DNA from: Verrucomicrobiota bacterium
GTDB lineage: Bacteria > Verrucomicrobiota > Verrucomicrobiia > Limisphaerales > UBA11358
Length of the DNA stretch: 64,000 bases
Direction of reading: 5' to 3'
Assembly (NCBI GenBank): GCA_049522015.1
Contig: JBEKOG010000026.1
Span: forward strand, 3,548 to 67,547
This document shows positions 1-64,000 of this stretch, in pieces; within the stretch, counting starts at the first letter, position 1; every line of letters begins with the position of its first letter. Made by a program: the position numbers and the translations under genes. The notes under the pieces were generated by a model. That model did no database searches, was not told where the DNA came from, and worked only from the letters and a program-made list of their open reading frames with translations.

Positions 1-2432
1 TTGCCATTACCTATAACAACAATTCATTCACAGGTCCAGTTTCCGCTTACGGCGGCGGGGCCAACTGGGGTGGGGCTGGAACAGTCTATCTCAAGACAAA
101 CTCGCAGAGCTATGGCCAGTTGATCCTGAACAACGGCGGGAATGCGGGAACCAACACCACGTTCAACGCCAGTTCCATCGACTTGTCAGTAACGGGCGGG
201 GCCATCGGACAAGGCCCGCCCGGCGGTTGGAGTGTGCGAAACCTTCAAATCAGTACCAACAGCGTGCTGACGACCGTTGCCTCCACTTCGGCTCAAACTG
301 TCAGCGTGACCGGCAACGCCACCATAAATTCCGGCGGTGCCATTTCGGTTGACGGCACCGGGAGTGGAGCCTCATCTGGAATCGGCGCGGGCGCCACCTC
401 TTCCGGCAGCATCAAAGGTGGAGGCGGTCACGGCGGTTTTGGAGCGGCCAACCCTTCCGGATATGGCGGCGCTTACGACTCGATTCAATTACCGGGCATC
501 GCGGGCAGCGGTGGCGGCAATGGCAGTGGCAGCAGCATTGCTCCGCGTGGCGGGGCAGGCGGCGGAGCGCTCCGGCTCACCGTCACCGGCACACTGGCCG
601 TCAGTGGTAGAGTGTCGGCAAACGGCAAAAATGGAGACGTCAACAGTGGCGGCGGATCGGGCGGCAGCCTTTGGATTACCGCCGGCACCCTTGCCGGATC
701 AGGAACCATTTCCGCAAACGGCGGCTCCGGCAACGGGCTCGGCGGTGGGGGTGGCGGCGGTCGCATTGCCTTGGGATACACGACCAGTGCTTTTACCGGA
801 CCTGTCTCGGCTTGTGGCGGCAGCGGTTACGCGAATGGTGGTGCCGGAACGATTTACACCAAGGCCAACAACCAGTCCGTGGGTCAATTGCTGGTGGACA
901 ATGGCGGCCTGTCGGGCACGAACACACCGTTGTCCAGCGCTTATGGCACGCCTGCCTCACCTTTTAACCTTACGGTTGGTGATGGCGCAGTGGTTTGTCC
1001 GCAATCATCCTTCCCAGTGTTGAGCAATCTGAACGTCACAGCCGGCGGCCTGTTTATCACCCTGTCCGGCCAGTCGAACCTGGACTTGGTGGTCCTGCAA
1101 AACGTGGACGTCGCGGCTGGCGGAGCCATTGCCGTGGATGCAAATGGCTTTGCTCAAGCCAGCGGGCCGGGCGCCGGGCAATCCGTCGGCGGATCCGGCA
1201 GCGGTGCGGGCTATGGTGGTCTGGGCGGGGCGTCCGCAACCGCTGCACCCGGCGGCACCAACTACGGTTCGGCCCAACAACCCGTGGACCAGGGCAGCGG
1301 CGGCGGATTTGGATCCGGACCACTTTACGGCGGTTCGGAAGGCGGCGGTGCAATCCGTTTGAACGTGGGCGGCGTTCTCACCGTGGACGGCCAGCTCAGC
1401 GCCAATGGGGATTGGGGCATTCAGGACAATTCCGGCGGCGGTTCCGGCGGCAGCATCTGGGTGACTGCTGGCACGCTGGTCGGGAACGGTCAAATCACCG
1501 CGGATGGCGGTGAGGGCGAATTATATGGCGGTGGCGGCGGCGCCGGTGGACGCATTGCCCTTTATTCGCATGCGAATGTCTTCTCCGGTCTGGTTTCCGT
1601 TTTCGGCGGCGAGGGTGATTTCCAAGGCGCCAACGGCTCGATTTTCTATTCCACAAATCCTCCCTTGCAGGTTCTCTCGTACACACCCTCTGGCATTGTC
1701 AGCAGCGGCGTAAGTTCGGTGAGCCTGGTCTTCAACGAGGCGCCGAATCCGGCTTCATTCTCCGGAACCGACGTGTCACTCACGACTCCCAACGGGCCTC
1801 TGTCCGCAGGTGCATTCACCGTTTCCATGCTGAGCTCCTCCAGCTATAGTGTTAGTTTCCCACTACAGACGGCCGTGGGTAATTACACGTTCACGGTTGG
1901 AACCAACATCAACGACCTGTACGGCCAGCCCATGTCGCAGGTTTACACGGGCACGTTCACCATTTCGCTGCCGGTCATTCAAGGCGCGATCACCGACACC
2001 AACGGACAACCGGTGCCCGGCGTCCTGATCCAGCCGGACGGCGGATTGTCCACCACCACCACCGACACCAACGGCAACTACGCGCTGGGAATCCTGCCCG
2101 GCTGGAGCGGCACGGTCGTGCCGTCGGGCGGCGGCTTCGTGTTTGCGCCTGGCTCGCGGGTTTATACCAACGTGACCATGTCCATCTCGAACCAGAACTA
2201 TGTAGCGGTCATCACCATCGCACCCGCCGTGTCCGCCGGGCTGCAAACCACCAACCTGATGATGAACTGGTTTGGCATCTCTGGGGTAACCTACCAGATT
2301 TATTCCTCCACCAACTTGGTGGACTGGCTGCCTTATGGCGATGCGTTCCCGGGCACCAACGGGCCGGTGTTGCTGCCCATACCAATCAATGGCGAGCCGA
2401 TGAGTTTCTTCCGCGTGCAAGCCAGTAACTGA
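1..2432 (+). CDS. Secreted glycine-rich repeat protein, with its 5' end outside the window
   Basis: Frame 3 is open from base 3. The residues before the listed start (..AYGGGANWGGAGTVYLKTNSQSYGQLILNNGG) repeat an internal unit (..ACGGSGYANGGAGTIYTKANNQSVGQLLVDNGG), so the ORF continues upstream. It has periodic GGxGGxG beta-helix-like units and a C-terminal 'ITDTNGQPVPGVLI..TDTNGNY' segment resembling a carboxypeptidase-regulatory domain. The stop is TGA at 2430-2432. Confidence 0.55.
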   Translation, partial: AITYNNNSFTGPVSAYGGGANWGGAGTVYLKTNSQSYGQLILNNGGNAGTNTTFNASSIDLSVTGGAIGQGPPGGWSVRNLQISTNSVLTTVASTSAQTVSVTGNATINSGGAISVDGTGSGASSGIGAGATSSGSIKGGGGHGGFGAANPSGYGGAYDSIQLPGIAGSGGGNGSGSSIAPRGGAGGGALRLTVTGTLAVSGRVSANGKNGDVNSGGGSGGSLWITAGTLAGSGTISANGGSGNGLGGGGGGGRIALGYTTSAFTGPVSACGGSGYANGGAGTIYTKANNQSVGQLLVDNGGLSGTNTPLSSAYGTPASPFNLTVGDGAVVCPQSSFPVLSNLNVTAGGLFITLSGQSNLDLVVLQNVDVAAGGAIAVDANGFAQASGPGAGQSVGGSGSGAGYGGLGGASATAAPGGTNYGSAQQPVDQGSGGGFGSGPLYGGSEGGGAIRLNVGGVLTVDGQLSANGDWGIQDNSGGGSGGSIWVTAGTLVGNGQITADGGEGELYGGGGGAGGRIALYSHANVFSGLVSVFGGEGDFQGANGSIFYSTNPPLQVLSYTPSGIVSSGVSSVSLVFNEAPNPASFSGTDVSLTTPNGPLSAGAFTVSMLSSSSYSVSFPLQTAVGNYTFTVGTNINDLYGQPMSQVYTGTFTISLPVIQGAITDTNGQPVPGVLIQPDGGLSTTTTDTNGNYALGILPGWSGTVVPSGGGFVFAPGSRVYTNVTMSISNQNYVAVITIAPAVSAGLQTTNLMMNWFGISGVTYQIYSSTNLVDWLPYGDAFPGTNGPVLLPIPINGEPMSFFRVQASN

Positions 2433-2620
2433 TAACCCGGCATTAATTGGCATCCGGAGCACGGCTGGGACGGATGGGTGAAAGCCGGCCGGAAACCGGC
2501 TTCGCTGTTGCCAACAGGGCCTCATGGTTGGGTTGACCGCGCAGCTTACGCAAACACCGGCCGTTTCAACCCCGAAGCCCGCGTTGACACCCGGCAACTC
2601 CGCTCCTACTTTCGCGTGGC

Positions 2621-4735
2621 ATGTTCGAACTCGTTTCGCCATATAAACCCGCCGGTGACCAGCCGCAGGCGATTGCGAAGCTGACGGAGGGGCTGTTGTC
2701 CGGCGCGAAACATCAGGTGCTGCTCGGCGTCACCGGCTCCGGCAAGACGTACACCGTCGCCAATGTCATCCGCAACGTGGACAAACCGACGCTCGTCATC
2801 TCGCACAACAAGACGCTCGCTGCCCAGCTTTACGCCGAATTTAAAAGTTTTTTTCCGAAGAATGCCGTCGAATACTTCGTCAGCTATTTCGATTATTACC
2901 AGCCGGAAGCCTATATCCCGCGCACCGACACGTTCATCGAGAAGGATTCGAGCCGGAACGAGGAAATCGAGCGCCTGCGGCTTTCCGCGATGAGTTCGCT
3001 GTTCTCGCGCCGGGACGTGATTGTCGTCGCCAGCGTGTCGTGCATTTACGGCATCGGCAGCAAGGAGGATTATACGGCCATGGTCATTCCGGTTCGCACG
3101 GGAATGGAATTGTCGCGCGAACAATTCCTCACGCGCCTCGTGGAACTGCTCTACGACCGGAATGACATTGAATTCACCCGCGGCCAGTTTCGCGTGCGCG
3201 GCGACACGGTGGAACTGCGTCCGGCGGGACGCGAAGACGGGCTGCGCGTGGAATTTTTCGGCGAGGAAATCGAGCGCCTCACCCGCTTCGAGCCGTTGAC
3301 CGGCAATAAAATTGAAACGCTCGACGCCGTCACCATTTTCCCGGCCAAACAATTCGTCACCACTGGCGACAAGATGAAACGCGCCATCCTCGCCATCCGC
3401 GAGGAGCTCGGCGAGCGCATCGCCTGGTTCGAGCAGCACGGCAAGCTGCTTGAAGCCCAGCGCATCAAGCAACGGACGGAATACGATCTGGAAATGATGG
3501 AGGAAATGGGCGTTTGCTCCGGCATTGAGAACTACTCGCGCCACATTGCCGGGCGCGCGCCCGGCTCGCAACCCTGCACGCTGTTTGATTTTTTCCCGCC
3601 GGATTATCTGCTCGTCATTGACGAATCGCACGCCACGGTGCCGCAAATCGGCGCGATGTTCGAGGGCGACCGCTCGCGCAAAACGGTCCTGGTGGACCAT
3701 GGGTTCAGGCTGCCCAGCGCGTTGGACAACCGGCCCATGAATTTTCTGGAGTTTCAGTCCATGCAGGGCCAGACGATTTACGCCAGCGCCACGCCCGCCG
3801 CGCGGGAAATCGAGTGGGCACGGCAGAGTGCCGGAACGCCGGCCTCCGGCACGGCTCGGTCAGATGATTTTTCAAAACGTGCCGGGCCGGAGGCCGGCGC
3901 TCCCATGCCCGGCGTCACGGAACTCGTCGTGCGCCCCACCGGTCTCATTGATCCAAAGGTCACGCTCAAGCCGCTCAAAGGCCAGATTGATGACCTCATC
4001 GAGGAATGCCGCAAGCGCGCCGACGCGAAGGAACGCGTGCTCGTGACCACGCTCACCAAGCGCACCGCCGAGGAGTTGACCGATTACCTGCGCGACATCG
4101 GTGTCAACGTGCGCTACCTCCACAGCGAGATTGACGCCATCGAACGTGTCGAGATTTTGCGCGCGCTGCGCAAGGGCGAATTCGACGTGCTGGTCGGCAT
4201 CAACCTTTTGCGCGAGGGATTGGATTTGCCGGAAGTTTCGCTCGTGGCGATTCTCGACGCAGACAAGGAAGGTTTTCTGCGCAGCGAAACCAGTTTGATT
4301 CAGACGGCGGGCCGCGCCGCACGGCATCTCAACGGCGAAGTGATCCTCTATGCCGACGTGATGACCAACAGCATCAAAAAGTTTCTGGCCGTCACCGAAT
4401 ACCGCCGCAAACGTCAGATCGAATATAACCGCGAGCACAACATCACGCCGCGCAGCGTCAGCCGCGCAGTCGAGGAAAGCCTCGCCACCTACGAATCAAA
4501 GCGCAAGGAAGCCGACGCCGTCTTGCGCGACGCAAAACTGGACGTTGACCTCACCGAAACCATCAGCGAACTGGAAGGCGAAATGTTCAAAGCCGCTGAG
4601 GATTTGCAATTTGAAAAGGCCGCGTTGCTCCGCGACCAAATCAAGGAACTCAAACGCATGATTGACGGCAGCAAACCTGAATCCAAACCGGCCAAACCCA
4701 TCATCTATCGCAAATCGAGAAAAAGCCGCGTGTAG
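2621..4735 (+). CDS. uvrB: Excinuclease ABC subunit B
   Basis: The 704-aa ORF carries Walker A GVTGSGKT, YYQPEAYIP, VVRPTGLIDP, LLREGLDLPEVSLVAILDADKEGFLRS and a C-terminal UVR motif FEKAALLRDQIKELK. It also has an extra segment of about 25-28 aa before VVRPTGL (see the repeat at 3828-3913). Confidence 0.95.
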   Translation: MFELVSPYKPAGDQPQAIAKLTEGLLSGAKHQVLLGVTGSGKTYTVANVIRNVDKPTLVISHNKTLAAQLYAEFKSFFPKNAVEYFVSYFDYYQPEAYIPRTDTFIEKDSSRNEEIERLRLSAMSSLFSRRDVIVVASVSCIYGIGSKEDYTAMVIPVRTGMELSREQFLTRLVELLYDRNDIEFTRGQFRVRGDTVELRPAGREDGLRVEFFGEEIERLTRFEPLTGNKIETLDAVTIFPAKQFVTTGDKMKRAILAIREELGERIAWFEQHGKLLEAQRIKQRTEYDLEMMEEMGVCSGIENYSRHIAGRAPGSQPCTLFDFFPPDYLLVIDESHATVPQIGAMFEGDRSRKTVLVDHGFRLPSALDNRPMNFLEFQSMQGQTIYASATPAAREIEWARQSAGTPASGTARSDDFSKRAGPEAGAPMPGVTELVVRPTGLIDPKVTLKPLKGQIDDLIEECRKRADAKERVLVTTLTKRTAEELTDYLRDIGVNVRYLHSEIDAIERVEILRALRKGEFDVLVGINLLREGLDLPEVSLVAILDADKEGFLRSETSLIQTAGRAARHLNGEVILYADVMTNSIKKFLAVTEYRRKRQIEYNREHNITPRSVSRAVEESLATYESKRKEADAVLRDAKLDVDLTETISELEGEMFKAAEDLQFEKAALLRDQIKELKRMIDGSKPESKPAKPIIYRKSRKSRV
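3828..3913. repeat. Two hairpin repeats lying in frame inside uvrB
   Basis: The first hairpin is GTGCCGGA-N9-TCCGGCAC (3828-3852). The second is GCCGGGC-N19-GCCCGGC (3881-3913). Together they encode ..SAGTPASGTARSDDFSKRAGPEAGAP.., which from memory has no counterpart in E. coli UvrB at this position (..GGDVVDQVVRPTGL..). Confidence 0.6.
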
Positions 4736-4736
4736 C

Positions 4737-5666
4737 CTACTGGGCCAGTTTCGGTATCACCCGCTCCGCCAGCACGTCCGCCGCATTTTCGAGGGCCGTC
4801 TTGGCGGCGGTCTGCTCGGCCACGTCCACGCCCACGCTGGTTTGACGGTCCACCACCAGAACGTTTCCAGTGGCGACGTCGCGAACCTTGATTTCGATGC
4901 GCGACTTGCAGGAAATCAGATTGCCCTTCTGCATGCCGTAGGCGCTGAAAGCATCACCCGAAATTTCAATGGCCGGTTTGTTGGTGGAATTGTTGTCCGC
5001 CAGCGTGAAACCGCACTGCTGCAAAATCAGCGACAGTTCCGTCTCCGCTGCGGGATCAATGATGCGCGGCCCGTAATGCCGTTCATTGATCTTCACCAAA
5101 ACCACCGGCAGTGTCTTGCCGGCGAGCGCCTGCTTGACTTTGGCAATTCGTTCCTCGCGCGTTTCCACCTTGGCCACCAGCGTGTCGCTTTTCTCTGAAA
5201 CCACACCGGCGATCTTTTTTGCAAGGTCAGACGAAAGGTCAACGATTGTCTTTGTCGGCGGCCCCTGCACCATTTCGCCATAAACCCGGCTGGTTTCGGT
5301 GCCGATGACCTTGGCGACGATGATGGTCTGGTCGTCCGCTTTGAACACCCGGCCGGTAACCAGCACCTTGGCGCCGGTCAGTTGGCCGATTTTGGCCGCG
5401 CTGTCCGGGCTGACCGTGCCGGACAGGCCGAGTTCCTGTTCGCTCAAAACTTTTTCAAGTTCGGCACGCTCCACCGTGATGATTTGCGGCTCGGCGGACA
5501 AATTGGCATTGACCAGCGTGGCCACCTGGGGCCCGAGACCCCGCACGGCTTCGTCCTTCGACTCGAAGTCAAAGACCGCGACGGTGAGAATGTTCTGCGG
5601 AACTGCGCGGGCAATCGCACCCGCGGCCAGCAGCAGAGCCAGTATGAATGGAATTCGTGTTTTCAT
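4737..5666 (-). CDS. CsgG/HfaB-like periplasmic lipoprotein (putative)
   Basis: It has a signal peptide (MKTRIPFILALLLAAGAIA). The N-terminal domain 'TVAVFDFESKDE..VERAELEKVLSEQELGLSG..GAKVLVTGRV' resembles the CsgG family from memory. It is the last gene of the minus-strand operon starting at 12744. Confidence 0.5.
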   Translation of the reverse strand: MKTRIPFILALLLAAGAIARAVPQNILTVAVFDFESKDEAVRGLGPQVATLVNANLSAEPQIITVERAELEKVLSEQELGLSGTVSPDSAAKIGQLTGAKVLVTGRVFKADDQTIIVAKVIGTETSRVYGEMVQGPPTKTIVDLSSDLAKKIAGVVSEKSDTLVAKVETREERIAKVKQALAGKTLPVVLVKINERHYGPRIIDPAAETELSLILQQCGFTLADNNSTNKPAIEISGDAFSAYGMQKGNLISCKSRIEIKVRDVATGNVLVVDRQTSVGVDVAEQTAAKTALENAADVLAERVIPKLAQ

Positions 5667-6526
5667 GGCGTGTTTTGGTTTCGTGGTTGAGTGTTCAAAT
5701 CGGGCAAAAGAAATAGTTCGGGATTCAGCGCCAGTTTGGAAAAGTAAATCAGGTTGAGTTGAGAGCGGGGATTTTCCGCCAAATTTGCAACCAAGTCCGA
5801 CTGGACAACAACAACTGCACCTTTGCCCTCCGGCGCGAGGTAAAATGAAGGTTTGATTTTGTCCCTTGGCGCCCGTGGCGGTTGAATCCAGATCACCGCC
5901 GCACCTTTCCGGGCAATTTTCTGAATGGTCGGTGCCAAGCCTTCGCGCATTTGCGCCTTTGATTGAAACGGGCCGATGACGGCCAGCTTGCCTTGAAAAT
6001 CGTCCAGAGAGGTTTCTCCCAAGTCAAAAAACTCCACGCCGTTTTGCTTGAGCCGGGGCTTGAGTTCGTTATTCGGATCCAAGACCCCAAAAACGTTTTC
6101 GCCCATCAGCATTTTTATTTCCGCCAGCAGGTTTGTCGGGTAAACCAGCACCTCGGTTTTTCCGACGACGTGGTTAGTGCCTTCCAGCCATTGAATCAGG
6201 AATTGCGTTTCCGCTTTCACCTCCGGGAAATCCATAGCGGCGGATTCGAGCACGGTTTGTCCCGGCAGAATTTCGATTTGTTTCCAAGGTTTTTCAGACA
6301 GCGGAACCGCCGTTGCGGAGCTGGTTTGATAAAGCTGCGTGCGGACGTCGGCGCCTGCGCTTTTGTCGCCGGCATTGTGCCATGTAACGGTGATCTTGCG
6401 CGCATCGCCGGCGAAGACGCATTGCGACTCCCGGTCCGGCAGGAGTTGCAACTGGGCGCAGGCCATGCTCGACCCGCAACCGGCAATTACCAGCAACAAC
6501 CATGGGTTACATGCGCTCATTTCCAA
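5663..6526 (-). CDS. Hypothetical lipoprotein
   Basis: The 287-aa ORF has a lipobox-like N-terminus (LLLVIAGCGS). Its stop overlaps the start of the downstream gene by 4 nt (5663-5666). I recognise no family. Confidence 0.45.
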   Translation of the reverse strand: MEMSACNPWLLLVIAGCGSSMACAQLQLLPDRESQCVFAGDARKITVTWHNAGDKSAGADVRTQLYQTSSATAVPLSEKPWKQIEILPGQTVLESAAMDFPEVKAETQFLIQWLEGTNHVVGKTEVLVYPTNLLAEIKMLMGENVFGVLDPNNELKPRLKQNGVEFFDLGETSLDDFQGKLAVIGPFQSKAQMREGLAPTIQKIARKGAAVIWIQPPRAPRDKIKPSFYLAPEGKGAVVVVQSDLVANLAENPRSQLNLIYFSKLALNPELFLLPDLNTQPRNQNTP

Positions 6527-6578
6527 TCATTATAACCATTCGCGGCGGCGAATCCTTTGATGAAAACAGGGGTTGGGT

Positions 6579-8306
6579 TCATTGTTTGCCGGCGGCATCG
6601 ATCTGATCAGCCTGGGTGCGGGCATCCTTTACCTGATCCGCAGTCATGGTGGTCTGCACTTTATCACGCTCTTCGGCAGCGTTCGGATATTTCTGTTCAG
6701 CAGCCAACTGCAACCATTTCCAGGCTTCCATGGGATTGGCCGGGACACCATCTCCTTTTGAATAACATAGACCGAGATTGTATTGCGCTTCGGCCAGGCC
6801 CTTCGCGGCAGCCTTGTGATACCATCTGGCGGCTTCTTTGGGATCCGGCGTACCATTCATCCCGGCGGCCCACATTTCACCGATGCGGTTAATGGCTTCA
6901 GGAGAGCCCTGCGTTGCGGCTTTATTGAACCAATCGGCAGCTTGGGCAATGTCCTTGGGAACCAATTTGCCCTGGTAATATATCTCGCCGAGATAAAACT
7001 CTGCATTTGCAGATGTTATTTCTGTTTTCCAGCCATTAATCAAGTCACTGGGTTGACGATAACCAAATTCAGTTTTGTCCTTGTCATCTGGAAATCCGCG
7101 ACCTTGAGACCAAAGATGGAACAGACTTTCAATGGCTTCTGTTCCAGAACCGAGGTATTCAACAAATCCGTTTGGATATTTGTCAGGGAAGTTATAATTA
7201 TGATTTTTACCTGCATAAAATTCCGCCGCTTCGCGATCATTTTGTGGCACGCCATTACCCGTTTCATACATTTGTCCCAAACTAAACATGGCGAGATTTC
7301 CGGCATACATGCAATTTTTAACTGCCGACAAAAAAAGATCATGAGCTTTTGTCAAATCTGGCTCCACCCCTTCTCCTTTCTCATACATTAACCCCAACTG
7401 GTATCGCGCGTCACTAACTACACTGCTTCGGCTCCCGTCTTGTTGAGCAGCCTTTTGCATCCATTTGAACGCTTCGGTTGGATTCTTGGAAACTCCGTCG
7501 CCTGTTTGATATTTTTCAGCCAACTGGAATTGGGCGTTTAAATTTCCGCTTTCGGCCGACTGCTGGAGCATATCAATGTTATTCACCTTGTTAAGCAGAT
7601 CGCTGTTCGGATAATACTTGGGCAATTCACCTATTTCTGCCTGCGCTTCGACGTTGCCTTGAGCGGCGGCCTTGAGATACCATGGAATGCAGTTGGAGCG
7701 CTGGTCGTCACCTAGCTTTCCGTAGTTGTATAGTTCGGCCAACGCGAACATGGCCTTGACGTGGCCCTGATCGGCCGCCTTCCGATACCACTCGGCCGCC
7801 TCGGCAAAGTTTGCAACCTGCTGGCCGGACTTGTTGAACTCATGTTCCAGCAAACGACCTAAATCATATTCGGCGGCGACAAGTCCTTGATCTGCCGAAC
7901 GATGCATCCATTTTTCGGCGAGATCGTAGTCTCGATCGGCCCCCTTGCCATTTCCATAAGCCCACCCTAAAAAATCTTGTGCCAGTGCGAATCCTTGATT
8001 TGCCGCCAACCGGCACCAATATACCCCTTGTGTTTGGATATCTGAATCATCGCTTGTGATATCTTGATAACCCAAGTAAGTTTGTGCGGTCACATCGCCA
8101 TTAGTCGCCGCGATTTGAAGTTTGTCCGGATTCACATCCTGCCATTTTGCCGTGAGAGCCTTCATCGTCATCGGCGGGTTTGCGGGGAAAACGGATGTTG
8201 TGTTGTTTGTCGAATTGGCGGCATGGAGACGAATTGCGCCAATTAGTAAGAGCGCCGCAAAATAAACATGGCAGCGCCGTTGATTTAAGATTTGGATAGG
8301 TTTCAT
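6579..8306 (-). CDS. Sel1-like (SLR/TPR) repeat protein
   Basis: It has a signal peptide and more than 10 repeats of the Sel1 pattern (A..WY.KAA.QG...A...LG..Y..G.GV..). One example is 'AARWYHKAAAKGLAEAQYNLGLCYSKGDGV'. Confidence 0.85.
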   Translation of the reverse strand: MKPIQILNQRRCHVYFAALLLIGAIRLHAANSTNNTTSVFPANPPMTMKALTAKWQDVNPDKLQIAATNGDVTAQTYLGYQDITSDDSDIQTQGVYWCRLAANQGFALAQDFLGWAYGNGKGADRDYDLAEKWMHRSADQGLVAAEYDLGRLLEHEFNKSGQQVANFAEAAEWYRKAADQGHVKAMFALAELYNYGKLGDDQRSNCIPWYLKAAAQGNVEAQAEIGELPKYYPNSDLLNKVNNIDMLQQSAESGNLNAQFQLAEKYQTGDGVSKNPTEAFKWMQKAAQQDGSRSSVVSDARYQLGLMYEKGEGVEPDLTKAHDLFLSAVKNCMYAGNLAMFSLGQMYETGNGVPQNDREAAEFYAGKNHNYNFPDKYPNGFVEYLGSGTEAIESLFHLWSQGRGFPDDKDKTEFGYRQPSDLINGWKTEITSANAEFYLGEIYYQGKLVPKDIAQAADWFNKAATQGSPEAINRIGEMWAAGMNGTPDPKEAARWYHKAAAKGLAEAQYNLGLCYSKGDGVPANPMEAWKWLQLAAEQKYPNAAEERDKVQTTMTADQVKDARTQADQIDAAGKQ

Positions 8307-11300
8307 TTTATAGTATGGTTGTGGTGTAATTCATTAAAGGAAAGCACCTTTGTGAATACGCTGTCCGGAAATGCTTCGGTCAATTTTTGCTCAAAGTGAC
8401 TGGCCTGATTTGATTCTCCCATTTCGGCAAAGGACAATTGGAGCAAGAACAAAGACTCCGCGTCCAGTTCATCTTCCACCTGGGTTTGAAGCAATTTGAC
8501 CGCGGCGGCATCGTCGCCTGAAAAAAAGTAATAAACAGCGCGCTCATGTTTCGGCAAATCAGAAATGCGCGCGGCAAGTTCCTCCTTGGAGATACTGTCT
8601 GGCAGCCAGCGTTCGCGCGGTGTGGATTTCAACGTGCCCGCGTCAATTTCCAGAATCGCAAAATTTTCCCCCGGTCGCGCGGCCAGCCACAGTTTCCCGC
8701 CGCCGCACGCCAGGGTTGAAGAGTTGCCCGTGCTCTGAAGGGAGAATCCGCCTACCCAGCTTTGGCTGCCCGGATGATACAATAGTGGATGCGCAGCTTC
8801 CGTCGTGAACACCCACAGAAAATCATCATCCGGGGACACCGACAAAACTCCGGCGGACAAACGGCTTTCCGGAACAAACAAATTGGACTGATTCGTGTCT
8901 GTTTTTCTGGCTTCCAGCAGTCGTTGGCGAAGTTCCAGCTTTTGCCGGATTTCCTTGACGAGTTGGGAATCCGGCTTGTGAGGTGGCGCCTGTCCGGGAT
9001 ACGCGAGGCTTCCGGCGACTTGAACCGTTGGAGAAACAGGAATCCATTGGCTTCGTATTTTCCCGGTGTTTGGATCAATGCCATGCAAACCGGAATCACT
9101 TGCAATCCAGAGATTTTCCTTCCCATCGCTGGCCAGGGAATTAATGCGGCCCATTTTATCAAGAGACGGTGGATCGACCATTCGGGTCCACGTGTTCGAT
9201 TTAAAATCACAGAGCAGCAACTGGCTGTTGTAAAGAAGCAGTTTGTCTTTCAATCCTGCAATACGTCTCAAGTCGCCGCCAAACATGAAATTTTGATGCG
9301 GTATTCCGGGAAGGAATGGCTTCCATGCATCTGTTCCATTCTCCAAGATTGACAAATCGCTCAATCCGCCAATCGCCACGATTCCGCGTGAAATGTCCGC
9401 CAGTGCAAATTGGTTCGTGGAAATAATCCCGGCCGACGATTCGTAACGTCGCAACTCGCCGGTCTTCACATTTAGGGCTGCAATCCCATCGTCGTTCAAC
9501 ACCAGCCAAAGCGTGTTGCCATGAAACATCATTCGGTTGATATCATTTGTGGCCAGCGGCCCCGTCACCGGTTCGAGCTTTTGAGTGTTGGCGCCCAATT
9601 CCCACAAGCGGATGTGATCAGTTGAAACGGGCTGAAACTCCTTTTCGATTTGGCCGTTCACGGTCTTGATTTCAAGTGGCTCGGCAACTTCAACTGCCAG
9701 CCAGAGCGTATCATCTTGAAAAACCATGGATTTGACGCCTTTAATCTGAACGCCAGAAGGGAAGGGAATTGTTTGAATGTCAGGTTCGACCAGGGGGGGT
9801 GAAAACGTCATTGGCCGCACGGAAAAAATATCTCTTGCCTTTGCGGCATCAAGTTCAGTAACACGCGGAAGCCGGACTTTCTGCCCGGTGTTCGTCGGCG
9901 GTGGCGGACTGTTTGTTGGTTCGCTATGTTTGCCTTGGTAAGCTGGTTTAAGTTGCGCCAACAGTTTTTGCTCACCGCCGGGTTGACCAATTCCTTTGAA
10001 ATATCCTTTCAATGCCTCAAGATATGTACTGTTAAACTGATCAGGCGCTTTCAGCAATCGGGAAACAAATTCCGAACCAAATTGATTTTGCCATTCGGTC
10101 ACTTCGCGCAAGCCGGCGTCGCGCGGCACTCCCCATTGTGTCTGATTGTACTGCGAATAGCCAAACATCTCAAAAGGCCGCCAGGCCGAAAGCACATATT
10201 CGGTGGCGATGCTCGGCGAATTGGGTTTGGCAAGAGCGGTTGTAAAACCGAATTGCTCGACATATTTCCCCCAAGCCTTGCTGCGCCGTCGGGCAAAGAA
10301 AAACTCGTTCCGGCTGGCGGACTTAAGATAGCCAGTCAAAAGCAAACGCGAAAATTCCTCCTGGGCGGCGGGACTTTCTGCATTGTAACCAGGCAACGCC
10401 GTTCCCCACCGCAAACGCAACAATTGTTCGCGGGCAGCGGCATTTCCAGGATTAAAAAAGCACGCTGTTTCGAGCAGTTGTACGGCATCAAACCATTGCC
10501 GGCGGCCCTCGGGTGAATCAAACGAGAAATTCATTGGCAGTCCGGTGTAACGTGCCACCAATGAATCAGAAATTCGGCTGCGAATATTTTCCGCAATCGG
10601 TTTTGTCAAATCACGACGTAACAATGGCCCGACCGCCAGCGTTAACTTTTTGCCGATTGCTTCGGAAGTTTCATTTGTCACGGTTAAGACCACCACCTGT
10701 GGTTCGCCTCTGCCATCCCAAACGTTCAGCGTCACCTCCAGTTTTCGTTCGTCCTGCCAATCCCTCGTTTTCCAATCGAAAATTTTCCGGTCATTGACCC
10801 GCGCGTCTCCCCAAACATAATGATCCGCGACTTTTTCCCAAGAGTTTGAATCGGTTTCCGCCAGCCCGCTCAAGACAAGATTGGCCTCGTCCATCGCCGC
10901 GCCGGAGCGTTGAAATTGGACGAGATGAAATTTTTGACTGTTTGTTGACGCAGCCGAAAGTGACTGGCGAAAATCATTTTCTAGATTATCAAATCCACCG
11001 CCCATTCCGCTTTGCGGCAAAAATAAAAAAGCGACCACATCTTGTTTTTCCAAATTCCGGGAAATCTTCTGCGCATTTTCCAACAAAGAGCGCAACGCTG
11101 CAGATACAAGCGGCATATATTCGGATTTCATCCGAAACGGTCCGTCTTCGGTCGTCGAAAGTAAAAGGTTTGTTTCGACAAGCACATCCGCGCGCTGCAA
11201 ATCCACTACTTCAAGCGAAAGCTTTCGATTGCCATTCCAGTTAGTTGAAACGTCGCCGAAAATTCCCCAGTCCGCCTTAACCCAACGCCCACTGCGGATC

Positions 11301-11584
11301 GCCTCTGAACGATCAATCAACCCAAAGCCGGCCAGCTTAAATTCATCCGCAACCTTTTCTAATTCCGCGCGTTCCACCCAATCGTAATTTGTGTCCCCCG
11401 AAACTTCCGCCTGCAACGCCGCCGTGAAATCGGCCATTGCGACAGTGCTGCGATAAGAATCGTCCTCGCAAATAAAATCCATCAGCGCGACGCGTAGAGT
11501 TGGCATTTTCGCGGCAATGCCAGACTGTGCGGGCAGTCGTACCGCCAAAATTACAACCGCCAAAGCTCCGAGAAGTTTTTTCAT
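8303..11584 (-). CDS. Large secreted protein with a CsgG-like N-terminal domain and a propeller-like C-terminal region
   Basis: The 1093-aa ORF has a signal peptide. Its N-terminus 'LRVALMDFICEDD..VERAELEKVADEFKLAGFG' is paralogous to the N-terminus of the 4737-5666 product. An ATGA overlap joins it to the Sel1 gene (8303-8306). The C-terminal half has repeated 'LW.....G....D...G' strands suggesting a beta-propeller. Confidence 0.55.
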   Translation of the reverse strand: MKKLLGALAVVILAVRLPAQSGIAAKMPTLRVALMDFICEDDSYRSTVAMADFTAALQAEVSGDTNYDWVERAELEKVADEFKLAGFGLIDRSEAIRSGRWVKADWGIFGDVSTNWNGNRKLSLEVVDLQRADVLVETNLLLSTTEDGPFRMKSEYMPLVSAALRSLLENAQKISRNLEKQDVVAFLFLPQSGMGGGFDNLENDFRQSLSAASTNSQKFHLVQFQRSGAAMDEANLVLSGLAETDSNSWEKVADHYVWGDARVNDRKIFDWKTRDWQDERKLEVTLNVWDGRGEPQVVVLTVTNETSEAIGKKLTLAVGPLLRRDLTKPIAENIRSRISDSLVARYTGLPMNFSFDSPEGRRQWFDAVQLLETACFFNPGNAAAREQLLRLRWGTALPGYNAESPAAQEEFSRLLLTGYLKSASRNEFFFARRRSKAWGKYVEQFGFTTALAKPNSPSIATEYVLSAWRPFEMFGYSQYNQTQWGVPRDAGLREVTEWQNQFGSEFVSRLLKAPDQFNSTYLEALKGYFKGIGQPGGEQKLLAQLKPAYQGKHSEPTNSPPPPTNTGQKVRLPRVTELDAAKARDIFSVRPMTFSPPLVEPDIQTIPFPSGVQIKGVKSMVFQDDTLWLAVEVAEPLEIKTVNGQIEKEFQPVSTDHIRLWELGANTQKLEPVTGPLATNDINRMMFHGNTLWLVLNDDGIAALNVKTGELRRYESSAGIISTNQFALADISRGIVAIGGLSDLSILENGTDAWKPFLPGIPHQNFMFGGDLRRIAGLKDKLLLYNSQLLLCDFKSNTWTRMVDPPSLDKMGRINSLASDGKENLWIASDSGLHGIDPNTGKIRSQWIPVSPTVQVAGSLAYPGQAPPHKPDSQLVKEIRQKLELRQRLLEARKTDTNQSNLFVPESRLSAGVLSVSPDDDFLWVFTTEAAHPLLYHPGSQSWVGGFSLQSTGNSSTLACGGGKLWLAARPGENFAILEIDAGTLKSTPRERWLPDSISKEELAARISDLPKHERAVYYFFSGDDAAAVKLLQTQVEDELDAESLFLLQLSFAEMGESNQASHFEQKLTEAFPDSVFTKVLSFNELHHNHTIK

Positions 11585-11594
11585 GAATTTTTTG

Positions 11595-12188
11595 TTACAG
11601 GGTTATCGAATTCAAACGCTTGGCTTCAATTTTCAAGCCGCCTTGCGCAAAATTCCGCGCCGAACTGGACCACACAAATTGGTTCCCCTCTAAAATGATG
11701 CCACCTTCCGCGTCCGAAAGAACGGTGATTTTTTGGCCGGCGATTTCGAGTTCCTGGCCGCTGAAAGTCACCAACGACGAACATTGTTTGCCATCGCAGA
11801 TTTTGACCCAGAGCGGCGTTGACATTGGCACGTTCGGCTGGTCGGAAAGCACCAGTTGCAGACCACGCTCATCCTGCACGATGGCGCGGACACGATTGGG
11901 GAAAAGCGTCAACACCTCGCGCAGCATTTTGCCGTTTTGCAACAGCACAAAAGCACCGTTCTTTTCCATCCGACCGTGCCAATGGCCGATGGCAAACGCG
12001 ACCAATATACACATCGCCATCCCCAATCCCCAGGCCAATCGGGGCAGCCAATGCCGCCGGGCGCGGTCCCACACCGGCGGACGATTAAGCCGATTCACAA
12101 CCCGGCGGGGAAACATTTCCCAGAATGCCTCCGGTCGCGCCGGCATCTGCGCTTTCTTCAAGGCGGATTCGAGTTCAGAGTTGTTCAT
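11595..12188 (-). CDS. Putative anti-sigma factor (single-pass membrane protein)
   Basis: The 197-aa ORF overlaps the 3' end of the ECF sigma gene by 14 nt. It has one central TM segment (LAWGLGMAMCILVAFAIGHW). The assignment rests on position only. Confidence 0.45.
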   Translation of the reverse strand: MNNSELESALKKAQMPARPEAFWEMFPRRVVNRLNRPPVWDRARRHWLPRLAWGLGMAMCILVAFAIGHWHGRMEKNGAFVLLQNGKMLREVLTLFPNRVRAIVQDERGLQLVLSDQPNVPMSTPLWVKICDGKQCSSLVTFSGQELEIAGQKITVLSDAEGGIILEGNQFVWSSSARNFAQGGLKIEAKRLNSITL

Positions 12189-12744
12189 GCAAAATTGGTT
12201 GCAACCAGCGTTTTAATTTTTGCCGTGCCGCGAAAACCCGCCACGAAATCGTCGCTTCCGTGCAATTTAAAAGCTTCGCAGCTTCGGCATGGCTGCGATT
12301 TTCATAAACCGTCAAAACAATTGCGGCGCGTTGTTTTGCCGGTAGCTTGTTCAAGGCATTTTGTACGCGGCGCGATAGTTCATCGGGGAATTGGTCGCGT
12401 GAATCGTTTTCAGAAATTGCATTTTCCGCCCATTTCGCATGAACGTCGCCACGGCGGTTTTCCCGCGCGCGCCAGTTCAAACTCAAATTCATGGTGATTT
12501 TGCAGAGCCATGTGGAAAACTTGGCTTCGCCGCGAAACGAATCGAGCTGCCGGAAGGCGCGCAGAAAAGTTTCCTGTGTCAAATCCTCCGCGTCGGCGAG
12601 CGAGCCGGTCATCCGAAATGCCACTGCATGCACCATTTTTTGATGTTGTTTGACAAGCGCAGCATAAGCCTCCGTGTCGCCGGCGAGGCTGTTCTGAATG
12701 TGGTTGAGTTCGTCCGACCCGGCCATGCGCGCCATTTTAACCAT
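12175..12744 (-). CDS. ECF-type RNA polymerase sigma-70 family factor
   Basis: Region 2 reads 'DAEDLTQETFLRAFRQLDSFRGEAKFSTWLCKITMN'. Region 4 is an HTH, 'LPAKQRAAIVLTVYENRSHAEAAKLLNCTEATISWRVFAARQKLKRWL'. Confidence 0.9.
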   Translation of the reverse strand: MVKMARMAGSDELNHIQNSLAGDTEAYAALVKQHQKMVHAVAFRMTGSLADAEDLTQETFLRAFRQLDSFRGEAKFSTWLCKITMNLSLNWRARENRRGDVHAKWAENAISENDSRDQFPDELSRRVQNALNKLPAKQRAAIVLTVYENRSHAEAAKLLNCTEATISWRVFAARQKLKRWLQPILHEQL

Positions 12745-12811
12745 TCAGACAAATCGAGGCAGCAATTCCTTTGAAAAATTTGGAAAGCATGAGAGATTGC
12801 AACAACCGTTT

Positions 12812-13282
12812 ATGTTCGGAACCAACGATCCAAATCAGATGGTGGCCGGGCTGGGCGTGGCATTTTTGCTCCTTGCCGGATTATGGCGGTTTGTCGGCTG
12901 GGTTCGTGAGGCCCCTCAAAAACCGGATCCTTGGGACGCCGAGTTCGAACGAAGGTTGGAGGCCCCGGAAACTCAGGAGGTTTGCTGTCACTGTTCAACT
13001 CCACAAGAACCAGGAGCGTGGTTCTGCAAGCACTGTGGAAGTGCGGTGGGCCCCTATAACAATTTGATGCCTTATGTTCACATCTTCTCTGAAGGTGAGG
13101 TGTTTAGAAATGGTGTCACCGGCCGATTTCGAAACCGGCCGTTTATTTTGATCGGTTACGTCCTGATTACACTGGGGATCAATCCCATCTTCGCGCCGAT
13201 TTACTGGTTCTTGCTTTTGTCCAATCTGAAACATCCGCCCAACGAACAGGAGTCCACTGAAGACCAAGACGTTCAACAATGA
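12812..13282 (+). CDS. Zinc-ribbon membrane protein (hypothetical)
   Basis: The start was moved to the ATG at 12812 (MFGTNDPNQ..), because the listed start at 12698 overlaps the divergent sigma gene. It has one N-terminal TM, a CCHC..CKHCG zinc-ribbon motif and C-terminal TM segments. Confidence 0.45.
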   Translation: MFGTNDPNQMVAGLGVAFLLLAGLWRFVGWVREAPQKPDPWDAEFERRLEAPETQEVCCHCSTPQEPGAWFCKHCGSAVGPYNNLMPYVHIFSEGEVFRNGVTGRFRNRPFILIGYVLITLGINPIFAPIYWFLLLSNLKHPPNEQESTEDQDVQQ

Positions 13283-13418
13283 ATCTTCCGCCGGTGCTTT
13301 GACACGCCGGCAAATTGAGCCAGACGATTTGCCGGCGGCAGGAAGGGCGACCTGTGATTTATTGGAAGGCCAAAGGCTCACCCTGAAGAATTTCGCGGCA
13401 GGAACCGTTCGTTTTGGA

Positions 13419-14144
13419 TCAGGAAACCGCGCTGCTGATTCCGAGCCGTGAGCCGGCCAGGGCCGTTTCATGCCACAGGCTGATGAGTTCACTCAGGCTT
13501 TGCAGCCACGGCAGCACGCGGTTTTCCAGCGCGTTGGAGAGCGGAATCGGGTCTTCCGAATGGCAGGCTTCGTTCACTTCCCTGATAATGGCGGCGATTT
13601 GTTCCAACTGCCACTTGCGGAGTTGGGCGAGCGATGTGCGATTATCGAATGGCTCGCAAGTATTTTCCGGCAACAGGCTCAAGGTAATCACCGGCTCTTT
13701 GAGAATCGAGGCCAGATTCCACCAGACTTCGTGCGCCACCCGGCCATTGTTGATGAGGACCAGTGTGAGAGCGATTTCAACGCATTCCCGGGCAAGGTCG
13801 GTTTGTTGAAACGCCTTCTTGAGCAGCAGGAGGGAAGTCTCTTCCAAAGCGACTGTCCCGGCCTCGACGCGGCAAAAAATTCTTTGATTAAGCAATGGCA
13901 GGGCAAGATTTACCGGCTGCCCATCAACGCTTAAGGAATACAGAATGCGATGTCTTTCCAGGGCGAGCGTTTCGAGATGGCAGCGAATGGCGTTAAGGGA
14001 GCGGTGCCCGGACGGCAGTCTCACCGGCAGACCATCAAGCATTATTTCAACCTCATCACGAGTTTCAGGGGCATCAAATGAGTTTTTGTGCATACTGCTG
14101 TCAAAGTACGCATGCCGTGTGCCCCGAAATGACGGCGGTTCCAA
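13419..14144 (-). CDS. Hypothetical protein
   Basis: The 241-aa ORF is the longest in a region with no competing call, and I recognise no motif. An alternative start is at 14093 (MHKNSF..). Confidence 0.35.
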   Translation of the reverse strand: MEPPSFRGTRHAYFDSSMHKNSFDAPETRDEVEIMLDGLPVRLPSGHRSLNAIRCHLETLALERHRILYSLSVDGQPVNLALPLLNQRIFCRVEAGTVALEETSLLLLKKAFQQTDLARECVEIALTLVLINNGRVAHEVWWNLASILKEPVITLSLLPENTCEPFDNRTSLAQLRKWQLEQIAAIIREVNEACHSEDPIPLSNALENRVLPWLQSLSELISLWHETALAGSRLGISSAVS

Positions 14145-14184
14145 AAGTTATTCACAAATAATTCACAATCCGCGAACCACGAAA

Positions 14185-15108
14185 TCATTTCGCCGGATTT
14201 GCGCCTTTGACGGTCAGGCGAATGGAGTAAAGCGATTTGCTTGCGGCAATGAAGAGCGTTTGATGATCCCTGCCGCCAAAGCTGACGTTTGCCGACCAGG
14301 GTTCCGGCACGTTGATGTGCTCGATTTGTTTGCCGGTTTTGTCGAAAACCGTCACGCCGTTGGTCGGGCTGGTGGCACAAAGGTAAAGGTTGCCTTCTGC
14401 GTCAATCGTCATGCCGTCGGAACCTTTCGGACAAAACAGCGTTTTGTTCGTAAGCAAGCCGTCGGGCAGGATGTCGTAGCGCCAGGTTTGATCCCCCCGA
14501 ATATCGGCAACAAAAAGAGTTTTGCCGTCCGGCGTGCCGGTGATCCCGTTGGGTTTTTTTAAATCCTCAGCCACGGGCACAATTTTTTTCCGGTCGGGCG
14601 AAAGATAAAACACCTTTTCACCGTCCAGCGCCATCGTGTCATGATCCCACCAGGTCCGTTTGTAAAACGGATCGGTGATATACATGCCGCCATCCGGCGC
14701 AACCCAAACGTCGTTCGGGCCGTTGAGATATTTGCCCTGATAGCCTTTGACAAGCACCGTCACTTTTTTATCGGGCGTGACCGACCAAAGCTCGTTCTTC
14801 TCGTCGGCGCAGGCAATGAGATTGCCTTTCGCGTCGAAGTACATTCCATTCGCGCGGCCGGCGGGTTGCATGAACGTGGACAGCTTTCCGTCCACGCTCC
14901 ATTCCAGGATGCGATCATTCGGCTGGTCGGTGAAAAAGACGTTGCCGTTCGCGTCGCACGTCGGGCCTTCGCCGAATTTGAGGTCGCCAGTGAGTTTTTC
15001 AAGTTTCGCGCCGGGTGCGATAACGCTTCCAGCCACGGACGGCGAAAAACCTCCGAGGCCAAAACAAATCCATCCGGCAAGAAGAATCAACGGTTTCTTT
15101 GAAATCAT
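14185..15108 (-). CDS. SMP-30/gluconolactonase/LRE-family beta-propeller protein
   Basis: The start was set at 15108 (MISKKPLILLAGWICFG.., a signal peptide). Motifs are 'GEGPTCDANGNVFFTDQPNDRILEW', 'ANGMYFDAKGNLIACAD' and 'PNGITGTPDGKTLFVADI'. Confidence 0.85.
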   Translation of the reverse strand: MISKKPLILLAGWICFGLGGFSPSVAGSVIAPGAKLEKLTGDLKFGEGPTCDANGNVFFTDQPNDRILEWSVDGKLSTFMQPAGRANGMYFDAKGNLIACADEKNELWSVTPDKKVTVLVKGYQGKYLNGPNDVWVAPDGGMYITDPFYKRTWWDHDTMALDGEKVFYLSPDRKKIVPVAEDLKKPNGITGTPDGKTLFVADIRGDQTWRYDILPDGLLTNKTLFCPKGSDGMTIDAEGNLYLCATSPTNGVTVFDKTGKQIEHINVPEPWSANVSFGGRDHQTLFIAASKSLYSIRLTVKGANPAK

Positions 15109-15293
15109 GCGGGACAATCTGCGCCAGTCAAAAATTTTAGGCGACAAAAAAACGCGCGAAGATTGCAAAGGGAAAAGTTTTCCACTTTTGCCCGCTTCAC
15201 GTTCTTCGCGCGACCTCCGCTTTTTAAGTTTGTTCCTTGTTTTTGGCGGCAAACTGAAGCATTTTGGGAAACGCTGATTTGTATTGTGCGAAT

Positions 15294-15749
15294 ATGCAGC
15301 TTGGAACAAAACGATCTCTGCGTTTTTTGGAAGTTTGGCTCATCAACACCCTTGCGGTGCTGATAGCTTACTACATCGTGCCGGGCATCCACTTCGGCCG
15401 TTGGAGCGATTTATTGATCGCCTCCGCGCTGTTGGGGATTATGAACGCGTTCATCCGGCCCATCCTGATGTTCTTTGCGCTACCGCTGCTGATTTTCACG
15501 CTCGGTCTGTTCACGTTCGTCATCAACGCACTGCTGCTCTATGGCATCGGTTGGCTGATGGGACTGTGGGGACTGCAATTTACGGTGGACACGTTCTGGT
15601 CGGCGTTCTTCGGCGCCTTCATCATCAGCGTCGTGTCGGTCACGCTGAACATTTTGACCGGCACGGGCAGCACACGCGTCACTTTTTCCCACCGCCAGCC
15701 ACCGCCAGGAAAATCGGATATTGACGACGGCCCGGTCATTGACGTTTGA
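15294..15749 (+). CDS. Phage-holin-family-4 / DUF360-like membrane protein
   Basis: The product has four TM segments. 'LINTLAVLIAYYIVPGI....LLIASALLGIMNAFIRPILMFFALPLLIFTLGLFTFVINALLL' matches this family from memory. Confidence 0.65.
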   Translation: MQLGTKRSLRFLEVWLINTLAVLIAYYIVPGIHFGRWSDLLIASALLGIMNAFIRPILMFFALPLLIFTLGLFTFVINALLLYGIGWLMGLWGLQFTVDTFWSAFFGAFIISVVSVTLNILTGTGSTRVTFSHRQPPPGKSDIDDGPVIDV

Positions 15750-15752
15750 AAT

Positions 15753-16394
15753 TCATGCCGGCGTCCGATAAGCCGCGCGCAATGTTTGAATGCCGCGCGC
15801 GCGAAATTCCCGCTCGAAATCCGTGAGCAATTCCACCAGCTCCGGCGGCGTTTCAATCCGCTGAAACTCCTTGCTCGCTCCAAACACGCCGATCATTTGC
15901 GCAAAGTAATCTTCATCGTCGGTTCGCAAATAAACCACGCCGCCCGGAGCGAGCGCGGCGAAAACCAGTTGCGGAAATGATTCGTTGATGAGCCGGTTTT
16001 TATGGTGCCTTTTTTTTGGCCAGGGATCGGGGAAATAGATGTGCAACGCCGATGCCGAATGAGGCGGCAACAGATAGTGCAAAAAATAAGATGATTCGAT
16101 CTGCACGCCGCGCAAATTCGTCAGCCCGGCGCGCTGGCCTTTGCGATCCAGCTTGCGGATGCGACCGAGCAACCGTTCGACGCCGATGAAATTCCGTTCC
16201 GGATGCCGCCGGGCATATTCGGCAAGGAATGAAGCGTCACCGCAGCCCAGCTCGACCTCCAGCGGCTGCGATTTTCGGAAAAGTTCCGCCAGGTCGAGCG
16301 GTTCGACAATGGAACGCAGTTCCACAATCAGGTCGGATGGGTTTGAAGAAGCACTTGCCATTTCAAAAAGCGGAGACGTTGGTTGAGTTTCCAT
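15753..16394 (-). CDS. trmB: tRNA (guanine-N7)-methyltransferase
   Basis: Motifs are 'EVELGCGDASFLAEYARRHPERNFIGVE' and 'IYFPDPWPKKRHHKNRLI'. Confidence 0.9.
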   Translation of the reverse strand: METQPTSPLFEMASASSNPSDLIVELRSIVEPLDLAELFRKSQPLEVELGCGDASFLAEYARRHPERNFIGVERLLGRIRKLDRKGQRAGLTNLRGVQIESSYFLHYLLPPHSASALHIYFPDPWPKKRHHKNRLINESFPQLVFAALAPGGVVYLRTDDEDYFAQMIGVFGASKEFQRIETPPELVELLTDFEREFRARGIQTLRAAYRTPA

Positions 16395-16430
16395 TCGGCG
16401 ATCTGCAATCCGTAATCGAAAATTGAGAAA

Positions 16431-16508
<78 letters not shown>

Positions 16509-16879
16509 GACCATTGGAGCACTGATTCTAGCCTGCCGACCGCCGGTTTCAATCACGAAAACGGTTTGGAGATCCGCCTGGGCGCACCCGGACACTACCA
16601 CCAATGCACGATGCCGCGTCCGAGTGGAACGCCGGATTCATCCGGCAGGTGTGCAACCGGCGCGTGTTGCTGCCGGATAAATCCGGCGTTCCGCGCAGGT
16701 ACGGCATCGTTGCCGGGTGATGGTGTCAAATTGCGCCATTGCCTTCCGACCGGAAATGTTCCGGAGCGCGAGTTGTCCCAACTCGCAGCCGATTCCAACG
16801 CGGAAAATGGTTCGAAAACTTCCAGCGAGGGTTTGCATTCGTGGCGGCTGCGGCTTGGGACAAGCCACGCTCCTAATTC

Positions 16880-17740
16880 TCACCGCCGGCCGCGGGTTGG
16901 AATGATCTTGGGGCGGATCGGCGGCGGCAGCGGAATTTTCGGTGGGATGACCGGCGCAGCCGGCAAAGGCGGAACCTGCGGCGCGAGCGCAGCCGGAGCT
17001 GACGGCTGGGAAGGTTTGACTCCCAACTGCCCGGCTTTCTGCGACAGCCAGTCTTCGGCCTTCGTCACCACCTCGCCGATTTTTGTTTCGGGGAATTTCA
17101 TTTCGCCGATGTTGAACGCGGCAAACGAGCCGAGCGCCTCGGCCATCGGCCCGGCGCCTTTTATCGCGTCGCTTGGGCCAGGCAATGTCTGCCAGGCTTC
17201 GTAGCCGTTCACAATCCATTCGAGCCGGCCGGTTTCGATGTCCACCAAAAAACCATGCACCGGGATTTTCGGGCCGATGAGCGGGCTGTGCCGGACGATG
17301 TCGCACGCCTTGATGACGTTCTGCCGTTCGCTGCCAAACATGCCGAAAAATTCGTTGAGGTTTTCCGGCAGCAGATGCCGCTCAACGCCCAAGGCCTTCA
17401 ATTTGTCGAGCAACTGCATCGCCGTCGTCGTGCAAATCTGGCAGTCCGTGTGGCCGATGATGGCGATTTCCTTGCCGCCCTTGACCGCGCACGCCAGCGC
17501 CAGCGACCGCATGGTGCTGCTCAACGGTCCGGTGATGATGTTGCCCGCGTTGCGCAGCCAGATGAACTCCTCGGCAGGCAACGCCAGCGCGTTCGGAAAT
17601 AACGCATTCAACCGCGGATCAACGCACGTGAGCGCGATGACCGGCAGTTCGTCCGCGAAATCCGCCGGGTGCAGACCGGCATCCGTGTCACCGGCCACCG
17701 CCCGGTGATTCGCATCAATGATGGCTTCGAAGAGGTGCAT
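16880..17740 (-). CDS. Beta-class carbonic anhydrase with a proline-rich C-terminal extension
   Basis: The zinc ligand motifs are C-V-D-P-R (LTCVDPRLN) and H-T-D-C (IGHTDCQI). The C-terminal tail is ..PQVPPLPAAPVIPPKIPLPPPIRP... Confidence 0.7.
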   Translation of the reverse strand: MHLFEAIIDANHRAVAGDTDAGLHPADFADELPVIALTCVDPRLNALFPNALALPAEEFIWLRNAGNIITGPLSSTMRSLALACAVKGGKEIAIIGHTDCQICTTTAMQLLDKLKALGVERHLLPENLNEFFGMFGSERQNVIKACDIVRHSPLIGPKIPVHGFLVDIETGRLEWIVNGYEAWQTLPGPSDAIKGAGPMAEALGSFAAFNIGEMKFPETKIGEVVTKAEDWLSQKAGQLGVKPSQPSAPAALAPQVPPLPAAPVIPPKIPLPPPIRPKIIPTRGRR

Positions 17741-17754
17741 GGTAGGAGTTCACG

Positions 17755-18000
17755 TTATGTGGCGTAAGATTCAAGGAAGCCACATTGTTTGCAACGGAAC
17801 GTGCGGATTTGTAAATTGGCCCGTCTTGTTATGTTCAGCGGTCTAAATTTTAAACCAAAAAAAGTACCACCCCAATCGGGTGTTCCCGCCACCCACTTCG
17901 ATACGTCCAGCCCACGAGGAAAAGCGCATTCAAGAATGTAGCCTTCCTCCATTTGCTTGCCGCATTTCGGACAAATTTTGGTCTGTTCGTTTTCGGCCAT
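17755..18000 (-). CDS. Small zinc-ribbon protein (hypothetical)
   Basis: The 81-aa ORF carries the paired motifs CPKCG ... CKQCG. Confidence 0.4.
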   Translation of the reverse strand: MAENEQTKICPKCGKQMEEGYILECAFPRGLDVSKWVAGTPDWGGTFFGLKFRPLNITRRANLQIRTFRCKQCGFLESYAT

Positions 18001-18009
18001 AATATTTCC

Positions 18010-18243
18010 TCACGTTGCCTTTTTCCACGGCTGCAACGGCGGCGGATCAAAGGCGGGCGCGGGCGGCGCTTTCGGCATCAAAAACCAGAGCGCCAAATAA
18101 ACGATCACCCCGGCAAACGCCGTGAAAATCGTCGCCAAAACCCAGATTACCCGCATGCGGAACGGCGACCACCCGAGATGTTCCGCCAACCCGCCACAAA
18201 CCCCGGCGATCATCCGATTATTTTGCGAACGGCAGACTTTCAT
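18010..18243 (-). CDS. PspC-domain membrane protein
   Basis: 'RSQNNRMIAGVCGGLAEHLGWSPFRMRVIWVLATIF' is the PspC domain signature. It is followed by a TM segment. Confidence 0.7.
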   Translation of the reverse strand: MKVCRSQNNRMIAGVCGGLAEHLGWSPFRMRVIWVLATIFTAFAGVIVYLALWFLMPKAPPAPAFDPPPLQPWKKAT

Positions 18244-18500
18244 TTTCGTTATCCAATTATTTTACCGATGCCTGCTCTTGAACCGAAAGCGCCAGAGGGC
18301 TGGCGCACTCCAAGACGCTCCGCGCCGATTGAAACCGTACAGCAACCGCCAGGTCTTGGACTGCGGTGGCCCTCCACCGCTTTTCATCGGCGATGTCACA
18401 ACCGCTACTTGAACGGCAGACTTTCATAATCTCACTGGGAGGGTCGCCGTGCCGGCGACCCATTATTTGGGGACGGCGACACGCCGTCCCTCCCAATTTT

Positions 18501-18536
18501 GGTAGGGCGCTTTCTCCGAAAGCGCCGCGCCCTACC
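18501..18536 (-). terminator. Palindromic REP hairpin 2 nt downstream of the flotillin stop codon, a possible terminator
   Basis: The sequence GGTAGGGCGC-tttctccgaaagcgccg-CGCCCTACC has the same arms (GGTAGGGCGCG/CGCGCCCTACC) as the element at 26065-26139. There is no U-tract, so the terminator function is inferred. Confidence 0.35.
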
Positions 18537-18538
18537 TG

Positions 18539-20062
18539 TTATTTGCCTTTATCGTCGTCCTTGCCCATCGCCTTTTTCAGCGCGGGAACCTGTTCCAGCA
18601 ATTTCTCGAACTTCACGCCGGTCAGAGCTTCCAACACGGGCGGTAACTGGCTGATGATGGTGGTCACATCGCCGGTCAGCTTGCTCGCGCCGCCGCCGGG
18701 GCCGTTGCCGCTGTTGATGATGACCATCTTCTCCATCTTCGCCAGCGGTTCGCTGATCTTGCCCGCGATTTCCGGCATCACCCGTACGATCATTTCGATG
18801 ACCGCCGCTTCGTTGTATTGTTTGAAGCTCTCGGCCTTCACGCGCATCGCTTCGGCGGTCGCCTTGCCTTGCGCCTCAATGACGGCGGCCTCGGCCAGAC
18901 CGCGCGCCTTGTTCGCATCGGCTTCGGCCAGACCCGTGGCTTTCACGACGTCGGCACCGGCAAAACCGGTCGCTTTCGTCGCGGACGCCGCGCCGGCCGC
19001 CTCGGTTTCGAGCTGGAATTTCTTCGCGTTGGCCAGCGTCTCGACCTTGTAACGCTCGGCGTCGGCGGGTTTCTGGACATTGGCTTCGAGTTCGCGCTGT
19101 TTGCGCTGGATTTCCTGCTGCTGCAACTCGATTTGCTTTTGCTTCTCGATGATTTGCACCTGAACTTCCTCGGCCTTCACGAGCTGGCCGGTCTTAAATT
19201 TCTGCAAATCATACGCGAGGTCGGCCTGGGCCTTCTGCTGGTTCACCGCCGCCTGGTATTGCGCGACGTTGGATTGGTAATTGCGTTGCGCCTCGGCAAC
19301 TTTCGTGTCGGCGACGAACTTCGCTTCCTGCCCCGCCTGATTCGCCTGCGCGGATCGAATCTGCGCATCGCGGTCGGCTTCGGCCTGGGCGATGATGGCG
19401 TCGCGTTTGACCTGGGCGATGCGCGGTTTGCCGAGCGCGTCGAGGTAGCCTTGCGTGTCGCGGATGTCGCGGATGGTAAAGCTGACAATGCCGAGACCCA
19501 TGTTGGCCATGTCGCCCGCCGCCACTTCCTGGACTTTCTGGGCGAAGGCGTCGCGGTTTTGATAAATTTCCTCGACCGTCATCGTGCCGAGAATCGCGCG
19601 CAAATGACCTTCGAGCGTTTGCATGGCGATGTTTTTGATGTCGTCAACGCCTTTACTGAGAAATTGTTCGGCAGCCGTGGCAATGGAGATGTCATCGCCC
19701 TTGACCTTGATTTGGGCCACGCCGTCCACCTTCACCGGCACACCTTTGCTCGTATAGACCTCCGGCGTCTGCACGTCAATGGTCAGCAGTTCGAGCGAGA
19801 GGATATCCACCTTTTCGTATACCGGCCAAACGAACCGGCCGCCGCCTTTGACGATGCGGAACCCGACATCACGCGCGGTGCCATCGGGATCGATGATCTG
19901 TCGTTTGCGGCCGGAAATGACCAGCACCTGGTTGGGACCGACCTTGGTGTAGCGGCTGGCCCAGAGGCCAAGCAACATGAAAAGGACAATGACGACCGCG
20001 ATGACTCCACCGATGACATAGGCGGTGAAGGTGATGTCGGCCAGGAGGATTGGGGTAACCAT
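18539..20062 (-). CDS. Flotillin-like SPFH/Band-7 protein
   Basis: It has an N-terminal TM and an SPFH domain (..VISGRKR..GGRFVWPVYEKVDILSLE..). A long Ala/Glu/Gln-rich coiled region follows (AQAEADRDAQIRSAQANQAGQEAKF..). Confidence 0.9.
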   Translation of the reverse strand: MVTPILLADITFTAYVIGGVIAVVIVLFMLLGLWASRYTKVGPNQVLVISGRKRQIIDPDGTARDVGFRIVKGGGRFVWPVYEKVDILSLELLTIDVQTPEVYTSKGVPVKVDGVAQIKVKGDDISIATAAEQFLSKGVDDIKNIAMQTLEGHLRAILGTMTVEEIYQNRDAFAQKVQEVAAGDMANMGLGIVSFTIRDIRDTQGYLDALGKPRIAQVKRDAIIAQAEADRDAQIRSAQANQAGQEAKFVADTKVAEAQRNYQSNVAQYQAAVNQQKAQADLAYDLQKFKTGQLVKAEEVQVQIIEKQKQIELQQQEIQRKQRELEANVQKPADAERYKVETLANAKKFQLETEAAGAASATKATGFAGADVVKATGLAEADANKARGLAEAAVIEAQGKATAEAMRVKAESFKQYNEAAVIEMIVRVMPEIAGKISEPLAKMEKMVIINSGNGPGGGASKLTGDVTTIISQLPPVLEALTGVKFEKLLEQVPALKKAMGKDDDKGK

Positions 20063-20109
20063 AGTGTTCCTTTAGTTGTAAGTTTTAATTGGAGTGGCTG
20101 TTGGGTGGT

Positions 20110-20667
20110 TCAGTTTATAACATCAACGTAATACTGTGTGCCGGCGATGCGGGTAATGCGAACGGGCTTGCCGGCGGGAATCGCAGAGCCGCTTTCAGTC
20201 CGCGCCGGGGCGGTATAGCGGGACCCACCCTGGATGTAGGCGATTTCACCGACGCCGTTTTCCGGAATGGGCGTCACAATCGAGGCTTCCTGGCCAACCA
20301 GGGAGGCGACGCGGGATTCGCTCGAACTTTCGGTCTGCTTGAACATCCAATTGAAAAGCAGAAAGGTGGCAAACGCCATTGCCAGTCCGGCGACTGCCGA
20401 AATCGGGGCGCTGACCCACACACTTCGCGTCGCCTCAACCTTGCTCAGAATGAGTCCGCAAGCGCCGAAAGCTGTCACAAAGCACGCCAGCACTGTGGGG
20501 CTAAAGAACGAAATCCCCGGCACGCCGCTGTGGTCATAACCGGCTTCCGCGTGGCCGCCCGTCCCGACGGCCCCGCCGCCATCGTGTCCGCCAAAGAAAT
20601 GACCGGCGATCGCGCTGATGAAGGCGAACGCCAAACCCACCACCAAGCAGATCGTGTAGATAATCAT
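20110..20667 (-). CDS. NfeD-like membrane protein
   Basis: The start was set at 20667 (MIIYTICLVVGLAFAF..). TM segments are followed by a C-terminal OB-like segment 'GQEASIVTPIPENGVGEIAYIQGGSRYTAPAR..GKPVRITRIAG'. Its position directly upstream of flotillin is the usual NfeD arrangement. Confidence 0.7.
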   Translation of the reverse strand: MIIYTICLVVGLAFAFISAIAGHFFGGHDGGGAVGTGGHAEAGYDHSGVPGISFFSPTVLACFVTAFGACGLILSKVEATRSVWVSAPISAVAGLAMAFATFLLFNWMFKQTESSSESRVASLVGQEASIVTPIPENGVGEIAYIQGGSRYTAPARTESGSAIPAGKPVRITRIAGTQYYVDVIN

Positions 20668-21046
20668 AAATCCTCGCTGAGTTGTTGTGGGAGCGAGTAG
20701 AAACCCAACCCGCCGCCAAAGCAAGTCGGAAAGGAATGCTGGGTTTGGTCGTTGTGTTTCATGCGTTGCGCTTATCAAACACCACCCCGCCTTAAGATGC
20801 ATCTATAATTTCGCATTGGATTTGTAAGCTGATGTTGGAGTTCCACAGTCGGGCGTCGGTTGAGAATCCAAAAATCGTCCTCGTTCTCCTTCTCGTCCTC
20901 GTCCTCGATTTTCGGGCGAATCAGGGCTGGTTCGATTACGAGAACGAGGACGATTCTCCAGCTCAAGCGTTTTAAACAAGCTGAAGCTTGAACTCCAACC
21001 GCGCTTCACGCTTGCTAATCCCGCCCGGCTTTTCCATCGTTTCGCC

Positions 21047-21538
21047 ATGCATTCCTATGAATTGTTGCGCGAGGTTTTTGACAAAAAAGCCCCCAAACAA
21101 GTCGCCGCCGACCTTGGCCTGTCGCTTTCCATGGTTTACAAGTGGGCCGAACCGCCGGACCACGCTGCGGGCAGCGGCACCGGCAATCCGCTCGACCGCA
21201 TCGAAGCCCTGCTGCAAAGCACCGGCGACCACCGGCTCGTCCAATGGATTTGCCAGCGCGCCGGGGGATTTTTCATCCTTAATCCGAAAAACACGCCGCA
21301 TCCGCATTTTCTGATTCCGGCCACCAACCAGATCGTCCAGGAATTTGCCGACCTCCTTGCCGTCGTCGCCAAAGCCGCCGACGACAATCAAGTCACGCAG
21401 GCGGAGTCCAAACAAATCCGCGCGCGGTGGGAGGAACTGAAAACGGTGACGGAAGGTTTTGTGGTCTGCTGCGAGGAAGGAAATTTCAGTCACCTCCGAA
21501 ACCACGCCGCCAAACACGCGTCGGCGAATCAGGAGTGA
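21047..21538 (+). CDS. Hypothetical protein with an N-terminal HTH-like segment
   Basis: The 163-aa ORF contains 'KQVAADLGLSLSMVYKWAEP', which looks like an HTH. I cannot make a secure family assignment. Confidence 0.4.
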   Translation: MHSYELLREVFDKKAPKQVAADLGLSLSMVYKWAEPPDHAAGSGTGNPLDRIEALLQSTGDHRLVQWICQRAGGFFILNPKNTPHPHFLIPATNQIVQEFADLLAVVAKAADDNQVTQAESKQIRARWEELKTVTEGFVVCCEEGNFSHLRNHAAKHASANQE

Positions 21539-21545
21539 AAAAGTT

Positions 21546-21616
21546 CCCGTAGCAGCCGACGTCAGTCGGCTCAATTATTTCTGAAGTCAGAGCGGACTGA
21601 CGTCCGCTGCTACGGG
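21546..21616. repeat. REP hairpin between convergent genes (possible bidirectional terminator)
   Basis: The arms CCCGTAGCAGCCGACGTCAGTCGGCT ... AGCGGACTGACGTCCGCTGCTACGGG form an inverted repeat. Related arms occur at about 32143-32166 and about 59125-59160. Confidence 0.5.
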
Positions 21617-21644
21617 CTTGAAAACAAGTTCTGAACTTCCGGGA

Positions 21645-23066
21645 TTATCCCGCCGCCCTTTTCTTCGCGATGGTATGCGTGGCGTGGCCGTAAAACGCTT
21701 CGGCGCATTCCATCAGCGTCTCGGACAGCGTCGGATGCGGATGCACCGTCAGCGCGATGTCCTCGGCGGTCGCGCCCATTTCCAGCGCCAGTACCGCCTC
21801 GGCAATCAATTCACCCGCGCCCGCGCCCACGATGCCCACGCCCAGCACCCGCTCGCTCTCGGGATCAATCAACATCTTCGTCAGACCGTCCGTGCGGTCG
21901 AACGACAACGCCCGGCCCGAGGCCGACCACGGAAATTTCGCCACTTCGTATTTCACGCCTTTGGCCTTCGCCTCGGCTTCGGTCAGTCCGCACCACGCCA
22001 GTTCCGGGTCGGTGAACACGACGGCCGGGATGACGATGTTTTCAAAGGTGACATCCTCGCCGTTGATATTCTCGACGGCAATGCGCGCCTCCTTGTGCGC
22101 CTTGTGCGCCAGCAAAATCCCGCCCGCGATGTCGCCAATGGCGTAAATGTTCGGGTCATTCGTTTGCTGGTGATGGTTGACCTTGACGAAGCCTTTTTCA
22201 TCCCGCTCGACCTTGGTGTTTTCGAGGCCGAGATCGGCGCTGTTCGGCACGCGGCCCACGGCCACGAGCACGCGGTCGTAAAGTTCGGACACCTGCTGGC
22301 CGTTGTGTTCCATCTCCACTTTGATCTGTTTGCCGACAGTGGCCATCTTCGTGACCTTGGCCTTGAGCCGGATTTCCTTGAACATTTTCTTCGCGTTCGC
22401 CACCACCGGCCGGGCCAGGTCGGGGTCGGCCCCGGCCAGGATGCTGTCGAGCGCCTCGACCAGCACGGTTTTGCTGCCGAGCGCGGCATACACGGTGCCC
22501 AGTTCCATGCCGATGTAACCGCCGCCGACGACCAGCAGGTTTTCCGGAACATCCTCAACTTCGAGCGCCCCGGTGGAGGTCATGATGCGCGGATTGCCGA
22601 GGTCGAACACCTTGGGCATGGCCGCCAGCGAACCGACGGCGAGAATCGCCTTGTCATACTCGATGAGCTGCTGCCCCTGCTCCGTCTCGACGCGCAACGT
22701 CTGTGAGCCTTCAAAATAACCGCGTCCCTGGATCACCTGCACGCCGCGCATTTTGGCCAGCGTGGCCACGCCGCCGCCGAGTTTTTCCAGAATGGACTCC
22801 TTCCACGCGCGCAGTTTCGGCAAATCCACCGTCGGCGGCGTGAACGTGATGCCGCGATGTTCGGAATCCTTGGCGGCGGTGATCTGGTGCGTCGCGTAAA
22901 GCAGCGCCTTCGACGGAATGCAGCCGCGATTCAGGCAAACGCCCCCCAGCCGCTTCTCGCGTTCAACGAGAATGACTTTCATGCCCAGGTCGGCGGCGTA
23001 AAAAGCCGCGGCGTATCCGCCCGGTCCCGCGCCGACAACCACGATTTGAGTTTTGATTGGGTCCAT
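21645..23066 (-). CDS. lpdA: Dihydrolipoyl dehydrogenase (E3)
   Basis: The start was set at 23066 (MDPIKTQIVVVGAGPGGY..), because the listed upstream extension is encoded by a repeat. Motifs are the redox-active GGVCLNRGCIPSK, the NAD site VVGGGYIGMELG and the C-terminal HPHPTLSE. Confidence 0.93.
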   Translation of the reverse strand: MDPIKTQIVVVGAGPGGYAAAFYAADLGMKVILVEREKRLGGVCLNRGCIPSKALLYATHQITAAKDSEHRGITFTPPTVDLPKLRAWKESILEKLGGGVATLAKMRGVQVIQGRGYFEGSQTLRVETEQGQQLIEYDKAILAVGSLAAMPKVFDLGNPRIMTSTGALEVEDVPENLLVVGGGYIGMELGTVYAALGSKTVLVEALDSILAGADPDLARPVVANAKKMFKEIRLKAKVTKMATVGKQIKVEMEHNGQQVSELYDRVLVAVGRVPNSADLGLENTKVERDEKGFVKVNHHQQTNDPNIYAIGDIAGGILLAHKAHKEARIAVENINGEDVTFENIVIPAVVFTDPELAWCGLTEAEAKAKGVKYEVAKFPWSASGRALSFDRTDGLTKMLIDPESERVLGVGIVGAGAGELIAEAVLALEMGATAEDIALTVHPHPTLSETLMECAEAFYGHATHTIAKKRAAG

Positions 23067-23106
23067 AGGAAAAAATGGAGTGATGGAGTATTGGAGTATT
23101 GATTGA

Positions 23107-23553
23107 TTAGTCGCCGCCGCCGTAGGCAATGTTGCTCTCTTTCAGCACGAGATGGTCAATCCAGTCACCGGCCATCTCCTTGCGCTCAAGACTTTCCACA
23201 AGTTTCAAAAGGCCGTTTTCGAGTTTAAAGGCCAGTGCGTTCAGTGCATCGAAGTCCGCCGGTTGAAGTTGCCCTGCTTTGTGATAAGCGATGAGTCCGG
23301 AAACCGACTCGCCAAGTGAGCCGAGCGCGAAGTTTAAAAACTGCAGATATTCGCGGATGGAACGCCGGCAATAACCTTCGGCGATGTTTCGATGCACCGA
23401 ATCCGCGGAGGCAATTCCCTGCGATGCGACTCGTCGCAAATCGTAAGGCCACATCCGGAAAACACGACTGCAAGAAACGTAAAAATCAATCGCATCCTGC
23501 CACACCCGCAGTTGCTGATACCCGCGATTTTTGTTTCGATAATTCGTTTCCAT
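23107..23553 (-). CDS. Four-helix-bundle protein (23S rRNA intervening-sequence protein family)
   Basis: 'GYQQLRVWQDAIDF', 'ASADSVHRNIAEGYCRRSIREYLQFLNFALGSLGESVSGL' matches this family from memory. It is wedged between E2 and E3. Confidence 0.85.
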   Translation of the reverse strand: METNYRNKNRGYQQLRVWQDAIDFYVSCSRVFRMWPYDLRRVASQGIASADSVHRNIAEGYCRRSIREYLQFLNFALGSLGESVSGLIAYHKAGQLQPADFDALNALAFKLENGLLKLVESLERKEMAGDWIDHLVLKESNIAYGGGD

Positions 23554-23592
23554 ATCTCATCACCCCAACACTCCATCACTCCAATACTCCGT

Positions 23593-24855
23593 TCACAGTT
23601 TTATTGCTTCCTCGCCAAAGTCTTCCATCGCTTTCACGAGATCCACCATAAACCGCGCCGCCGCGCCACCGTCAATCACCCGATGGTCATACGACAATCC
23701 CAGCGGCGTCATCATGCGCACCTCGACCTTGCCGTCGCGCGCGACCGGTTTCATCGCGCCGCGGCCGAGGCCGAGAATGGCCACTTCCGGTTTGTTGATG
23801 ATGGGCGTGAAATGCGCGCTGCCGATGGCACCCTGATTGGTGATGGTGAACGTGCCGCCTTTCATTTCCTCCGCCGTCACCTTCCGGTCGCGGGCCTTTT
23901 GCGCAAGTTGTTCCAGTTCCTTCGCCAATTCGAGCACGCTCTTCCGGTCCGCGTCGCGGATGACCGGCACGATCAAGCCCTGCTCGGTGTCCACCGCAAT
24001 GCCGATGTGGAAATATTCCTTGAACACAACCTCCTGCGCGATTTCATCAAGGCTGGAGTTGAAAATTGGATGTTTTTTCAACGTCCCGACCAGCGCCTTG
24101 AGCACGAGCGGCGTGAGCGTGAGCTTTGCGCCCTTTTTCTCATAAGCCAGCGCGTATTTCTTCCGCAACTCGTTGAGCCGCGTGAAATCGGCGTCGTCGA
24201 ATTGGGTGACGTGCGGGATGGCATTCCAGTTCTCCCACATCCGCCGCGCAATCACTTGGCGCAGTTGCGTCAGCGGCTTCTTCGTCACCGGCCCCCATTT
24301 GGAAAAATCAATTGATTCGGCGGCCGGTTTTGCCGGCACCACGGCAGCAACCTTGGGTTTGTCCGTCGCTTTCTGCAAACGCGCGATATAGGCGCGGATG
24401 TCGCCGGTGACGATTCGTCCGCCCGCCTCGCTGCCGCGCACCTTGGACAAATCAATGCCCAGCTCGCGCGCGAGCCGGCGGATGGATGGCGAGGCGACCG
24501 GCGCGGCCACGGGCTTCGGAATTTCCTCCCCGTCCTCGGCTGCCGATTCTTCAACCGGCGTTTCGGGTTCCGGCTCCGGCGCGGCCCATTTCGCGGCGGG
24601 CGCGGCGGCGACAACCGGTTGATCACCACCGCTCAATGAGATGAGGCGCTGGCCGACGCTGATTTTGTCGCCTGCTTTGACGTAAATTTTCGTGACAACA
24701 CCGGCGGCCGTGGACGGGATGGAAGCCACGGCCTTTTCATTTTCCAATTCGAGAATGGCCTGATCCTTGGCGACAGGGTCGCCTTCCTTCACGAAGACAT
24801 TGACCACGACGCCTGAATCAGCGCCTTCACCGAGTTTGGGAAGTTTAACATCCAT
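23593..24855 (-). CDS. Dihydrolipoamide acyltransferase (E2 component of a 2-oxoacid dehydrogenase complex)
   Basis: The start was set at 24855 (MDVKLPKLGEGADSG..). It has a lipoyl domain (LELENEKAVASIPS), a subunit-binding domain (ASPSIRRLARELGIDLSKVRGSEAGGRI) and a catalytic domain (LSYDHRVIDGAAAARF). No E1 genes lie in the window. Confidence 0.9.
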   Translation of the reverse strand: MDVKLPKLGEGADSGVVVNVFVKEGDPVAKDQAILELENEKAVASIPSTAAGVVTKIYVKAGDKISVGQRLISLSGGDQPVVAAAPAAKWAAPEPEPETPVEESAAEDGEEIPKPVAAPVASPSIRRLARELGIDLSKVRGSEAGGRIVTGDIRAYIARLQKATDKPKVAAVVPAKPAAESIDFSKWGPVTKKPLTQLRQVIARRMWENWNAIPHVTQFDDADFTRLNELRKKYALAYEKKGAKLTLTPLVLKALVGTLKKHPIFNSSLDEIAQEVVFKEYFHIGIAVDTEQGLIVPVIRDADRKSVLELAKELEQLAQKARDRKVTAEEMKGGTFTITNQGAIGSAHFTPIINKPEVAILGLGRGAMKPVARDGKVEVRMMTPLGLSYDHRVIDGGAAARFMVDLVKAMEDFGEEAIKL

Positions 24856-25325
24856 AATTAACAGGGGGCAAGTTGGCGGAAAACCCCGCATTGTTCCAGT
24901 AATTATTTTGTGCGCTCAACGACGCGGGACGCAACCGGCCACTGTAATCATTCTTCTCTGCCTGGGAGCGCCGGCGTCCCGCCGGCTCGCCGTGTTGGAC
25001 AAACAGTCCTGCCTGCCGACGAGACGTCGGCGCTCCCAGGGTTCGCCATCCGGCTCAGTCCCAATACACAGTTGGTGGCGGCAGCAAGATACGCCAATCA
25101 ACGCCCCTTTTCCCAATCCCGCACCCGGCCGGGAATAATCCGGAACAGCGGAAGCAGCGCGGGAACTTTTTTGCCAACAATGATTGACAGAATCACCCCC
25201 AAAAACTACAAAGCCGCCTGCCCAATCTTAACTGGGTCACACCATGCGCCACGTGAATCCAATCCGGAGTGGTCCGAACCGCTGTGAGCCCGCTTGCGGC
25301 CATGCTCTGGTAATGAGCAGCCATT

Positions 25326-26627
25326 ATGGCACGTAATCCTTGCTGTCAATCACCCGCCGCGCGCGCAGACGCTTTGCCGGAACCGCTGGCCTGGTTTGCC
25401 GGCATGATTGACCACTGCTACGATTACGCCGAAGCCGCCAAGGCGCAAGGCCGGCCGGTCGTGGGCATCCTGTGCGAGTTCACACCGCGCGAAATCATCC
25501 TCGCCGCCGGCGCCGTGCCGGTCTGCCTGTGCGGCGGCTCCGCGGAAACCATCCCCGCAGCGGAGCAATATCTGCCGGCCAATCTGTGCCCCCTGATTAA
25601 ATCCACCTTCGGCTATCACGTCAAAGGCTCAAACCCATTTCTAAACTGGTCGGACCTGGTGGTCGCCGAGACGACCTGCGACGGGAAGAAGAAGATGTTC
25701 GAGCTGATGGGCGCAACGAAGCCGATGTATGTGCTCGAACTGCCCCAGAAAGCCGATGACCCCGACGCCCTCGAACACTGGACGCGCGAAGTGCGGAAAC
25801 TCAAGGAACACCTGGAGCAGCGCTTCCACACGAACATCACCGATGAGAAGCTTCGCGAAGCGATCCGGCTGATGAACCGTGAGCGCGGATTGCGGCGGCA
25901 ACTGGCGGATTTGATGACCGCGGACAATCCGCGGCTGACCGGCCGGCAATTGATCGAGTTCAAGAGCATCATTTCAGGCATCGAAGCGGATCTGCAGCAG
26001 TACGAACGGGCGATTCAATATTTCGGCGCCCCCGGAATGGTGGGTGCCCTATCAGAACCAGAAGGTAGGGCGCGTCACTCCGTGCGCGCCGATCTGGGGA
26101 ATCGCGAAGGCGGCGCGCAGGGGACTGCGCGCCCTACCATTGGCAGTCCATCCGCATCGCCGGCCAAACCCGAACACAAAGTCCGCGTCATGCTGACCGG
26201 CGTGCCTATTGTTCACGGGGCGGAACGTGTTTTGGAAATCATCGAAGATGCCGGCGCGGTCGTAGTCGGCATGGAAAATTGCACCGGCCTCAAGCCCATT
26301 CTCGACGATGTGGATTTGGACGAGCCGGATCCCCTCTGCGCCATCGCCCGGAAATATTACCACCTCCCCTGCTCCGTCATGACGTTGAACACGCGGCGAT
26401 TCGAAATCCTCCGCTCGCTGGCCGCGAAATTCCGTCCGCAGTGCGTCATCGAACTCGTCTGGCAGGCTTGCCTCACCTACGACATCGAATCATTCCACAT
26501 CCGCAAATTGGTCGAGGAAGAACTCCACCTGCCCTACCTGAAAATCACGACAGATTATTCGCCGTCGGATTCGGCGAGAATTTCTGCGCGTGTCGAAGCG
26601 CTGCTGGAAACCGTCCGAGGCCGTTAG
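25326..26627 (+). CDS. 2-Hydroxyacyl-CoA dehydratase / double-cubane-cluster reductase family protein
   Basis: 'ILCEFTPREIILAAGAVPVCLCGG', 'CPLIKSTFG' and 'AETTCDGKKKMFE' are typical of the BcrC/BadD/HgdB superfamily from memory. It contains the in-frame repeat at 26065-26139. Confidence 0.7.
   Translation: MARNPCCQSPAARADALPEPLAWFAGMIDHCYDYAEAAKAQGRPVVGILCEFTPREIILAAGAVPVCLCGGSAETIPAAEQYLPANLCPLIKSTFGYHVKGSNPFLNWSDLVVAETTCDGKKKMFELMGATKPMYVLELPQKADDPDALEHWTREVRKLKEHLEQRFHTNITDEKLREAIRLMNRERGLRRQLADLMTADNPRLTGRQLIEFKSIISGIEADLQQYERAIQYFGAPGMVGALSEPEGRARHSVRADLGNREGGAQGTARPTIGSPSASPAKPEHKVRVMLTGVPIVHGAERVLEIIEDAGAVVVGMENCTGLKPILDDVDLDEPDPLCAIARKYYHLPCSVMTLNTRRFEILRSLAAKFRPQCVIELVWQACLTYDIESFHIRKLVEEELHLPYLKITTDYSPSDSARISARVEALLETVRGR
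26065..26139. repeat. 75-nt palindromic REP element inserted in frame in a coding sequence
   Basis: The sequence is GGTAGGGCGCG-..-CGCGCCCTACC, exactly 25 codons, encoding GRARHSVRADLGNREGGAQGTARPT. The same arms occur at 18501-18536. Confidence 0.7.
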
Positions 26628-26942
26628 GCTGCCGAAACCCGGGCCTGACCGCATTACAGAACCGACCAGCCAACGACCAACCAGCCATGTACCGCCGTCG
26701 GTGAAGAGCGAGCCTCCGGAAAGATCGGCTACGATCTGCCGTGAGCCGATACACAATATAAATAATAAATAACTTGCCTTCGTGGCGGCTGCATACAGAA
26801 TTTTCGCTAATACAGATGCGTCAACGTTCTGTGAATCACTCGCGAACATCCGACCTTCATCCGGTCATGGCGGCAGGGTGTTGTTCGACGTCAGATGAGG
26901 CCGCGCAGTGCCGGTTAGTTAACTCCAACGAAAGGAATCCCC

Positions 26943-27977
26943 TTGAGCCATCATACTCGAATCATCTCGCTGGCCTTCGCTTCGGCGTTGGCCTGGACGG
27001 CTACCGCGGCTGACCCCGCCGGCAGCTCGTCCGAAACCCCATCCACTTCTCCCTCTTCCCCCACCAAACCGCCTGTCGCGGCTGACGGCCCTTCTGCCAG
27101 CCCGGCAGGCGCCACAGTGGCGGCCAAAGCAGAAAAACCGCCGCCACTGCCCCTGCATGAAATCGAAGGCAACGGCGGTGTTTTCTCCACCTTCTCGGCT
27201 TACCTCGTGAACCCGCCGAGAAACGGCGAGCCGGTCGGTCGGCCCAGCATCGGGTTTGGCTACATCAATATGGGCTACGGTCGAGACCTGGTGGCGCTGA
27301 CGGTGACAGAAACACCCTGGGAACGTCTCGAGCTGGGATTCGGCTATGATCAGCTCAACCTGGGGGATCTGCCGACGGCGATCGCGGCGCCGCCAATGAA
27401 TGGTCCCCGGATTGACAACACGCTGGCGATGTATAACGCCAACGCGCGGCTGCTAATTCTGAAGGAAAACGAATTCGACCAGAAATGGCTGCCGGCGATC
27501 ACGGCCGGGATTCATTACAAGTACAATGATGGCGTCAACCGGATCGATGACCAGCTTGGGGGCGGGCTGTCCACGACGGGGCTCTCGAACCATGAGGGTT
27601 TGGATTTCACGCTTTACGCTTCCAAGATGCTCACGTTTTTGCCACGGCCAGTGTTAGTGAACGTGGGGGGGCGGGCGACCAAGAGCGCGGAGATCGGCTT
27701 GTTGGGTTTCACCGACGAATACAGCTTTCTCTTTGAAGGCAGCGTGGTGGTATTGGTCACGGACCGGATCATGTTGGCTGCTGAATACAAACAGCAGCCC
27801 AGAGGGTTCACTCCAATTCCCGGTCTCATCGGCGCGCCAGATGACTGGTGGACCATTGATGCCGGCTATGTGGTCAACTCACACATGACTGTGGCGGTGG
27901 GCTACGGCCACTTCGGCACAGTGGCCAACCATGAGGCCAACGGCGTGTGGGGCATCACCACGAAGTGGGAGTTCTGA
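26943..27977 (+). CDS. Putative outer-membrane beta-barrel protein
   Basis: It has a TTG start and a signal peptide (IISLAFASALAWTATAADP), followed by a Ser/Pro-rich linker. Alternating-hydrophobic strands run to a terminal ..GITTKWEF (C-terminal aromatic residue). I recognise no family. Confidence 0.4.
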   Translation: MSHHTRIISLAFASALAWTATAADPAGSSSETPSTSPSSPTKPPVAADGPSASPAGATVAAKAEKPPPLPLHEIEGNGGVFSTFSAYLVNPPRNGEPVGRPSIGFGYINMGYGRDLVALTVTETPWERLELGFGYDQLNLGDLPTAIAAPPMNGPRIDNTLAMYNANARLLILKENEFDQKWLPAITAGIHYKYNDGVNRIDDQLGGGLSTTGLSNHEGLDFTLYASKMLTFLPRPVLVNVGGRATKSAEIGLLGFTDEYSFLFEGSVVVLVTDRIMLAAEYKQQPRGFTPIPGLIGAPDDWWTIDAGYVVNSHMTVAVGYGHFGTVANHEANGVWGITTKWEF

Positions 27978-28009
27978 AAACAACAAAACAACACAAAGAG
28001 AAACATGGT

Positions 28010-28816
28010 ATGAAAGCGATCAAGAATATTGGACTGGCAAATGTGCAGGCGGTTTACAGCGGCCCGGAAGGGCGGCTCTGGCAACTCCTCATGGGCGAGC
28101 AGATCCACATCGGCGGGCTGACCTCCTCGATGGACCTGGCGGAACGCGCCGGCATCGCGGAAGGCTGGTCGGGGGTTGACCTCTGCTGCGCCCTCGGAGC
28201 GGGAATGCGTTTTCTGGTGCGGTTCCGCAAGGTGGCGCGCATGACCGGCGTGGACGCCACCCGCGCGATGCTGGATTTGGGGCAAAAGCGCTGCACCGAG
28301 GAAGGCCTGGCGGACCGTATGAAGTTCGTCGAAGCCAATGTTTGCGCCACCGGCCTGCCGGCGACAAAGTTCGATTTCGTGTGGGGTGAAGACGCCTGGT
28401 GCTATGTCGAAGACAAGGCGAAGTTGATCGCCGAAGCGGCGCGCCTCATCAAACCGGGGGGGCTGATTGCCTTCACGGACTGGATGGAAGGGCCGGCCGG
28501 ACTCACGGATGAGGAAGCCAAACGGTATCTCGGCTTCATGAAGTTTCCCGGGGTGCTCCGCATGGAGGAATACGGTTCCCTGCTGAAAGCGAACAGTTGC
28601 ACCGTGCGCGCGGCCCAGGACACCGGACGGTTTGCGAAACACGTGCCGCTCTACCTCGACATGATCGAGAAACAACTGACCTACGACGCGCTCAAAATCA
28701 TCGGCTTCGACATGGCGCTCGCGCAAATGCTGATTGGTGAAATGCGCTTCATGCAATCCCTGGCGGAAAAAGGGAAAATCATTCAGGGTCTGATGGTGGC
28801 GCAAAAAGGCGCGTAA
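28010..28816 (+). CDS. Class I SAM-dependent methyltransferase
   Basis: The start was set at 28010 (MKAIKNIG..). The SAM motif I variant is 'GVDLCCALGAGMRFL', the post-I motif is 'MTGVDATRAM', and 'LIKPGGLIAFTDW' is also present. Confidence 0.8.
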   Translation: MKAIKNIGLANVQAVYSGPEGRLWQLLMGEQIHIGGLTSSMDLAERAGIAEGWSGVDLCCALGAGMRFLVRFRKVARMTGVDATRAMLDLGQKRCTEEGLADRMKFVEANVCATGLPATKFDFVWGEDAWCYVEDKAKLIAEAARLIKPGGLIAFTDWMEGPAGLTDEEAKRYLGFMKFPGVLRMEEYGSLLKANSCTVRAAQDTGRFAKHVPLYLDMIEKQLTYDALKIIGFDMALAQMLIGEMRFMQSLAEKGKIIQGLMVAQKGA

Positions 28817-28957
28817 GAGCGTGTTTAAAAGAGCGTCTATGCCGCACCGTTTTTCGTTGGGAGTTCCGCCTTTAGGCGGTTCCAACGCGTTGCCGCCTGA
28901 AGGCGGGACTCCAAACCCGGATGCTGAATCGGGCGGATTCACGGCGGCACTACTTCG

Positions 28958-29932
28958 ATGAAGGTTTTTTACAGCAGCCCGTGGGTCCCGGTGGAGTGGA
29001 TTGAGGCCCACGGTCTGCAGCCATGCGGTGTCTGGTTCGCGGAAGATTTGGGCTGTGGTGTGCTGCCGCTTTCCGCCGGAGTCTGCGCCTTTTCCGAAGC
29101 GGTGCTCCGCTTCGCCGAAACGCATCACGACTCGGCGGTGATCTTCACCACCGCCTGCGATCAGATGCGCCGGAGCTTTGACGCATTCACCGGTTCGCAA
29201 CCGGTCCGGGCTTTCCTGTTCAACCTCCCCGCCACCTGGCAATCCCCGGTTGCTTTGCGGATCTTCCGCACCGAGGTCGAACGTCTGGGCCGCTTTCTTC
29301 AGGTGCATGGCGGTCATGCACCAACGGCAAAAGACCTGGCGCAAATAATCGAACGCCGCAGCCAGTCCAGGAAATGTCTGCTGGAATTGGCGCCGCGCTG
29401 TTCCGCCCGGCAATATGCCGAAGCCATTGCCCGGTTTCATTGGGACGGTTCAGTCTGTGTGCCCGACCATCCGCCGTCGCCGTCTTCCCGCGCCATCCCG
29501 CTCGCCATTGTCGGCGGGCCGTTGACAGCGTCGCAGTGGGGTTTGCTGGACTTGATCGAAGCCGCCGGCACACGGATCGTGCTGAACGCCACCGAGTCCG
29601 GCGAACGGAGCCTGTTGCCTCCGTTCCGGCTGGAAGGATTCAGTGACGATCCCATCGGCGCGGTCGCGCGCGGGTATTTCGAGAATTGTGCGGACGTTTT
29701 CCAGCGGCCCAACACACGGCTTTATTCCTGGCTGGTCGAACGCCTGATCGCCCGGGGCGTCCGTGGAATTGTGCTCTGGGTCCACACCGGCTGCGATTTA
29801 TGGCGCGCGGAAGCGCAGACCTTGCGCGAAACTTTCCGGCTGCCGGTCTTGTTGCTGGAAGCGGACGAGGTGCCGGGCGGCTCTCCGCGCGAGGCGAACC
29901 GGATTCAGGCTTTTGTGGAGACTTTCAAATGA
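28958..29932 (+). CDS. 2-Hydroxyacyl-CoA dehydratase family subunit (small)
   Basis: The 324-aa ORF has 'FTTACDQMRRSFD' and a C-terminal 'GIVLWVHTGCDLW', both typical of the family. An ATGA overlap joins it to the next gene. Confidence 0.65.
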   Translation: MKVFYSSPWVPVEWIEAHGLQPCGVWFAEDLGCGVLPLSAGVCAFSEAVLRFAETHHDSAVIFTTACDQMRRSFDAFTGSQPVRAFLFNLPATWQSPVALRIFRTEVERLGRFLQVHGGHAPTAKDLAQIIERRSQSRKCLLELAPRCSARQYAEAIARFHWDGSVCVPDHPPSPSSRAIPLAIVGGPLTASQWGLLDLIEAAGTRIVLNATESGERSLLPPFRLEGFSDDPIGAVARGYFENCADVFQRPNTRLYSWLVERLIARGVRGIVLWVHTGCDLWRAEAQTLRETFRLPVLLLEADEVPGGSPREANRIQAFVETFK

Positions 29933-31314
29933 CCATCGCGCCGCGCAAACTCAGTCTGGCCGAATGGGACGATCGTTACGATCAATTGGTCCGTGCCGGG
30001 TTGAAAGAACCGGGTTACGGCGGGCCGCTGCGCCGTCACGTCGTCAAGGAAAGTGATTTACGTCTTCAACACCTGCGTTTCGACAACTCGGCGGCCGCGC
30101 TCCGGCTCTGGAATTTCCTGCTGACCGAGAACGAACGCCTGCACCAGGCCCGCGCCCGCGGCGACAAGATTGTCGGCACGATGAAAGACCTCGGCACGGT
30201 TCCCGTCATGGCCTACTCCTTGCCCGGCGTGCGCGCGTTTTATCCCGACGGCGCGTGGTGGACGCCCTGCCTCATGGAATGCAGCGACCATTTGCTGCAA
30301 CAGGCGGAAGCTTTGGGCATTGACGCTTCGTTCTGCCCGGTGCGCGCGATGCTGCCCGCGTTTCTAAACGGCGAACATTTCCCCCGGCCTGATTTGCTGA
30401 TCTGCAGCACCGGCGCGGTTTGTGACGATTTCTCCGCCATCGCGCAACGTCTGGAAACGCTGGGTCATTCGATTCTGTGGTGGGAAATGCCGCGCCGCCG
30501 TCAACCCGATCCCCGGGAGGCTTCGTGCGCGCTGCCGGGAAACCTGCTTGCGCCGCAGGTCCAGGTGGACTGGGTGCGGGAAGAATTGCAGCGGGTCGCC
30601 CAATCGCTGGGCGAACTGGCCGGACAACCTTTGGATGACAATACGCTGACGGACGGGATTCGAAAAGCGAACGAAGTCCGCCACCTGCTTCAGGCGCTGC
30701 GGACGACCGTCTATTCCGCTCCTGGCGCGCCGTTGCCCGCGCTGGAAATGCTCGTCGCGGAAATGCTGGCCATTCATTTCTGCTCCGACCGCGCGGAAAC
30801 CGTCGCCGTGCTTGGCGAACTGCTCGCGGAAGCCGAAAAGCGCGTTCAGCAAAAACAATTCATCATCGACGTGGACGCGGTGCGGATTTTCTGGGTGAAT
30901 CCCGTGGCGGATTTGCGGGCCATGAACCTGCTGGAAGACTGGGGCGGACGCGTCTGCGGCTCGGACTACATGTTCACCCATGCGCTGGATTTGATTCCGG
31001 AAAACCTGCCGCCGCTCGAAGCGCTGGCGCGAACCGCGCTGGCGGATCCGATGGTCGGCTCCACGGCCGAACGCGCCGCGCGAATCGTGCGGGAATGCCG
31101 CGACTTTCATGTCGAAGCGGTGGTCGTGTCGCGCATACCAGGCGCCAGCCATTGCGCGCGCGAGGGAGCCATCATCCGTGAAGCCGTGCAAAAAGCGCTG
31201 GGCCTTCCAACAATCGAGCTTGAAATCCCGCCGGTATGTGATGCCATGCTGCCGACACTTGGCTCGCGGGTGCAGGCGCTGATTGAAACCGCGCGCGCCA
31301 GGAGAAAATCATGA
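29929..31314 (+). CDS. 2-Hydroxyacyl-CoA dehydratase family subunit (large)
   Basis: The start was set at 29929 (MTIAPRKLSLAEW..), overlapping the upstream stop. Motifs are 'KIVGTMKDLGTVPVMAY', 'FCPVRAML', 'CDDFSAI' and 'VVVSRIPGASHCA'. Confidence 0.7.
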   Translation: MTIAPRKLSLAEWDDRYDQLVRAGLKEPGYGGPLRRHVVKESDLRLQHLRFDNSAAALRLWNFLLTENERLHQARARGDKIVGTMKDLGTVPVMAYSLPGVRAFYPDGAWWTPCLMECSDHLLQQAEALGIDASFCPVRAMLPAFLNGEHFPRPDLLICSTGAVCDDFSAIAQRLETLGHSILWWEMPRRRQPDPREASCALPGNLLAPQVQVDWVREELQRVAQSLGELAGQPLDDNTLTDGIRKANEVRHLLQALRTTVYSAPGAPLPALEMLVAEMLAIHFCSDRAETVAVLGELLAEAEKRVQQKQFIIDVDAVRIFWVNPVADLRAMNLLEDWGGRVCGSDYMFTHALDLIPENLPPLEALARTALADPMVGSTAERAARIVRECRDFHVEAVVVSRIPGASHCAREGAIIREAVQKALGLPTIELEIPPVCDAMLPTLGSRVQALIETARARRKS

Positions 31315-32096
31315 TTTGTGCCGGAATTGATGCGGGATCGCGTTCGATCAAAGTTGTGCTGTTCGACACCGAACCGCCGCGCATCCTTTCCACCCGCATT
31401 GGCGATCAGGGAGTGGCCCAGGAACACCTGGCCCGGGAGCTTTTTGAGCAGGCGCTGAACGATGCCGGCATCGGGCGTTCGCGCGTTTCCGGCGTGGTGG
31501 CCACGGGCTACGGCCGCAACGCCATCCGTTTCGCCGACACCACCATCACCGAAATCACGTGCCATGCGCGCGGCGTGCATCACGTGGCTCCTGACGCGCG
31601 CACGATCATCGAAATCGGCGGCCAGGACAGCAAAATCATCCATCTGGAGGACGGCGGACGGGTCCGGGATTTCGCCATGAATGATCGCTGCGCGGCCGGC
31701 ACGGGCCGGTTTCTGGAAATGGTCGCCTCCCGGCTGGGGGTGGACTGGCCGAAACTTGCGGAACTCGGTCGCGACAGCAAAAAACCGGCGCTCATCAGCA
31801 ATATGTGCGTGGTGTTTGCCGAAACGGAGATCATCGGGTTGCTGGCCGAAGGCGTGCCTGTGCCGGATGTCGTTGCCGGCGTACAAAACGCAATTGCCAC
31901 GCGCGTCGTGGCCTTGGTCGGGCGTTCGGTCGTTCCGCCGGTGTATTTTACGGGCGGCGTGGCCCTGCAACCGGGAATGACGCGCGCACTGGCTGAAGTC
32001 CTGTCCTGTCCGCTCCGCGTCGCTCCCCATCCGCAATTCACCGGCGCGCTCGGGGCGGCATTGCTTGCGGGCGGACAGAACCGGGCAAAATTGTAG
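31311..32096 (+). CDS. BadF/BadG/BcrA/BcrD-type ATPase (dehydratase/reductase activase)
   Basis: Motifs are 'GIDAGSRSIKVVLFD', 'ATGYGR', 'EITCHARG', 'IIEIGGQDSKII' and 'NDRCAAGTGRFLE' (a cluster-bridging Cys). Confidence 0.9.
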   Translation: MICAGIDAGSRSIKVVLFDTEPPRILSTRIGDQGVAQEHLARELFEQALNDAGIGRSRVSGVVATGYGRNAIRFADTTITEITCHARGVHHVAPDARTIIEIGGQDSKIIHLEDGGRVRDFAMNDRCAAGTGRFLEMVASRLGVDWPKLAELGRDSKKPALISNMCVVFAETEIIGLLAEGVPVPDVVAGVQNAIATRVVALVGRSVVPPVYFTGGVALQPGMTRALAEVLSCPLRVAPHPQFTGALGAALLAGGQNRAKL

Positions 32097-32329
32097 CGCC
32101 GATCCCCATTCCTTGACAGTCCGTTAAAGAACTCGTTCATTCGTAGGAGCCGAGGTGACGAGGCTCTGACTGAATTTACGATATGCGATTTACGATTTAC
32201 GAGTTCGTCCACAATATCTGCGCACCGCGTAAATCGTATATCGTAAATCGAAAATAATGAGCCTCCTTACCGGTCTTCGCACCAAGTACTACGACCCGGC
32301 AGGCGTCGGCCCCTACTATTGATGGGCCG

Positions 32330-32644
32330 CTACCGGCAGAGGCTCAACAACGACAGCCCGACGAAGAACAACAAGATTACCAGTGCGCTGATCACGACGC
32401 CAGCAATGGCCGCTGCCCGGTTGCCACCGCGGACCCACCCGCTGATGCTCACAATCAGCGCGACGGGCGGTGTCAGAAATATCGTCAGCCCGCCAAGGGC
32501 CGAAAGGGGCGATCTTCACCCGGGCCGGAGGACCACCATCAGCACCAGAGCCGCAGGCGCAGCGAGCGACAGCCAAAAACCCACCCGCCCCAAGTTTGAA
32601 TGCGGGACTTCCGGCGGAATCTGACCTGGTTCAATCGTTTCCAT
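32330..32644 (-). CDS. Small membrane protein candidate interrupted by an in-frame TGA (selenoprotein candidate or pseudogene)
   Basis: An ATG at 32644 lies 20 nt downstream of the selenoprotein A stop. The frame reads METIEPGQIPPEVPHSNLGRVGFWLSLAAPAALVLMVVLRPG-[TGA 32516-32518]-RSPLSALGGLTIFLTPPVALIVSISGWVRGGNRAAAIAGVVISALVILLFFVGLSLLSLCR-TAG. TM-like sequence lies on both sides of the TGA in one frame. This ORF is not in the ORF track. Confidence 0.3.
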
Positions 32645-32663
32645 GCGAGCGTACCGGTCGGCC

Positions 32664-34199
32664 TTACAACTTCGTATCTATCGGCTTGCTGATCGTCTCC
32701 ACGGGCGCCAGATCGAACTGGACTTTGATGGTGACGGTCTTGCCAGCCAGCTCTTTGGGCACTCGCCATGAGTGCGAACAAACGCCGCCTCAGCCAAACT
32801 CCATGTTGCCCGAAGCCACCTGTTTGCCATCGGCGGTATTGATCGCAAAGGCCGGCTTCGGCGGCTGGCGCAGGTTCCCTTTGTCTCCCTTGAGGAAAAA
32901 GCTTGAATACGTTTCGCCGCCGGCGCCGAGCACGGAAGCCTGGATGAACTGCTGCAACACCGGTTCGGCCCCGGCGTTCCCCCCAAAAACCCAGTCCAGA
33001 AACGATCCGGATTCCGACGCGGTCGAACCACTGTTCCGGTTGTCACGCGCCGACGTGACCTTGACTTCGAGGGGCGCGCCGCACTTGAACGGCGTGGCGG
33101 CGTCAGCCCGTGCCATGGTGGTGTCCTTCGGAGTGCGTTTGTATCCACTGAGAATCAAAGTTTCGCCGGCCGCGTTTTTGACTTTGAGCGTGCAGGTGTA
33201 AAGCCGGTAATTGCCGGACGGCACTTTGGCTTTTCCGTTTTCAACGCCGGGCTGAAGCAGTTGCCATTCGCCGGGTGCGGCTTCCCACGCCACCTGGAGG
33301 CCGTTCACCTGTTCGCCATGCGGTTGCAACGCCAGTTCCGCCAGCGGCCCGGCCCACGGTTCAAGCGCGAGCGATTTGTCGTCGGCCGCCAGAACGGCCT
33401 GGTAGGGTTTCGCACCCAGATACAGCACCGGTCCAAACGGGGCCGATACGCTGCTCCCGATGGAATTTTCGAATTTGCCGGAGCCATCGTTGCCCACGAG
33501 AAAATAATCACCGCCTTGGAAATACCAGTTGGTTTCGGTGCCATTCTGGTAGGTGGTCGGTTGATTGAAATCTCCCAGCCGGAAGTTGCAGTTTCCATCA
33601 ACGATGCCCACTTTCTGCGTCACGCCGTCCAAGTCCACCGTGGTTTCCAGGTACCAGCCCGCCTTGAACCGCAACTGGCCGAGGTAGGAAGTGTTCCTGT
33701 TCGCAACGGCATCTGCGGGCGGCGTGTAGAGATACATCTGGGCAAAATAAATCGGCCGCCACGTGCCAATCATTTTTCCCTCCGGCACCGGGATTGGCCC
33801 AAAGAGTGCGATCTCCGTCCGGTCCGCCGCGGACGTTTGCCTGGGCTGCTCCACCCGCGCGGCCACGGGGTCGTCCGTCAGATCGCCGTTTTGGTTCAGG
33901 TCCACAATCAAACGATCGTAACCCTTGCCATCACCCTTGGATTCATCAATCCGGAACCACAACCGGTTTGTCGAGACGGACATTTGGCCGTAAAGCGGAT
34001 GTTTGGAAATTGCCGGAGGCGCCTTGGTGATGGCGCCGGGTTTGTCGAGCTGCAAGGTTCCGTACAGGCCCGAGCCGCCGGGGAAGGCCATGGCTTCCTC
34101 GGCGTTCAAGGTCTTGAATTCCAGCGGAAAGTCTTTCGCGGGCGCAAGGACTGGGATTGCCAGGAGAACCAGACTCCAAACAAGCATCGTTTTTTTCAT
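32664..34199 (-). CDS. Secreted selenoprotein candidate, paralog A (TGA at 32790-32792 read as Sec)
   Basis: The listed ORF 32790-34199 has the signal peptide MKKTMLVWSLVLLAIPVLAPA and ends ..GNMEFG-TGA. The frame continues GGVCSHSWRVPKELAGKTVTIKVQFDLAPVETISKPIDTKL to a TAA at 32664. The motif and the hairpin are shared with four paralogs. Confidence 0.7.
32759..32792 (-). promoter_or_regulatory. Putative SECIS element, paralog A (UGA plus hairpin)
   Basis: The RNA reads UGA-N14-GCACUC-AUGGC-GAGUGC. Confidence 0.65.
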
Positions 34200-36517
34200 A
34201 ACTGTTCCTGTTCCTTTCGCTGCAATATAGGCTTTTGAGGTTCCAAGTGAAGGAGATTCTTGAGTCGCTCACGGAACAATGGGTTGATCCAAGACAGGAC
34301 CAGGAACGGCAGCAGCGTCGCGAAAATGAGCACCACCATGAACGGCCCGATCCGGAGGAATACGGCGTAATCCACGCTGCCGGGCGAGGCCATCCGGCAC
34401 AAAAAATGGAGCAGCGCCGACGCCGCAACCCAGGCTGTCGGCAGGGACAAGAAAAGCCACAGGCAGAACCACCACGGACGATGGCGCCACCGACAGGCCA
34501 GCCCGGACAAAGCCATGGCCGCAGCGACCACCAAGGCCAGCAGCACCGGCAGAACGAGAAACGGCAACGCCATCTCTCCCACGCCGGCGGTGTCCGTACA
34601 GCGTCGCGGGTCTAAAAGGCTCATGACTGGCTCCACCACCAGACCCCAGCCGGCGGTGGCCGCAAAACTGAAAACGATGAAAATGACCAGGACGGCCAAT
34701 GTGCCCAGGAAAGTGCGGAAGCGATAGCCGCGGCCAAGGTAGGAGGCCAGCAACCAGAGCGCGGCCAACCCAAACGCCAGAGCAACAGGAACGGCCAAAA
34801 TAATTTCGAGCATCCCCTTGGGCAGGCCGGTATTTGAGCTTTGCAATGCCAGTTCCAGACAATGCCACCCGGCCGCCAGACCCGCCAAGGGCAGCCAGAT
34901 CCACCACGCGGACCAGCCGTGATTGGGTTTGAGCGCCAGCAAAGCCAGGATAGCCAGCCACGGCAGCAACGGCGACATCAGGCCCGCTGCCGTCCAATTA
35001 CAAGTGACCACCGGACCTTCCGTGGCACCCAAGCCGCCCAAACCCCGCGAAGCAGCGATTTGGAGTTGGCCAGCCGTCGTCGAGGGTACTCGCCATGAGT
35101 ACGAGCAGAAGCCGTCTCAGCCAAATTCAAACTGGCCCGACCCGATCTGTTTCCCCGACCTGCCAACGGTAAATTGCGGCGGCTTCCAGTCGCTCCCTCT
35201 CACCAGCCAGTATTCTCCACCGCCGGCGCCGATCAATCGGTAGCTGAGAAGCAGGTTCCGTCCGCGGCGGGCGGCGGAGACGCAATTGGTCAACGGCCCG
35301 CCCACGGCCAACACTGCCGGTCGCTGCTCATCCACCACGACCGCCTGCTCCGGTGGCGGCGGACTCACCACCGGCAGTTGCGACCCGGTGATTTCCTCGA
35401 TCACATTCGCCTTCCCGGTTTGCGGCAGGCCGAAATTGAAGTAGGCCTCCGCCTCGCCCTGCTTGAGCCAGACGCGGTAGGGCTGGTATCGGCCGGGGGG
35501 GACCTTTACGCTGGCCGGGGGCTGGGTCAGGACGACCACATACGGCCCGCCCGTCAGGACGAGGCGCTGAATGAAACTGCCGGTGATTTGCAATTCGCCC
35601 AGCGGGGTTTGCTGTTCGGTCAACCGCAGCGCAAGTTTCTCGTCACGGCCTCGCGGCTCGGCGCTCCAGTCCAACTGGCAGGCGTGTCCCTCAAAAAAGA
35701 TCCCGGGCGAAAAGGCGAAGGCGTCCGACGCTCTCACCACCCAGTTCTTCCCTTCCCAGGGAATCGCCAATGTGTCCTCCGGTTTTTCGCTGGAGGCACT
35801 GAACCGTTTGTTTCGCTCCTCCCAGGGACGCAGCAACAATTGGCCGTGCTCGAAAGACCCCGGCTGGCCTGACAGGTTCTGCACCAATCCCACCTGCCAA
35901 TCATGTCCGGCCACGGTCACCTTGCCCTGCCAGAACGAACGTGCCATCACGTTGACCAGCGGTCGCCCGGAATCGCCGTACTGAAAGAAATCGAAATCCA
36001 CCAGCATGGGAGCGCCGGCTGACGTTGCCGGAAAAGAGAGGTGGATGTTCGTGAACACCTGATGATTGAGCGTTGGAAAACGCGGGCCCGTCAGGCTCCC
36101 GTAAAACACCCCGTTCGCATCATCGGTCAAATCCCGGTTGCGATTCAGATCGAGGAAGAGTTTTTTTGCGCCGGTTTGCCAGACGAAAGGAATGGCGTTG
36201 CTGGGGTTGTCGCCAAATTTCAACACCCCGCGAACGACATGACCGGGAGCCAGCGCCGGCTCTTTGGGGAACGGGACCGGTCGGCACTCGATGGAAATAT
36301 TCCGGAACAGAAACTGGTAGCTTGTCTCCTGATACTCCAGCGGAACCGTGGTCACCGTTCCGGATGGAGCAGTGGGCTGGGCGGAATCCTCGCTGCCCGA
36401 AACATTGCCCGGGCAAGACACCGCGATGACGGCCGCCGCCAGCAACGCGGCCCCTGGCCACGTCCAGCCTTTCCGCGGCAGCCAAAGCATCCTTCGCTTT
36501 CTCATAATGGCCGGCAT
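34196..36517 (-). CDS. Selenoprotein candidate, paralog B: exported domain - Sec - polytopic membrane domain (TGA at 35117-35119 read as Sec)
   Basis: The listed ORFs 35117-36517 (466 aa, ends ..GQFEFG-TGA) and 34196-35041 (281 aa, multi-TM) are in the same frame with no other stop between them. The bridge reads DGFCSYSWRVPSTTAGQLQIAASRG. The total is 773 codons. An ATGA overlap joins it to the start of paralog A (34196-34199). Confidence 0.6.
35086..35119 (-). promoter_or_regulatory. Putative SECIS element, paralog B
   Basis: The RNA reads UGA-N14-GUACUC-AUGGC-GAGUAC. Confidence 0.65.
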
Positions 36518-36677
36518 TTCTGATGTCGGAGATTCAATGTCCGGTTAGACCGTACGGTCGGGGAAACGTCACGCGTCACTTTTTTTCACGCGTTGGATTC
36601 AGAATTGCCCATCGTGGCACTTTTCGTCCAGGGCGGCGATGATGCGCCGCACTTGTGCCGCTTCCAGTTTTTCATCC

Positions 36678-36926
36678 TCACGGCGCAGGAATCCAAACCC
36701 GAGACTCGTCTCCCAATTTCAGTTGGTGACAATTTGTCACCGACTGACTTCCTTCCTTCCCAAGCCGCTCTTTCAGCTTGTTCCAATACTTTCTGGCCGT
36801 CTGGTAATCGGCCTGCTGGGTGAGGACTTGGATGATGTCCACGACGGAGAAGAACCAGGTTTCGGTCTTTTCGTCGTAGAGGCGGCGGATTCTGTGTCCC
36901 TCAAAAATGGCCAGGTCCTTTTTCAT
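36678..36926 (-). pseudogene. Truncated Bro-N/DinD-like (phage antirepressor-type) gene fragment
   Basis: 'MKKDLAIFEGHRIRRLYDEKTETWFFSVVDIIQVLTQ...YWNKLKERLGKEGSQSVTNCHQLKL' matches the N-terminus of this family from memory. It stops after 82 aa, whereas family members are much longer. A second frame downstream (36586-36700) continues with plausible protein-like sequence, which suggests a frameshift or truncation. Confidence 0.5.
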
Positions 36927-37416
36927 AATGGTGGTGTGAATTCATTGAATCAAGGTGCGGGCATCGTATTTCAAAACGTGGCATGGGCAAATAAAAATGG
37001 TGTCCAGAGGCGCTGACTGTTGTCGCAGCGCCGGGACACGCAGGTGAAAACTGCCTCGTGATGAAACAACGAACACCCTTCGCGAGCGTCGGCGGGGTCG
37101 TCCGCAGCACCATTGCAATCCGGGAGGCGGAGCGATTGAAACTGTCGGCGGGTTCGAAGCGGAGGTGTGAGTTGATTGATTTATTCTGACTGTTTCCCAT
37201 AAGCCATGCCGCGTAAAAGGCGCTGCCTCACGCGGCAGGCTAAAGATGTTTTCAGCATTCAGCATTCAGCATTTCTCCTTCCTTCTGCAAGCAAGGTTGA
37301 CCTCGAAAGTGGGGAAGGCCATCCTGTCAACGTCGCGCCCACATAAAACGGGCGCCGTGCCAGACACGCGTAAAAGGCTTTCAGCCTCACGCGGCGGGCC
37401 AAGTAAAGCAAAGATT

Positions 37417-38958
37417 ATGTCGGACCCAAAACAGGAGCTGCTCTGGAATCTTCCCTCCGTCACCGAATTGCTGAAGAGCGAGACAGTCGCCGGCTGGCTC
37501 CGGCAACAGCCCCTGTCGCTGGTGACCGAGTGTTTGCGCCGCGCCGTCGAAAATTTGCGGCGGCAAATCCTCGATGATCGTGGGACAGGCTTCCAGCCTG
37601 TCTCTGACATCAAAACATCACCCCCTTCGCGCGTTGGCCCGAAGCAGGCGGGTTCATCACCGAACGGCGGGCTGCCGGAAAGAATACGGAGACAGGCTGG
37701 AAGCCTGTCCCACGAAGATTCCGGCGCTCTCGTGCAGGAATTCAACCGCATCGTATTGAGTCAGGCGGGCGAGTTGCTTCGTCAGGCCGTCGAGCCGCGC
37801 GTGCGCGAGGCCATCAACGCCACCGGCATCATTCTCCACACCGGCCTGGGGCGCGCGGTCTTTCCCGGCTGTGTCGTGGATTCGATGATTCCCGGATTGA
37901 AGGGTTACGTGAACCTGGCCGTGGATCGCGATTCCGGCGGGCGCGTTGAACGGGATGAACTGGTCGAACCCCTGTTCACCGAACTCACCGGCGCCGAAGC
38001 CGCCACGGTCGTCAACAACAATGCCGGCGCCACGCTGCTGGTCCTGGCCGCGCTCGCGGCGCGACGCGAAGTCGTCGTTTCGCGCGGCCAGCTCATTGAG
38101 ATCGGCGGTTCCTTCCGGCTGCCCGATGTGATGGCGCAAAGCCGGGCGCGGCTGGTCGAGGTGGGCACGACCAACCGGACGCACCTCAAGGATTATCGCA
38201 ACGCCATCACGGAGAAGACCGCCGCGCTCATGCGCGTGCATCCGAGCAACTACCGCGTCGTCGGTTTCACCAGCGAAGTGCCGCTCGCCGAACTCGCTGA
38301 ACTGGCGCACAGCAAGAATTTGCTTTTGATTGATGATCTCGGAGCGGGCGCGTTGCTGGATTTGCGCCAGTTCGGGCTGCCGCACGAAACGACCGTCCGC
38401 GAATCGATCGAGGCCGGGGCAGACGTGGTTTTGTTCAGCGCCGACAAGCTGATTGGCGCCAATCAGAGCGGAATCATTGTCGGGCGCAAGGAGGCGATTG
38501 CCAAAATCCGAAAGCATCCCCTGATGCGCGCCTTGCGCGTGGACAAGACCTGCATCATGGTTCTGGAACGCACGCTGCATTTGTTCCGCGACCCCGAGTT
38601 GCTCCGCCGCGAGCATCCGACCTATCGCATGATGACCACACCGCCCGACGCGCTCCAGCATCGCGCCGAGGCGTTGGCCCAAGCCATCCGGGAGAAAGCG
38701 CCGCGCGCGAAGGCGGACATTCACGCGAGCCAGGCTTATCTGGGCAGCGGTTCGTTGCCGGAGGAAGCGATTCCCAGCCTGGTCGTGAGCGTCAGCTTGC
38801 CCGGCATGAAAGCCACGGACCTGGCGCGGGCGCTGCGACTGGACCAGGCGTGTGTCTTTGGACGCATCGAACACGAGCGGGTTTTGTTGGATGTGCGGAC
38901 CATCACCGATGTGCAGGTGAAGGCGATTGCCGGGGCGCTGGGGAGAATCGCGGGATGA
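37417..38958 (+). CDS. selA: L-seryl-tRNA(Sec) selenium transferase
   Basis: The start was set at 37417 (MSDPKQELLWNLPSVTELL..). Motifs are 'INATGIILHTGLGRA', 'VNNNAGA', 'SRGQLIEIGGSFRLPDVM', 'VGTTNRTH' and the PLP lysine in 'FSADKLIG'. It contains an in-frame double hairpin (37582-37711). Confidence 0.9.
   Translation: MSDPKQELLWNLPSVTELLKSETVAGWLRQQPLSLVTECLRRAVENLRRQILDDRGTGFQPVSDIKTSPPSRVGPKQAGSSPNGGLPERIRRQAGSLSHEDSGALVQEFNRIVLSQAGELLRQAVEPRVREAINATGIILHTGLGRAVFPGCVVDSMIPGLKGYVNLAVDRDSGGRVERDELVEPLFTELTGAEAATVVNNNAGATLLVLAALAARREVVVSRGQLIEIGGSFRLPDVMAQSRARLVEVGTTNRTHLKDYRNAITEKTAALMRVHPSNYRVVGFTSEVPLAELAELAHSKNLLLIDDLGAGALLDLRQFGLPHETTVRESIEAGADVVLFSADKLIGANQSGIIVGRKEAIAKIRKHPLMRALRVDKTCIMVLERTLHLFRDPELLRREHPTYRMMTTPPDALQHRAEALAQAIREKAPRAKADIHASQAYLGSGSLPEEAIPSLVVSVSLPGMKATDLARALRLDQACVFGRIEHERVLLDVRTITDVQVKAIAGALGRIAG
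37582..37711. repeat. Pair of inverted GACAGGCT-TCC-AGCCTGTC hairpin repeats inside the selA coding sequence
   Basis: The left arm GGGACAGGCTTCCAGCCTGTCTC (37582-37604) and the right arm GGAGACAGGCTGGAAGCCTGTCCC (37688-37711) are reverse complements. They encode ..GTGFQPVS....RQAGSLSH.., a segment that from memory is absent from E. coli SelA. Confidence 0.65.
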
Positions 38959-38975
38959 AGATTCAATTTGAAACC

Positions 38976-39133
38976 GGGAGTGATGGGGTGATGGAGCGTT
39001 GGAGTGCTGCAAAGGCAAAGCAGGTCAACACCGAACATCCAACATCCAACATCCAACAACGAATGAAGGGCTGCGCCCGTCTGGTTTTGGCATTGGATGT
39101 TCGATGTTGGATGTTGGATGTTGGATGTTCCCA
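38976..39133. repeat. REP cluster in the selA-selB spacer
   Basis: GGAGTGATGG-type units come first. Then CCAACATCCAACATCCAACA ... TTGGATGTTCGATGTTGGATGTTGGATGTTGGATG forms a long inverted repeat. Confidence 0.7.
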
Positions 39134-39142
39134 CTTCTCCTC

Positions 39143-41098
39143 ATGACTTCCCGCCGTAACATCATGCTCGGCACCGCCGGGCACGTGGACCACGGCAAGA
39201 CCGCCCTGGTGAAGATGCTCACCGGCTGCGAGACCGACACGCTGGCCGAGGAAAAACAACGCGGCCTCACCATTGACCTCGGCTTTGCCCCCTGCCAGTT
39301 GTCGGACAAACGCGTGGTCGGCGTCGTGGACGTGCCGGGCCACGTGGATTTCATCCGCAACATGGCCGCCGGCGCGCACGGCATTGACGTCGTCATTTTT
39401 GTCGTCGCGGCGGACGACGGCATCATGCCGCAAACGCATGAGCATCTTCACATTCTCACGCTCATGGGACTGCGCCACGGACTGGTGGCGCTCACCAAGG
39501 TAGATCTCGTTGACCCGGCCCGGCGCAGCTTCGTGATTCAGGACCTGCGGCGGTTGCTCGCGAACACGTTTCTCGCAGAGGCGCCGATTTGTCCGCTCTC
39601 CAACGTCACCGGCGAAGGCTTCGACGGATTTTTCGACGCGTTGAACGAGGTGGTCGCCAAATGTGAAAACCGCCCCTGCTCCGGCTGGTTCCGCATGTGG
39701 GTGGAGGACGTGTTTACGATCCGCGGCTCCGGCACGGTGATCACCGGCATCCCCACCCGGGGACGCGTGCGACCGGGCGACAGTCTGCATCTGCTGCCCG
39801 CCGGTTTGTCCGGACACGTCCGCCGCATGCAGGTCTATGGCGAGGACGCAACGGAGGGACGGGCCGGGGAATGTGTCGCGCTGAACATACCCGAGATTGA
39901 TCATGAAGTGGTGCGGCGCGGCATGGTCTTGTGTGAATCAAATGCCGTGGCCCCGGTAACCATGGCCGAAGCCGAATTGCGAATCCTCGATTCCGTCAAG
40001 GGCAAAATCGCCGACTACCTCGAAGCGCAGTTGCATGTCGGAACGGCGGCGGTGTCAGCCCATTTGGCGATGCTTGAAAACACCGAAATGACCGGTGGCC
40101 AAAAGCAGATGATCCAGCTCCGGCTGGCGGAACCGCTGGCGCTGGCGCCCGGCGAACGATTTGTCGTCCGGGCCAACGTGGCCGGTTCCGGCGTCGCCGG
40201 TCTGACCACGATTGGCGGCGGACAGATTCTCGGCATCGGCAACGTCCGGCTGCGCCGGAAGAAACAGTGGACACTCGATATGCTCGCGGCCCGGCGGGAA
40301 GCCATCGCCGATTCTGCCCGCTGGTGTGAACTGATGTTGCGGGAAAGCGCGCTGCCGATGACCGCCGCCGACCTGCAATTAAAATGCCTGATGCGCACCG
40401 AGGAGATGACGGCAATGCTTGATTCCCTGCGCGCCGAAGATCGCGCGGTCCTGACGCCCGGCGGCGGGTGGCTGCACCGCGATGTCATCCAGAAAACCGC
40501 GACCGATATCCTCGCGGCCATCCAAGCCTTTCATTCCGCCAACCCGCAGCGGGCCGGAATCGGCCGGGATGAACTGCTTGCCACCCTCAAGGCCGACGGC
40601 AAGCTCCTGGATCTGGCCGTGGCGTCGCTGCTCGGGACGAAGCAGATTGAGCACAACGGAAACGTGCTGGCAGGGGCGGGCTGGAGCGCGCGGGTTGTGG
40701 ACCGCGACCAACGCCTGTGCGACCAGATTGCCGCGAAACTGCAGCAGGCCGGCTGGGCGCCGCCCGGCGCTGAGGAACTGGCCGCGGCGCTGGGCGAACC
40801 GTTGCCGCGCGTCAGCGCGATGATGCGACTGCTGGGCGAGCGCGGGATTTTTGTGCGGCTGGATGAGCGTGTCTGGATGCATCGCGACGCCGTGGAGGCC
40901 GGCAAACAAACCGCCTTGAAACTTTTCGCCCGCGCGCCGATGTTCTCCACCATGGACTTCCGCGACGCGCTCGGCGTCAGCCGCAAATATGCCGTGCCGC
41001 TGGTGGATTATTTGGACAAGGTCCGCTTTACCGTCCGTTCCGGAAACAACCGGACGCCGGGAGCGGAAGCAAAGAAGCTGCTCTTGCAGAAGACGTGA
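39143..41098 (+). CDS. selB: Selenocysteine-specific translation elongation factor
   Basis: The start was set at 39143 (MTSRRNIMLGTAGHVDHGKTAL..), with an alternative at 39164. The G motifs are AGHVDHGKT, DVPGH and TKVD. The long C-terminal winged-helix region ends '..SRKYAVPLVDYLDKVRFTVR', as in the SelB mRNA-binding domains. Confidence 0.9.
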   Translation: MTSRRNIMLGTAGHVDHGKTALVKMLTGCETDTLAEEKQRGLTIDLGFAPCQLSDKRVVGVVDVPGHVDFIRNMAAGAHGIDVVIFVVAADDGIMPQTHEHLHILTLMGLRHGLVALTKVDLVDPARRSFVIQDLRRLLANTFLAEAPICPLSNVTGEGFDGFFDALNEVVAKCENRPCSGWFRMWVEDVFTIRGSGTVITGIPTRGRVRPGDSLHLLPAGLSGHVRRMQVYGEDATEGRAGECVALNIPEIDHEVVRRGMVLCESNAVAPVTMAEAELRILDSVKGKIADYLEAQLHVGTAAVSAHLAMLENTEMTGGQKQMIQLRLAEPLALAPGERFVVRANVAGSGVAGLTTIGGGQILGIGNVRLRRKKQWTLDMLAARREAIADSARWCELMLRESALPMTAADLQLKCLMRTEEMTAMLDSLRAEDRAVLTPGGGWLHRDVIQKTATDILAAIQAFHSANPQRAGIGRDELLATLKADGKLLDLAVASLLGTKQIEHNGNVLAGAGWSARVVDRDQRLCDQIAAKLQQAGWAPPGAEELAAALGEPLPRVSAMMRLLGERGIFVRLDERVWMHRDAVEAGKQTALKLFARAPMFSTMDFRDALGVSRKYAVPLVDYLDKVRFTVRSGNNRTPGAEAKKLLLQKT

Positions 41099-41099
41099 A

Positions 41100-41590
41100 G
41101 AGATCTCTGCAAAACAGACGTGGCGGCTTTCGGCAGAAAGCCGTACGATTTATTTTCTGGAAGAATGCGGCGCTCTGCCGAGACGCCAAAATCTTAACCA
41201 CGGATGAACACGAATAGACCTAACGCGGCTTGCGCCGCAACCACGGATTTTGGACTGCGGCGGGAAGCGAAGCGCCACGCCGCTTTTGAACGCAACCGGC
41301 CGTACGGAAAGCGGTGTCGCCGCTGCGCTCTGCCACCGCAGTTCAAATCTTTGTCGTCCGTGCGCGAACCTGTGTCATTGTATTACGGATGGGTTGGAAG
41401 GGCGGAAATTTGGACTGCGCCGGCAAAGCGCAGCGACGACGGCGCTTTCGAATTCGGTTGGTGGTTCATCGGCCATCGCCCCTCCTTAAAGCGGCGTGGC
41501 GATTCACTTCCCGCCGCAGTCCAAAATCCTGGCCACGGGCTGTTCTTTTATCCGTGTCCATCCGTGTTCATCCGTGGTTGAATTATTGCT
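41100..41590. repeat. REP-dense intergenic region between selB and selD
   Basis: Several hairpin families are packed together. They include GGACTGCGGCGGGAAGCGAAGCGCCACGCCGCTTTTG, GGTGTCGCCGCTGCGCTCTGCCACCGCAGTTCAAATC and CCGTGTCCATCCGTGTTCATCCGTGG paired with CCACGGATGAACACGAATAGACC. The listed ORFs here are translations of the repeats. Confidence 0.6.
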
Positions 41591-41592
41591 GA

Positions 41593-43299
41593 ATGAAAAT
41601 TGATTTTGCCAGACGCCGGCGCGTGATGGAGCGGTCGCAATTGCTGGGGCACTGCATCTGCGACGTGCGGCGTCCCTGCCCGTGCGATGTTTTTCGTGAC
41701 GACGGGATTTGTCCGTGCGCCGGCGAGCGGCCCGACCCGGTGGACCTGTCACAGGTGAAACTGATGGAGCTGGTCCGCAACGCCGGTTGCGCGTCGAAGA
41801 TTGCCCCCGCCGAACTCGACGCAGTGCTGGGCCGGCTGCCCGCCGTAAATGATCCCGCCGTGATTTCCGGGCTGGCAGCGGGTGACGACGCGGCGATTTA
41901 CCGGATCTCCGACGACCTTTGCCTGGTGCAAACCGTGGACGTGTTCACGCCGTGTGTGGATGACCCGCATCTTTTCGGACGGATTTGCGCCGTGAACTGC
42001 CTTTCGGACATTTATGCGATGGGCGGCGAACCGCGCACCGCGTTGAGCATCCTGGCGTTTCCCACCGAGAAGTTACCGGGTGAGGTGATGTATCAAATGC
42101 TGGCCGGCGCGATGGATGTTTTTGAAGAGGCTGGCGTCGCGCTCGTCGGCGGGCACAGCGTCAAGGACGACGAAATCAAACTCGGCTTTGCCATCACCGG
42201 CCTGATCAATCCCAAAATTGCCGCCGCGCTGGAAAAACCGGGGGCCGGCGACGTGCTGGTGTTGACCAAGCCGCTGGGCACCGGCGTGCTGGCGTTCAGT
42301 CAGCAAATCGGGCGCGGGTATCCGGCCGGGCTGGCTGCCGCCGAAACTTCGATGGCCACGCTGAACAAGGCGGCGGCGGAGGCCATGAAGGAAGCCGGCG
42401 CCTCGGCCTGCACGGACGTGACGGGCTTCGGCCTGTTCGCGCATCTCCATCGCATGCTGCGCCAAAGCAAGCTGGGCGCGGAAATTTTCGCCGACGCGTT
42501 GCCGGCATTCGACGGCGCAGTTGAGGCCCTCCGGCAGGGCGTGATTCCGGGCGCAGTTGAACGAAACCGCGAATATGTCGGCGAGGCCATCCGCGTTGCG
42601 TCAAACGTGGACGAAGCGCTGGTCAACCTGGGTTTCGACGCGCAAACCTCCGGCGGCCTGCTGATTGCCGTTCCCCATGAACGGCTGGAGACTTTGCTTC
42701 AAGCCCTGGCCCGGCGTAGCGCCGGCAGTTTTGTCATTGGCAGAATCATTGGCACGTCTGATGAAAGAATCCTTGTAAATCGTGGCGCTCTTGAACCGAA
42801 CGTTCGGAGTTCCGCGTTTACGCGACCGCCTGAAGGCGGAACTCCAAACCCAAAAAGCAAATCCATGAAATCATCAACTTCAGATTCCACCGGCCAAGAA
42901 CCTTCCCTCACCCGCCCTTCCGCCTTCGCTGAAGCTACGGCGGACAAGCCGGGCACCCTCTCCCATCCGATGGGCGAGGGACACGGCTGCTGCGCGGACA
43001 TGTTCAAAGGCGAAGGCGCGGCAAGTTCCGTCGGCGAAACGCAAAAGGCTTTTGCCGCGATGATCCGCTCGGTGCAGGCCGCCGGCGTCTTGAGCGAAAA
43101 GGCCAAGGAACTGATCCTGTTCAGCCTGGTCGTGCACAGCCGGTGTCACCCGTGTTTCGACGCGCACTTTCGCAAGGCGCGCGAGATGGGCCTCACTCAG
43201 GCGGAATTGGACGAGGCGGCCTGGTGCGCCATCGCCATGGGTGGTGCGCCGGTAAAAATGTTTTATCAGGAGAGCCTCCGCCGGATTCAAAATGCGTAG
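41593..43299 (+). CDS. selD: Selenide, water dikinase (Cys form) with a Cys-rich N-terminal extension, fused to a C-terminal AhpD/CMD-like CxxC domain
   Basis: The SelD core carries 'NAGCASKIAP' (Cys at the Sec/Cys position), 'GDDAAIY', 'VQTVDVFTP', 'GGHSVKDDE' and 'VLTKPLGTG'. The N-terminal extension of about 55 aa reads HCICDVRRPCPCDVFRDDGICPC. After about residue 390 comes a repeat-encoded linker (..RPPEGGTPNPK.., ..LSHPMGEG..). Then '..LILFSLVVHSRCHPCFDAHFRKAREMGLTQAELDEAAWCAIAMGG' follows, an AhpD-like core. Confidence 0.85.
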   Translation: MKIDFARRRRVMERSQLLGHCICDVRRPCPCDVFRDDGICPCAGERPDPVDLSQVKLMELVRNAGCASKIAPAELDAVLGRLPAVNDPAVISGLAAGDDAAIYRISDDLCLVQTVDVFTPCVDDPHLFGRICAVNCLSDIYAMGGEPRTALSILAFPTEKLPGEVMYQMLAGAMDVFEEAGVALVGGHSVKDDEIKLGFAITGLINPKIAAALEKPGAGDVLVLTKPLGTGVLAFSQQIGRGYPAGLAAAETSMATLNKAAAEAMKEAGASACTDVTGFGLFAHLHRMLRQSKLGAEIFADALPAFDGAVEALRQGVIPGAVERNREYVGEAIRVASNVDEALVNLGFDAQTSGGLLIAVPHERLETLLQALARRSAGSFVIGRIIGTSDERILVNRGALEPNVRSSAFTRPPEGGTPNPKSKSMKSSTSDSTGQEPSLTRPSAFAEATADKPGTLSHPMGEGHGCCADMFKGEGAASSVGETQKAFAAMIRSVQAAGVLSEKAKELILFSLVVHSRCHPCFDAHFRKAREMGLTQAELDEAAWCAIAMGGAPVKMFYQESLRRIQNA

Positions 43300-43546
43300 T
43301 GGAAATGTTTGAAGAAGGACAGGCGATGAAGTGAGTCAGGAATCGCCGGCGGTTGCAAAATCCCAAGCCCTGAATCCGAATGACCAAAGAATCTCCAAAT
43401 GACTCCATGACTTAATCCTGCAGGCCGGACACTGGGAATCATTTTGTCATTCGGGCCTCGTCATTCTTTCGTCATTAGGATTTCGTCATTAGTCATTCCA
43501 CCGAGCAGCGCTTGTAAACCGCGGCAAAACATGCCATGCTACCTCC

Positions 43547-45127
43547 ATGCCTGACAACGGCAACAACCGGTTTCTCCCAGGAACAACAAGACTTGCCTTG
43601 GTGCTGTTTGTCTGCGGGCTTGCCATCTTCTGTCTGGTTTTCCAAATCGGCAAGGGTCAAACCAGCAGCAACGGAACGTACAAACTGCGCGAAGTTTCGG
43701 TCTTCGAATCGGGCCAGAATAATTTTATTCGCGGGCAGATGTGTCGGTGCCAGGACAAACCCTTCCCGGAAGTGAAGAATTATCCCGCGTTCACCTCCGA
43801 GGTGCCGATTTTCGGTTCGGTCCGGTTCGGCGGGAGGCTGGACGAGACAAACTCCGGCTTGCTCTTTTATTTTGCCGTGGATGAAAGCCGCGGGACCGGC
43901 AAGGGCTTTGACCGCCTGTATTTCGACGCCAACCGGGACCTCGACCTGCGCAACGATCCGGTTGTCAAACTCCGGCAACCGCCGCCCGATCACGGCTATA
44001 AACCGAACTTCTCCGGCATCAAGGCGGTGGCGGCCTTCGATTTTTTGAAAGTCAACCTGGGCACCAACGGCGGCAGTTCCGACCTGGTGGAAATCATGCC
44101 GCGCCTGCTCCTCACGGGGGACGACAAACAAACCTACCGCTACCTGTTTTTCGTGCGCACCCGCCTTTTCGAAGGCGACATCCGGATGGCGGGCGAAAAA
44201 TTCCACGCCCAACTTGGGAATGATTATGTCATATCCCCCAGCTTTGATTTTCCCGGCACCGCCCTCGAGTTGAGCGGGAAGAAAACCTCCTTTAACTGGT
44301 GGGGCGGCGACCGGATATCGGCTATTCACAAAATGAACGGCCGCTTCTTCAGCTTTTCCGCCACCCAAGACGGCGAGTTGACCGTGCGTCCGTATTCTGG
44401 AGACCTGGGAACCTTTGAGATTGGACCGGGCACCCGGAAGCTGACCAACTTTGGCGTGTCGGGCTCGTTTGAAGCCCGGGATTGGGCCGTGCCGGTGGGC
44501 GGCGACATCAAAGACGGCCGGCCGGTCGAGGTCAGCCGTTGTCAGGTGCCGGTGGGCGACTACCTGCCGGAATTTCTCACGCTCCAATTCGGCCGGCTGC
44601 GAATTCAGCTTTCGCAAAACTACCATTCGGAAGGCAAACGCCAGAATCGTACCGGCCGCCCGGACGTTTACGGAATAACGATCCGCAAGGACCGGCCATA
44701 CGTGCTGGATTTCTCTAATCAGCCTGACGTGATGTTTACGTCACCGACCAACAGCCAGCGGGTCAAACCGGGCGACACCCTTATGGTGGCGGCCGTGCTG
44801 GTGGACCCGAAACTGGACATCATGATCCGCAGGCTGGATGACACATCGCACAAACAAACCAAGGATGCCGAGGGCAAGCCTCTGCATTATGAACAAAACC
44901 TGTCGCTTGACCCCAAAGTGATCATCATGCGGGCCAACGGCGAGAAAGTGGCTGAGGGCGTCATGCCCTTTGGCTGAGACGGCACGTGCGGGTACTCATG
45001 GCGGGTACCAAACGATCTCAAACTGGACGGCAAGGAAGAAACCTTCACCGTGCAGGTGCTTTACGACACGCTTGAGCTTTACGGAAAGGTCAGCGCCAAC
45101 CGGTCCGTTACTGTCTATCGCGAATAA
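43547..45127 (+). CDS. Secreted selenoprotein candidate, paralog C (TGA at 44975-44977 read as Sec)
   Basis: The listed ORF 43547-44977 has an N-terminal TM/signal anchor and ends ..GVMPFG-TGA. The frame continues DGTCGYSWRVPNDLKLDGKEETFTVQVLYDTLELYGKVSANRSVTVYRE to a TAA at 45125-45127. It lies directly downstream of selD on the same strand. Confidence 0.7.
44975..45008 (+). promoter_or_regulatory. Putative SECIS element, paralog C
   Basis: The RNA reads UGA-N14-GUACUC-AUGGC-GGGUAC, with one U-G wobble pair. Confidence 0.65.
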
Positions 45128-45146
45128 CCCGGACCGGCAGTTCAAC

Positions 45147-46037
45147 TCATGCCGGGTTTTCCGGTGCCTGCTGTGAATCCTTTTTCGGCAGGGCAAAGCA
45201 CGGCTCGATTGCGCCGCAGGTGGTGCATTCGAGACAGCGGATGCAGCCGGACACGTTGACGGCCTGATCCACTTTCACGCCCATCGAACAACGGCTGCGG
45301 CAGAGGTTGCATTCCACACATTCCTTGGGATTGAACCGGAGATGAAACAGGCTGAACCGGTTGAAGAGTGAGAGAAAGCCGCCCAGCGGACAAAAGATGC
45401 GGCACCACGGGCGATGAATGAACAAAGCGGCGGCGATGAACGACAGGAGTATCCCCGTTTTGAACCAGCTCATGACCCAACCTTTGCCGGCCAAAACACT
45501 TTGGACCGAATAAGGCACGCCGGCTTCGAGCGCGCCGGCCGGACAAAGGCGGCAGATGGAAACGGCCTGACGCTCGAACGGAATGCCCTTGAAGCCGAGA
45601 ACCATCGGCAGCAGCAGGACCAATCCCACCAGCACGACGTATCGCGTGTAGCCCACCCAGCCCGGCAAAGAAATTTTCCGGGGGGAAATTTTACCCAGCA
45701 AATCCTGCAGGAAACCGAACGGGCACGCCCAGCCGCATACGAGTGAGCCGCTCACCGCACCGACGAGCAGGAGCAAACCCATCAATAAATACGGGACTTC
45801 CCCGACCACCGGCAGCAGCGCGGCGTAATTTGCCGCCACGCCCACCGGACAGGCGAACGCGGACAACGGGCAGGAGTAGCAGTGGAACACACATCCGGGA
45901 ATGCCGTGCAGCCAACGGCCCACCGGCGCGAGCCAGATGCCAAGAAAGCCCGTCTGCAACCAGGGACGAAGGCGCGACAGCTTCCGGCCGAGGGCAGTCG
46001 GTTCACGTTGCTGGCAATTGGGTACAGGACATTCCAT
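45147..46037 (-). CDS. Membrane-bound 4Fe-4S polyferredoxin (NapH/MauN-like)
   Basis: It has multiple TM segments with CPxG motifs (CYSCPLSAFACPVG, CGWACPFG, CRLCPAG, CRIFCPLG). The C-terminal ferredoxin motifs are CVECNLCRSRC and CIRCLECTTC. Confidence 0.75.
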   Translation of the reverse strand: MECPVPNCQQREPTALGRKLSRLRPWLQTGFLGIWLAPVGRWLHGIPGCVFHCYSCPLSAFACPVGVAANYAALLPVVGEVPYLLMGLLLLVGAVSGSLVCGWACPFGFLQDLLGKISPRKISLPGWVGYTRYVVLVGLVLLLPMVLGFKGIPFERQAVSICRLCPAGALEAGVPYSVQSVLAGKGWVMSWFKTGILLSFIAAALFIHRPWCRIFCPLGGFLSLFNRFSLFHLRFNPKECVECNLCRSRCSMGVKVDQAVNVSGCIRCLECTTCGAIEPCFALPKKDSQQAPENPA

Positions 46038-46079
46038 GAGAGAAGAGCGGCCACGCCGTGTGGCCGGAAATTATTTTAT

Positions 46080-46442
46080 TCAGGTGGGACAGGGCGTTTT
46101 CGCATCGGTATCCACCCGGACCTTCCATTTGGGCGGCGTCGCATTGGCCTGCTGTTTGGCCCAGCGGTCGAGCGCCTCAGCTTCCGCGGCGGGGTCCTCG
46201 AGCTTTGGCGGCGACGGGGGGGCCAATTGGCTCGCGTATTGCAGGCCGCCGGAGGAAAAGGCCTTGACCAACTGAATTTCCCAGGCGGTACTCCCGTCAA
46301 CGGTGTCCACGCCGGTCAGATGCCGCGCGCCGCCAAAAGCGAGGACCCCGCCGATCAGGACGACAATGAACCCGGGCCAGAAATCATGGCGTTCCAACGC
46401 GCGCATCGCGGGATTCACGGGGGGCTGTGGGATGCGTTTCAT
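46080..46442 (-). CDS. Hypothetical single-TM protein
   Basis: The start was set at 46442 (MKRIPQPPVN..), because the listed 212-aa ORF runs through tRNA-Sec. It has one TM segment (FWPGFIVVLIGGVLAFGG) and lies upstream of the polyferredoxin. Confidence 0.4.
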   Translation of the reverse strand: MKRIPQPPVNPAMRALERHDFWPGFIVVLIGGVLAFGGARHLTGVDTVDGSTAWEIQLVKAFSSGGLQYASQLAPPSPPKLEDPAAEAEALDRWAKQQANATPPKWKVRVDTDAKTPCPT

Positions 46443-46554
46443 GGCGAAGGAGGCGGAAGCGGAGTGATGGAGCAATAGAGTGATGGGGTGGTGGAAGGCG
46501 CAGAATTCCAATACTCCAATACTCCAACACTCCGTTGCCCCGCAGTTTTCGAAC

Positions 46555-46651
46555 TGGCGGAGGCGGATGGGAATCGAACCCACCTGGGACTTTGTTGAGC
46601 CCCACACTGGTTTTGAAGACCAGGAGCGCCACCAGGTCGCCTTACACCTCC
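46555..46651 (-). tRNA. selC: tRNA-Sec (anticodon UCA)
   Basis: The reverse complement reads GGAGGTGTAAGGCGACCTGGTGGCGCTCCTGGTCTTCAAAACCAGTGTGGGGCTCAACAAAGTCCCAGGTGGGTTCGATTCCCATCCGCCTCCGCCA. It is 97 nt long, with the anticodon loop CT-TCA-AA, a long variable arm (GGGGCT..AGTCCC), the T-loop GGTTCGATTCC, an extended acceptor stem, discriminator G and CCA. Confidence 0.9.
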
Positions 46652-47014
46652 GGGACGGGGCCATACGCCGCTTGCAGAACGCAACGCGCAGTTCAGAATG
46701 ACATTTCCAAACGGCCACATAACAACCGCATTGGGGCAGATTCCCGGGATGATTTCAATCTGAATAAAAGAGGTTCCTTGAGGTTTTTAATGGAAGAGCG
46801 TTTACGCTCGCCCTCACCCCGGCCCTCTCCCCCGGGGCGAGGGAGCGCACCGTCACGTTATCGGACAATTTCTCAATCCTCATTGCAGTCACCGATTTTG
46901 TGTTATACGCCTTGAAAAGCGATGACCCAGCCTGCCGCATCACTCAGAAAGCGGCGAACAATTCTCCCTCTCCTGGGGGGAGAGGGCCGGGGTGAGGGCG
47001 GACGTCATCACTGC

Positions 47015-50000
47015 TCACTGCGGCAATTTCTTGATCTGCACATCCAGTTCGTCGAGCGAAAAACCTTCCGCGATTACACGATGATTGGCGTCGGTGAGGA
47101 TCAACCACGGCAATGCGGGAACGGCCGAGGCCCATTTTGATTTTTCGGATTTCTCCGTCACCCGCCCGACCGGGAATAATACCGGACTGGCGGTTTTCCA
47201 TTCATTGAAAGTTTCATCGCTGGTGACTGCGGCTTGAACACCCAGCACCATAACGCCTTTCTGCCGGAGTGCGGCGGCCTGTTCATTCAACTGGTGGACC
47301 ACATGCCGCGACGGGCGCTGGCTCGCGTCGAACAGGCACACCAACACCGGCTTGCCGGCGGGCGCGGTGTCGCTGGCGAGATTCACCGTTACCAAATCGG
47401 GCAGCGGACTGCCTTTGAGCGAGGCGCGATGCGGTGTCTGGGGCATATTCCCCGGCTGGGAATTCAAGGTCATCACGACGTTGGTGTCGCCCGCTTCGAC
47501 CGTAGCCTGCGCGTTGCCACCGCCGTTTTGCGAATAGGCAAACAGGCGGATTTGTCCCTCGCAAATCTGGAAATGAAAACGACCCTGACTGTCGGTGGTC
47601 ATGTAACCCTCCGGCTGGTCTTCGCCGCTTAATTGCACGTTCGCGCCGGACGCCGGTTTGTCGTCATCTTTCAACACCTTTCCGGCGATGACGCGGTCGG
47701 CGAGCTTGAGGACGAACGGTGACAGTTCCATGCGATTTGTTTCGGAGTCGTTTTGGATTTGCTGCTGGCTTCGACCGTGGCCTTTGGCGGTGGCGAAAAC
47801 AGTGTATTGCGCGTCCGGCGGCAGGCATTTGATTTCGTAGCGGCCTTGCTCATCGGCGGCAGCCATTTGTTCATTCAATTGTTCGTAGCTGTTGCCCGCC
47901 CTGAGCCACACGCCGACCTGCGCGCCGGCGAGGGGAGACCCGTCAACGAATTTTACCAGCCCGGCCAGGGTCAGGGCCGGTTTCAATTTCACGTCGAGGT
48001 TCGTGGTTTCCTCCGGCAACTCTTCGGTGGCTCCCAAGTTGCGAACCGGGTCACGGACAACCAGCAGTGCGCCGCCCGACTGCATTTGCCACGGCTGGAG
48101 CGACCAGGTGAGGCTGAACGCGCCGTTGGTTGCGGTCTTTGTCCAGCGCCGCGAACCGTTGGACGGAAATACCGCCACCTGCGCGCCGTCGGCGGGTTTG
48201 CCATCGGCATCCGTCACCATGCCTTTGAGTTTGTGCGCCGCGGAACCGGGGGAGCTGTTGTAAGTTTGACCGAGCCGCAGAACGACATTCGTGTCGCCGC
48301 CTTCGGCTGAAATGTTGCCGAAGGAACGCTGGCTGTTGGCGGAGATTTGAGCCGGGCCTTCGCAGACATGCTCGAAGCGGAATCGTCCCTCGCGATCCGT
48401 CCGCACATTGCCGCCGGGCTGTCCGTCACCGTTAAGATTCACGTAGGTGCCCGCGACCGGCTTGTCGTCGGCGTCGAGCACCTGGCCGGCGAGTTTGAGA
48501 TTCGCTGGCTTGAGTTCCATGGGATCAAGTTCCTGACGGATGGCATCGGCGGAGATGTCGAGATTTTGCATCTGCCGCTGCCCGTAACCCGGCGCGGAGA
48601 CGATGACGCCATATTTTCTGCCGGGCGGCAGCGCGGGAATTTCATACTGTCCCGGCGTGTTGGTGCGGGCCAGACCTTGAAGCCACGAACCGCTGCGGCC
48701 GGTCCAGAAAACGAGCGAGGCGGTCGCGTTGGTGACCGGTTTGCCGTCGGATTCCGCCCGGCCGGCCAGCGTCAGTCCCGGCGCGAGTTTCAAATCGAGC
48801 GGGCCGGTGTCTTCGTCAATGTCCTGCGCCACGGCCAGATTGTGTTCCACGTCCCGAACCAGAATGCAGGCGGTTGTGTCGTTTTGTCCGAATCGGCGCT
48901 GGTTCCATTCCAACTCAAATTTTCCGCCGGCATCGGTCTTGACTTCGGCGTCCCCGGGACCAAAACCACCCACAATTCTCACCGGCAGTCCCGCCGCCGG
49001 CTGGCCGTCCGGCTGGCGGATAATGCCGGTGATTTTCTGCGGCGCGGCGATTTCAATCTCCACTCGGTTCGTCTTGCCGGCTTCCACGCTGGCGGAAGTC
49101 TGGTTGGCAGGCATGGATTCACGGGACGCCATCACCTGATAATCACCGGGCGGCAGCCTCAGGAGGGCGACGCCGTTGCTATCGGAACGGGCGGCGGATT
49201 GAAAGTTTTCCCGGTAAGCATTAACCATGACTTGCGCCAGCAGTTTGTGGTCGTTCTTTCCGAGCACGGCCACTTCCAGCAAACCGCCGCGCGCCGCAGC
49301 CACCTGCACGCCGCGCGTGGTTTGTCCGGATTCAACCGAAACTGGAATCGCGTCCGCGACCCATTCCGGAACAGCGTTGGTGCCGAAGACGGCCTGAATA
49401 CGGTAGGAACCTGCGGGCACGTCGCTGATGCGGAACGCGCCGTCCACGCCGGATTGCGCCGGCTCGCGTTCGCCAAACGCGAAAAAACCCGGGTTGTCTG
49501 GCTGCAACATCAACCGCGCGACGGGCGGCGGTTGATTGCTTTCCGCAACGATGATTTTACCTTCGACGCTGCCGGCGGATTCCACGACCAATTTGATGTC
49601 GTCCTGGCCCGCGCGCCAGGGCAGCGAATCGAAACCGGCAAATTCCTGCGATGATGGGCGCAGAGCTTTTCCCGGCGCCTGAACCGCAAGTGCGGCGGTG
49701 GCATTGGTCGGAAAATTTTCGATGCGGAAACGGCCGGCGGCGTCCGTCCGAGCGGCAAAACAATCGTGCGCGGGTTTGCCAAGGAAATAATTAAGACTCC
49801 GCTCTCCGCCTTCCCGCGAAATTTCGCAGAAGGCCGTGGCCACGGAAACCTCGGCGTTGGCGACAGGTTTGTCCGCTTCGTCCACCACCATGCCCGCCAG
49901 CACCGCCGGCGGAGTCAGCACCAGACGTTCTTCCCCGTCACGGACGGAATTAAACGGCTGGCCCAACTGTTTCCATGCCGGGGCCAGTCCCGGCTTTTTC

Positions 50001-50326
50001 GCCAGCAGAAATCCCATCGCCCGCGGCACTTGAAATTCAAAAGTGCCGTTGGTGCCCGTGGTGATTTGTTTTTTCAGTTCCAGATGATCCGTCAGGAACA
50101 GCCTTCCCTCGTAGCGCCAATACTCCACCGTCGCGCCGGCAAGGGGGCTGCCGGCGGTGTCGGTGATCGTCCCGGAACAGTTGAGTTCTTGCGCGCCGGC
50201 ATTGGTGCCGGTGTCCGGCGCTCTTTGAATAATGGCCTGCAGCCGTTGCTGCGTTTGGGCGAGCACGCCAAAGCTCGCAAACACAGAAACGGCAGAAACC
50301 AGAAGGAATTGCCGTGTCATTTTCAT
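47015..50326 (-). CDS. Secreted protein with multiple carboxypeptidase-regulatory-like domains and a C-terminal thioredoxin-fold (TlpA-like, no CxxC) domain
   Basis: The 1103-aa ORF has a signal peptide. It carries about 10 repeats of the 'G.V.D..GKP..GA.V' type. The C-terminus 'GKPVLVCLFDASQRPSRHVVHQLNEQAAALRQKGVMVLGVQ...PWLILTDANHRVIAEG' looks like a redoxin fold in which the CxxC is replaced. It lies 12 nt downstream of paralog D. Confidence 0.65.
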   Translation of the reverse strand: MKMTRQFLLVSAVSVFASFGVLAQTQQRLQAIIQRAPDTGTNAGAQELNCSGTITDTAGSPLAGATVEYWRYEGRLFLTDHLELKKQITTGTNGTFEFQVPRAMGFLLAKKPGLAPAWKQLGQPFNSVRDGEERLVLTPPAVLAGMVVDEADKPVANAEVSVATAFCEISREGGERSLNYFLGKPAHDCFAARTDAAGRFRIENFPTNATAALAVQAPGKALRPSSQEFAGFDSLPWRAGQDDIKLVVESAGSVEGKIIVAESNQPPPVARLMLQPDNPGFFAFGEREPAQSGVDGAFRISDVPAGSYRIQAVFGTNAVPEWVADAIPVSVESGQTTRGVQVAAARGGLLEVAVLGKNDHKLLAQVMVNAYRENFQSAARSDSNGVALLRLPPGDYQVMASRESMPANQTSASVEAGKTNRVEIEIAAPQKITGIIRQPDGQPAAGLPVRIVGGFGPGDAEVKTDAGGKFELEWNQRRFGQNDTTACILVRDVEHNLAVAQDIDEDTGPLDLKLAPGLTLAGRAESDGKPVTNATASLVFWTGRSGSWLQGLARTNTPGQYEIPALPPGRKYGVIVSAPGYGQRQMQNLDISADAIRQELDPMELKPANLKLAGQVLDADDKPVAGTYVNLNGDGQPGGNVRTDREGRFRFEHVCEGPAQISANSQRSFGNISAEGGDTNVVLRLGQTYNSSPGSAAHKLKGMVTDADGKPADGAQVAVFPSNGSRRWTKTATNGAFSLTWSLQPWQMQSGGALLVVRDPVRNLGATEELPEETTNLDVKLKPALTLAGLVKFVDGSPLAGAQVGVWLRAGNSYEQLNEQMAAADEQGRYEIKCLPPDAQYTVFATAKGHGRSQQQIQNDSETNRMELSPFVLKLADRVIAGKVLKDDDKPASGANVQLSGEDQPEGYMTTDSQGRFHFQICEGQIRLFAYSQNGGGNAQATVEAGDTNVVMTLNSQPGNMPQTPHRASLKGSPLPDLVTVNLASDTAPAGKPVLVCLFDASQRPSRHVVHQLNEQAAALRQKGVMVLGVQAAVTSDETFNEWKTASPVLFPVGRVTEKSEKSKWASAVPALPWLILTDANHRVIAEGFSLDELDVQIKKLPQ

Positions 50327-50337
50327 GGGATGTTTAA

Positions 50338-51615
50338 TTATTTTTTTGCTTCAAGCGTCAACGGACTCGTCAGCACCTGGAACGGGCTGAAAATTTTGAT
50401 GTTGCCAACCAACGGACGCTGAACATTTTTGGGCTCCCGCCATGAGAGCGAACAAACGCCGCCTCACCCAAACTCGAACGTGTTCGTATAACACAACGTC
50501 CCGTCGGCATTGGCCAGCATCAATTTCGGCCCGCGCGGGCGCTGCCCGTCACGCAGCATCTCGATGGATTCCTTCTGTTGCCCCACGAAACTGAGGTTGA
50601 AGGCGACCTGGCGGTTGGGGTTCTCGGTCGCCTTGAGCACGGCTTGCACCGGCTCGCCGATTTCCAGCACGGCAGTTTTGTCGGCAGCGACCTCGAACCC
50701 GGCGGTTTTGGGGAAATTATAGCCGGACAGCGTCCACGCCGCGCCTTTTTCATCCTTGCGATTGATCGTCCAGCGAAAGATCCGGTAATTGCCCGCCGGC
50801 AGGGTGAATTCGCCGTTCACCGGCTGGCGCACGAAATGGCCGTTCCCGCCGAACGCGGCGAATTCGGAAATGTTTTCCGGCACGCGCACCTGGCCGAGCG
50901 TGATCCCGCCGGGCGGGACCTTTTGCACCTTGACGAACGCGCCGTCGCGGGCGGCTTCGATCCGGAAAAGCTTTCCGTCCACTTCCAGCATTTTGCCCAA
51001 AAAACGTTCGCCGGTCTTGTCGCCCTCGACCTGGACGCGGTCGCTGTCATAAGGATCCGGTGCGACGTCGTTAAACGTGCCGTTGACGTTGCCGTCAATC
51101 AGTTGGATGCGTTTTTTCACGCCGTCGAAATTCACCACGCCTTCATACCAGCCGGCGGACGATGCCAGCAATTGCGCGGGACTCTTTTCGTATTGATAGA
51201 ACCGGAACACGAGATGATAGGTGATCGGCCCGTCCTCGCCCTTGAAAACAACGGGGGCCGGCGGAAAAAAGGCGAAGTAGGAATCCAGTCGCGCCTGGAT
51301 GGGCGTTTTGTCGTCCAGCCGGCCATTGCCGTTGCTGTCAATGTACAGCCGGTCATACGGCCCGGACTTGCGTGTGCGGTCGAAGCAGAGCCAGCGGCCG
51401 CCGGCGGGGTCCATCGGCGTGGACCAGCGCGCGAAATAGGGCGGCGCGTTCAGCTTGGGCAGGGCGACGCCGGGTGGCGGATTGGTGGTCAGTTCCATCT
51501 GGTGGTAGGCGCGGCCCTCGGCGCTGGTATGGTATTCCAGCCACTGCTCGGTTTGCGCGAACGCGGTGCCGGCGAGAACCATTCCGGCCAGAATCAATTT
51601 TCTGGAAAGTTTCAT
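50338..51615 (-). CDS. Secreted selenoprotein candidate, paralog D (TGA at 50464-50466 read as Sec)
   Basis: The listed ORF 50464-51615 has the signal peptide MKLSRKLILAGMVLAGTAFA and ends ..NTFEFG-TGA. The frame continues GGVCSLSWREPKNVQRPLVGNIKIFSPFQVLTSPLTLEAKK to a TAA at 50338-50340. Confidence 0.7.
50433..50466 (-). promoter_or_regulatory. Putative SECIS element, paralog D
   Basis: The RNA reads UGA-N14-GCUCUC-AUGGC-GGGAGC. Confidence 0.65.
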
Positions 51616-51646
51616 GATGTTAAGGTTGGCTTTTTGTTCATCAAGT

Positions 51647-53749
51647 TCAAGCTTTCAATTGGTCGTCGGGCAAAGGCGCATTCAGTGGCGGCGGGGCCTC
51701 CGGTTTCACGTGCAGCAACGCCTTGAGCCGTTCGCGGAAAAGTGAGTTGGCGGAAGACAGAACCAGGAACGGGAACAGCGTGACGAACCCGGCTGCCGTC
51801 AGAACCAAAACCACGACGAAGAATTCCTGCCACGGCAACCGACCACCCGAAACAATCATTGCGAAGGCAAAGACCGGTGTGAGAATCACCAGCCAAAGCG
51901 CCAGCAGTGACAGGAAGATCCAGAGGTACAGCCCCAAGGGACGATAGCGACCCCGGCAGGCCAGCCCGGCTAAAAAGATGGCCAGCGCAACCACAAGAAC
52001 GCTGAGGGCCAGCGGAACCAGCATCACCAATACCAGGGAGGCCCCGTCCACGGTCCAATCCTGTCTGACCAAAAAACTGAAAAGGCTGAAGCCCGCCAAG
52101 GTGGGCGCGAGGCACAGGAAAGTGACGAGCCGATGGCTGCGCGCCAGTTGGTGCGCCAGCAGCCAGACGGCGGCAACGCCAAAGGCCAGCGAACCCGCCA
52201 TCTCAAGAAACATGTCTGCCGTGCCCGAGGGCAGAAATTCAAAGGCTGACTGCGACAATTGTTCCATGGCCGCCACACATCCGAGGGGCAGCCAGATCCA
52301 CCATGCCCGGCCGCAACGGTTTGGCTTGGTCAATAACAGCAGCAAAACCGCCAGCCACGGCAGAAATGAAGGGATGAGACTGGGGACCGTCCAATGGTAA
52401 CTGACCGGATCGCCTTCCTTCGCACCGAGGCCTCCGAGATCGGAAACGGCCACGATCTTCAGTTCACCGGCGGACGTGAGAGGCACTCGCCATGAGTGCG
52501 AACAGGTGCCGCCTCAGCCAAATTCGAATTTGCCCGACACGATTTTCCTGTCGCCCTTGTACACCGCGAACTCCGGCGGCTGGGAGCGATTTTGATTTGC
52601 CAGTTGGTAGGTTTCGCCGCCCGCACCAACCAGTCGGTAATCAAGGCGCAAATCCCGCCCGTGACGGCTGGCAGTGACGGAATTGGTCAACGGCCCGCCC
52701 GCGTCCAACACCGCCGGGGTCTTGTCATCCACGGAAATCCGCCAGCCAACTAGCGTTAGGCCGGGATTGCAGAAGGCCTCGGCGCCATTTTGTTCCAGCA
52801 GGATGTCGGGTCGGTTGTAGCTGCCGGTCGGGACTTTTACGCTGGCTGCCGGTTGATCGAGCACCACGAGATACGGTCCGCCCGACAAGACAAGCCGTTG
52901 AATAAATTTGCCGGCGATTTTCAATTCGCCAAGCGGGACGGTTTGTTCCGTGAATTGGAGGGCGGGCTTCGCTTCGCCGTCCTGCGGTCTGGCCACCAGG
53001 TCCAGTTGATAGGCGTGGCCGTCAACAAAAAGTTTCCGTGAAAAGGGAACGGTGACGAGCGAACCATCGTAGGTGTTGAATGACTGGTTTCGTTTTTCCC
53101 AGGGACGCAGCAGCAACCGGCCGTTCTCGAACGAACCCGATTGGTTCAAGCCATTTTGGACGATGCCCACCTGCCAGTCCTGTCCTTGCAACGTCACCTT
53201 GCCCTGCCAGAACGAGCGCAACGCGAGGTTGCAACTCGGTCGCGGAAGGTTGTCATAGAAGGTGATGTCCGCCAGCACCTGGCATTTGCCGGATGCGGTG
53301 TTGAAAAGCAGGTGGATGTTCGTGAACGTCTGATAATAAACCGTCCTCGCTGTGCGCGCCAAAAAAACGCCGGAGGGATCGTCGGTCAAATCCTGGTTGT
53401 GATTGAGGTCGAGGTAAAGTTTTCCGGCGGCTCGGTCCCAGGCAAAAGCGATTGAATTGCTGTCGCTGCCGCCGGGCTGGAAGGTGCCGCGCACAACTTT
53501 GTTCCCGGCGAACGCCGGTTCCTTTGTGAACGGGGTGGATCGATTGACAACCGGGAGGCCGCAGTTAATTAAGCCATACCCGACCTCGCTATAATCGAGA
53601 TGGGCTGTTTGAATCTGTCCGGATTGAGAATTCGCGGCAGCCGTCGCTTCGCCGCCGGAGGCGGCATTGACCATGAAGCTCGCTCCGAAGAGAAACACAC
53701 CCAAAAAGACCACGCCTGACCGGATGATTTCTTTCAGCGCCGAACTCAT
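51647..53749 (-). CDS. Selenoprotein candidate, paralog E: exported domain - Sec - polytopic membrane domain (TGA at 52514-52516 read as Sec)
   Basis: The listed ORFs 52514-53824 (ends ..GKFEFG-TGA) and 51647-52486 (279 aa, multi-TM) are in frame, separated only by GGTCSHSWR. The likely start is 53749 (MSSALKEIIRSGVVFLGVFLFGASFMVNA), with alternatives at 53779 and 53824. It is about 50% identical by eye to paralog B in both domains. Confidence 0.6.
52483..52516 (-). promoter_or_regulatory. Putative SECIS element, paralog E
   Basis: The RNA reads UGA-N14-GCACUC-AUGGC-GAGUGC. Confidence 0.65.
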
Positions 53750-53837
53750 GGTTATCCAGTTTGTCGCCGTGATTGGCATTACAGCGGGTCGTGGCCTGTC
53801 AAGCAAGCAGATTCCTTCGCGCAAAAACGCGGCGCGT

Positions 53838-54329
53838 TCAGGCGCTGTCTGTTTGGAGTTCCGCGTCTACGCGGCTCGGGCGAACAGCAATGTTAACCCA
53901 TCGCACCCTTTCCCAATCCGGTACCCTGCCGGGAACGATCCGGAACAACGGATGCGGCGCGGGAATTTTTTTCGGCAAAAGATCGCGGTGTTTTTTTGGA
54001 TCGCGTTTTTTCAACTTCCGTTTCAAATGCCGCCACTCATAAAGCAACTGGCCGCGCGTTTCCTTCAATTTGCCGCGAATTCGCCGCGCGCCGATTTTGG
54101 ACGCGTCAAATTTATAACCGCGTTGCACAGCTTCTTCATGTACCGCCGCCAGATAACTCGCCAGTGCGGCGGGCGGATTGGCCAGTCCGGAAAAGCGGCG
54201 CAATTGCGGATGATGCTTGTACCCACGGGTCGCACCGAGCAAAACTTTTTGCGCCAGCAACGCTTCGCGCCAGAGCGCCACCAGCCCCCGGGCGTCCAGA
54301 TACTTCGGGTGCAGCGTCCACAAGCGCAT
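53838..54329 (-). CDS. Pyrimidine-dimer DNA glycosylase-like protein
   Basis: The start was set at 54329 ('MRLWTLHPKYLDARGLVALWREALLAQKVL..GYKHHPQL'), which is the characteristic N-terminus of this family from memory. The listed upstream extension is encoded by a repeat. Confidence 0.75.
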   Translation of the reverse strand: MRLWTLHPKYLDARGLVALWREALLAQKVLLGATRGYKHHPQLRRFSGLANPPAALASYLAAVHEEAVQRGYKFDASKIGARRIRGKLKETRGQLLYEWRHLKRKLKKRDPKKHRDLLPKKIPAPHPLFRIVPGRVPDWERVRWVNIAVRPSRVDAELQTDSA

Positions 54330-54615
54330 GGGGAATTTTTGGCAACTGCATTTTGGAAGTCGCGGTTGAAATACCCGCTTGCCCGCTTCGTCCTGAACTT
54401 CAGCATCCTGGGAGCGCTGGCGTCCCGCCGGCTTGTTGTATGACGGTGGCTGCTCCACTGGCCGGCGAGACGCCAGCGTTCCCAAGGCTTGCAGACTGTT
54501 CGGAGTTCCGCCTTCAGGCGGCTGGGTGGTGGTATTTACCTGAACCGCGTAAACGCGGAACTCCAAACGGTGCCAGAGTTAGAGACATCCGAAATCACTT
54601 CAAACGTTCCGTCAA

Positions 54616-56766
54616 ATGTGGCATCTAATCCCTGTGCGACGCATCGGAACCATTCTGGCAGGCTGGGTTTGCCTCGCGGCCCTCACCGCCAGCGCAGCCC
54701 ACACGCAGGCGCGGCTGATATTGTCCGCCGACACCGCGCGTCCCGGCGACACTGTGCTGGCCGGCGTGGATTTGAAAATGGAGCCGGGCTGGCACACCTA
54801 CTGGAAAAATCCCGGTGCTGCCGGCTACGCCACCAAAATCGAATGGCAATTGCCGCCCGGCGTCACCGCCGGCGAAATCCAATGGCCGCTCCCGGAAAAA
54901 TTGCCGCCGGTCGAAGTCACCACCTACGGTTACGACGACGAGGTTGTCCTGCTCGTGCCGCTCAAGCTCGCCGCCGATTTGAAGCCCGGCCCGCTCGATT
55001 TGAAGGCCAAGGTTTCCTGGCTCGAATGCAAGGCAGCCTGCATCCCCGGCAATGGCAACGTCGAAGCCACCCTCAACATCAGCGACCAAACCAAAGCGTC
55101 CGCCGACGCCGCGCTCATTGAATCGTGGAAAAGCAAGGTGCCGCAAACCAACGGCTTTTATCAATTTCAAGCATGGTGGGAAAACGTGACTAACGATGAC
55201 ACACGATCATTTATCATGAGCAACTGGCGGGGCGGCGCTGACAAAAATATAAAATTTGCCTCGGTAGATTTTTTTCCAAACACCAGCGACAACTTTGAAG
55301 TTCAAGCTGCGACGGAAATCATTTCCGCCTATTCCGCCGACATTTGCCTTCGCAAGGCTGTAAAAAAATTTTCCGGCGATTGGCCAAAGGAAATTTCTGG
55401 CGTGTTGGTTTTGCAAATGAGTAATTCGCGCGAGGGATTTGAAGTCAAAATGCCCGTCAGCGACCAAGCGCCCGCCGGTGAAACAATGTCCGCGCAATCG
55501 CCGCCGGAGAGTGGGACGGGCTTCCAGCCTGTCCAAGCAGGCAAGATGCCTGCCCCACTTTCACAGCCGCTCTGGAAAATGCTGCTCTACGCCTTCATCG
55601 GCGGATTGATTCTGAACATCATGCCGTGCGTGCTGCCGGTCATCGCGCTGAAAATTCTCGGCTTTGTCGGCGAATCCAGAAGTGACCCGCGGCACGTGCG
55701 CAAACTCGGCCTTGTTTACGCGCTCGGCGTGCTGGTGTCGTTTCTCGCGCTCGCAGCCATCGTCATCGGCGTCAAGGCTGCCGGGCACCGGGCCGGCTGG
55801 GGCATGCAGTTTGGCAGCCCGGTTTTTGTCGTTTGCCTCACCACGCTCGTCACGCTCGTGGCGCTGAATCTATTCGGCGTATTTGAAGTCACGCTTGGCG
55901 GACGCGCGCTCGACGCGGCGGGCGGACTGGCGTCGAAGCATGGCGCGGCGGGCGCATTTTTCAACGGCCTATTAACAACGGTGCTCGCTACATCTTGCAC
56001 TGCACCTGTTCTGGCCACGGCACTCGGCTTCGCATTCAGGGAGACAGCGCCGGTGATTCTGATGATGTTTCTCGCTGTCGGTGTCGGACTCGCCGCGCCG
56101 TACGTTGTGTTGAGCTGGAATCCGGCGTGGCTGAAATTTCTGCCCAAACCCGGCGCGTGGATGGAAAAATTCAAAATCGCCATGGGTTTCCCGATGCTGG
56201 CCACTGCTGTGTGGTTGTTCCTGCTGGCAGCCGGGAATTTCGACAAAAGCCGTACACTTTGGTTTGGATTGTTCCTCGTTGCCTTGGGCCTTGCGGCTTG
56301 GATTTGGGGCGAGTTCGTACAGAGAGGAACAAAATGCCGCGGACTGGCGAGGATCGTCAGTATTCTTCTTGCTGTTGGAATTGGAACTTATGCTTTTTGC
56401 CAGACACCGGATCAAATTGAGTGGCATTCGTGGAGCACCGCAGCGGTGGCCAAGGCACAAGCCGCAGGCCGGCCTGTGTTTGTGGATTTCACCGCAGACT
56501 GGTGCGTTAACTGCCAAGTCAACAAAAAGACCAGCATCGAAATCCCGTCCGTGCGCGCGAAGCTCAAGTCCATGAACGCCGTCGCCCTGCTCGGCGATTA
56601 CACGCGATTCCCCGACAATATCACGACCGAATTGAACCGCTTCAGCCGCGCCGGCGTGCCGCTGGTTTTGGTTTATCCCCGGGACCCCGCCGCGCCGCCA
56701 ATCGTCCTGCCCGAAATTCTGACACCGGGCATCGTGCTCGACGCCCTCGACCGCGCGGCGCGGTGA
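54616..56766 (+). CDS. dsbD: Thiol:disulfide interchange protein DsbD/ScsB family
   Basis: The N-terminal periplasmic domain carries 'GWHTYWKNPG..' and 'WLECKAACIPG'. The central TM core carries 'LNIMPCVLPVIALK', and the C-terminal thioredoxin domain carries 'DFTADWCVNCQ'. An in-frame hairpin pair lies at 55513-55556 (..GTGFQPVQAGKMPAP..). Confidence 0.85.
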   Translation: MWHLIPVRRIGTILAGWVCLAALTASAAHTQARLILSADTARPGDTVLAGVDLKMEPGWHTYWKNPGAAGYATKIEWQLPPGVTAGEIQWPLPEKLPPVEVTTYGYDDEVVLLVPLKLAADLKPGPLDLKAKVSWLECKAACIPGNGNVEATLNISDQTKASADAALIESWKSKVPQTNGFYQFQAWWENVTNDDTRSFIMSNWRGGADKNIKFASVDFFPNTSDNFEVQAATEIISAYSADICLRKAVKKFSGDWPKEISGVLVLQMSNSREGFEVKMPVSDQAPAGETMSAQSPPESGTGFQPVQAGKMPAPLSQPLWKMLLYAFIGGLILNIMPCVLPVIALKILGFVGESRSDPRHVRKLGLVYALGVLVSFLALAAIVIGVKAAGHRAGWGMQFGSPVFVVCLTTLVTLVALNLFGVFEVTLGGRALDAAGGLASKHGAAGAFFNGLLTTVLATSCTAPVLATALGFAFRETAPVILMMFLAVGVGLAAPYVVLSWNPAWLKFLPKPGAWMEKFKIAMGFPMLATAVWLFLLAAGNFDKSRTLWFGLFLVALGLAAWIWGEFVQRGTKCRGLARIVSILLAVGIGTYAFCQTPDQIEWHSWSTAAVAKAQAAGRPVFVDFTADWCVNCQVNKKTSIEIPSVRAKLKSMNAVALLGDYTRFPDNITTELNRFSRAGVPLVLVYPRDPAAPPIVLPEILTPGIVLDALDRAAR

Positions 56767-56968
56767 CGGATTGTATTTGTGGCACAGACGTCCACGTCTG
56801 TGACTCCAAAACACAGGCCAGAGGCCTGTGCCACCTTGTTTTGCCGGAGGTTTTGACACTGGGTATCGTGCTCGACGCCCTCGACCGCGCGGCGCGGTGA
56901 CGGATTGTATTGTGGCACAGGCGTCCACGCCTGTGAGCCCAAACACAGGCCGAAGGCCTGTGCCACTC
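56721..56968. repeat. Tandem duplication (period about 134 nt) of the dsbD 3' end plus two hairpin repeats
   Basis: Copy 1 begins at 56721 and copy 2 at 56855. Both contain ATCGTGCTCGACGCCCTCGACCGCGCGGCGCGGTGACGGATTGTAT, which is 46 nt, identical, and encodes ..IVLDALDRAAR-stop. Each is followed by the hairpins CACAG(A/G)CGTCCACG(T/C)CTGTG and CACAGGCC..GGCCTGTG. Confidence 0.75.
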
Positions 56969-57048
56969 TCCACACACGGCGCATTGACTTTTGAACGAAA
57001 CCGCCTAGATTGGTGTCTCTAAACCAAACAATTAATAATTCTAAACCT

Positions 57049-57645
57049 ATGAAAAGAGCATTTGTATTATTGACGGCAATGACACTGGTTTCCGCCGCGC
57101 TGGCCACCGAAATCAGCAAAACCGCCCCGGATTTCACGGCCACGGACATCAACGGCAAGGCAATCAAGCTCAGCGATTACAAGGGCAAGATTGTCGTGCT
57201 GGAATCCTACAACTCCGACTGCCCGTTTTGTAACAACCAATACAAGACCGGCGCGATGCAGGAGTTGGAAAAAGACATGGCCGCCAAGGGCGTCGTGTGG
57301 CTCATCGTCAATTCGGTGAACCCCAATAATCCCAGCCATCGCACACCCGACCAGGCCAAACAGGAAATCGCCGACAAAAAAATCATTGCGACAGCCTGGA
57401 TTGATGACAGTTCCGGCGCGGTTGGCCATCTCTACGACATGAAAACCACGCCGGACATGTATGTGATTGATAAGAACGGTGTGCTGGTTTATCAGGGCGC
57501 GATTGACAACAAACCCGATCCGCAGCATGACCCACACACCGCGCGCAACTATGTCCGCGAGGCCGTGGATGCCCTGATGGCCGGCAAACCGATTGAGGTG
57601 AGCCAGACCAAGCCCTACGGTTGCGGCGTTAAATACGCGAATTAA
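57049..57645 (+). CDS. Periplasmic TlpA-like thioredoxin-fold redoxin
   Basis: The start was set at 57049 (MKRAFVLLTAMTLVSAALA, a signal peptide). Motifs are 'APDFTATDINGKAIKLSDYKGKIVVLESYNSDCPFC' (a CxxC) and 'TPDMYVIDKNGVLVYQGAID'. Confidence 0.8.
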   Translation: MKRAFVLLTAMTLVSAALATEISKTAPDFTATDINGKAIKLSDYKGKIVVLESYNSDCPFCNNQYKTGAMQELEKDMAAKGVVWLIVNSVNPNNPSHRTPDQAKQEIADKKIIATAWIDDSSGAVGHLYDMKTTPDMYVIDKNGVLVYQGAIDNKPDPQHDPHTARNYVREAVDALMAGKPIEVSQTKPYGCGVKYAN

Positions 57646-57852
57646 ACCGCTTTTAAGAAAACAGTGCCAAGGAGTGGGCGCCATTAAACCGACGTCCTTT
57701 TTCTTTGACCCAGGTCAAACATCGGCTGATACGATCCAGGGGTTCAGTTCCTGGGAGCGCTGGCGTCTCGCCGGCGAGTTCTGGTTTTGGATCCCGACTG
57801 GCCAGCAGAACGCCGGCGCTCCCAAGAGGTTCATGGGGGAGATAAATCAAGC

Positions 57853-58335
57853 TTACCCCACGAGCGCGTGTTGCTTCCGGACATGCTCGAATAATTCTTC
57901 GGCCACGATATAGCCGGCGCAATCCGCCGCGCCGCAGCGGCAGGGATGTTCCCGGTAATCCTCCAGATCGTAGCCGTAGTTGAATGTGATTTCCTCACCG
58001 GCCCGGATGTCGCGCCGCGCCACAATCCAGATGCACCCGCCGTCCGGTTTCGCCTCGCAATTCGGGTCGCAACTGTGATTCAGGAAACGCGCCGGGTTCC
58101 ACGGCACATTGCCGTCGAGGTCGTGCGCGTCATCCAGCGAGAAAATGTATTCGTTGGCGGATTCGCACCGGCGCAGCGATTCGGCCTTGGTGATCTTTTC
58201 GCCTACGTATTCGATGACGCGCGTGCCGGCGGCAATGTCCATTTTGGCAAATCCACCGGTGCCGTGAATGACCGATTTGTGAAAGCAAACCAAAGCCATT
58301 TCCGCAACGGTTGAACTATTCAATGCAGACTGCAT
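57853..58335 (-). CDS. SET-domain protein (putative lysine methyltransferase)
   Basis: Motifs are 'GTRVIEYVGEKI', 'NPARFLNHSCDPNC', 'EEITFNYGY' and the post-SET 'CRCGAADCAGYI'. The start is uncertain (58335 or an internal Met). Confidence 0.8.
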   Translation of the reverse strand: MQSALNSSTVAEMALVCFHKSVIHGTGGFAKMDIAAGTRVIEYVGEKITKAESLRRCESANEYIFSLDDAHDLDGNVPWNPARFLNHSCDPNCEAKPDGGCIWIVARRDIRAGEEITFNYGYDLEDYREHPCRCGAADCAGYIVAEELFEHVRKQHALVG

Positions 58336-58361
58336 GATCACAAGTGACCGGTGCCTGATGC

Positions 58362-58790
58362 TTATTTGAAAAGCTGAACCTGTGTCAGGCCGGCAACGCG
58401 GGCCAGTTCCGCCTGGGCGGCGTCGCACGTGATGAACACTTCGGCGCGGACGTGTTGGGCGGCGGCAACGTGGACAAAATCCCAGGTGCCGGCGGCGGAG
58501 TTTGGAGCGTGACGCGCGCTCAATTCATCGCCCCATTCCAAAAGATCGGACAAACGTTGGAGGCCCAACTTCAGCCGTTGTGAGGTTTCGCTGGCACGGT
58601 AGGCCTGCCAGGCAATGGCGGCGTATTTGCCGGAGAGACGGCGAAGATTGTGCCGCAATTCAATTCGCAGCAGCGGATTCCAGCAAAACTCCGGCGCGCG
58701 TTCCCGGCTCCACGTTGTTACCGCCGGGGCAAATTCATCCGCCGGGTTGAACCAGGCGATCAGCGCGGAAGTGTCGGCGTAAATTTTCAT
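58362..58790 (-). CDS. vapC: PIN-domain toxin (VapC-like)
   Basis: The start was set at 58790 ('MKIYADTSALIAW'). A conserved acidic residue appears near the C-terminus ('FITCDAAQA'). An ATGA overlap joins it to the upstream small gene. Confidence 0.7.
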   Translation of the reverse strand: MKIYADTSALIAWFNPADEFAPAVTTWSRERAPEFCWNPLLRIELRHNLRRLSGKYAAIAWQAYRASETSQRLKLGLQRLSDLLEWGDELSARHAPNSAAGTWDFVHVAAAQHVRAEVFITCDAAQAELARVAGLTQVQLFK

Positions 58791-59035
58791 CGCCGACGGC
58801 GCTGGCGTTCCTGGAGAACGGGATTCGGCAGGCGGTCGGCGGCCTTGACGCTTTTTTGCGCCTGCCACACTTCGCCCATGATGTCCGCCCAGCCGCGCGA
58901 CTTGGGGACCGTCAAAGGCTCAATCCGCCCGATGGTGCGGCCATTGCGGGTGATGACCAAAGATTCGCCCTGCTCAAGCTGGTTCAAAACCGCTTTTGTT
59001 TCCTGGTGCAACTGTTTTGCCGTAATCGTGCTCAC
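58787..59035 (-). CDS. Phd/YefM-type antitoxin (putative)
   Basis: 'STITAKQLHQETKAVLNQLEQGESLVITRNGRTIGRIEP' fits the antitoxin N-terminal fold pattern. The start is uncertain (GTG at 59035 or ATG at 59065). Confidence 0.55.
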   Translation of the reverse strand: MSTITAKQLHQETKAVLNQLEQGESLVITRNGRTIGRIEPLTVPKSRGWADIMGEVWQAQKSVKAADRLPNPVLQERQRRRR

Positions 59036-59383
59036 GTGGAAAAAGTAACACCTCAAAAGTGTCACCGCAAGACTTTAAAAGCAAGGCCAGCCGCAGCCGG
59101 GCAGTTCGATGGAATTGGGTCGGGCCATGCGACATCGTAGCAGCCGATGTGAATCGGCTCAAACTTTTCGGCAATGCAGAAAAATTAAACCCTCCCTCAC
59201 CCCGGCCCTCGGACTAACATCCCGATTCGGAATCGGGACAAGGAGAGGGAGAATCATCCGCCGGCTCAGTGAAACACCTACGACTGAATTTACCGGATGG
59301 TTACCCGCAAAATAAAAACCTGACTACCGCTGTTCCTTCTCCCGGGGGAGAAGGTCAGGATGAGGGCAAGTGCCCAACCATTC

Positions 59384-60346
59384 TCAACTCTTCCGCCATT
59401 CCTTTTTCGGCGGCTCGGGCAAGCCCTGCGCCCGATAAGCCGTGCGGAAATGGACCTTGGCGATTTTCGGCAGATTCTCTGCGCCCTGCTCCACCACAAA
59501 TTTCTTCGCCGCCTCGTCCACGGCTGTCGATGCGCCTTTCGGCAGTTCCACATTGAATTCCTTTTCCAGTTTCGCCAGGCCTTTTACAAATCCGTCCCGC
59601 GCCAGGATGGATGCCGCCGCCACCGCCAGGTCCTCTTCCGCCCGATGATACTGCACCAGTTCAATCTCCCGGCCCAGCGACATCAACGCCTTCGCCACCA
59701 CGTCCTTGCTGGACGCGAACTGATCGCTGATGGCCTTGACCGGTGCGGGGTTCATTTGATGTCGCTGCCCCATCAAATTTTCAATCACGCGCGCGTGGCC
59801 CCACGCCAGGATCGTGTTCACGCTTTTCATTCTGGCATAAAGCCGGTTGTAAGCCTCGTTGCCAATCGTGACGATGTTCACCACACACCCGGGGGTTTTG
59901 CGGATCAGTTCCGCCAGCTCGCTGATTTTCTTGTCGCTGGAAATGTTTTTGGAATCGCGGATGCCGGCATCCTTCCACGCCTTGACAACATTTTCGTTGA
60001 TGTAAACCCCGGCGATGCACAGCGGACCGAAGAAATCGCCCTTGCCGCTTTCGTCCACGCCGATGCGCGGCAGCAGCAAATCGGGATTCAGCACCGTCTC
60101 GTATCCCAGCCGCGCCTGCTTCAGGACCTCCGGCTCCAGCACGAACTCGATGAATTCCTGAGTCCCCTTCCCCTGCACCACCAGCTTGCCGCTTTCGTAA
60201 AAGACCACGTTGATTTTGTCCTTTTCGCCGGCGAACCGCGCGTAGGGCACCGCGCGAAATTTGAAGCCACGCGAGCTCAGGGCGGTTTCAAGCGCCGACG
60301 CCTGTTCGTCGGTGAGCTTGCCCGTGTAGGAAGTCAGCGGTTTCAC
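59384..60346 (-). CDS. rnhC: Ribonuclease HIII
   Basis: The start was set at the GTG at 60346 (VKPLTSYTGKL..), because the listed upstream extension is repeat-encoded. The N-terminal substrate-binding domain is 'FKFRAVPYARFAGEKDKINVVFYESGKLVVQGKG'. The catalytic motif is 'GVDESGKGDFFGPLCIAGV'. Confidence 0.85.
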   Translation of the reverse strand: MKPLTSYTGKLTDEQASALETALSSRGFKFRAVPYARFAGEKDKINVVFYESGKLVVQGKGTQEFIEFVLEPEVLKQARLGYETVLNPDLLLPRIGVDESGKGDFFGPLCIAGVYINENVVKAWKDAGIRDSKNISSDKKISELAELIRKTPGCVVNIVTIGNEAYNRLYARMKSVNTILAWGHARVIENLMGQRHQMNPAPVKAISDQFASSKDVVAKALMSLGREIELVQYHRAEEDLAVAAASILARDGFVKGLAKLEKEFNVELPKGASTAVDEAAKKFVVEQGAENLPKIAKVHFRTAYRAQGLPEPPKKEWRKS

Positions 60347-60524
60347 TGAAAAAGGATAACCACAAAGAACACAAAGAACACAAAGTTTTTTGCACGACAG
60401 GTTTGGAGTCCCGCCTTTAGGCGGTTCTTCGGAAAATCGGCAATGCCGCCTGAAGGCGGGACTCCAAACGGGAAGACATCCCGACGATTGCATCCTGCCG
60501 CCGTGCCCGTAAAATTCAACTGTA

Positions 60525-60640
60525 ATGACACGCAGAAAGAACCGGCGCGTAACAAATCCGAAATCGTCACGGATTGTTCCAGCCTTGCTTGACTGGTTCT
60601 CCGCCAACGCCCGCGACCTGCCGTGGCGGCGCACGCGCGA
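60525..60640 (+). pseudogene. Isolated 5' fragment of a mutY-like gene
   Basis: It encodes ..ALLDWFSANARDLPWRRTRD and then loses similarity. It shares a 29-nt identical run (60606-60634 = 63665-63693) with the mutY 5' region at 63602 onward. Confidence 0.45.
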
Positions 60641-60641
60641 T

Positions 60642-60830
60642 ACCCTTACAATTGTCCTCAAGCCATTTCAGCCAATTTCCGTGTCTAACCAACTTTTTAA
60701 CCTCAATCAACTGCCGACCGGCGGCGATGGCGGCGGCGATTGCCTCCATGCCATGTTTTTTCGACGACCGATCAGCGTCTTCAACGGCCCTGTGGATGTC
60801 ACCGGTCACTTGAAAACCAGCCACGAAAGG
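60642..60830 (-). pseudogene. DUF3102-like gene fragment
   Basis: 'AIAAGRQLIEVKKLVRHGNWLKWLEDNC' resembles the DUF3102 core from memory. It is cut off where it abuts the mutY fragment, and there is no credible N-terminus. Confidence 0.3.
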
Positions 60831-60870
60831 TCGAATTGATCCGGCCACTGAGTTTGCATAAACGAAATAA

Positions 60871-60933
60871 GCATTTTCATTCCAAAAAGCTCCATAGCAG
60901 AGCGTTACGGGGAGTTTTTTGGAATGAAAATGC
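60871..60933. repeat. Perfect 18-bp inverted repeat, AT-rich
   Basis: GCATTTTCATTCCAAAAA (60871-60888) and TTTTTGGAATGAAAATGC (60916-60933) are separated by 27 nt. Confidence 0.8.
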
Positions 60934-61211
60934 GAACTTACGAAAATTGACTGGCTGGTTTGATTCGACCCTGGCTGGCCGGTTTGTGGTGACCGCTGAC
61001 ACTGTGGAGTTCCAAGATACTCTTGGCGTATCGTGGCGAGGTATGATTCGTCAGATGACAGAACCAGAACGCGGGAGGGAAAAATTGTCGGCAACGGAGA
61101 TTTGCGATTGTTCCAGCTTGGAAAAAACCAGCCCGAAAAATGAAAAACTCCACCGGTTTTATGGCCGGTGGAGGTTTTGCTGGTTAATTTACTTCGGGTT
61201 GCTCCAATGGA

Positions 61212-61862
61212 TTAACGCTGATGCCGACGCAAGAGAGTTATTCCGAACATGCCGAATGCCAGCAACCCCAAAGTCGATGGTTCAGGCACAGGCGCGTAAG
61301 CAACATCATCGAATTCAAATGCAGGTGTTGAAGTGGTGGCAACAACGCTCGAAAATGGAGTCGTGGAAGTAAAGTTGACATAAATGGTGTTCCACCCGTT
61401 AAACGATGAAATCAAATTACCAAAATCATTGCTAGTGACCGCACCGATGACGTTATTTGCGCTGTCGTAGAACGTAAGGGTGTCACTTGGGTCAACTGAC
61501 CCCCAAAGAATTCCCAAATAATTCTCTGGGGTTGCAAAACTGAGCCTCGCTGAACCACCGGGGTCAACGGCGACATATTGGCTGGCATCAAAACCACTGG
61601 AATCTACAGGTTCACCAAAATAAGACGCAGTGGAACCGTAGAAGAACGGCGTTGAACCTACAGATGAACTGCCCGTGAGAAGGTAGGCAGACCCGGACAG
61701 GGTCAAAATGGATGGCGATGGCTCGTCAAAAGTTTCCAGCGTGGGGTTGCTGAAGGATGGAAGACCATTGCTGGCGAGGGTATAGGAAATCTGCGCTTTG
61801 GCGATGTTTGGGGCGCTTAGAGCCAGAATACCTGCGATTGCGATTGATAGATGTTTTTTCAT
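61212..61862 (-). CDS. PEP-CTERM sorting-domain secreted protein
   Basis: It has a signal peptide (MKKHLSIAIAGILALSAPNIAKA). The C-terminus 'PVPEPSTLGLLAFGMFGITLLRRHQR' is a PEP-CTERM motif followed by a TM and a basic tail. Confidence 0.75.
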   Translation of the reverse strand: MKKHLSIAIAGILALSAPNIAKAQISYTLASNGLPSFSNPTLETFDEPSPSILTLSGSAYLLTGSSSVGSTPFFYGSTASYFGEPVDSSGFDASQYVAVDPGGSARLSFATPENYLGILWGSVDPSDTLTFYDSANNVIGAVTSNDFGNLISSFNGWNTIYVNFTSTTPFSSVVATTSTPAFEFDDVAYAPVPEPSTLGLLAFGMFGITLLRRHQR

Positions 61863-62152
61863 AGTTTGCTCCTGAGTTTTGATGTTGTTGATTTGATTTG
61901 AAGTGACTTATCAAAAGCGTGCAAACGCAGCCAAACGAACGCCGAAAACTGAGCCCCGCCGGGCCTGCGATGCCACCTTCTGATTAACTACGACATTACG
62001 CCGACTTCATTTTCTGTCCAGAAAAAGTTATCCACACCCTGAGATGTGCCTTCTATTGCTAATCTGATTGGCAGAAACCGTCTGCCTTTCCACGGTGTTA
62101 ATTAACACCCACTTTTGAGTTGCGGCGACAAGGCAAACAGCTTGCTGGTGGA

Positions 62153-63061
62153 TTAACGCTGATGCCGACGCAAGAGAGTTATCCCAAACATGCCGATGGC
62201 CAGCAACCCCAAAGCCGAGGGTTCAGGCACGGGCAAGGTTTCGCCTTGGAAGGCCAGTGCCGTGGGACCATTCAGACCAGAGGCAAATATGCTTTGACTG
62301 CCGTTTGGCGTGATTTCGGTAATGCTGTTACCTCCGTAATAGCCGTAATTTGCCACAAACAAATCGCCCGCGTTGTTAAATGCCAGTCCTATAGGATAAG
62401 ACAACCCAGAGGCAAAGAGGCTTCGGGTTCCGCTGGGAGTATATTCCCAAATGTTGCCCCTCTCGTTTTCCGATGCAAACAAATCGCCCGCACTATTAAA
62501 GGCCAATCCTTCAACCAAATCCAACCCGGAGGCAAAGACGCTTTGTGTTCCCGTCGGCGTGATTTCGACAATTTCGGTACCGCTCGCCACAAACAAATCG
62601 CCCGCATTGTTAAAGGCCAGTCCGATAGCATTCTTTACCCCGGAGGCAAAGATGCTTTCCGTTCCGTTGGGCGTGATTTCCGTGACGGTGCCGCCGCTTA
62701 TGCTTGTCACAAACAAATCGCCTGTGCTGTTGAAGGCTAGGCCATACGGGCTGGTCACCGAGGCAAAGGTGCTTTGCATTCCGCCTGATGTGAACTCATA
62801 AATGTTATCGCTCTTGCCATCCGTCTCAAACAAATCGCCCGCGTTGTTAAATGCCAGTCCCGTAGGGTAAGACAACCCCGTGGCAAAAGTGCTTTGCGTT
62901 CCGCTTGGCGTGAATTCATAGATGCTGCTGCTGCCCCCATCGGCTTCAAACAGATTCTGCGCCTGCGTGCTGGAGGCAATCAGCATGACCGCTGCCGCAC
63001 AGACCACTCCGCCAAATGAATGACACACGGTACGAATGATGGATTTGGATTTTGTTTTCAT
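62153..63061 (-). CDS. NHL-like repeat protein with a PEP-CTERM sorting domain
   Basis: It has six repeats of 'F.....P.GLAFN.AGDLFV' (an NHL/beta-propeller blade pattern). The C-terminus is 'PVPEPSALGLLAIGMFGITLLRRHQR'. Confidence 0.75.
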   Translation of the reverse strand: MKTKSKSIIRTVCHSFGGVVCAAAVMLIASSTQAQNLFEADGGSSSIYEFTPSGTQSTFATGLSYPTGLAFNNAGDLFETDGKSDNIYEFTSGGMQSTFASVTSPYGLAFNSTGDLFVTSISGGTVTEITPNGTESIFASGVKNAIGLAFNNAGDLFVASGTEIVEITPTGTQSVFASGLDLVEGLAFNSAGDLFASENERGNIWEYTPSGTRSLFASGLSYPIGLAFNNAGDLFVANYGYYGGNSITEITPNGSQSIFASGLNGPTALAFQGETLPVPEPSALGLLAIGMFGITLLRRHQR

Positions 63062-63168
63062 AGGGTCTCATAGGTTCAAGTTTCTTTCCTGACTGATTAA
63101 TTGCGATTCTACGCCACCACCAATTCCTGTCCAGAATAAGTTGTTCACATCACAACGGGTGCTTTCTG

Positions 63169-63480
63169 TTGCGAATCCGACTGGAAGAGAAAGCCGGCCT
63201 TCCCGATGTTGACGACACCCTTCAAGCCGTGTTTGACCAAGGGCACGAAGTCGGTGCGTTTGCCAAGAAAATGTTCCCCGATGGTGTTGAAGTGGAAGTT
63301 GACCCCACCGATTTTGAGGGCGCAATCCAGTTGACCCAAAAACATCTTCCGTCAAAGCGGCCGATTTTTGAGGCCACACTTTCGGCCAACGGTGGATTCG
63401 CCCGTTCCGACATTTTGAATCCGGTCAGCAAAAACGAATGGGATTTAATTGAGGTCAAATCCACCACGTCATTGAAGGAT
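63169..63480 (+). pseudogene. DUF2779/RecB-like nuclease gene fragment
   Basis: '..FEATLSANGGFARSDILNPVSKNEWDLIEVKSTTSLKDVHIPDLAFQAWV' resembles the DUF2779 core (a PD-(D/E)xK-type EVK motif) from memory. It lacks the family's N- and C-terminal parts, and the rest of the listed ORF is out-of-frame read-through over mutY. Confidence 0.4.
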
Positions 63481-63601
63481 GTTCACATTCCTGACTTGGC
63501 ATTTCAGGCGTGGGTGTCGGTACGGTTAAACCGATTCACGATGTTGACGGCCAAAAGGGTCTGGTCTTGCGTTTGGACGTTTTTTATCTGTATTTGGTGT
63601 G

Positions 63602-64000
63602 GTGACATTGAATCGGCGAAAAATCACTGCCATTGTTTCAAAATTGCTGGATTGGTTTTCGCAAAACGCCCGCGACCTGCCGTGGCGGCGCACCCGCGAT
63701 CCCTACGCCATCTGGGTCTCCGAAATCATGCTCCAGCAGACCCAGGTCAAGACGGTCATGCCGTATTGGGAACGCTGGATGCGCGAACTGTCCACCGTCC
63801 AAGCCGCCGCCAATGCGAGTCCGGACAAAATCCACAAGCTTTGGGAGGGCCTCGGCTATTACACCCGCGCCCGCAACCTGCAAAAGGCGGCGCGGCAAAT
63901 CATGGAGAAACACGGCGGCAAATTTCCGGATAACTTCGATGCCGTGGTCGCTTTGCCGGGAATCGGGCGTTACACCGCCGGCGCGATTTGCAGCATTGCG
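63602..64000 (+). CDS. mutY: A/G-specific adenine glycosylase, with its 3' end outside the window
   Basis: A GTG at 63602 opens a frame reading 'LLDWFSQNARDLPWRRTRDPYAIWVSEIMLQQTQVKTVMPYWERWM..LWEGLGYYTRARNLQKAA..LPGIGRYTAGAICSIA' (HhH-GPD motifs). The frame is open to the window edge. Confidence 0.8.
   Translation, partial: MTLNRRKITAIVSKLLDWFSQNARDLPWRRTRDPYAIWVSEIMLQQTQVKTVMPYWERWMRELSTVQAAANASPDKIHKLWEGLGYYTRARNLQKAARQIMEKHGGKFPDNFDAVVALPGIGRYTAGAICSIA

What the first reader, a model, noticed from the sequence alone, without database searches (positions are those of the whole stretch)
32330..53824. Selenium island: selA, selB, selD and selC surrounded by five paralogous exported proteins carrying an in-frame UGA in a conserved F-G-U-x-G-x-C motif
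Five ORFs with signal peptides or signal anchors all terminate at TGA at the same alignment position, and all stay open in frame afterwards.

- A (32664-34199): ..GNMEFG-U-GGVCSHSWRVPKELAGKTVTIKVQFDL..
- B (34196-36517): ..GQFEFG-U-DGFCSYSWRVPSTTAGQLQIAASRGL..
- C (43547-45127): ..GVMPFG-U-DGTCGYSWRVPNDLKLDGKEETFTVQVLYDTL..
- D (50338-51615): ..NTFEFG-U-GGVCSLSWREPKNVQRPLVGNIKIFSPFQVL..
- E (51647-53749): ..GKFEFG-U-GGTCSHSWRVPLTSAGELKIVAVSDL..

A Cys is invariant four residues after the TGA, giving U-x-x-x-C. An alternating-hydrophobic, strand-like pattern is also conserved after the hairpin region, which argues that the downstream sequence is translated. The complete Sec-decoding machinery sits among these genes: selA 37417-38958, selB 39143-41098, selD 41593-43299 and tRNA-Sec 46555-46651. 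The N-terminal domains of about 380-470 aa share a single DxNxNxDLTDD-like loop (DLNQNGDLTDD, DLNRNRDLTDD, DSNGNGRLDD, DANRDLDLRND, DLNHNQDLTDD). Otherwise they match no family I can name. I am not aware of a described selenoprotein family with this motif. Exported bacterial selenoproteins are uncommon.
Basis: partly seen in the sequence, partly recalled or inferred. Interest (0 to 1): 0.95.

Follow-up and report, generated by a model that had tools for sequence, protein, structure and literature searches.

The report
New Sec-only exported selenoprotein family
Five neighbouring genes for exported proteins each carry a UGA codon that is almost certainly read as selenocysteine; they belong to a very large family, found mainly in Planctomycetota and Verrucomicrobiota, that I could not find in any catalogue and that has no detectable cysteine version.

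Summary
Five paralogues (A-E) each have one in-frame TGA inside an invariant [FY]-G-U-x-G-x-C-x-x-S-W-R-x-P motif. They lie beside selA, selB, selD and tRNA-Sec.

A 6-bp hairpin with an RUGGC loop starts 14 nt after each UGA. It fits the bacterial SECIS model and shows compensatory changes across 150 homologues. Synonymous sites inside it are frozen.

A scan of 185,579 species genomes accepted TGA, TGC or TGT at that codon. It gave about 142 true members, and all of them were TGA. A motif-plus-tail profile found no Cys-containing or full-length protein among 5.8 billion predicted proteins.

The N-terminal profile finds 3,693 cluster representatives. Nearly all of the listed ones are cut at this exact stop. 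Reading continues in frame: tail lengths are conserved, third codon positions vary most, and Laminin_G_3 and F5/8-C domains lie downstream.

selA, selB and tRNA-Sec are hugely enriched next to family members in several phyla. Pfam, NCBIfam, the PDB and a 2026 list of 119 prokaryotic selenoprotein families contain nothing matching.

Verdict: these are genuine genes of a previously uncatalogued, Sec-obligate family of envelope selenoproteins. The biochemical role is inferred only. I favour a selenenylsulfide redox or chalcogen-transfer centre working with a NapH-like ferredoxin and a Cys-less thioredoxin-like domain.

The parts
32664..34199 (-). Paralogue A (A-type): signal peptide, about 469-aa all-beta ectodomain, Sec (UGA 32790-32792), 41-aa tail. 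511 aa when read through.
   Evidence: Orthologues L001-L004, L009, L056 and L059 have TGA plus the same tail. AF2 model pLDDT 85.8.
34196..36517 (-). Paralogue B (B/E-type): ectodomain, Sec (UGA 35117-35119), short beta segment, then a polytopic membrane domain. 773 aa when read through.
43547..45127 (+). Paralogue C (C-type): N-terminal signal anchor, MPFG-U-DGTCGYSWRVP motif, Sec (UGA 44975-44977), 49-aa tail.
   Evidence: 19 of 24 C-type homologues have exactly 49 tail codons.
50338..51615 (-). Paralogue D (D-type, CSLSWREPKNV): signal peptide, Sec (UGA 50464-50466), 41-aa tail.
   Evidence: D-type homologues in Planctomycetota continue in frame into F5/8-C and Laminin_G_3 domains.
51647..53749 (-). 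Paralogue E (B/E-type): signal peptide, Sec (UGA 52514-52516), 288-aa tail with about 7 TM helices.
32759..32775 (-). SECIS-like hairpin of A (GCACUC-AUGGC-GAGUGC), nt 18-34 counted from the U of UGA.
35086..35102 (-). SECIS-like hairpin of B (GUACUC-AUGGC-GAGUAC).
44992..45008 (+). SECIS-like hairpin of C (GUACUC-AUGGC-GGGUAC; a further G-C pair extends the stem).
50433..50449 (-). SECIS-like hairpin of D (GCUCUC-AUGGC-GGGAGC). Relative to A the A-U pair is flipped to U-A, which changes His to Leu and Val to Glu in the protein.
52483..52499 (-). SECIS-like hairpin of E (GCACUC-AUGGC-GAGUGC).
37417..38958 (+). selA (the ORF is open from 37246).
   Evidence: TIGR00474 512 bits; PF03841.
39143..41098 (+). 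selB (the ORF is open from 38999).
   Evidence: TIGR00475 326 bits; SelB winged-helix domains.
41593..43299 (+). selD, Cys form (GCASK), fused to an AhpD/CMD domain with a CHPC motif.
46555..46651 (-). tRNA-Sec (selC), anticodon UCA.
45147..46037 (-). NapH/NosR-like membrane polyferredoxin (Fer4_5 x2). It is the last gene of the minus-strand series E-D-giant-selC-NapH.
   Evidence: Homologues lie next to family members in 13-14 loci. Same gene order in L125.
47015..50326 (-). 1103-aa exported protein with CarboxypepD_reg repeats and a C-terminal Cys-less thioredoxin-fold-like domain (QRPSR at the CxxC position).
   Evidence: Homologues in 17-18 loci.
54616..56766 (+). DsbD-type thiol:disulfide reductase. 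It is a neighbour here and in L023 only, so it is probably not a core part.

Best explanation
The five genes are genuine selenoprotein genes.

Shown or strongly supported:
- The ribosome reaches the in-frame UGA. A 6-bp hairpin with an RUGGC loop lies 14 nt downstream of it.
- The adjacent selA, selB, selD and selC genes supply the Sec-decoding machinery. In the canonical mechanism SelB-GTP-Sec-tRNA(Sec) binds such a hairpin, Sec is inserted and translation continues.
- The products are exported all-beta, multi-domain envelope proteins. The Sec sits in a glycine-rich loop, [FY]-G-U-G-G-x-C-x-x-S-W-R-x-P, between two strands of the last beta domain.
- Three products are soluble or N-terminally anchored (A, C, D). 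Two are fused to a roughly 7-helix membrane domain (B, E).
- They are members of a very large family, mostly from Planctomycetota and Verrucomicrobiota, that is not in the catalogues I could search. Every member examined has UGA and no Cys form is detectable.

Inferred, about 0.3-0.4:
- Sec and the Cys four residues later form a selenenylsulfide or selenol-thiol centre that carries out extracytoplasmic redox or chalcogen-transfer chemistry.
- This centre works with the co-conserved operon partners: the CarboxypepD_reg giant protein, whose C-terminal thioredoxin-fold-like domain has QRPSR instead of CxxC, and a NapH-like polyferredoxin that could supply quinol-derived electrons.
- The substrate is unknown.
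For: UGA and motif:
- One TGA per gene, at the same alignment column.

Conservation of the stop:
- 116 of 120 homologues from the word-indexed search end at [ML]E[FY]G.
- 140 of 146 further homologues from the exhaustive search end at x[FYWL]G.
- The family has 3,693 representatives at E<=1e-3 and 2,021 at E<=1e-10.
- Nine homologue loci reached through protein look-ups (the truncated N-terminal products or, for L125, the separately called tail), not through a DNA pattern that fixes the stop, all have TGA plus the motif.

Sec versus Cys:
It gave 143 TGA and 2 TGC. Both TGC matches and one TGA match are noise.
- A Cys-coded peptide pattern found no relative.
- The motif-plus-tail profile found nothing in 5.8e9 proteins.

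SECIS:
- Stem columns 18-23/29-34 are 97-100% paired.
- Pair 19-33 is UA 75, CG 41, UG 29. Pair 20-32 is AU 111, UA 24, GU 5, GC 2.
- The covariation score is 0.279 against 0.136 for shuffles (0 of 500 reach it). Controls in which the pairing is slid by 1-3 columns score at most 0.10.
- Third codon positions 18, 21, 24, 30 and 33 are fixed or purine-only, whereas position 36 is free. Arg is CGA in 135 of 150 sequences despite about 60% G+C.
- The loop is GUGGC in 108 and AUGGC in 40 of 150. Spacing is 20 nt. MFE is <=-7.5 in 148 of 150. These fit the criteria quoted in PMC13188914.

Translation of the tail:
- Tail lengths are conserved (41 codons in A-type, 49 in C-type).
- Differences by codon position run 3rd > 1st > 2nd.
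- Laminin_G_3 (E 7e-31) and F5/8-C domains lie in frame downstream.
- B/E membrane domains are always directly downstream of the motif. They are currently called as separate ORFs that start inside it.

Linkage to the Sec machinery, within 8-kb loci:
- selA in 18-23 loci, selB in 20-21, selD in 8.
- 8 of the 15 tRNA genes found in these loci are tRNA-Sec.
- The whole island order is conserved in L125 and L001.

Partners:
- NapH-like in 13-14 loci and the giant protein in 17-18 loci.
- The QRPSR thioredoxin-like domain is conserved across phyla.

No known family:
- Pfam and NCBIfam give nothing.
- PDB by fold and by sequence gives nothing.
- Nothing matching is in the table of 119 families.
Against: - There is no experimental evidence of selenium incorporation.
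- All related sequences are from metagenome-assembled genomes.
- No Cys homologue exists, so the usual Sec/Cys-pair criterion is not met.
- In 40 of 150 sequences, including all five here, the loop is AUGGC. The G is then at loop position 3, not 1-2, unless A24/C28 is treated as closing the loop.
- For the isolated 42-mer the MFE structure contains the full stem in only 81 of 150 cases. An alternative helix that involves the UGA competes with it.
- The functional part rests only on motif chemistry and gene neighbourhood. DsbD is a neighbour in only 2 loci. The membrane domain has no conserved Cys pair. The thioredoxin-like match is below the Pfam cut-off.
- The literature search covered only open-access PMC and bioRxiv, so a description elsewhere cannot be excluded.
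Confidence: 0.88

Rival explanations
1. The TGA codons are real stops. The proteins end at ...E[FY]G, the hairpin is a regulatory or coupling element, and the downstream sequences are separate genes (as current gene calls have it for the B/E tails) or untranslated.
For: Public gene calls do end at the TGA. They call the B/E tails as separate roughly 273-aa ORFs that start at a GTG or ATG inside the motif.
Against: - The stretch between the UGA and that putative start (G-G-x-C-x-x-S-W-R) is invariant at the protein level in frame with the upstream ORF.
- A-, C- and D-type tails of 41-49 codons have conserved length and a coding-like substitution pattern.
- Pfam domains continue in frame.
- The stop is TGA in all nine homologue loci reached by protein look-ups, which did not fix the stop codon. 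TAA or TAG was never seen.
- selA, selB and tRNA-Sec are strongly enriched alongside.
Confidence: 0.03
2. The UGA is translated but not as Sec, for example through genome-wide reassignment to Trp or Gly, or near-cognate read-through.
For: UGA-to-Trp reassignment exists in some Verrucomicrobiota (abstract of PMC13462651).
Against: - TGA also ends genes here. B and E terminate at TGA, and 67 family tails end in TGA.
- The recoded UGA occurs at one position per gene, always followed by the covarying hairpin.
- A tRNA-Sec and selA, selB and selD are adjacent here and in other phyla.
- No homologue has TGG, or any other sense codon, at this site.
Confidence: 0.03
3. Functional rival: Sec and Cys form a two-coordinate soft-metal site (Cu(I), Hg(II), Ag(I), Cd(II)). 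The paralogues would then be envelope metal chaperones or sequestration proteins, not redox catalysts.
For: - The loop is glycine-rich, with two chalcogen ligands four residues apart.
- Several catalogued bacterial selenoproteins are metal-binding or metal-transport proteins (PMC13188914 Table 1).
- Relatives of the NapH-like protein include the cupric reductase CcoG. This is from my own knowledge and was not tested.
Against: - No metal-resistance or transport genes are among the recurrent neighbours.
- No further conserved His, Met or Cys ligands are present.
- The invariant S-W-R-x-P and the thioredoxin-like partner fit exchange chemistry better.
Confidence: 0.2
4. Functional rival: the Se-S bond is structural or acts as a cross-link. 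The proteins would be envelope or adhesin scaffold components, in which selenium stabilises a loop or links subunits.
For: - The architecture is all-beta and multi-domain.
- Some D-type members carry lectin-like F5/8-C and Laminin_G_3 domains.
- The family is associated with a giant repeat protein.
Against: A purely structural bond would be expected to tolerate Cys, yet no Cys form exists among thousands of members. The conserved link to a ferredoxin-type membrane protein suggests electron transfer.
Confidence: 0.12

Closest known systems
Canonical bacterial selenoprotein genes decoded through a bSECIS just after the UGA (e.g. fdhF/FdhA)
   Same: - In-frame UGA.
- A stem-loop with G-containing apical loop 20 nt downstream.
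- Dependence on selA, selB, selC and selD.
- Tight genomic linkage to the sel genes. The literature reports the same for fdhA in Proteobacteria (PMC4807772).
   Different: - The protein is unrelated.
- It is exported and non-metalloenzyme-like, and no cofactor-binding domain was detected.
- Up to five paralogues occur per locus.
- FdhA has Cys forms; this family has none.
Glycine reductase selenoprotein A (GrdA)
   Same: It is reported as having no known Cys-containing homologues (PMC1794560). It is therefore a Sec-obligate family.
   Different: GrdA is small and cytoplasmic, has a CxxU motif and belongs to a defined reductase complex in Clostridia and other groups. There is no sequence or architectural similarity.
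Exported thioredoxin-fold selenoproteins (DsbA-like, DsbG-like, thiol:disulfide interchange, TlpA-like; UxxC or UGC)
   Same: They are extracytoplasmic and have Sec close to a resolving Cys. They are presumed to carry out selenenylsulfide exchange chemistry.
   Different: - The spacing here is U-x-x-x-C, in a loop of a beta-sandwich-like domain, not at the N-terminus of a thioredoxin helix.
- There is no thioredoxin Pfam or NCBIfam match.
- Those families have abundant Cys homologues.
- Here the thioredoxin-like fold sits, Cys-less, on a partner protein.
SoxY sulfur-carrier protein (GGCGG arm on an Ig-like domain). This is an analogy from my own knowledge.
   Same: It is a periplasmic beta-sandwich that presents a glycine-flanked chalcogen nucleophile able to carry covalently bound species.
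   Different: SoxY uses Cys at the extreme C-terminus and works with SoxZ, SoxAX and SoxB. No homology was detected and no sox genes are nearby.
Recently defined selenoprotein families with NCBIfam exception models (TsoA/B/C/X/Y, Sao proteins, FCYXU TonB receptor, hypothetical proteins DG/DW/DF)
   Same: They are computationally defined, often envelope-associated, and clustered with other selenoprotein genes.
   Different: None of their HMMs matches A-E at E<=0.1. 'Hypothetical protein DG' shares only the trivial GUxG string and comes from Desulfosediminicola.

Membership tests
Bacterial selenoprotein gene (Sec-UGA plus bSECIS) | In-frame UGA at a position conserved among orthologues and paralogues | tested here: met
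Bacterial selenoprotein gene (Sec-UGA plus bSECIS) | bSECIS as defined in PMC13188914 Fig. 2: 4-16 bp stem, 3-9 nt loop, 16-37 nt spacing, MFE <= -7.5 kcal/mol | tested here: met
   The stem is 6 bp (7 bp in 65 of 146), the loop 5 nt, the spacing 20 nt, and the MFE is <=-7.5 in 148 of 150. Covariation exceeds all 500 shuffles.
Bacterial selenoprotein gene (Sec-UGA plus bSECIS) | [quoted passage not shown] | tested here: inconclusive
   Met for GUGGC (108 of 150). For AUGGC (40 of 150, including all five here) it is met only if A24/C28 closes a UGG triloop.
Bacterial selenoprotein gene (Sec-UGA plus bSECIS) | Sequence downstream of the UGA conserved as protein in the same frame | tested here: met
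Bacterial selenoprotein gene (Sec-UGA plus bSECIS) | selA, selB, selC and selD present in the same genome | tested here: met
   Met in the window. Also met in L001 and L125 and in many 8-kb loci. Whole-genome presence could not be checked for the remaining homologues.
Bacterial selenoprotein gene (Sec-UGA plus bSECIS) | Cys-containing homologues aligned with the Sec (the usual computational criterion) | tested here: not met
   None found. GrdA is the precedent for a family without them.
Bacterial selenoprotein gene (Sec-UGA plus bSECIS) | Selenium demonstrated in the protein | not testable with these tools
   This needs 75Se labelling or mass spectrometry.
Any catalogued selenoprotein or protein family (Pfam-A, NCBIfam r20, 119 families in PMC13188914) | Significant match to the family model or shared Sec motif | tested here: not met
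   All database homologues carry no precomputed Pfam domain.
Thioredoxin-fold thiol:disulfide oxidoreductase selenoproteins | Thioredoxin fold with a UxxC or CxxU active site | tested here: not met
   The AF2 model is all-beta. The motif is U-x-x-x-C. There is no thioredoxin family hit.
DsbD/CcdA-like transmembrane electron relay (considered for the B/E membrane domain) | Two conserved membrane-embedded Cys, and homology to DsbD_TM | tested here: not met
   Only one Cys is conserved (29 of 36). There is no Pfam hit and no fold match.
CarboxypepD_reg / prealbumin-like domain (considered for the Sec domain) | Profile similarity to the repeats of the neighbouring 1103-aa protein | tested here: not met
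   hhalign probability 0.3%.

The most novel reading that the evidence does not exclude
Selenium may be chemically indispensable here. Under this reading the family is the main reason why many Planctomycetota, Verrucomicrobiota and allied anaerobes keep the Sec machinery. The U-G-G-x-C loop would perform an extracytoplasmic, selenium-specific reaction that sulfur cannot replace. It would form a new envelope redox or chalcogen-transfer pathway, made of several selenoprotein paralogues, a Cys-less thioredoxin-like receptor domain and a NapH-like quinol-linked ferredoxin.
Probability: 0.35. Interest if true: 0.9.

Novelty: new member of a known kind. Interest (0 to 1): 0.8.

Why it matters
- **Scale.** If confirmed, this would be one of the largest bacterial selenoprotein families: 3,693 representatives at 50% identity, often several paralogues per genome. 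It is absent from current catalogues and domain libraries.
- **Annotation.** Thousands of genes in public data are truncated at the UGA or split in two. The B/E tails are annotated as separate hypothetical proteins.
- **Why the Sec trait persists.** The family gives a concrete candidate for what maintains Sec decoding in the Planctomycetota, Verrucomicrobiota and related lineages that dominate peat, sediment and groundwater MAGs.
- **Sec versus Cys.** A second Sec-obligate family besides GrdA would make the long-standing question "why Sec rather than Cys?" experimentally approachable in a new structural setting.
- **Method.** It shows a blind spot of prediction pipelines that require Sec/Cys pairs.

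Tried and rejected
- **Known families.** Pfam and NCBIfam scans of the five read-through proteins (U replaced by C) gave no hits.
- **Sequence search of the PDB.** Profiles of the full-length proteins (A1) and of the Sec domain (A7) gave only noise.
- **Fold search of the PDB.**
  - The AF2 model of A residues 1-469 gave a best E of 0.09 and TM <=0.14.
  - The E-tail model gave a best E of 0.8.
  - Both were whole-chain searches of multi-domain models, so single-domain similarities may have been missed.
- **Structure of the Sec loop.** Full-length proteins could not be submitted, because the tool rejects translations that contain a stop and also rejects edited sequences. The Sec loop itself was therefore never modelled.
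- **Rfam.** No SECIS family match; only tRNA-Sec was found.
- **Cys homologues.** Three independent searches were negative.
- **DsbD-like relay in the B/E membrane domain.** Rejected, because only one Cys is conserved across phyla.
- **Sec domain as a CarboxypepD_reg repeat.** Rejected.
- **DsbD as a core partner.** Rejected, because it is adjacent only here and in L023.
- **Fragmented HGD-D, selA and selB genes in L001 as extra selenoproteins.** More likely indel errors of a long-read assembly. Not pursued.
- **Neighbourhood clustering.** It was contaminated by long antisense ORFs typical of high-G+C DNA. Only clusters with recognisable proteins were used.
- **Literature.** Four searches found no description of the motif or the family.

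Full report
**1. Observation**

Each contains exactly one internal in-frame stop, always TGA, and reading continues to a later stop. The continuations are 41 codons (A, D), 49 codons (C), and 306 and 288 codons (B, E).

The protein alignment has F, G, U, G, C, S, W, R and P as invariant columns around the TGA. Upstream it has an invariant D..N of the DxNxNxDLTDD loop. A DNA pattern for the motif occurs five times in the window, against 0 in 100 shuffles.

The Sec machinery is confirmed:
- tRNA-Sec: ARAGORN and Rfam, 71.4 bits.
- selA, selB and selD all score well above the curated NCBIfam cut-offs.
- selD is the Cys form (GCASK) and is fused to an AhpD/CMD domain.

Read directly, the N-termini look like signal peptides (A, D, E) or signal anchors or a possible lipobox (B, C). 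No predictor was run.

**2. Is the UGA decoded?**

(a) *The stop position is conserved across a very large family.*
- A profile of the five proteins found 291 proteins in the word-indexed search. Of the 120 listed, 116 end at [ML]E[FY]G, the residue before the UGA, down to about 46% identity.
- An exhaustive HMMER search of 1.84 billion cluster representatives with the N-terminal profile gave 3,693 hits at E<=1e-3, 2,021 at E<=1e-10 and 461 at E<=1e-30. Of 146 new top hits, 140 end in x[FYWL]G. The six exceptions look like fragments or frameshifts.
- Homologue loci fetched through protein look-ups, which puts no constraint on the stop codon, all have TGA followed by the motif. These are L001-L004, L125-L127, L130 and L131. 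They include variants outside my DNA pattern, such as U-G-N-T-C and ...SWQEP.

(b) *Sec versus Cys.*
- I scanned 185,579 species genomes with a pattern that accepts TGA, TGC or TGT at the critical codon.
- It gave 143 TGA and 2 TGC. Both TGC matches and one TGA match lie in frames full of stops and are noise. About 142 true members therefore all have TGA.
- A Cys-coded peptide pattern found no relative.
- A profile of the motif plus tail (U replaced by C) found nothing among 5.8 billion proteins.
- The family therefore has no detectable Cys form, and no form with any other sense codon.

(c) *Hairpin.*
- In 150 distinct sequences, a 6-bp stem (nt 18-23 with 29-34, counted from the U of UGA) closes an RUGGC loop.
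- The pairs are 97-100% intact and they covary. Pair 19-33 is UA 75, CG 41, UG 29. Pair 20-32 is AU 111, UA 24, GU 5, GC 2.
- No shuffle out of 500 reaches the observed covariation score. Controls with the pairing slid by 1-3 columns are far lower.
- The compensations cross codons. His (CAC), Tyr (UAC) or Leu (CUC) at one position goes with Val-GUG, Val-GUA or Glu-GAG four codons later.
- Third codon positions inside the hairpin are fixed or purine-only. Arg is CGA in 135 of 150 sequences despite about 60% G+C. The first third position after the hairpin is free.
- Spacing (20 nt), loop size and energy fit the bSECIS model quoted in PMC13188914.
- Two caveats apply. The AUGGC loops, which include all five here, put the G at loop position 3. 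An alternative helix involving the UGA often wins the MFE of the isolated 42-mer.

(d) *The tail is translated.*
- Tail lengths are conserved: 41 codons in A-type, and 49 codons in 19 of 24 C-type members.
- Substitutions beyond the hairpin fall mostly on third positions: 0.41-0.48, against 0.20-0.28 on second positions.
- In Planctomycetota, D-type members continue in frame into F5/8 type C and Laminin_G_3 domains (E 7e-31).
- The B/E membrane domain is always directly downstream. In public data it exists only as roughly 273-aa 'hypothetical proteins' whose called start is the Val codon of S-W-R-V-P.

(e) *Linkage to the Sec machinery.*
- In the 8-kb loci around family members, selA occurs in 18-23 loci, selB in 20-21 and selD in 8.
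- Eight of the 15 tRNA genes in these loci are tRNA-Sec.
- For single-copy genes in genomes of several Mb, about 0.2 loci would be expected by chance (my arithmetic).
- The linkage holds in Phycisphaerae, Pirellulales, Verrucomicrobiota, Sumerlaeota/BRC1 and Riflebacteria.
- L125, a 4.64-Mb contig, reproduces the island order: E, D, giant protein, NapH-like, selD-CMD, selB, selA.

Taken together, I consider Sec decoding established as far as sequence analysis can establish it.

**3. What the proteins are**

An AF2 model of A residues 1-469 is confident (pLDDT 85.8, pTM 0.82). It is entirely beta and has several domains. The Sec would lie in the loop after the last modelled strand. Two further strands would come from the tail. 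This is inferred from the alternating pattern of the tail, because the loop itself could not be modelled.

The E tail is predicted as a short beta segment plus about 7 TM helices (pLDDT 72.8). Neither model, and no sequence profile, matches anything in the PDB. Pfam and NCBIfam are silent.

The tails define subtypes:
- A-type: short tail.
- B/E-type: membrane domain.
- C-type: MPFG-U...CGYSWRVP...ETFT.
- D-type: CSLSWREPKNV, sometimes with lectin-like domains and a C-terminal anchor.
- A Phycisphaerae type: CRYSWRVP..FKGKFQVQVDIDLGPFE.

Several paralogues are often adjacent, for example L071, L095 and L096.

All related loci are MAGs. Most are Planctomycetota and Verrucomicrobiota (including Kiritimatiellia). 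A few are Sumerlaeota, Hydrogenedentota, Riflebacteria, Zixibacteria and Acidobacteriota. The window itself is closest to Verrucomicrobiota MAGs (L023, L059).

**4. How it probably works**

Decoding follows the canonical SelB/bSECIS mechanism. This is established knowledge, and the parts are all present.

The biochemical role is inferred from four observations:
- Sec and an invariant Cys four residues later, in a Gly-rich exported loop, would form a selenenylsulfide in the periplasm. The invariant S-W-R-x-P follows.
- The conserved minus-strand series is E, D, giant protein, tRNA-Sec, NapH-like (window and L125).
- The NapH/NosR-type polyferredoxin recurs in 13-14 loci. The giant protein recurs in 17-18 loci.
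- The giant protein ends in a thioredoxin-fold-like domain. The matches (AhpC-TSA E 1e-4, Thioredoxin_8 E 5e-3) are below the Pfam cut-offs. Its CxxC position reads Q-R-P-S-R, and this motif is conserved from Verrucomicrobiota to Planctomycetota.

I therefore favour, at about 0.3-0.4, an extracytoplasmic redox or chalcogen-transfer centre. The selenoprotein loop would supply the reactive residues. The Cys-less thioredoxin-like domain would be a docking partner. The NapH-like protein would be the electron link to the membrane.

The rivals are a soft-metal site (about 0.2) and a structural or cross-linking role (about 0.12). The total absence of Cys forms argues that selenium itself is needed. 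That fits catalysis or ligation better than a structural role.

**5. Comparison with what is known**

The recoding mechanism is ordinary. The protein family is not in Pfam-A or in NCBIfam release 20. It is not in the table of 119 prokaryotic selenoprotein families of the 2026 review PMC13188914.

The only superficially similar motif entry, 'hypothetical protein DG', GUxG, is from Desulfosediminicola. Its model does not hit A-E.

The lack of Cys homologues parallels GrdA (PMC1794560). The review stresses that nearly all selenoenzymes have abundant Cys homologues. Prediction pipelines that require Sec/Cys pairs, together with the MAG-only distribution, plausibly explain why the family was missed. 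That explanation is my inference.

My literature search covered only open-access PMC and bioRxiv. I leave about a 10% chance that the family has been described elsewhere.

**6. Verdict**

It is a new, very large, Sec-obligate family within a known kind of system, namely bSECIS-decoded bacterial selenoproteins.
- Confidence that these are genuine selenoprotein genes of an uncatalogued family: about 0.88.
- Confidence in the proposed biochemical role: about 0.3-0.4.
- Interest: 0.8.

Noticed in passing
window 47015-47450 (C-terminal ~145 aa of the 1103-aa protein, minus strand): This is a thioredoxin/AhpC-like fold domain whose match is below the Pfam cut-off. Its CxxC position is replaced by a Q-R-P-S-R motif. 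The motif is strongly conserved in orthologues next to D-type selenoprotein genes in both Verrucomicrobiota and Planctomycetota.
   Followed up: partly
window 25326-32096 (+): This cluster holds a double-cubane-cluster anaerobic reductase (NF040772, 404 bits), a DVU_1556/ArsM-like methyltransferase (27947-28816), two HgdD-like ORFs (28958-29932, 29686-31314) and a BcrAD/BadFG activase (31311-32096). HgdD-like and activase genes recur beside family members or sel genes in 9-15 loci of other phyla. This may be a second selenium-associated module.
   Followed up: partly
window 41593-43299 (+): SelD is fused to a C-terminal AhpD/CMD domain with a CHPC motif, and it has Cys (GCASK) rather than Sec at its active site. 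Full-length matches to the fused protein are seen in L029, L036, L038 and L053; the SelD gene of L125 carries the same CMD domain.
   Followed up: partly
window 41204-41581 (+): A 125-aa ORF between selB and selD has no family match and no tblastn match in the related loci.
   Followed up: partly
window 51647-52486 and 34196-35041 (-): The membrane domains of E and B correspond to hundreds of database entries annotated as separate roughly 273-aa hypothetical proteins. Two are labelled 'MnhE subunit' by JGI. This is a systematic mis-annotation caused by the Sec codon.
   Followed up: yes
window 32751-32792 and equivalents (first 24 nt after each UGA): An alternative helix pairs UGAG (nt 1-4) with CUCA (nt 21-24). 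It competes with the SECIS stem in MFE predictions of the isolated RNA. Whether it has any role, for example occluding the UGA before the ribosome arrives, is unknown.
   Followed up: no
L001 (contig ERZ25039538:contig_19690), 1-17000: The selA, selB and HGD-D genes are called as fragments in this long-read assembly. These are probably indel errors rather than recoding. They are a warning for gene-length statistics drawn from such MAGs.
   Followed up: no
L125 5327-8161: An ECF sigma factor and a Ser/Thr-kinase-domain protein lie directly upstream of the E-type gene in the 4.64-Mb contig. They are possible regulators of the operon.
   Followed up: no

What the first reader, a model, noticed from the sequence alone, without database searches (positions are those of the whole stretch)
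44975..45008. A hairpin 14 nt downstream of each UGA shows compensatory base changes among the five paralogs (SECIS-like)
The RNA after each UGA forms a 6-bp stem with an invariant 5-nt loop AUGGC.

- A: GCACUC/GAGUGC
- B: GUACUC/GAGUAC
- C: GUACUC/GGGUAC
- D: GCUCUC/GGGAGC
- E: GCACUC/GAGUGC

Stem position 2 covaries as C-G versus U-A. Position 3 covaries as A-U versus U-A. Position 5 is U-A or U-G. At the protein level these changes appear as coupled substitutions, S(H/Y/L)SWR(V/E). The sequence is therefore constrained as RNA as well as protein. The spacing (loop about 21-25 nt after the UGA) and the GG in the apical loop fit the general bacterial SECIS model known from E. coli fdhF/fdnG. 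The other copies are at 32759-32792, 35086-35119, 50433-50466 and 52483-52516 (minus strand).
Basis: seen in the sequence. Interest (0 to 1): 0.85.

Follow-up and report, generated by a model that had tools for sequence, protein, structure and literature searches.

The report
SECIS hairpins in new selenoprotein family
The five small RNA hairpins are almost certainly the signals that make the ribosome insert selenocysteine at a UGA "stop" codon in five related exported proteins, which belong to a very large family that public databases cut short at that codon and that no selenoprotein catalogue I could check lists.

Summary
Five paralogous genes (23-31% protein identity) each carry one in-frame TGA. 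Fourteen nt later comes a 6-bp stem with an AUGGC loop.

The SECIS reading is strongly supported:
- selA, selB, selD and tRNA-Sec lie between the five genes.
- TGA is an ordinary stop elsewhere in the window.
- The reading frame stays conserved after each TGA, and AlphaFold models that part confidently.
- A motif scan that left the stem bases free found 123 distinct sites in Planctomycetota, Verrucomicrobiota and other phyla. All have TGA.
- The helix pairs in 99.3% of cells, and four of six pairs show compensatory changes.
- Synonymous codon positions inside the stem are fixed, whereas the base just outside it is free.

The element occurs only at these five sites in the window, so it is not a REP.

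The host family has at least 3,596 clusters at 50% identity. It has no Pfam or NCBIfam model and is not among the 119 families in a 2026 review. I found no established cysteine form. Database entries for it end at the UGA.

The mechanism is canonical, so this is a new member of a known kind. No experiment has tested it, and the protein's function is unknown.

The parts
32759..32792 (-). Sec-UGA (32790-32792), 14-nt spacer and SECIS hairpin GCACUC-AUGGC-GAGUGC of paralog A
   Evidence: 68.9 bits
35086..35119 (-). Sec-UGA (35117-35119) and SECIS hairpin GUACUC-AUGGC-GAGUAC of paralog B
   Evidence: 59.1 bits
44975..45008 (+). Sec-UGA (44975-44977) and SECIS hairpin GUACUC-AUGGC-GGGUAC of paralog C (the stem can extend to 7 bp)
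   Evidence: 64.7 bits
50433..50466 (-). Sec-UGA (50464-50466) and SECIS hairpin GCUCUC-AUGGC-GGGAGC of paralog D
   Evidence: 59.1 bits
52483..52516 (-). Sec-UGA (52514-52516) and SECIS hairpin GCACUC-AUGGC-GAGUGC of paralog E
   Evidence: 64.5 bits
32664..34199 (-). Paralog A selenoprotein gene read through the UGA (511 aa, Sec470, N-terminal signal peptide)
   Evidence: (AF2 pLDDT 89.5; residues 471-511 form confident strands)
34196..36517 (-). Paralog B gene read through the UGA (773 aa, Sec467). It has an exported beta domain, then about 6-7 transmembrane segments after the Sec motif. Its stop overlaps the start of A (ATGA).
   Evidence: public annotation splits it into 457 + 260 aa
43547..45127 (+). 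Paralog C gene read through the UGA (526 aa, Sec477), directly downstream of selD on the same strand
50338..51615 (-). Paralog D gene read through the UGA (425 aa, Sec384), the 'SLSWREP' type
51647..53824 (-). Paralog E gene read through the UGA (Sec at residue 437 of the 725-aa reading). It has a multi-TM C-terminal extension like B. The start is uncertain: TTG at 53824 or ATG at 53779.
37246..38958 (+). selA, L-seryl-tRNA(Sec) selenium transferase
   Evidence: PF03841, 9e-135; TIGR00474, 511.8 bits, cutoff 267.9
38999..41098 (+). selB, Sec-specific elongation factor with C-terminal winged-helix (SECIS-binding) domains
   Evidence: GTP_EFTU, SelB-wing_2, SelB-wing_3; TIGR00475, 326 bits, cutoff 242
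41593..43299 (+). selD (Cys-type, NAGCASK) fused to a C-terminal AhpD/CMD-like domain
   Evidence: (TIGR00476, 338 bits)
46555..46651 (-). selC, tRNA-Sec (anticodon UCA)
   Evidence: ARAGORN; RF01852, 71.4 bits, gathering score 47
45147..46037 (-). NapH/MauN-like membrane ferredoxin-type protein (Fer4_5). It is a recurrent neighbour of the family. Its membership of the system is inferred.
   Evidence: found in 11 other loci
47015..50326 (-). 1103-aa protein with 8 CarboxypepD_reg repeats, immediately downstream of paralog D. It follows D-type genes in other genomes. Its membership of the system is inferred.
54616..56766 (+). DsbD-type thiol:disulfide electron transporter next to paralog E. It is a possible reductant supply. 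The link is weak: it was seen only in the closest relative, L022.

Best explanation
Each hairpin is a bacterial selenocysteine insertion sequence (SECIS) embedded in the coding region.

**Proposed mechanism (inferred).** When the ribosome has the UGA in its A site, the 17-nt stem-loop starting 14 nt downstream sits at the mRNA entrance. There it is bound by the C-terminal winged-helix domains of the SelB encoded 4-15 kb away. SelB·GTP delivers Sec-tRNA(Sec), made by the neighbouring selC, selA and selD products. The UGA is then read as selenocysteine instead of stop.

**Products.** The result is full-length, exported, all-beta proteins with a U-G-G-x-C motif in a turn of the last domain. In B and E a multi-pass membrane domain follows.

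**Dual constraint.** Because the RNA signal overlaps codons (S/G)-(H/Y/L)-S-W-R-(V/E)-P, the same bases are selected as RNA and as protein.

**Shown versus inferred.** Shown here:
- the sequence anatomy;
- the Sec machinery in cis;
- conservation across the UGA;
- covariation and synonymous-site constraint;
- exclusivity of the element to these sites.

Inferred:
- SelB binding;
- actual Sec incorporation;
- a redox (selenenylsulfide) role for U-x3-C.
For: 1. **Anatomy.** It is exact in all five copies.
2. **Sec machinery.** tRNA-Sec and selA, selB and selD, all above NCBIfam cut-offs, lie between the paralogs. Paralog C follows selD on the same strand. Across other genomes, SelA is within 8 kb of a family member in 19 loci, SelB in 18 and SelD-AhpD in 7.
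3. **No global reassignment.** TGA terminates selA, selB, DsbD and others. None of 16 control genes has an in-frame TGA, and Trp is TGG.
4. **Coding continues past the UGA.**
   - The motif GGxC(S/G)xSWRxP and the downstream strands are conserved in 124 sites.
   - AF2 gives pLDDT 89.5 and pTM 0.85, with residues 471-511 as confident strands of the last sandwich.
5. **UGA is universal.**
   - In a scan allowing TGA, TGC or TGT, every family-like hit was TGA.
   - 116 of the 120 top homologues and 139 of 146 representatives end in FG or YG, at the residue just before the Sec codon.
6. **RNA-level selection.**
   - 99.3% of cells are paired (0 of 500 shuffles reached this). There are 65 compensatory cells across 4 of 6 pairs, and slid registers give 21-68%.
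   - RNAalifold recovers the helix.
   - Pair 2 is UA 65, CG 35, UG 23, with no mismatch.
   - Pair 5 is UA 106, UG 11, AU 6. The AU cases combine Thr ACN with Arg CGU or Ser AGU.
7. **Synonymous sites against the same genes' codon usage.**
   - Arg CGA/CGG: 115 of 121, against 38% background.
   - Val GUA/GUG: 99 of 99, against 44%.
   - Ser(+5) UCG: 46 of 46, against 25%.
   - Gly(+5) GGG: 31 of 33, against 19%.
   - Leu CUC: 19 of 19, against 22%.
   - The Pro third base just outside the stem is free (C44, A42, G20, U17).
8. **Geometry fits the published bSECIS model** (PMC13188914, Fig. 2): loop 5 nt, stem 6 bp, 20 nt from UGA to loop.
9. **Not a repeat family.** Only these five sites occur in the window.
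Against: - No experiment exists. SelB binding and Sec insertion are inferred.
- Single-sequence folding is not better than shuffles (z-scores -1.6 to +0.2).
- The hairpin alone is only -6.1 to -9.1 kcal/mol in the window. Only 14 of 123 MFE folds of the 40 nt from the UGA contain it, because a competing UGAG/CUCR helix is favoured.
- The window's AUGGC loop lacks a G in the first two loop positions, which the bSECISearch consensus requires.
- No Rfam family matches, even at E <= 10.
- Sampling bias: my homologue set was collected with a motif that fixed UGG, the G and two C's on the 3' side, and the reading frame.
- The sequences are related, so shuffle counts and Fisher p-values overstate independence.
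- The classical control cannot be done. It asks whether the hairpin decays in Cys homologues, and no diverged Cys lineage exists.
Confidence: 0.9

Rival explanations
1. The apparent hairpin is a by-product of protein constraints alone. Residues at positions +6 and +10 would co-vary because they contact each other in the folded protein, and the RNA structure would have no function.
For: - The stem lies entirely in a highly conserved peptide motif.
- The changes H/V -> L/E and R/A are non-synonymous on both sides.
- Thermodynamic stability is unremarkable.
Against: - The constraint also acts on silent sites. The third base of codon +5 is G in 120 of 123 sites, whatever the amino acid (S, G, R, A, T, E, Q, K, L, P).
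- Val uses only GUA or GUG, and with His (CAC) always GUG.
- Arg uses CGA or CGG with Ser (UCN), and switches to CGU with Thr (ACN).
- Tyr UAU appears only with Ile AUA.
- All of these differ strongly from the same genes' codon usage.
- The synonymous base just outside the stem is free.
Confidence: 0.03
2. The TGA is a real stop. The downstream sequence would be a separate small ORF or gene (the membrane domain in B and E). The hairpin would serve another role, such as mRNA stability, translational coupling or attenuation.
For: - All public annotations call the genes this way.
- Gene callers do find ORFs starting just after the UGA (P0271).
Against: - The post-UGA peptide is conserved in the same frame without a conserved start codon or RBS in 124 sites.
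- It begins with invariant G-G-x-C directly after the UGA.
- AF2 builds it into the last domain with high confidence.
- The Sec machinery is co-located in many genomes.
- No T-run follows the hairpin.
Confidence: 0.03
3. The UGA is read through, but not as selenocysteine. Candidate routes are hairpin-stimulated near-cognate read-through (Trp, Cys or Arg) or a lineage-specific UGA reassignment.
For: - UGA-to-Trp reassignment has been reported in some Verrucomicrobiota (abstract of PMC13462651).
- Downstream structures can stimulate read-through in general (my own background knowledge).
Against: - TGA is the commonest genuine stop in the window. No control gene contains an in-frame TGA.
- The recoded residue sits four residues before an invariant Cys. 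This spacing suits a chalcogen redox or metal pair.
- The rare variants carry Cys (TGC), Ser (TCA) or Gly (GGA), never Trp (TGG), at that position.
Confidence: 0.03
4. The hairpin is a generic repetitive extragenic palindrome or mobile repeat that happens to lie in these genes.
For: There are five near-identical copies in 20 kb.
Against: - The exact core and the covariance model hit only the five in-frame sites in 64 kb.
- All copies are in the same codon register, 14 nt after a UGA.
- The element is found in the same register in more than 100 genomes of several phyla.
Confidence: 0.01

Closest known systems
E. coli fdhF / fdnG SECIS elements and the bSECISearch consensus model (as summarised in PMC13188914, section 5 and Fig. 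2)
   Same: - It is a stem-loop inside the coding region immediately 3' of the Sec-UGA.
- It has a small apical loop with G's and a 6-bp upper stem.
- The UGA-to-loop distance of 20 nt is within the 16-37 nt range.
- It presumably acts through the SelB winged-helix domains encoded nearby.
- From memory (Liu et al. 1998, NAR 26:896, not read here): the minimal E. coli element is also a 17-nt upper stem-loop, placed about 11 nt from the UGA.
   Different: - There is no sequence similarity and no bulged U.
- No conserved lower stem including the UGA was detected.
- The loop is RUGGC. In the window (AUGGC) the G's are at loop positions 3-4 rather than 1-2.
- The element is nearly invariant across several phyla. 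[quoted passage not shown]
Multi-selenoprotein operons: the SAO system and the Tso operon (Haft & Gwadz 2023; Haft & Tolstoy 2025, as summarised in PMC13188914, section 9)
   Same: - Several selenoprotein genes are clustered in one neighbourhood.
- The genes are truncated at the UGA in databases.
- DsbD-like and AhpD-like partners are nearby. The window's DsbD gives a partial hit to the TsoB model, and the SelD AhpD domain hits AhpD-selenoprotein models weakly.
   Different: - Here the clustered selenoproteins are paralogs of one family, not unrelated families.
- None of them hits any NCBIfam selenoprotein model.
- They are large, exported beta-sandwich proteins.
- The cluster contains the Sec machinery itself.
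TsoA 'LULAxC' selenoprotein (NF045695) and other U/C redox-motif selenoproteins (UxxC, CxxU)
   Same: A Sec residue lies close to a conserved Cys. U-x-x-x-C has the same spacing as L-U-L-A-x-C. This suggests a selenenylsulfide or metal-binding pair.
   Different: - There is no sequence match to NF045695 or to any other model.
- The motif sits in a turn of an Ig-like sandwich, not in a thioredoxin-like fold.
Glycine reductase selenoprotein A (GrdA), recalled from memory as a selenoprotein without natural Cys homologues
   Same: Sec appears obligatory. No established Cys-containing lineage was found.
   Different: It is an unrelated protein. GrdA is a small cytoplasmic CxxU protein of known function.

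Membership tests
Bacterial SECIS element (bSECIS consensus, PMC13188914 Fig. 2) | Located in the coding region immediately downstream of an in-frame UGA | tested here: met
   The hairpin starts 14 nt after the TGA in all five copies and in 123 homologous sites.
Bacterial SECIS element (bSECIS consensus, PMC13188914 Fig. 2) | Apical loop of 3-9 nt on an upper stem of 4-16 bp | tested here: met
   The loop is 5 nt and the stem 6 bp (7 bp in copy C). The helix is supported by covariation at 4 of 6 pairs.
Bacterial SECIS element (bSECIS consensus, PMC13188914 Fig. 2) | At least one G in the first two loop positions, usually followed by G or U | tested here: inconclusive
   The window copies have AUGGC, with G at positions 3 and 4, so the rule is not strictly met. 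Among homologues, 93 of 123 have GUGG(C/A), which meets it, and 30 of 123 have AUGG(C/A). Loop nucleotide 1 is always a purine, even though it is a synonymous site.
Bacterial SECIS element (bSECIS consensus, PMC13188914 Fig. 2) | 16-37 nt between the UGA and the apical loop | tested here: met
   14-nt spacer plus 6-nt arm gives 20 nt.
Bacterial SECIS element (bSECIS consensus, PMC13188914 Fig. 2) | MFE <= -7.5 kcal/mol | tested here: inconclusive
   The hairpin alone is -9.1, -7.1, -6.1, -8.4 and -9.1 kcal/mol in the window, with a family mean of -7.4. 40-nt segments from the UGA reach <= -7.5 in 99% of cases, but usually through a competing fold.
Bacterial SECIS element (bSECIS consensus, PMC13188914 Fig. 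2) | Complete Sec-decoding machinery present in the organism (selA, selB, selC, selD) | tested here: met
   All four are within 32.6-46.7 kb of the window.
Bacterial SECIS element (bSECIS consensus, PMC13188914 Fig. 2) | Binds SelB and is required for Sec insertion at the UGA | not testable with these tools
   This needs binding assays, reporters or 75Se/MS. Only the presence of the SelB winged-helix domains is shown.
Rfam curated RNA families (including its SECIS models) | Match to a family covariance model | tested here: not met
   Only the two tRNA genes reach gathering score in the window. At E <= 10, sites A and C give only chance-level hits to unrelated families.
Known prokaryotic selenoprotein families (119 in PMC13188914 Table 1; NCBIfam selenoprotein models) | Sequence match of the host protein to a described family model | tested here: not met
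   All five read-through proteins (with U replaced by C) have no NCBIfam hit at E <= 0.01 and no Pfam hit at E <= 0.1. No family in the review table has the FG-U-GG-x-C motif. A PDB sequence-profile search gave 0 hits.
Selenoprotein (generic criteria used in the field) | The in-frame UGA is conserved among homologues, with conserved flanks on both sides | tested here: met
   124 sites have TGA with conserved flanks. Database homologues end at the residue just before the UGA.
Selenoprotein (generic criteria used in the field) | Cys-containing homologues align Cys with the UGA | tested here: not met
   - Only one TGC variant was found, on a 532-nt contig and with an intact hairpin.
- A scan of 241 million metagenome records for the Cys form gave only chance hits.
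- This criterion is a discovery heuristic rather than a requirement. Its failure explains why Cys/Sec-pair methods would miss the family (PMC12013277).
REP / repetitive palindromic element | Many copies, mostly intergenic, independent of reading frame | tested here: not met
   There are only five copies, all in the same codon register after a UGA.

The most novel reading that the evidence does not exclude
The hairpin is the family-specific SECIS of a previously uncatalogued and very large selenoprotein family, with at least 3,596 clusters at 50% identity.

On this reading:
- The family consists of exported, multi-domain beta-sandwich proteins with a U-G-G-x-C site.
- Selenocysteine is effectively obligatory, since no Cys lineage exists.
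- Four or five ancient paralog types form operons physically linked to selA, selB, selC and selD across Planctomycetota, Verrucomicrobiota, Sumerlaeota and others.
- The family may therefore be the main reason these lineages keep the Sec trait.
- The near-invariant S-W-R peptide may be imposed by the RNA loop (UGG-C) rather than by protein function.
Probability: 0.6. Interest if true: 0.8.

Novelty: new member of a known kind. Interest (0 to 1): 0.66.

Why it matters
**For annotation.** Thousands of database proteins in abundant soil, sediment and water bacteria are truncated at this UGA. The membrane-anchored forms are split into two genes. A simple motif or covariance model would repair them.

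**For selenium biology.** According to a 2026 review, nearly all selenoproteins have more abundant Cys homologues, and most discovery pipelines depend on that. A large family with essentially no Cys form, exported from the cell and expanded to five copies around the Sec machinery, is an exception. It bears directly on the open question of why Sec is retained.

**For RNA biology.** The element is a clean natural example of one sequence selected both as RNA and as protein. It offers a ready-made set of natural compensatory variants for testing SelB recognition.

Tried and rejected
- **Single-sequence folding.** It was not informative: z-scores were not significant, and the MFE fold often chose a competing helix.
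- **Competing helix UGAG/CUCR.** It is 98% pairable, but only through invariant bases. 65 of 500 shuffles do as well, and the six U-to-A changes break it. I rejected it as the conserved structure and kept it as an open question.
- **A conserved lower stem including the UGA.** RNAalifold found none.
- **The search for related loci with the N-terminal alignment.** I used a degenerate DNA pattern instead.
- **Structure prediction.**
  - A single-sequence model with X at the Sec position was useless (pLDDT 32.7).
  - The MSA-based model worked.
- **Fold and sequence searches against PDB.** They returned only generic tandem Ig-like matches with TM < 0.3, so they give no functional lead.
- **Hunt for Cys homologues.** The aim was to test whether the hairpin decays without Sec. 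I found one recent TGC variant, two pseudogene-like variants (TCA, GGA) that still have intact hairpins, and only chance hits in metagenomes. The test cannot be done.
- **Rfam.** No family matched.
- **Literature.** No paper links this family, or these orders, to a selenoprotein. Haft & Tolstoy 2025 and Liu et al. 1998 could not be read.
- **Scan of the window for other UGA-interrupted long ORFs.** It found no further candidates.
Full report
**1. Observation**

I read all five sites and translated the surrounding ORFs through the first stop.

| Copy | TGA position | Strand |
|---|---|---|
| A | 32790-32792 | - |
| B | 35117-35119 | - |
| C | 44975-44977 | + |
| D | 50464-50466 | - |
| E | 52514-52516 | - |

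- The frame continues without interruption for 41-306 further codons.
- The peptide across the TGA is F/P-F-G-*-(G/D)-G-x-C-(S/G)-(H/Y/L)-S-W-R-(V/E)-P.
- The paralogs are only 23-31% identical as proteins, and this block is their best-conserved stretch.
- The 34-nt RNA elements are 68-91% identical.

**2. Is it more than chance, and is it a generic repeat?**

- The exact core CTCRTGGCGRG occurs only at the five sites in 64 kb.
- A covariance model built from homologues scores only these five, at 59-69 bits with filters off.
- Single-sequence thermodynamics do not help. Z-scores are -1.6 to +0.2, and the MFE fold contains the hairpin in only two of the five copies.

**3. Context**

ARAGORN and Rfam find a tRNA-Sec gene at 46555-46651 (-), scoring 71.4 bits against a gathering score of 47. 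Pfam and NCBIfam identify three further genes, all above curated cut-offs:
- selA at 37246-38958;
- selB at 38999-41098, with its winged-helix domains;
- selD at 41593-43299, fused to an AhpD-like domain.

The island is laid out as follows:
- B then A on the minus strand, with an ATGA stop/start overlap.
- selA, selB, a 125-aa ORF, selD and C on the plus strand.
- E, D, a 1103-aa CarboxypepD_reg-repeat protein, tRNA-Sec and a NapH-like ferredoxin-type membrane protein on the minus strand.
- DsbD follows on the plus strand.

TGA is the usual genuine stop here (selA, selB, DsbD and others). Sixteen control genes have no in-frame TGA, and Trp is TGG. Genome-wide reassignment of UGA is therefore excluded.

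**4. Relatives**

*Protein searches*
- The five proteins have no Pfam hit (E <= 0.1) and no NCBIfam hit (E <= 0.01).
- A word-indexed search returned 291 homologues. Of the 120 listed, 116 end in (M/L/F)E(F/Y)G, the residues just before the UGA.
- An exhaustive profile search of 1.84 billion cluster representatives gave 3,596 clusters at E <= 1e-3 (1,935 at 1e-10; 463 at 1e-30). Of the 146 new top hits, 139 end in FG or YG.

*DNA sampling without presupposing the hairpin*
- I scanned one genome per GTDB species with a degenerate motif. It allowed TGA, TGC or TGT at the Sec position and left the 5' arm and most of the 3' arm as N.
- After filtering for open frames and the family motif, 124 sites remained, 123 of them distinct. 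This count includes the window's own five, one of which is identical to a database site.
- All 124 have TGA. Every TGC or TGT hit was a broken frame or an unrelated low-complexity sequence.
- Carriers are MAGs of:
  - Planctomycetota (Phycisphaerae and Sedimentisphaerales, Pirellulales, Planctomycetaceae, Brocadiaceae);
  - Verrucomicrobiota (including Limisphaerales and Kiritimatiellia);
  - Sumerlaeota/BRC1, Hydrogenedentota and Riflebacteria.

*Neighbours*
- Within the 8-kb loci, tblastn finds SelA in 19, SelB in 18, SelD-AhpD in 7, the NapH-like protein in 11 and the CarboxypepD_reg protein in 11.
- The CarboxypepD_reg protein is nearly always next to the 'SLSWREP' (D-type) paralog.

**5. 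RNA-level selection**

On the 123 distinct sites:
- The proposed helix is paired in 99.3% of cells. Shuffles give 90.3 +/- 0.6%, and 0 of 500 reach the observed value. Slid registers give 21-68%.
- Four of six pairs show double changes, with 65 compensatory cells.
- RNAalifold independently predicts the same helix.

| Pair | Types observed |
|---|---|
| 2 | UA 65, CG 35, UG 23 |
| 3 | AU 99, UA 17, GC 2, GU 2, UG 2, one mismatch |
| 4 | CG 119, UA 3, one mismatch |
| 5 | UA 106, UG 11, AU 6 |

The same switch recurs in different paralog types, so several events are independent:
- H/GUG versus Y/GUA occurs within both the A-type and the B/E-type.
- UCN/CGA to ACN/CGU occurs in the C-type and in another type.
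- UAC/GUA to UAU/AUA occurs in two types.

What excludes a purely protein-level explanation is the behaviour of silent positions:
- The third base of codon +5 is G in 120 of 123 sites, although the amino acid there varies (S, G, R, A, T, E, Q, K, L, P) and neighbouring third positions prefer C.
- The third base of the Pro codon just outside the stem is free (C44, A42, G20, U17).

Codon choice at the site, compared with the roughly 34,700 upstream codons of the same genes:

| Codon choice | At the site | Background | Fisher p |
|---|---|---|---|
| Arg CGA/CGG | 115 of 121 | 38% | 2e-39 |
| Val GUA/GUG | 99 of 99 | 44% | 1e-34 |
| Ser(+5) UCG | 46 of 46 | 25% | 9e-28 |
| Gly(+5) GGG | 31 of 33 | 19% | 4e-20 |
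| Leu CUC | 19 of 19 | 22% | 5e-13 |
| Ser(+7) UCA/UCG | 117 of 117 | 34% | 1e-53 |

These p-values overstate independence because the sequences are related. The direction and size of the effect are nevertheless unambiguous.

**6. The post-UGA segment is part of the protein**

- With an MSA of 147 sequences and X at the Sec position, AlphaFold2 models paralog A at pLDDT 89.5 and pTM 0.85, as an all-beta, multi-domain protein.
- Sec470 lies in the turn between strands 460-465 and 473-479.
- Residues 471-511 form confident strands of the last sandwich.
- A and C have clear N-terminal hydrophobic signal or anchor segments. D has a recognisable but weaker one.
- B and E add about 6-7 transmembrane segments after the Sec motif.
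- Foldseek against PDB returns only generic tandem Ig-like or macroglobulin-like matches (TM < 0.3). A PDB sequence-profile search returns nothing.
- The biochemical function therefore remains unknown. An extracytoplasmic redox or metal-binding role for U-x3-C, supplied by DsbD or the NapH-like protein, is an inference from context only.

**7. Cys homologues**

- A profile of the C-terminal region with Cys at the Sec position found five proteins among 5.8 billion:
  - one real TGC variant, on a 532-nt contig, with the hairpin still perfect;
  - one TCA fragment;
  - one GGA variant with an upstream in-frame TAG;
  - two fragments.
- A scan of 241 million metagenome records for the Cys form of the motif gave nine hits, all chance.
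- The family thus lacks an established Cys lineage. The review PMC13188914 states that nearly all selenoproteins have more abundant Cys homologues. PMC12013277 notes that methods relying on such homologues may miss families that lack them.
- As a consequence, the classical control (hairpin decay in Cys forms) cannot be run.

**8. Comparison with what is known**

The published bSECIS consensus (PMC13188914, Fig. 2) requires five things:

| Criterion | This element |
|---|---|
| Loop of 3-9 nt | 5 nt, met |
| Stem of 4-16 bp | 6 bp, met |
| 16-37 nt from UGA to loop | 20 nt, met |
| G in the first two loop positions | Met by 93 of 123 homologues (GUGGC/GUGGA); not by the window's AUGGC |
| MFE <= -7.5 kcal/mol | Borderline for the hairpin alone (-6.1 to -9.1 in the window; family mean -7.4) |

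- Loop nucleotide 1 is mostly A in Verrucomicrobiota and mostly G in Planctomycetota.
- No Rfam family matches.
- The host protein is not among the 119 families or subfamilies tabulated in the 2026 review. It matches none of the NCBIfam selenoprotein models (release of June 2026).
- Five literature searches found no description of it.
- I could not read Haft & Tolstoy 2025. Its families are in the review table with NF accessions, and none matched.

**9. Verdict**

- The hairpins are functional bacterial SECIS elements with high probability (0.9).
- Mechanistically this is the canonical SelB pathway, so the element is a new member of a known kind.
- The added value lies in the host. It is a very large, consistently mis-annotated and apparently uncatalogued family of exported selenoproteins without Cys counterparts. 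It is expanded to five paralogs around the Sec machinery, and its SECIS is conserved across phyla.

Unresolved points:
- the family's function;
- the meaning of the A/G difference at loop position 1;
- whether the thermodynamically favoured competing helix UGAG/CUCR plays any role (it has no covariation support);
- whether the invariant S-W-R is dictated by the RNA.

Noticed in passing
window 41593-43299 (+): SelD is a fusion protein. It has a Cys-rich N-terminal extension (CICD..PCPCD..CPC), a Cys-type active site (NAGCASK) and a C-terminal AhpD/CMD-like domain. That domain gives weak hits to AhpD-domain selenoprotein models (NF041537, NF041047). The same fusion sits next to family members in 6-7 other loci.
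   Followed up: partly
window 34196-35041 and 51647-52486 (-): Gene callers report these as separate ~260-280-aa membrane proteins. They are in fact the in-frame C-terminal multi-TM extensions of paralogs B and E after the Sec codon. The exact public contig annotates B as 457 aa plus 260 aa. Similar extensions occur in 16 other loci.
   Followed up: partly
window 47015-53824 (-); L004, L022, L028, L083, L108, L111: There is a conserved gene order: B/E-type (membrane-anchored), then D-type ('SLSWREP'), then a large CarboxypepD_reg-repeat protein. It recurs in Verrucomicrobiota and Planctomycetota. This suggests that the paralog types are ancient and work together.
   Followed up: partly
window 45147-46037 (-): A NapH/MauN-like polytopic ferredoxin-type protein (Fer4_5) is a recurrent neighbour of the family (11 loci). 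It is a candidate electron donor, but this was not tested.
   Followed up: no
window 32759-32792 and the other four sites; alignment A3 columns 7-10 and 27-30: UGAG (the stop codon plus one base) can pair with CUCR (the 5' arm plus loop nucleotide 1). MFE folding prefers this helix over the covarying hairpin in 109 of 123 sites. It rests on invariant bases and has no covariation support. It might, however, explain why loop nucleotide 1, a silent site, is always a purine.
   Followed up: partly
L121 (168-530), L122 (587-859), L123 (2158-2322): Three rare variants were found at the Sec codon: TGC (Cys), TCA (Ser, in a gene fragment) and GGA (Gly, with an upstream in-frame TAG). All three keep a perfect hairpin. 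They look like recent mutations, pseudogenes or sequencing errors rather than Cys lineages.
   Followed up: yes
window 34196-34199: The stop of paralog B and the start of paralog A overlap as ATGA, which suggests translational coupling.
   Followed up: no
window 41204-41581 (+): A 125-aa ORF lies between selB and selD. It has no Pfam or NCBIfam hit and no tblastn match in the 120 related loci.
   Followed up: partly
window 8303-11584 (-) and 27902-29440 (-): Two long ORFs (1093 aa and 512 aa) have no Pfam or NCBIfam family. The first lies next to a Sel1-repeat protein (6579-8306).
   Followed up: no
window 25326-26627 and 29686-32096 (+): Two HGD-D (2-hydroxyacyl-CoA dehydratase-type) genes and a BcrAD/BadFG activator ATPase lie just upstream of the selenoprotein island. 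This hints at an anaerobic lifestyle.
   Followed up: no

What the first reader, a model, noticed from the sequence alone, without database searches (positions are those of the whole stretch)
47015..53824. Second copy of the two-gene selenoprotein module (E-membrane fusion plus D), co-oriented with a 1103-aa CarboxypepD_reg/thioredoxin-fold protein
The order on the minus strand is E-U-membrane (51647-53749), then D (50338-51615, 31-nt gap), then a 1103-aa multi-domain secreted protein (47015-50326, 12-nt gap). The first module has the same logic: B-U-membrane, then A (ATGA overlap), then a small membrane ORF. B and E are clearly co-linear paralogs in both the exported and membrane parts. A and D are a more divergent shorter pair. 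The unit 'long membrane-anchored selenoprotein plus short soluble selenoprotein' therefore appears to have been duplicated as a block. The 1103-aa protein ends in a TlpA-like fold whose CxxC position reads DASQRPS. That suggests a redox-inactive binding module.
Basis: partly seen in the sequence, partly recalled or inferred. Interest (0 to 1): 0.7.

Follow-up and report, generated by a model that had tools for sequence, protein, structure and literature searches.

The report
Unannotated exported selenoprotein family, conserved cassette
The two genes are real selenocysteine-containing proteins of a large, apparently undescribed family of exported proteins found mainly in Planctomycetota and Verrucomicrobiota, and they sit in a gene cassette conserved across phyla, but they were not copied as a block from the first pair in the window.

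Summary
E (53749..51647, minus strand) and D (51615..50338, minus strand) each carry an in-frame TGA inside the motif F-x-[FY]-G-U-G-G-x-C-x-x-S-W-R-x-P. A 6-bp hairpin with compensatory changes follows the TGA. A tRNA-Sec gene lies 363 nt downstream of the 1103-aa gene, and selA, selB and selD are in the same window.

All five paralogs (A to E) are homologous along their length, and none hits Pfam or NCBIfam. A profile of the five finds 3635 clusters at 50% identity. Of the 149 best new hits, 144 end exactly at the glycine before the TGA. Only one Cys form was found.

The order E, D, CarboxypepD_reg protein recurs in Verrucomicrobiota and Planctomycetota. A NapH-like polyferredoxin gene and tRNA-Sec often lie beside it.

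The C-terminal domain of the 1103-aa protein is a ResA/TlpA-like thioredoxin fold. Its CxxC is replaced by a conserved QRPS.

The block-duplication reading fails. B branches inside the verrucomicrobial E clade (bootstrap 97). D groups with planctomycete D-type genes and excludes A (bootstrap 97). A plus D are sisters in only 2 of 100 replicates.

The function is unknown. My best guess is an extracytoplasmic selenol/thiol redox relay.

The parts
51647..53749 (-). E: a membrane-anchored selenoprotein. It has a signal/anchor peptide, a 411-aa all-beta exported part, Sec at residue 412 and a 7-TM C-terminal domain (about 52375-51749).
   Evidence: Read-through translation. 44% identity to B over the full length. 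574 homologs of the N-terminal half, and the 120 listed all end at F-x-[FY]-G. 356 homologs of the TM half, always called as separate ORFs of about 270 aa. AF2 models of the two halves. Pfam and NCBIfam: no hit.
52514..52516 (-). Sec codon (TGA) of E
52483..52499 (-). SECIS-like hairpin of E: a 6-bp stem and the loop AUGGC, starting 15 nt after the UGA
50338..51615 (-). D: a soluble exported selenoprotein. It has a signal peptide, 383 aa, Sec at residue 384 and a 41-aa tail. It belongs to the D-type subfamily (motif CSLSWREP).
   Evidence: Orthologs in L001 and L002 keep the tail in frame. The D-type clade has bootstrap 97.
50464..50466 (-). Sec codon (TGA) of D
50433..50449 (-). SECIS-like hairpin of D. 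The stem is GCUCUC/GGGAGC, so the Leu and Glu codons compensate each other.
47015..50326 (-). 1103-aa secreted protein: a signal peptide, about 10 CarboxypepD_reg repeats, and a C-terminal ResA/TlpA-like thioredoxin fold (about 47422-47018). QRPS (47320-47309) stands where CxxC would be.
   Evidence: Pfam PF13620, 2e-74, 10 stretches. The C-terminal profile matches ResA 4nmu at E=3e-6, with Q aligned to Cys1 and S to Cys2. QRPS is conserved in the 19 aligned sequences.
46555..46651 (-). tRNA-Sec (selC), anticodon UCA
   Evidence: ARAGORN. Rfam RF01852, 71 bits. tRNA-Sec follows the CarboxypepD_reg gene in L001, L002, L086 and L100; Fer4_5 lies on its other side in L001, L002 and L100 (L086 ends about 300 bp past the tRNA).
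45147..46037 (-). NapH/NosR-like membrane polyferredoxin (Fer4_5), with four CxxCP motifs and two ferredoxin motifs
   Evidence: Pfam PF12801. NCBIfam NosR/NapH hits, below their cut-offs. It lies next to E-type genes and/or tRNA-Sec in at least 12 loci.
34196..36517 (-). B: a TM-type paralog of E (Sec TGA at 35119-35117)
32664..34199 (-). A: an A-type short paralog (Sec TGA at 32792-32790)
43547..45127 (+). C: a C-type short paralog (MPFG-U; Sec TGA at 44975-44977)
37246..43299 (+). selA (37246-38958), selB (38999-41098) and a selD-AhpD/CMD fusion (41593-43299)
   Evidence: Pfam. NCBIfam selD, 338 bits.
54616..56766 (+). DsbD (DsbD_N + DsbD_TM + Thioredoxin_7), in the upstream flank of E and on the opposite strand; a Pyr_excise gene (54566..53838, minus strand) lies between them
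   Evidence: Pfam. It has the same position in L002.

Best explanation
E and D are two members of a large family of exported, all-beta selenoproteins that I could not find described anywhere. The family is found mostly in Planctomycetota and Verrucomicrobiota.

In each gene a UGA is decoded as selenocysteine with the help of a short hairpin that begins 15 nt downstream. The Sec sits in a loop, G-U-G-G-x-C-x-x-S-W-R-x-P, between the last strands of a C-terminal beta-sandwich, four residues before a conserved Cys.

E is tethered to the membrane by its own 7-helix domain. D is soluble. The next gene encodes a long stalk of CarboxypepD_reg repeats that ends in a thioredoxin fold with no redox cysteines.

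These three genes, often together with tRNA-Sec and a NapH-like membrane polyferredoxin, form a cassette that predates the split of the verrucomicrobial and planctomycete members of the family.

Inferred, not shown: the cassette is an extracytoplasmic selenol/thiol redox relay. Electrons would enter through the polyferredoxin, or through DsbD, which lies in the upstream flank of E (after a Pyr_excise gene) in the window and in L002. They would pass to the Sec/Cys loop of the membrane-bound E, then to D. The cysteine-free thioredoxin fold of the stalk protein would serve as a docking or substrate-holding module.

The B/A pair elsewhere in the window is not a copy of this module. B is a younger duplicate of an E-type gene, placed in front of an older A-type gene.
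For: Sec decoding:
- There is an in-frame TGA at one conserved column in 5 window paralogs and in 142 of 142 pattern matches elsewhere.
- Sequence continues in frame after the TGA. This includes 7-TM domains in 32 cases, and F5/8-type-C plus Laminin_G_3 domains that Pfam recognises.
- The hairpin is 99.4% paired over 141 distinct sequences. 4 of 6 pairs show compensatory changes, and 0 of 500 shuffles reach that level. A synonymous Val third base covaries with a His/Tyr first base.
- tRNA-Sec, selA, selB and selD are in the window. sel genes lie within 8 kb of a family gene in 28 of the 120 pattern-scan loci.

Family size and lack of annotation:
- A profile of the five finds 3635, 1972 and 461 clusters at E<=1e-3, 1e-10 and 1e-30. 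Of the 149 best new hits, 144 end in [FYLW]G.
- Pfam and NCBIfam give no hit.
- The family is absent from the selenoprotein tables of 2022 and 2026.

Cassette:
- The order E, E-TM, D, CarboxypepD_reg protein is found in L001, L002, L006, L023, L056, L086, L099, L100 and L112.
- D followed by the CarboxypepD_reg protein is found in 9 more loci.
- Fer4_5 and tRNA-Sec lie beside E.

Exported location: signal peptides are present, and the loops of the TM domain are consistent with the positive-inside rule, read from the AF2 helix positions and the sequence rather than computed.

Thioredoxin fold with QRPS.

Tree.
Against: - No biochemical function is shown for any member.
- Neither AF2 model matches any solved structure.
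- The TM-domain model has only moderate confidence (pLDDT 69).
- U-x3-C is not a known redox motif. One relative (L013) lacks the Cys partner, and L097 has a homolog without Sec.
- DsbD is beside the cassette in only some loci.
- The five window copies have the loop AUGGC. This loop lacks a G in its first two positions, which the published bacterial SECIS consensus asks for. 75% of family members have GUGGC, which fits.
- Co-transcription is inferred only from the 31-nt and 11-nt gaps and the conserved order. No terminator-like site falls in either gap.
Confidence: 0.9

Rival explanations
1. The Sec/Cys loop is a soft-metal or metalloid ligand rather than a redox centre. On this reading the family binds or hands over a metal or metalloid (Cu(I), Hg, As, Se or Te species) in the periplasm. 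The stalk protein and the lectin-like domains position it at the cell envelope.
For: - Sec is almost never replaced by Cys. There is 1 Cys form in the protein search, and 0 of 77 Cys-pattern matches belong to the family. That would suit a ligand that must be a selenolate.
- The loop is rich in glycine.
- The same island holds an ArsM-like methyltransferase and double-cubane reductases with their activase. These recur next to family genes in at least 12 loci.
- The 2026 review notes that many predicted Sec contacts are with metals (PMC13188914).
Against: - No His, Cys or Met cluster is conserved around the loop.
- No metal transporter or chaperone gene is part of the conserved cassette.
- A polyferredoxin and DsbD point to electron supply.
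Confidence: 0.2
2. The family is structural. Sec and Cys would form intra- or intermolecular selenylsulfide links that fasten E, D and the stalk protein into a cell-envelope structure typical of Planctomycetota and Verrucomicrobiota. No catalytic turnover would be involved.
For: - The proteins have an all-beta multi-domain build.
- The stalk has 10 CarboxypepD_reg repeats.
- Some relatives carry lectin-like domains and TM anchors.
- Each genome holds many paralogs.
- No enzyme fold is detected.
Against: - Using the costly Sec machinery for a purely structural bond is unprecedented.
- The tight linkage to a polyferredoxin suggests electron flow.
- One relative keeps U but lacks the Cys.
Confidence: 0.1
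3. One reading: the unit 'long membrane-anchored selenoprotein plus short soluble selenoprotein' was duplicated as one block, giving B/A and E/D.
For: - Both pairs have the order long then short, on the same strand, with tight spacing.
- A and D are each other's best non-self BLAST hit among the short paralogs.
- A long-plus-short arrangement with an A-like partner also exists in two Planctomycetaceae loci, L108 and L111.
Against: - B/E are 44-51% identical, and B nests inside the verrucomicrobial TM clade (bootstrap 97).
- A/D are 25% identical, and D is closer to planctomycete D-type genes (42-43%) than to A.
- The D-type clade excluding A has bootstrap 97. A+D are sisters in 2 of 100 replicates.
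- In L051 the A ortholog abuts selA, with no B.
- B-A adjacency is seen only in a very close relative, L003.
Confidence: 0.05
4. The TGAs are ordinary stops. On this reading the upstream and downstream parts are separate genes, as public annotation has them.
For: All database entries are called that way: about 410-aa and about 275-aa 'hypothetical proteins'. E's TM half has a possible GTG start at 52486.
Against: - The frame is kept across the TGA in 142 of 142 cases.
- The 41- to 50-aa tails have no start codon of their own yet are conserved.
- The hairpin shows covariation.
- One Cys form has Cys at exactly this column.
- The Sec machinery lies alongside.
Confidence: 0.02

Closest known systems
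Periplasmic thiol:disulfide oxidoreductase selenoproteins (DsbA-like, DsbG-like, TlpA/Prx-like; UxxC or UGC motifs)
   Same: They are exported bacterial selenoproteins with Sec close to a Cys. Sec is decoded through a hairpin just after the UGA. They are likely fed with electrons from across the membrane.
   Different: Those families have thioredoxin folds, U-x-x-C motifs and abundant Cys homologs. Here the Sec domain is a beta-sandwich, the spacing is U-x-x-x-C, and Cys forms are almost absent. None of those Pfam or NCBIfam models hits the proteins.
Multi-selenoprotein operons (SAO system, Tso three-selenoprotein operon; listed in PMC13188914)
   Same: Several selenoprotein genes are clustered with membrane and redox partners. 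The window's DsbD shows partial similarity to TsoB (NF045694, 121 bits against a cut-off of 805).
   Different: The selenoproteins here are paralogs of one new family rather than unrelated families. No Sao or Tso model is matched above its cut-off. The taxa differ: these are Planctomycetota and Verrucomicrobiota.
NapH/NosR/MauN polyferredoxins with their periplasmic partners
   Same: A membrane protein with CxxCP motifs and two 4Fe-4S motifs is encoded next to the exported protein it presumably serves.
   Different: The scores are far below the NapH and NosR cut-offs. The partner is a selenoprotein, not a nitrate or nitrous oxide reductase.
Redox-inactive thioredoxin-fold domains, such as the PDI b' domain (from my own knowledge)
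   Same: It is a thioredoxin fold that has lost CxxC but keeps the cis-Pro loop, which suggests binding rather than catalysis.
   Different: Here QRPS is itself conserved across phyla, and the domain caps a stalk of CarboxypepD_reg repeats. Binding has not been tested.

Membership tests
Bacterial selenoprotein gene (UGA decoded as Sec through a bacterial SECIS) | An in-frame UGA at a conserved position, with conservation continuing downstream in the same frame | tested here: met
Bacterial selenoprotein gene (UGA decoded as Sec through a bacterial SECIS) | A stem-loop after the UGA with a 4-16 bp upper stem, a 3-9 nt loop, 16-37 nt between the UGA and the loop, and MFE <= -7.5 kcal/mol (criteria from PMC13188914) | tested here: met
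   6-bp stem, 5-nt loop, 20 nt spacing, MFE -12.9 to -20.2 kcal/mol for 48 nt. Covariation.
Bacterial selenoprotein gene (UGA decoded as Sec through a bacterial SECIS) | A G in one of the first two loop positions | tested here: inconclusive
   The window copies have AUGGC, so no G in positions 1-2. 105 of 141 family sequences have GUGGC, which meets the criterion.
Bacterial selenoprotein gene (UGA decoded as Sec through a bacterial SECIS) | Sec machinery (selA, selB, selC, selD) in the genome | tested here: met
Bacterial selenoprotein gene (UGA decoded as Sec through a bacterial SECIS) | Selenium actually incorporated into the protein | not testable with these tools
   Needs 75Se labelling or mass spectrometry.
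Any selenoprotein family in Pfam, NCBIfam or the published lists | A significant match to the family's model | tested here: not met
   No Pfam or NCBIfam hit at E<=0.1 for A to E. No U-G-G-x-C family appears in the 2022 or 2026 tables.
TlpA/ResA thiol-disulfide oxidoreductase (C-terminal domain of the 1103-aa protein) | Thioredoxin fold of the TlpA/ResA type | tested here: met
   The profile matches ResA 4nmu at E=3e-6 and several ResA and TlpA entries. A single-sequence Pfam AhpC-TSA hit reaches only E=0.005.
TlpA/ResA thiol-disulfide oxidoreductase (C-terminal domain of the 1103-aa protein) | A CxxC active site | tested here: not met
   The site reads QRPS, aligned to the CKPC of ResA, in the aligned sequences. 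The domain has the fold of the family but is not an active member.
NapH/MauN/NosR ferredoxin-type membrane proteins (45147-46037) | A score above the family cut-off | tested here: not met
   42-44 bits against cut-offs of 213 to 1000. Only the Pfam Fer4_5 domain passes.

The most novel reading that the evidence does not exclude
This locus would exemplify a very large, essentially Sec-obligate selenoprotein family that current inventories miss. It would be missed because it has no Cys homologs and no known domain. In this reading the family, rather than formate dehydrogenase, is what keeps the selenocysteine machinery in many Planctomycetota, Verrucomicrobiota and neighbouring phyla. The conserved cassette of polyferredoxin, membrane-anchored selenoprotein, soluble selenoprotein and stalk protein with a cysteine-free thioredoxin fold would be a new kind of selenium-dependent redox machine of the cell envelope.
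Probability: 0.35. Interest if true: 0.85.

Novelty: new variant of a known kind. Interest (0 to 1): 0.78.

Why it matters
Selenoprotein discovery in bacteria leans on Cys homologs and on known domains. A family with thousands of members that has neither shows a blind spot in that approach.

Public annotation splits or truncates every member examined here. The true proteins, including fusions of an exported domain to a 7-TM domain, are therefore absent from the protein databases I searched.

The family sits next to selA/selB/selC/selD in many genomes. This suggests it is a main reason these lineages keep the Sec trait.

A Sec that is almost never exchanged for Cys points to chemistry that sulfur cannot do. 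That makes the family a good test case for the question of why selenium is used at all.

Tried and rejected
- Structure prediction and the exhaustive profile search refuse sequences with U replaced by C. The Sec loop itself could therefore not be modelled, and the two halves of E were modelled separately.
- Foldseek against the PDB gave nothing for the exported part (best E 0.08, TM <= 0.12). It also gave nothing for the TM part (best E 1.2).
- Rfam has no match for the hairpin.
- Contig look-ups for the closest A and B relatives returned only short contigs.
- The promoter and terminator scan gave no more sites than shuffled sequence, so it says little.
- I considered that the TM domain might be a DsbD/CcdA-like electron conduit. 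I rejected this because only one Cys is conserved there, in 84% of sequences, and by my reading of the topology it lies on the cytoplasmic face.
- I considered that the family might be the 'hypothetical protein DG' family with a GUxG motif (NF049953). I rejected this because NCBIfam gives no hit.
- A Cys-form DNA pattern scanned over the metagenome collection gave 77 matches. None belongs to the family.
- Haft and Tolstoy 2025 (PMC12013261) could not be read.
Full report
**What is in the sequence**

On the minus strand, an ORF from ATG 53749 runs 411 codons to a TGA at 52516-52514. It then continues in the same frame for 288 codons to the stop at 51647. After a 31-nt gap, a second ORF starts at 51615. 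It runs 383 codons to a TGA at 50466-50464 and continues for 41 codons to the stop at 50338.

Both TGAs lie in the peptide F-E-F-G-U-G-G-x-C-S-x-S-W-R-x-P. A scan of all six frames finds the same motif at three more TGAs in the window:
- A, 34199..32664
- B, 36517..34196
- C, 43547..45127

B stop and A start overlap as ATGA.

**Are the TGAs selenocysteine codons?**

Four lines of evidence agree.

1. The window holds a tRNA-Sec gene at 46555-46651, 363 nt beyond the 1103-codon gene (ARAGORN; Rfam RF01852 at 71 bits). It also holds selA, selB and a selD-AhpD fusion between B and C.

2. A 6-bp hairpin with a 5-nt loop begins 15 nt after each UGA. Over 141 distinct family sequences, 99.4% of the cells are paired and four of six pairs show compensatory changes. 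No shuffle out of 500 reaches the observed values. The stem spans the codons for x-S and for R-V. His CAC pairs with Val GUG, Tyr UAC with Val GUA, and Leu CUC with Glu GAG. So a synonymous third base tracks a non-synonymous first base. That is hard to explain without an RNA constraint. Part of the stem and loop was fixed by my search pattern, but the 3' arm and most of the 5' arm were free.

3. Conservation continues in frame after the UGA. This holds in orthologs and in 142 of 142 pattern matches elsewhere. Those include 32 cases with a 7-TM domain. Some relatives carry F5/8-type-C and Laminin_G_3 domains after the UGA, and Pfam recognises them.

4. One database protein (P0390) has Cys at exactly this column.

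There is one weak point. The five window copies have the loop AUGGC, and the published consensus asks for a G in the first two loop positions (PMC13188914). Three quarters of the family have GUGGC.

**How big is the family, and is it known?**

A to E give no hit in Pfam or in NCBIfam release 20, even at E = 0.1. E's exported half has 574 homologs in the 90%-clustered collection. The 120 listed are 385-457 aa long, and 119 of them end in F-x-[FY]-G, that is, cut at the UGA. Where a source names them, the name is 'hypothetical protein'. The TM half has 356 homologs, all called as separate ORFs of about 190-290 aa.

A profile of the five exported parts was searched exhaustively against 1.84 billion representatives. 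It finds 3635 clusters at E <= 1e-3 and 461 at E <= 1e-30. Of the 149 best new hits, 144 end in [FYLW]G.

By my count from the record titles, 90 are Planctomycetota and 16 are Verrucomicrobiota including Kiritimatiellia. The other 14 are labelled Sumerlaeota/BRC1, Hydrogenedentota, Riflebacteria, Acidobacteriota, Zixibacteria, Actinomycetes or Anaerolineales, or are unclassified.

The tables of prokaryotic selenoprotein families in a 2022 review and a 2026 review list no family with this motif or fold, and BSepDB was compiled from previously reported families (111 families and subfamilies) (PMC9312934, PMC13188914, PMC13326102). Every family in the 2026 table is tied to a Pfam, NCBIfam or CDD model, and no Pfam or NCBIfam model matches. 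I could not read Haft and Tolstoy 2025. So 'undescribed' holds only within the library I could search.

**Cys forms are nearly absent**

A profile spanning the motif, with C at the U column, found one true Cys form in 5.8 billion sequences. It also found one ORF with Gly at that column. A relaxed Cys-form DNA pattern gave 77 matches in 241 million metagenome records, and none belongs to the family. The 2026 review stresses that nearly all selenoproteins have far more abundant Cys homologs. This family looks like an exception. That may explain why searches that pair Sec with Cys homologs have missed it.

There are some caveats:
- The word-based protein search scored only 191 candidates.
- A Sec-less homolog exists in L097.
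- A member in L013 lacks the Cys partner.

**The cassette**

I searched the ORFs of all fetched loci with the window's proteins.
- The order E, E-TM, D, CarboxypepD_reg protein appears in Verrucomicrobiota (L001, L002/L020, L086, L099), in two MAGs with no phylum in their titles (L056, L100) and in Planctomycetota (L006 Sedimentisphaerales, L023 Pirellulales, L112 Phycisphaerae).
- D followed by the CarboxypepD_reg protein appears in nine further loci.
- A NapH/NosR-like Fer4_5 membrane protein lies next to the E-type gene in at least ten loci.
- tRNA-Sec sits next to that Fer4_5 gene in the window and in L001, L002, L030, L060, L077, L100 and L111; in L086 it follows the CarboxypepD_reg gene at the end of the locus.
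- selA, selB or selD lie within 8 kb of a family gene in 28 of the 120 pattern-scan loci.

Co-transcription is inferred from the 31-nt and 11-nt gaps and the conserved order. The terminator scan is uninformative.

**The 1103-aa protein**

It has a signal peptide and about ten CarboxypepD_reg repeats (PF13620, 2e-74). On its own, the C-terminal 135 residues only hint at a thioredoxin fold (AhpC-TSA E 0.005; 2lrt E 0.095). A profile of 19 sequences (the window plus 16 loci in both phyla) matches ResA (4nmu, E 3e-6) and other ResA and TlpA entries. In that alignment Q lines up with the first Cys of the CxxC and S with the second. Q is invariant in those sequences, and R, P and S each vary in only one. 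'Redox-inactive binding module' is a fair inference, though it is untested.

**Was the module duplicated as a block?**

I built an NJ tree of 88 members with complete exported parts (432 columns, 100 bootstraps). It gives five clades:
- TM-type, bootstrap 99
- D-type, 97
- C-type, 100
- A-type, 100, Verrucomicrobiota only
- a planctomycete short-type group

B lies inside the verrucomicrobial TM-type clade together with E (bootstrap 97). D lies with planctomycete D-type genes (42-43% identity) and excludes A (25% identity). A+D are sisters in 2 of 100 replicates, and A plus verrucomicrobial D in none.

E and D are linked in both phyla, so their histories run in parallel. B branches after the split between the phyla and A branches before it. 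A single block duplication cannot produce that pattern.

Synteny agrees. In L051 the nearest A relative sits directly beside selA with no B-like gene. B-A adjacency with the ATGA overlap is seen only in L003, a close relative with 81% identity in A. Hence B is a later copy of an E-type gene inserted between A and selA.

**What it may do**

The exported part of E is all-beta (AF2 mean pLDDT 83). The Sec loop lies between its last strands and the first strands after the UGA. The TM part has seven helices, with basic loops on alternating sides consistent with a cytoplasmic C-terminus (my reading, not a computed topology), and only one widely conserved Cys. Neither model resembles a solved structure.

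The context offers an electron source: the polyferredoxin, and DsbD in the upstream flank of E (after a Pyr_excise gene) in the window and L002. It also offers a cysteine-free thioredoxin fold. I therefore favour an extracytoplasmic selenol/thiol redox relay from polyferredoxin or DsbD to E, then to D, at the stalk protein. I put about 35% on that mechanism.

The alternatives are a soft-metal or metalloid ligand role (about 20%) and a structural selenylsulfide role (about 10%). The metalloid idea gains some support from a conserved neighbour set: double-cubane reductases, their activase and an ArsM-like methyltransferase. The confidence of 0.9 given for the best explanation refers to the identity claims: selenoprotein family, conserved cassette, and no block duplication.

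**Verdict**

The finding is real and more interesting than its title suggests. It is less a duplicated module than one well-preserved example of a large, unannotated, almost Sec-obligate selenoprotein family and its conserved cassette.

Noticed in passing
window 25326-32096 (+): This stretch holds a double-cubane-cluster reductase (25326-26627), an ArsM/DVU_1556-like methyltransferase (27947-28816), two more double-cubane-like ORFs (28958-29932 and 29686-31314) and an acyl-CoA dehydratase activase (31311-32096). ORFs clustering with these gene kinds (recognised by eye from cluster representatives, not scanned) recur next to family genes and selAB in at least 12 other loci.
   Followed up: partly
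window 41593-43299 (+): SelD is fused to a C-terminal AhpD/CMD domain. The same fusion lies next to the cassette in L001.
   Followed up: partly
window 56708-56966: The last 60 nt or so of dsbD plus a downstream hairpin are duplicated in tandem. The period is about 133 nt and the copies are 88-91% identical.
   Followed up: partly
L099 and L055 (Pfam-confirmed); L009, L023, L036, L116 (same kind of tail by eye and by clustering); L004 and L034 (multi-TM tails): In D-type relatives the reading frame continues after Sec into further domains. Some have F5/8-type-C, Laminin_G_3 and a TM anchor. Others have a multi-TM tail. So the Sec domain is combined with lectin-like or membrane modules.
   Followed up: partly
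L013 5606-7621 (-); L097 1752-6362 (+); L108 and L111; P0390, P0392: There are motif variants. L013 keeps U but has no Cys partner (GGSLSATWRG). L097 has a Sec-less homolog inside a 1537-aa ORF. L108 and L111 read U-G-F-T-C. P0390 is the single Cys form. P0392 has Gly at the U column.
   Followed up: partly
window 46555-46651 with 45147-46037; L001, L002, L030, L060, L077, L100, L111: tRNA-Sec lies directly beside the NapH-like Fer4_5 gene in the window and in several loci with verrucomicrobial or Planctomycetaceae titles. This suggests the two are inherited together.
   Followed up: partly
window 43547-45127 (+): C is a third short paralog (MPFG-U). It belongs to a subfamily that is frequently found in tandem copies in Planctomycetota (for example L027, L029, L044, L049).
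   Followed up: no
window 50327-50337: The gap between D and the 1103-aa gene is 11 nt (TTAAACATCCC), not 12.
   Followed up: yes
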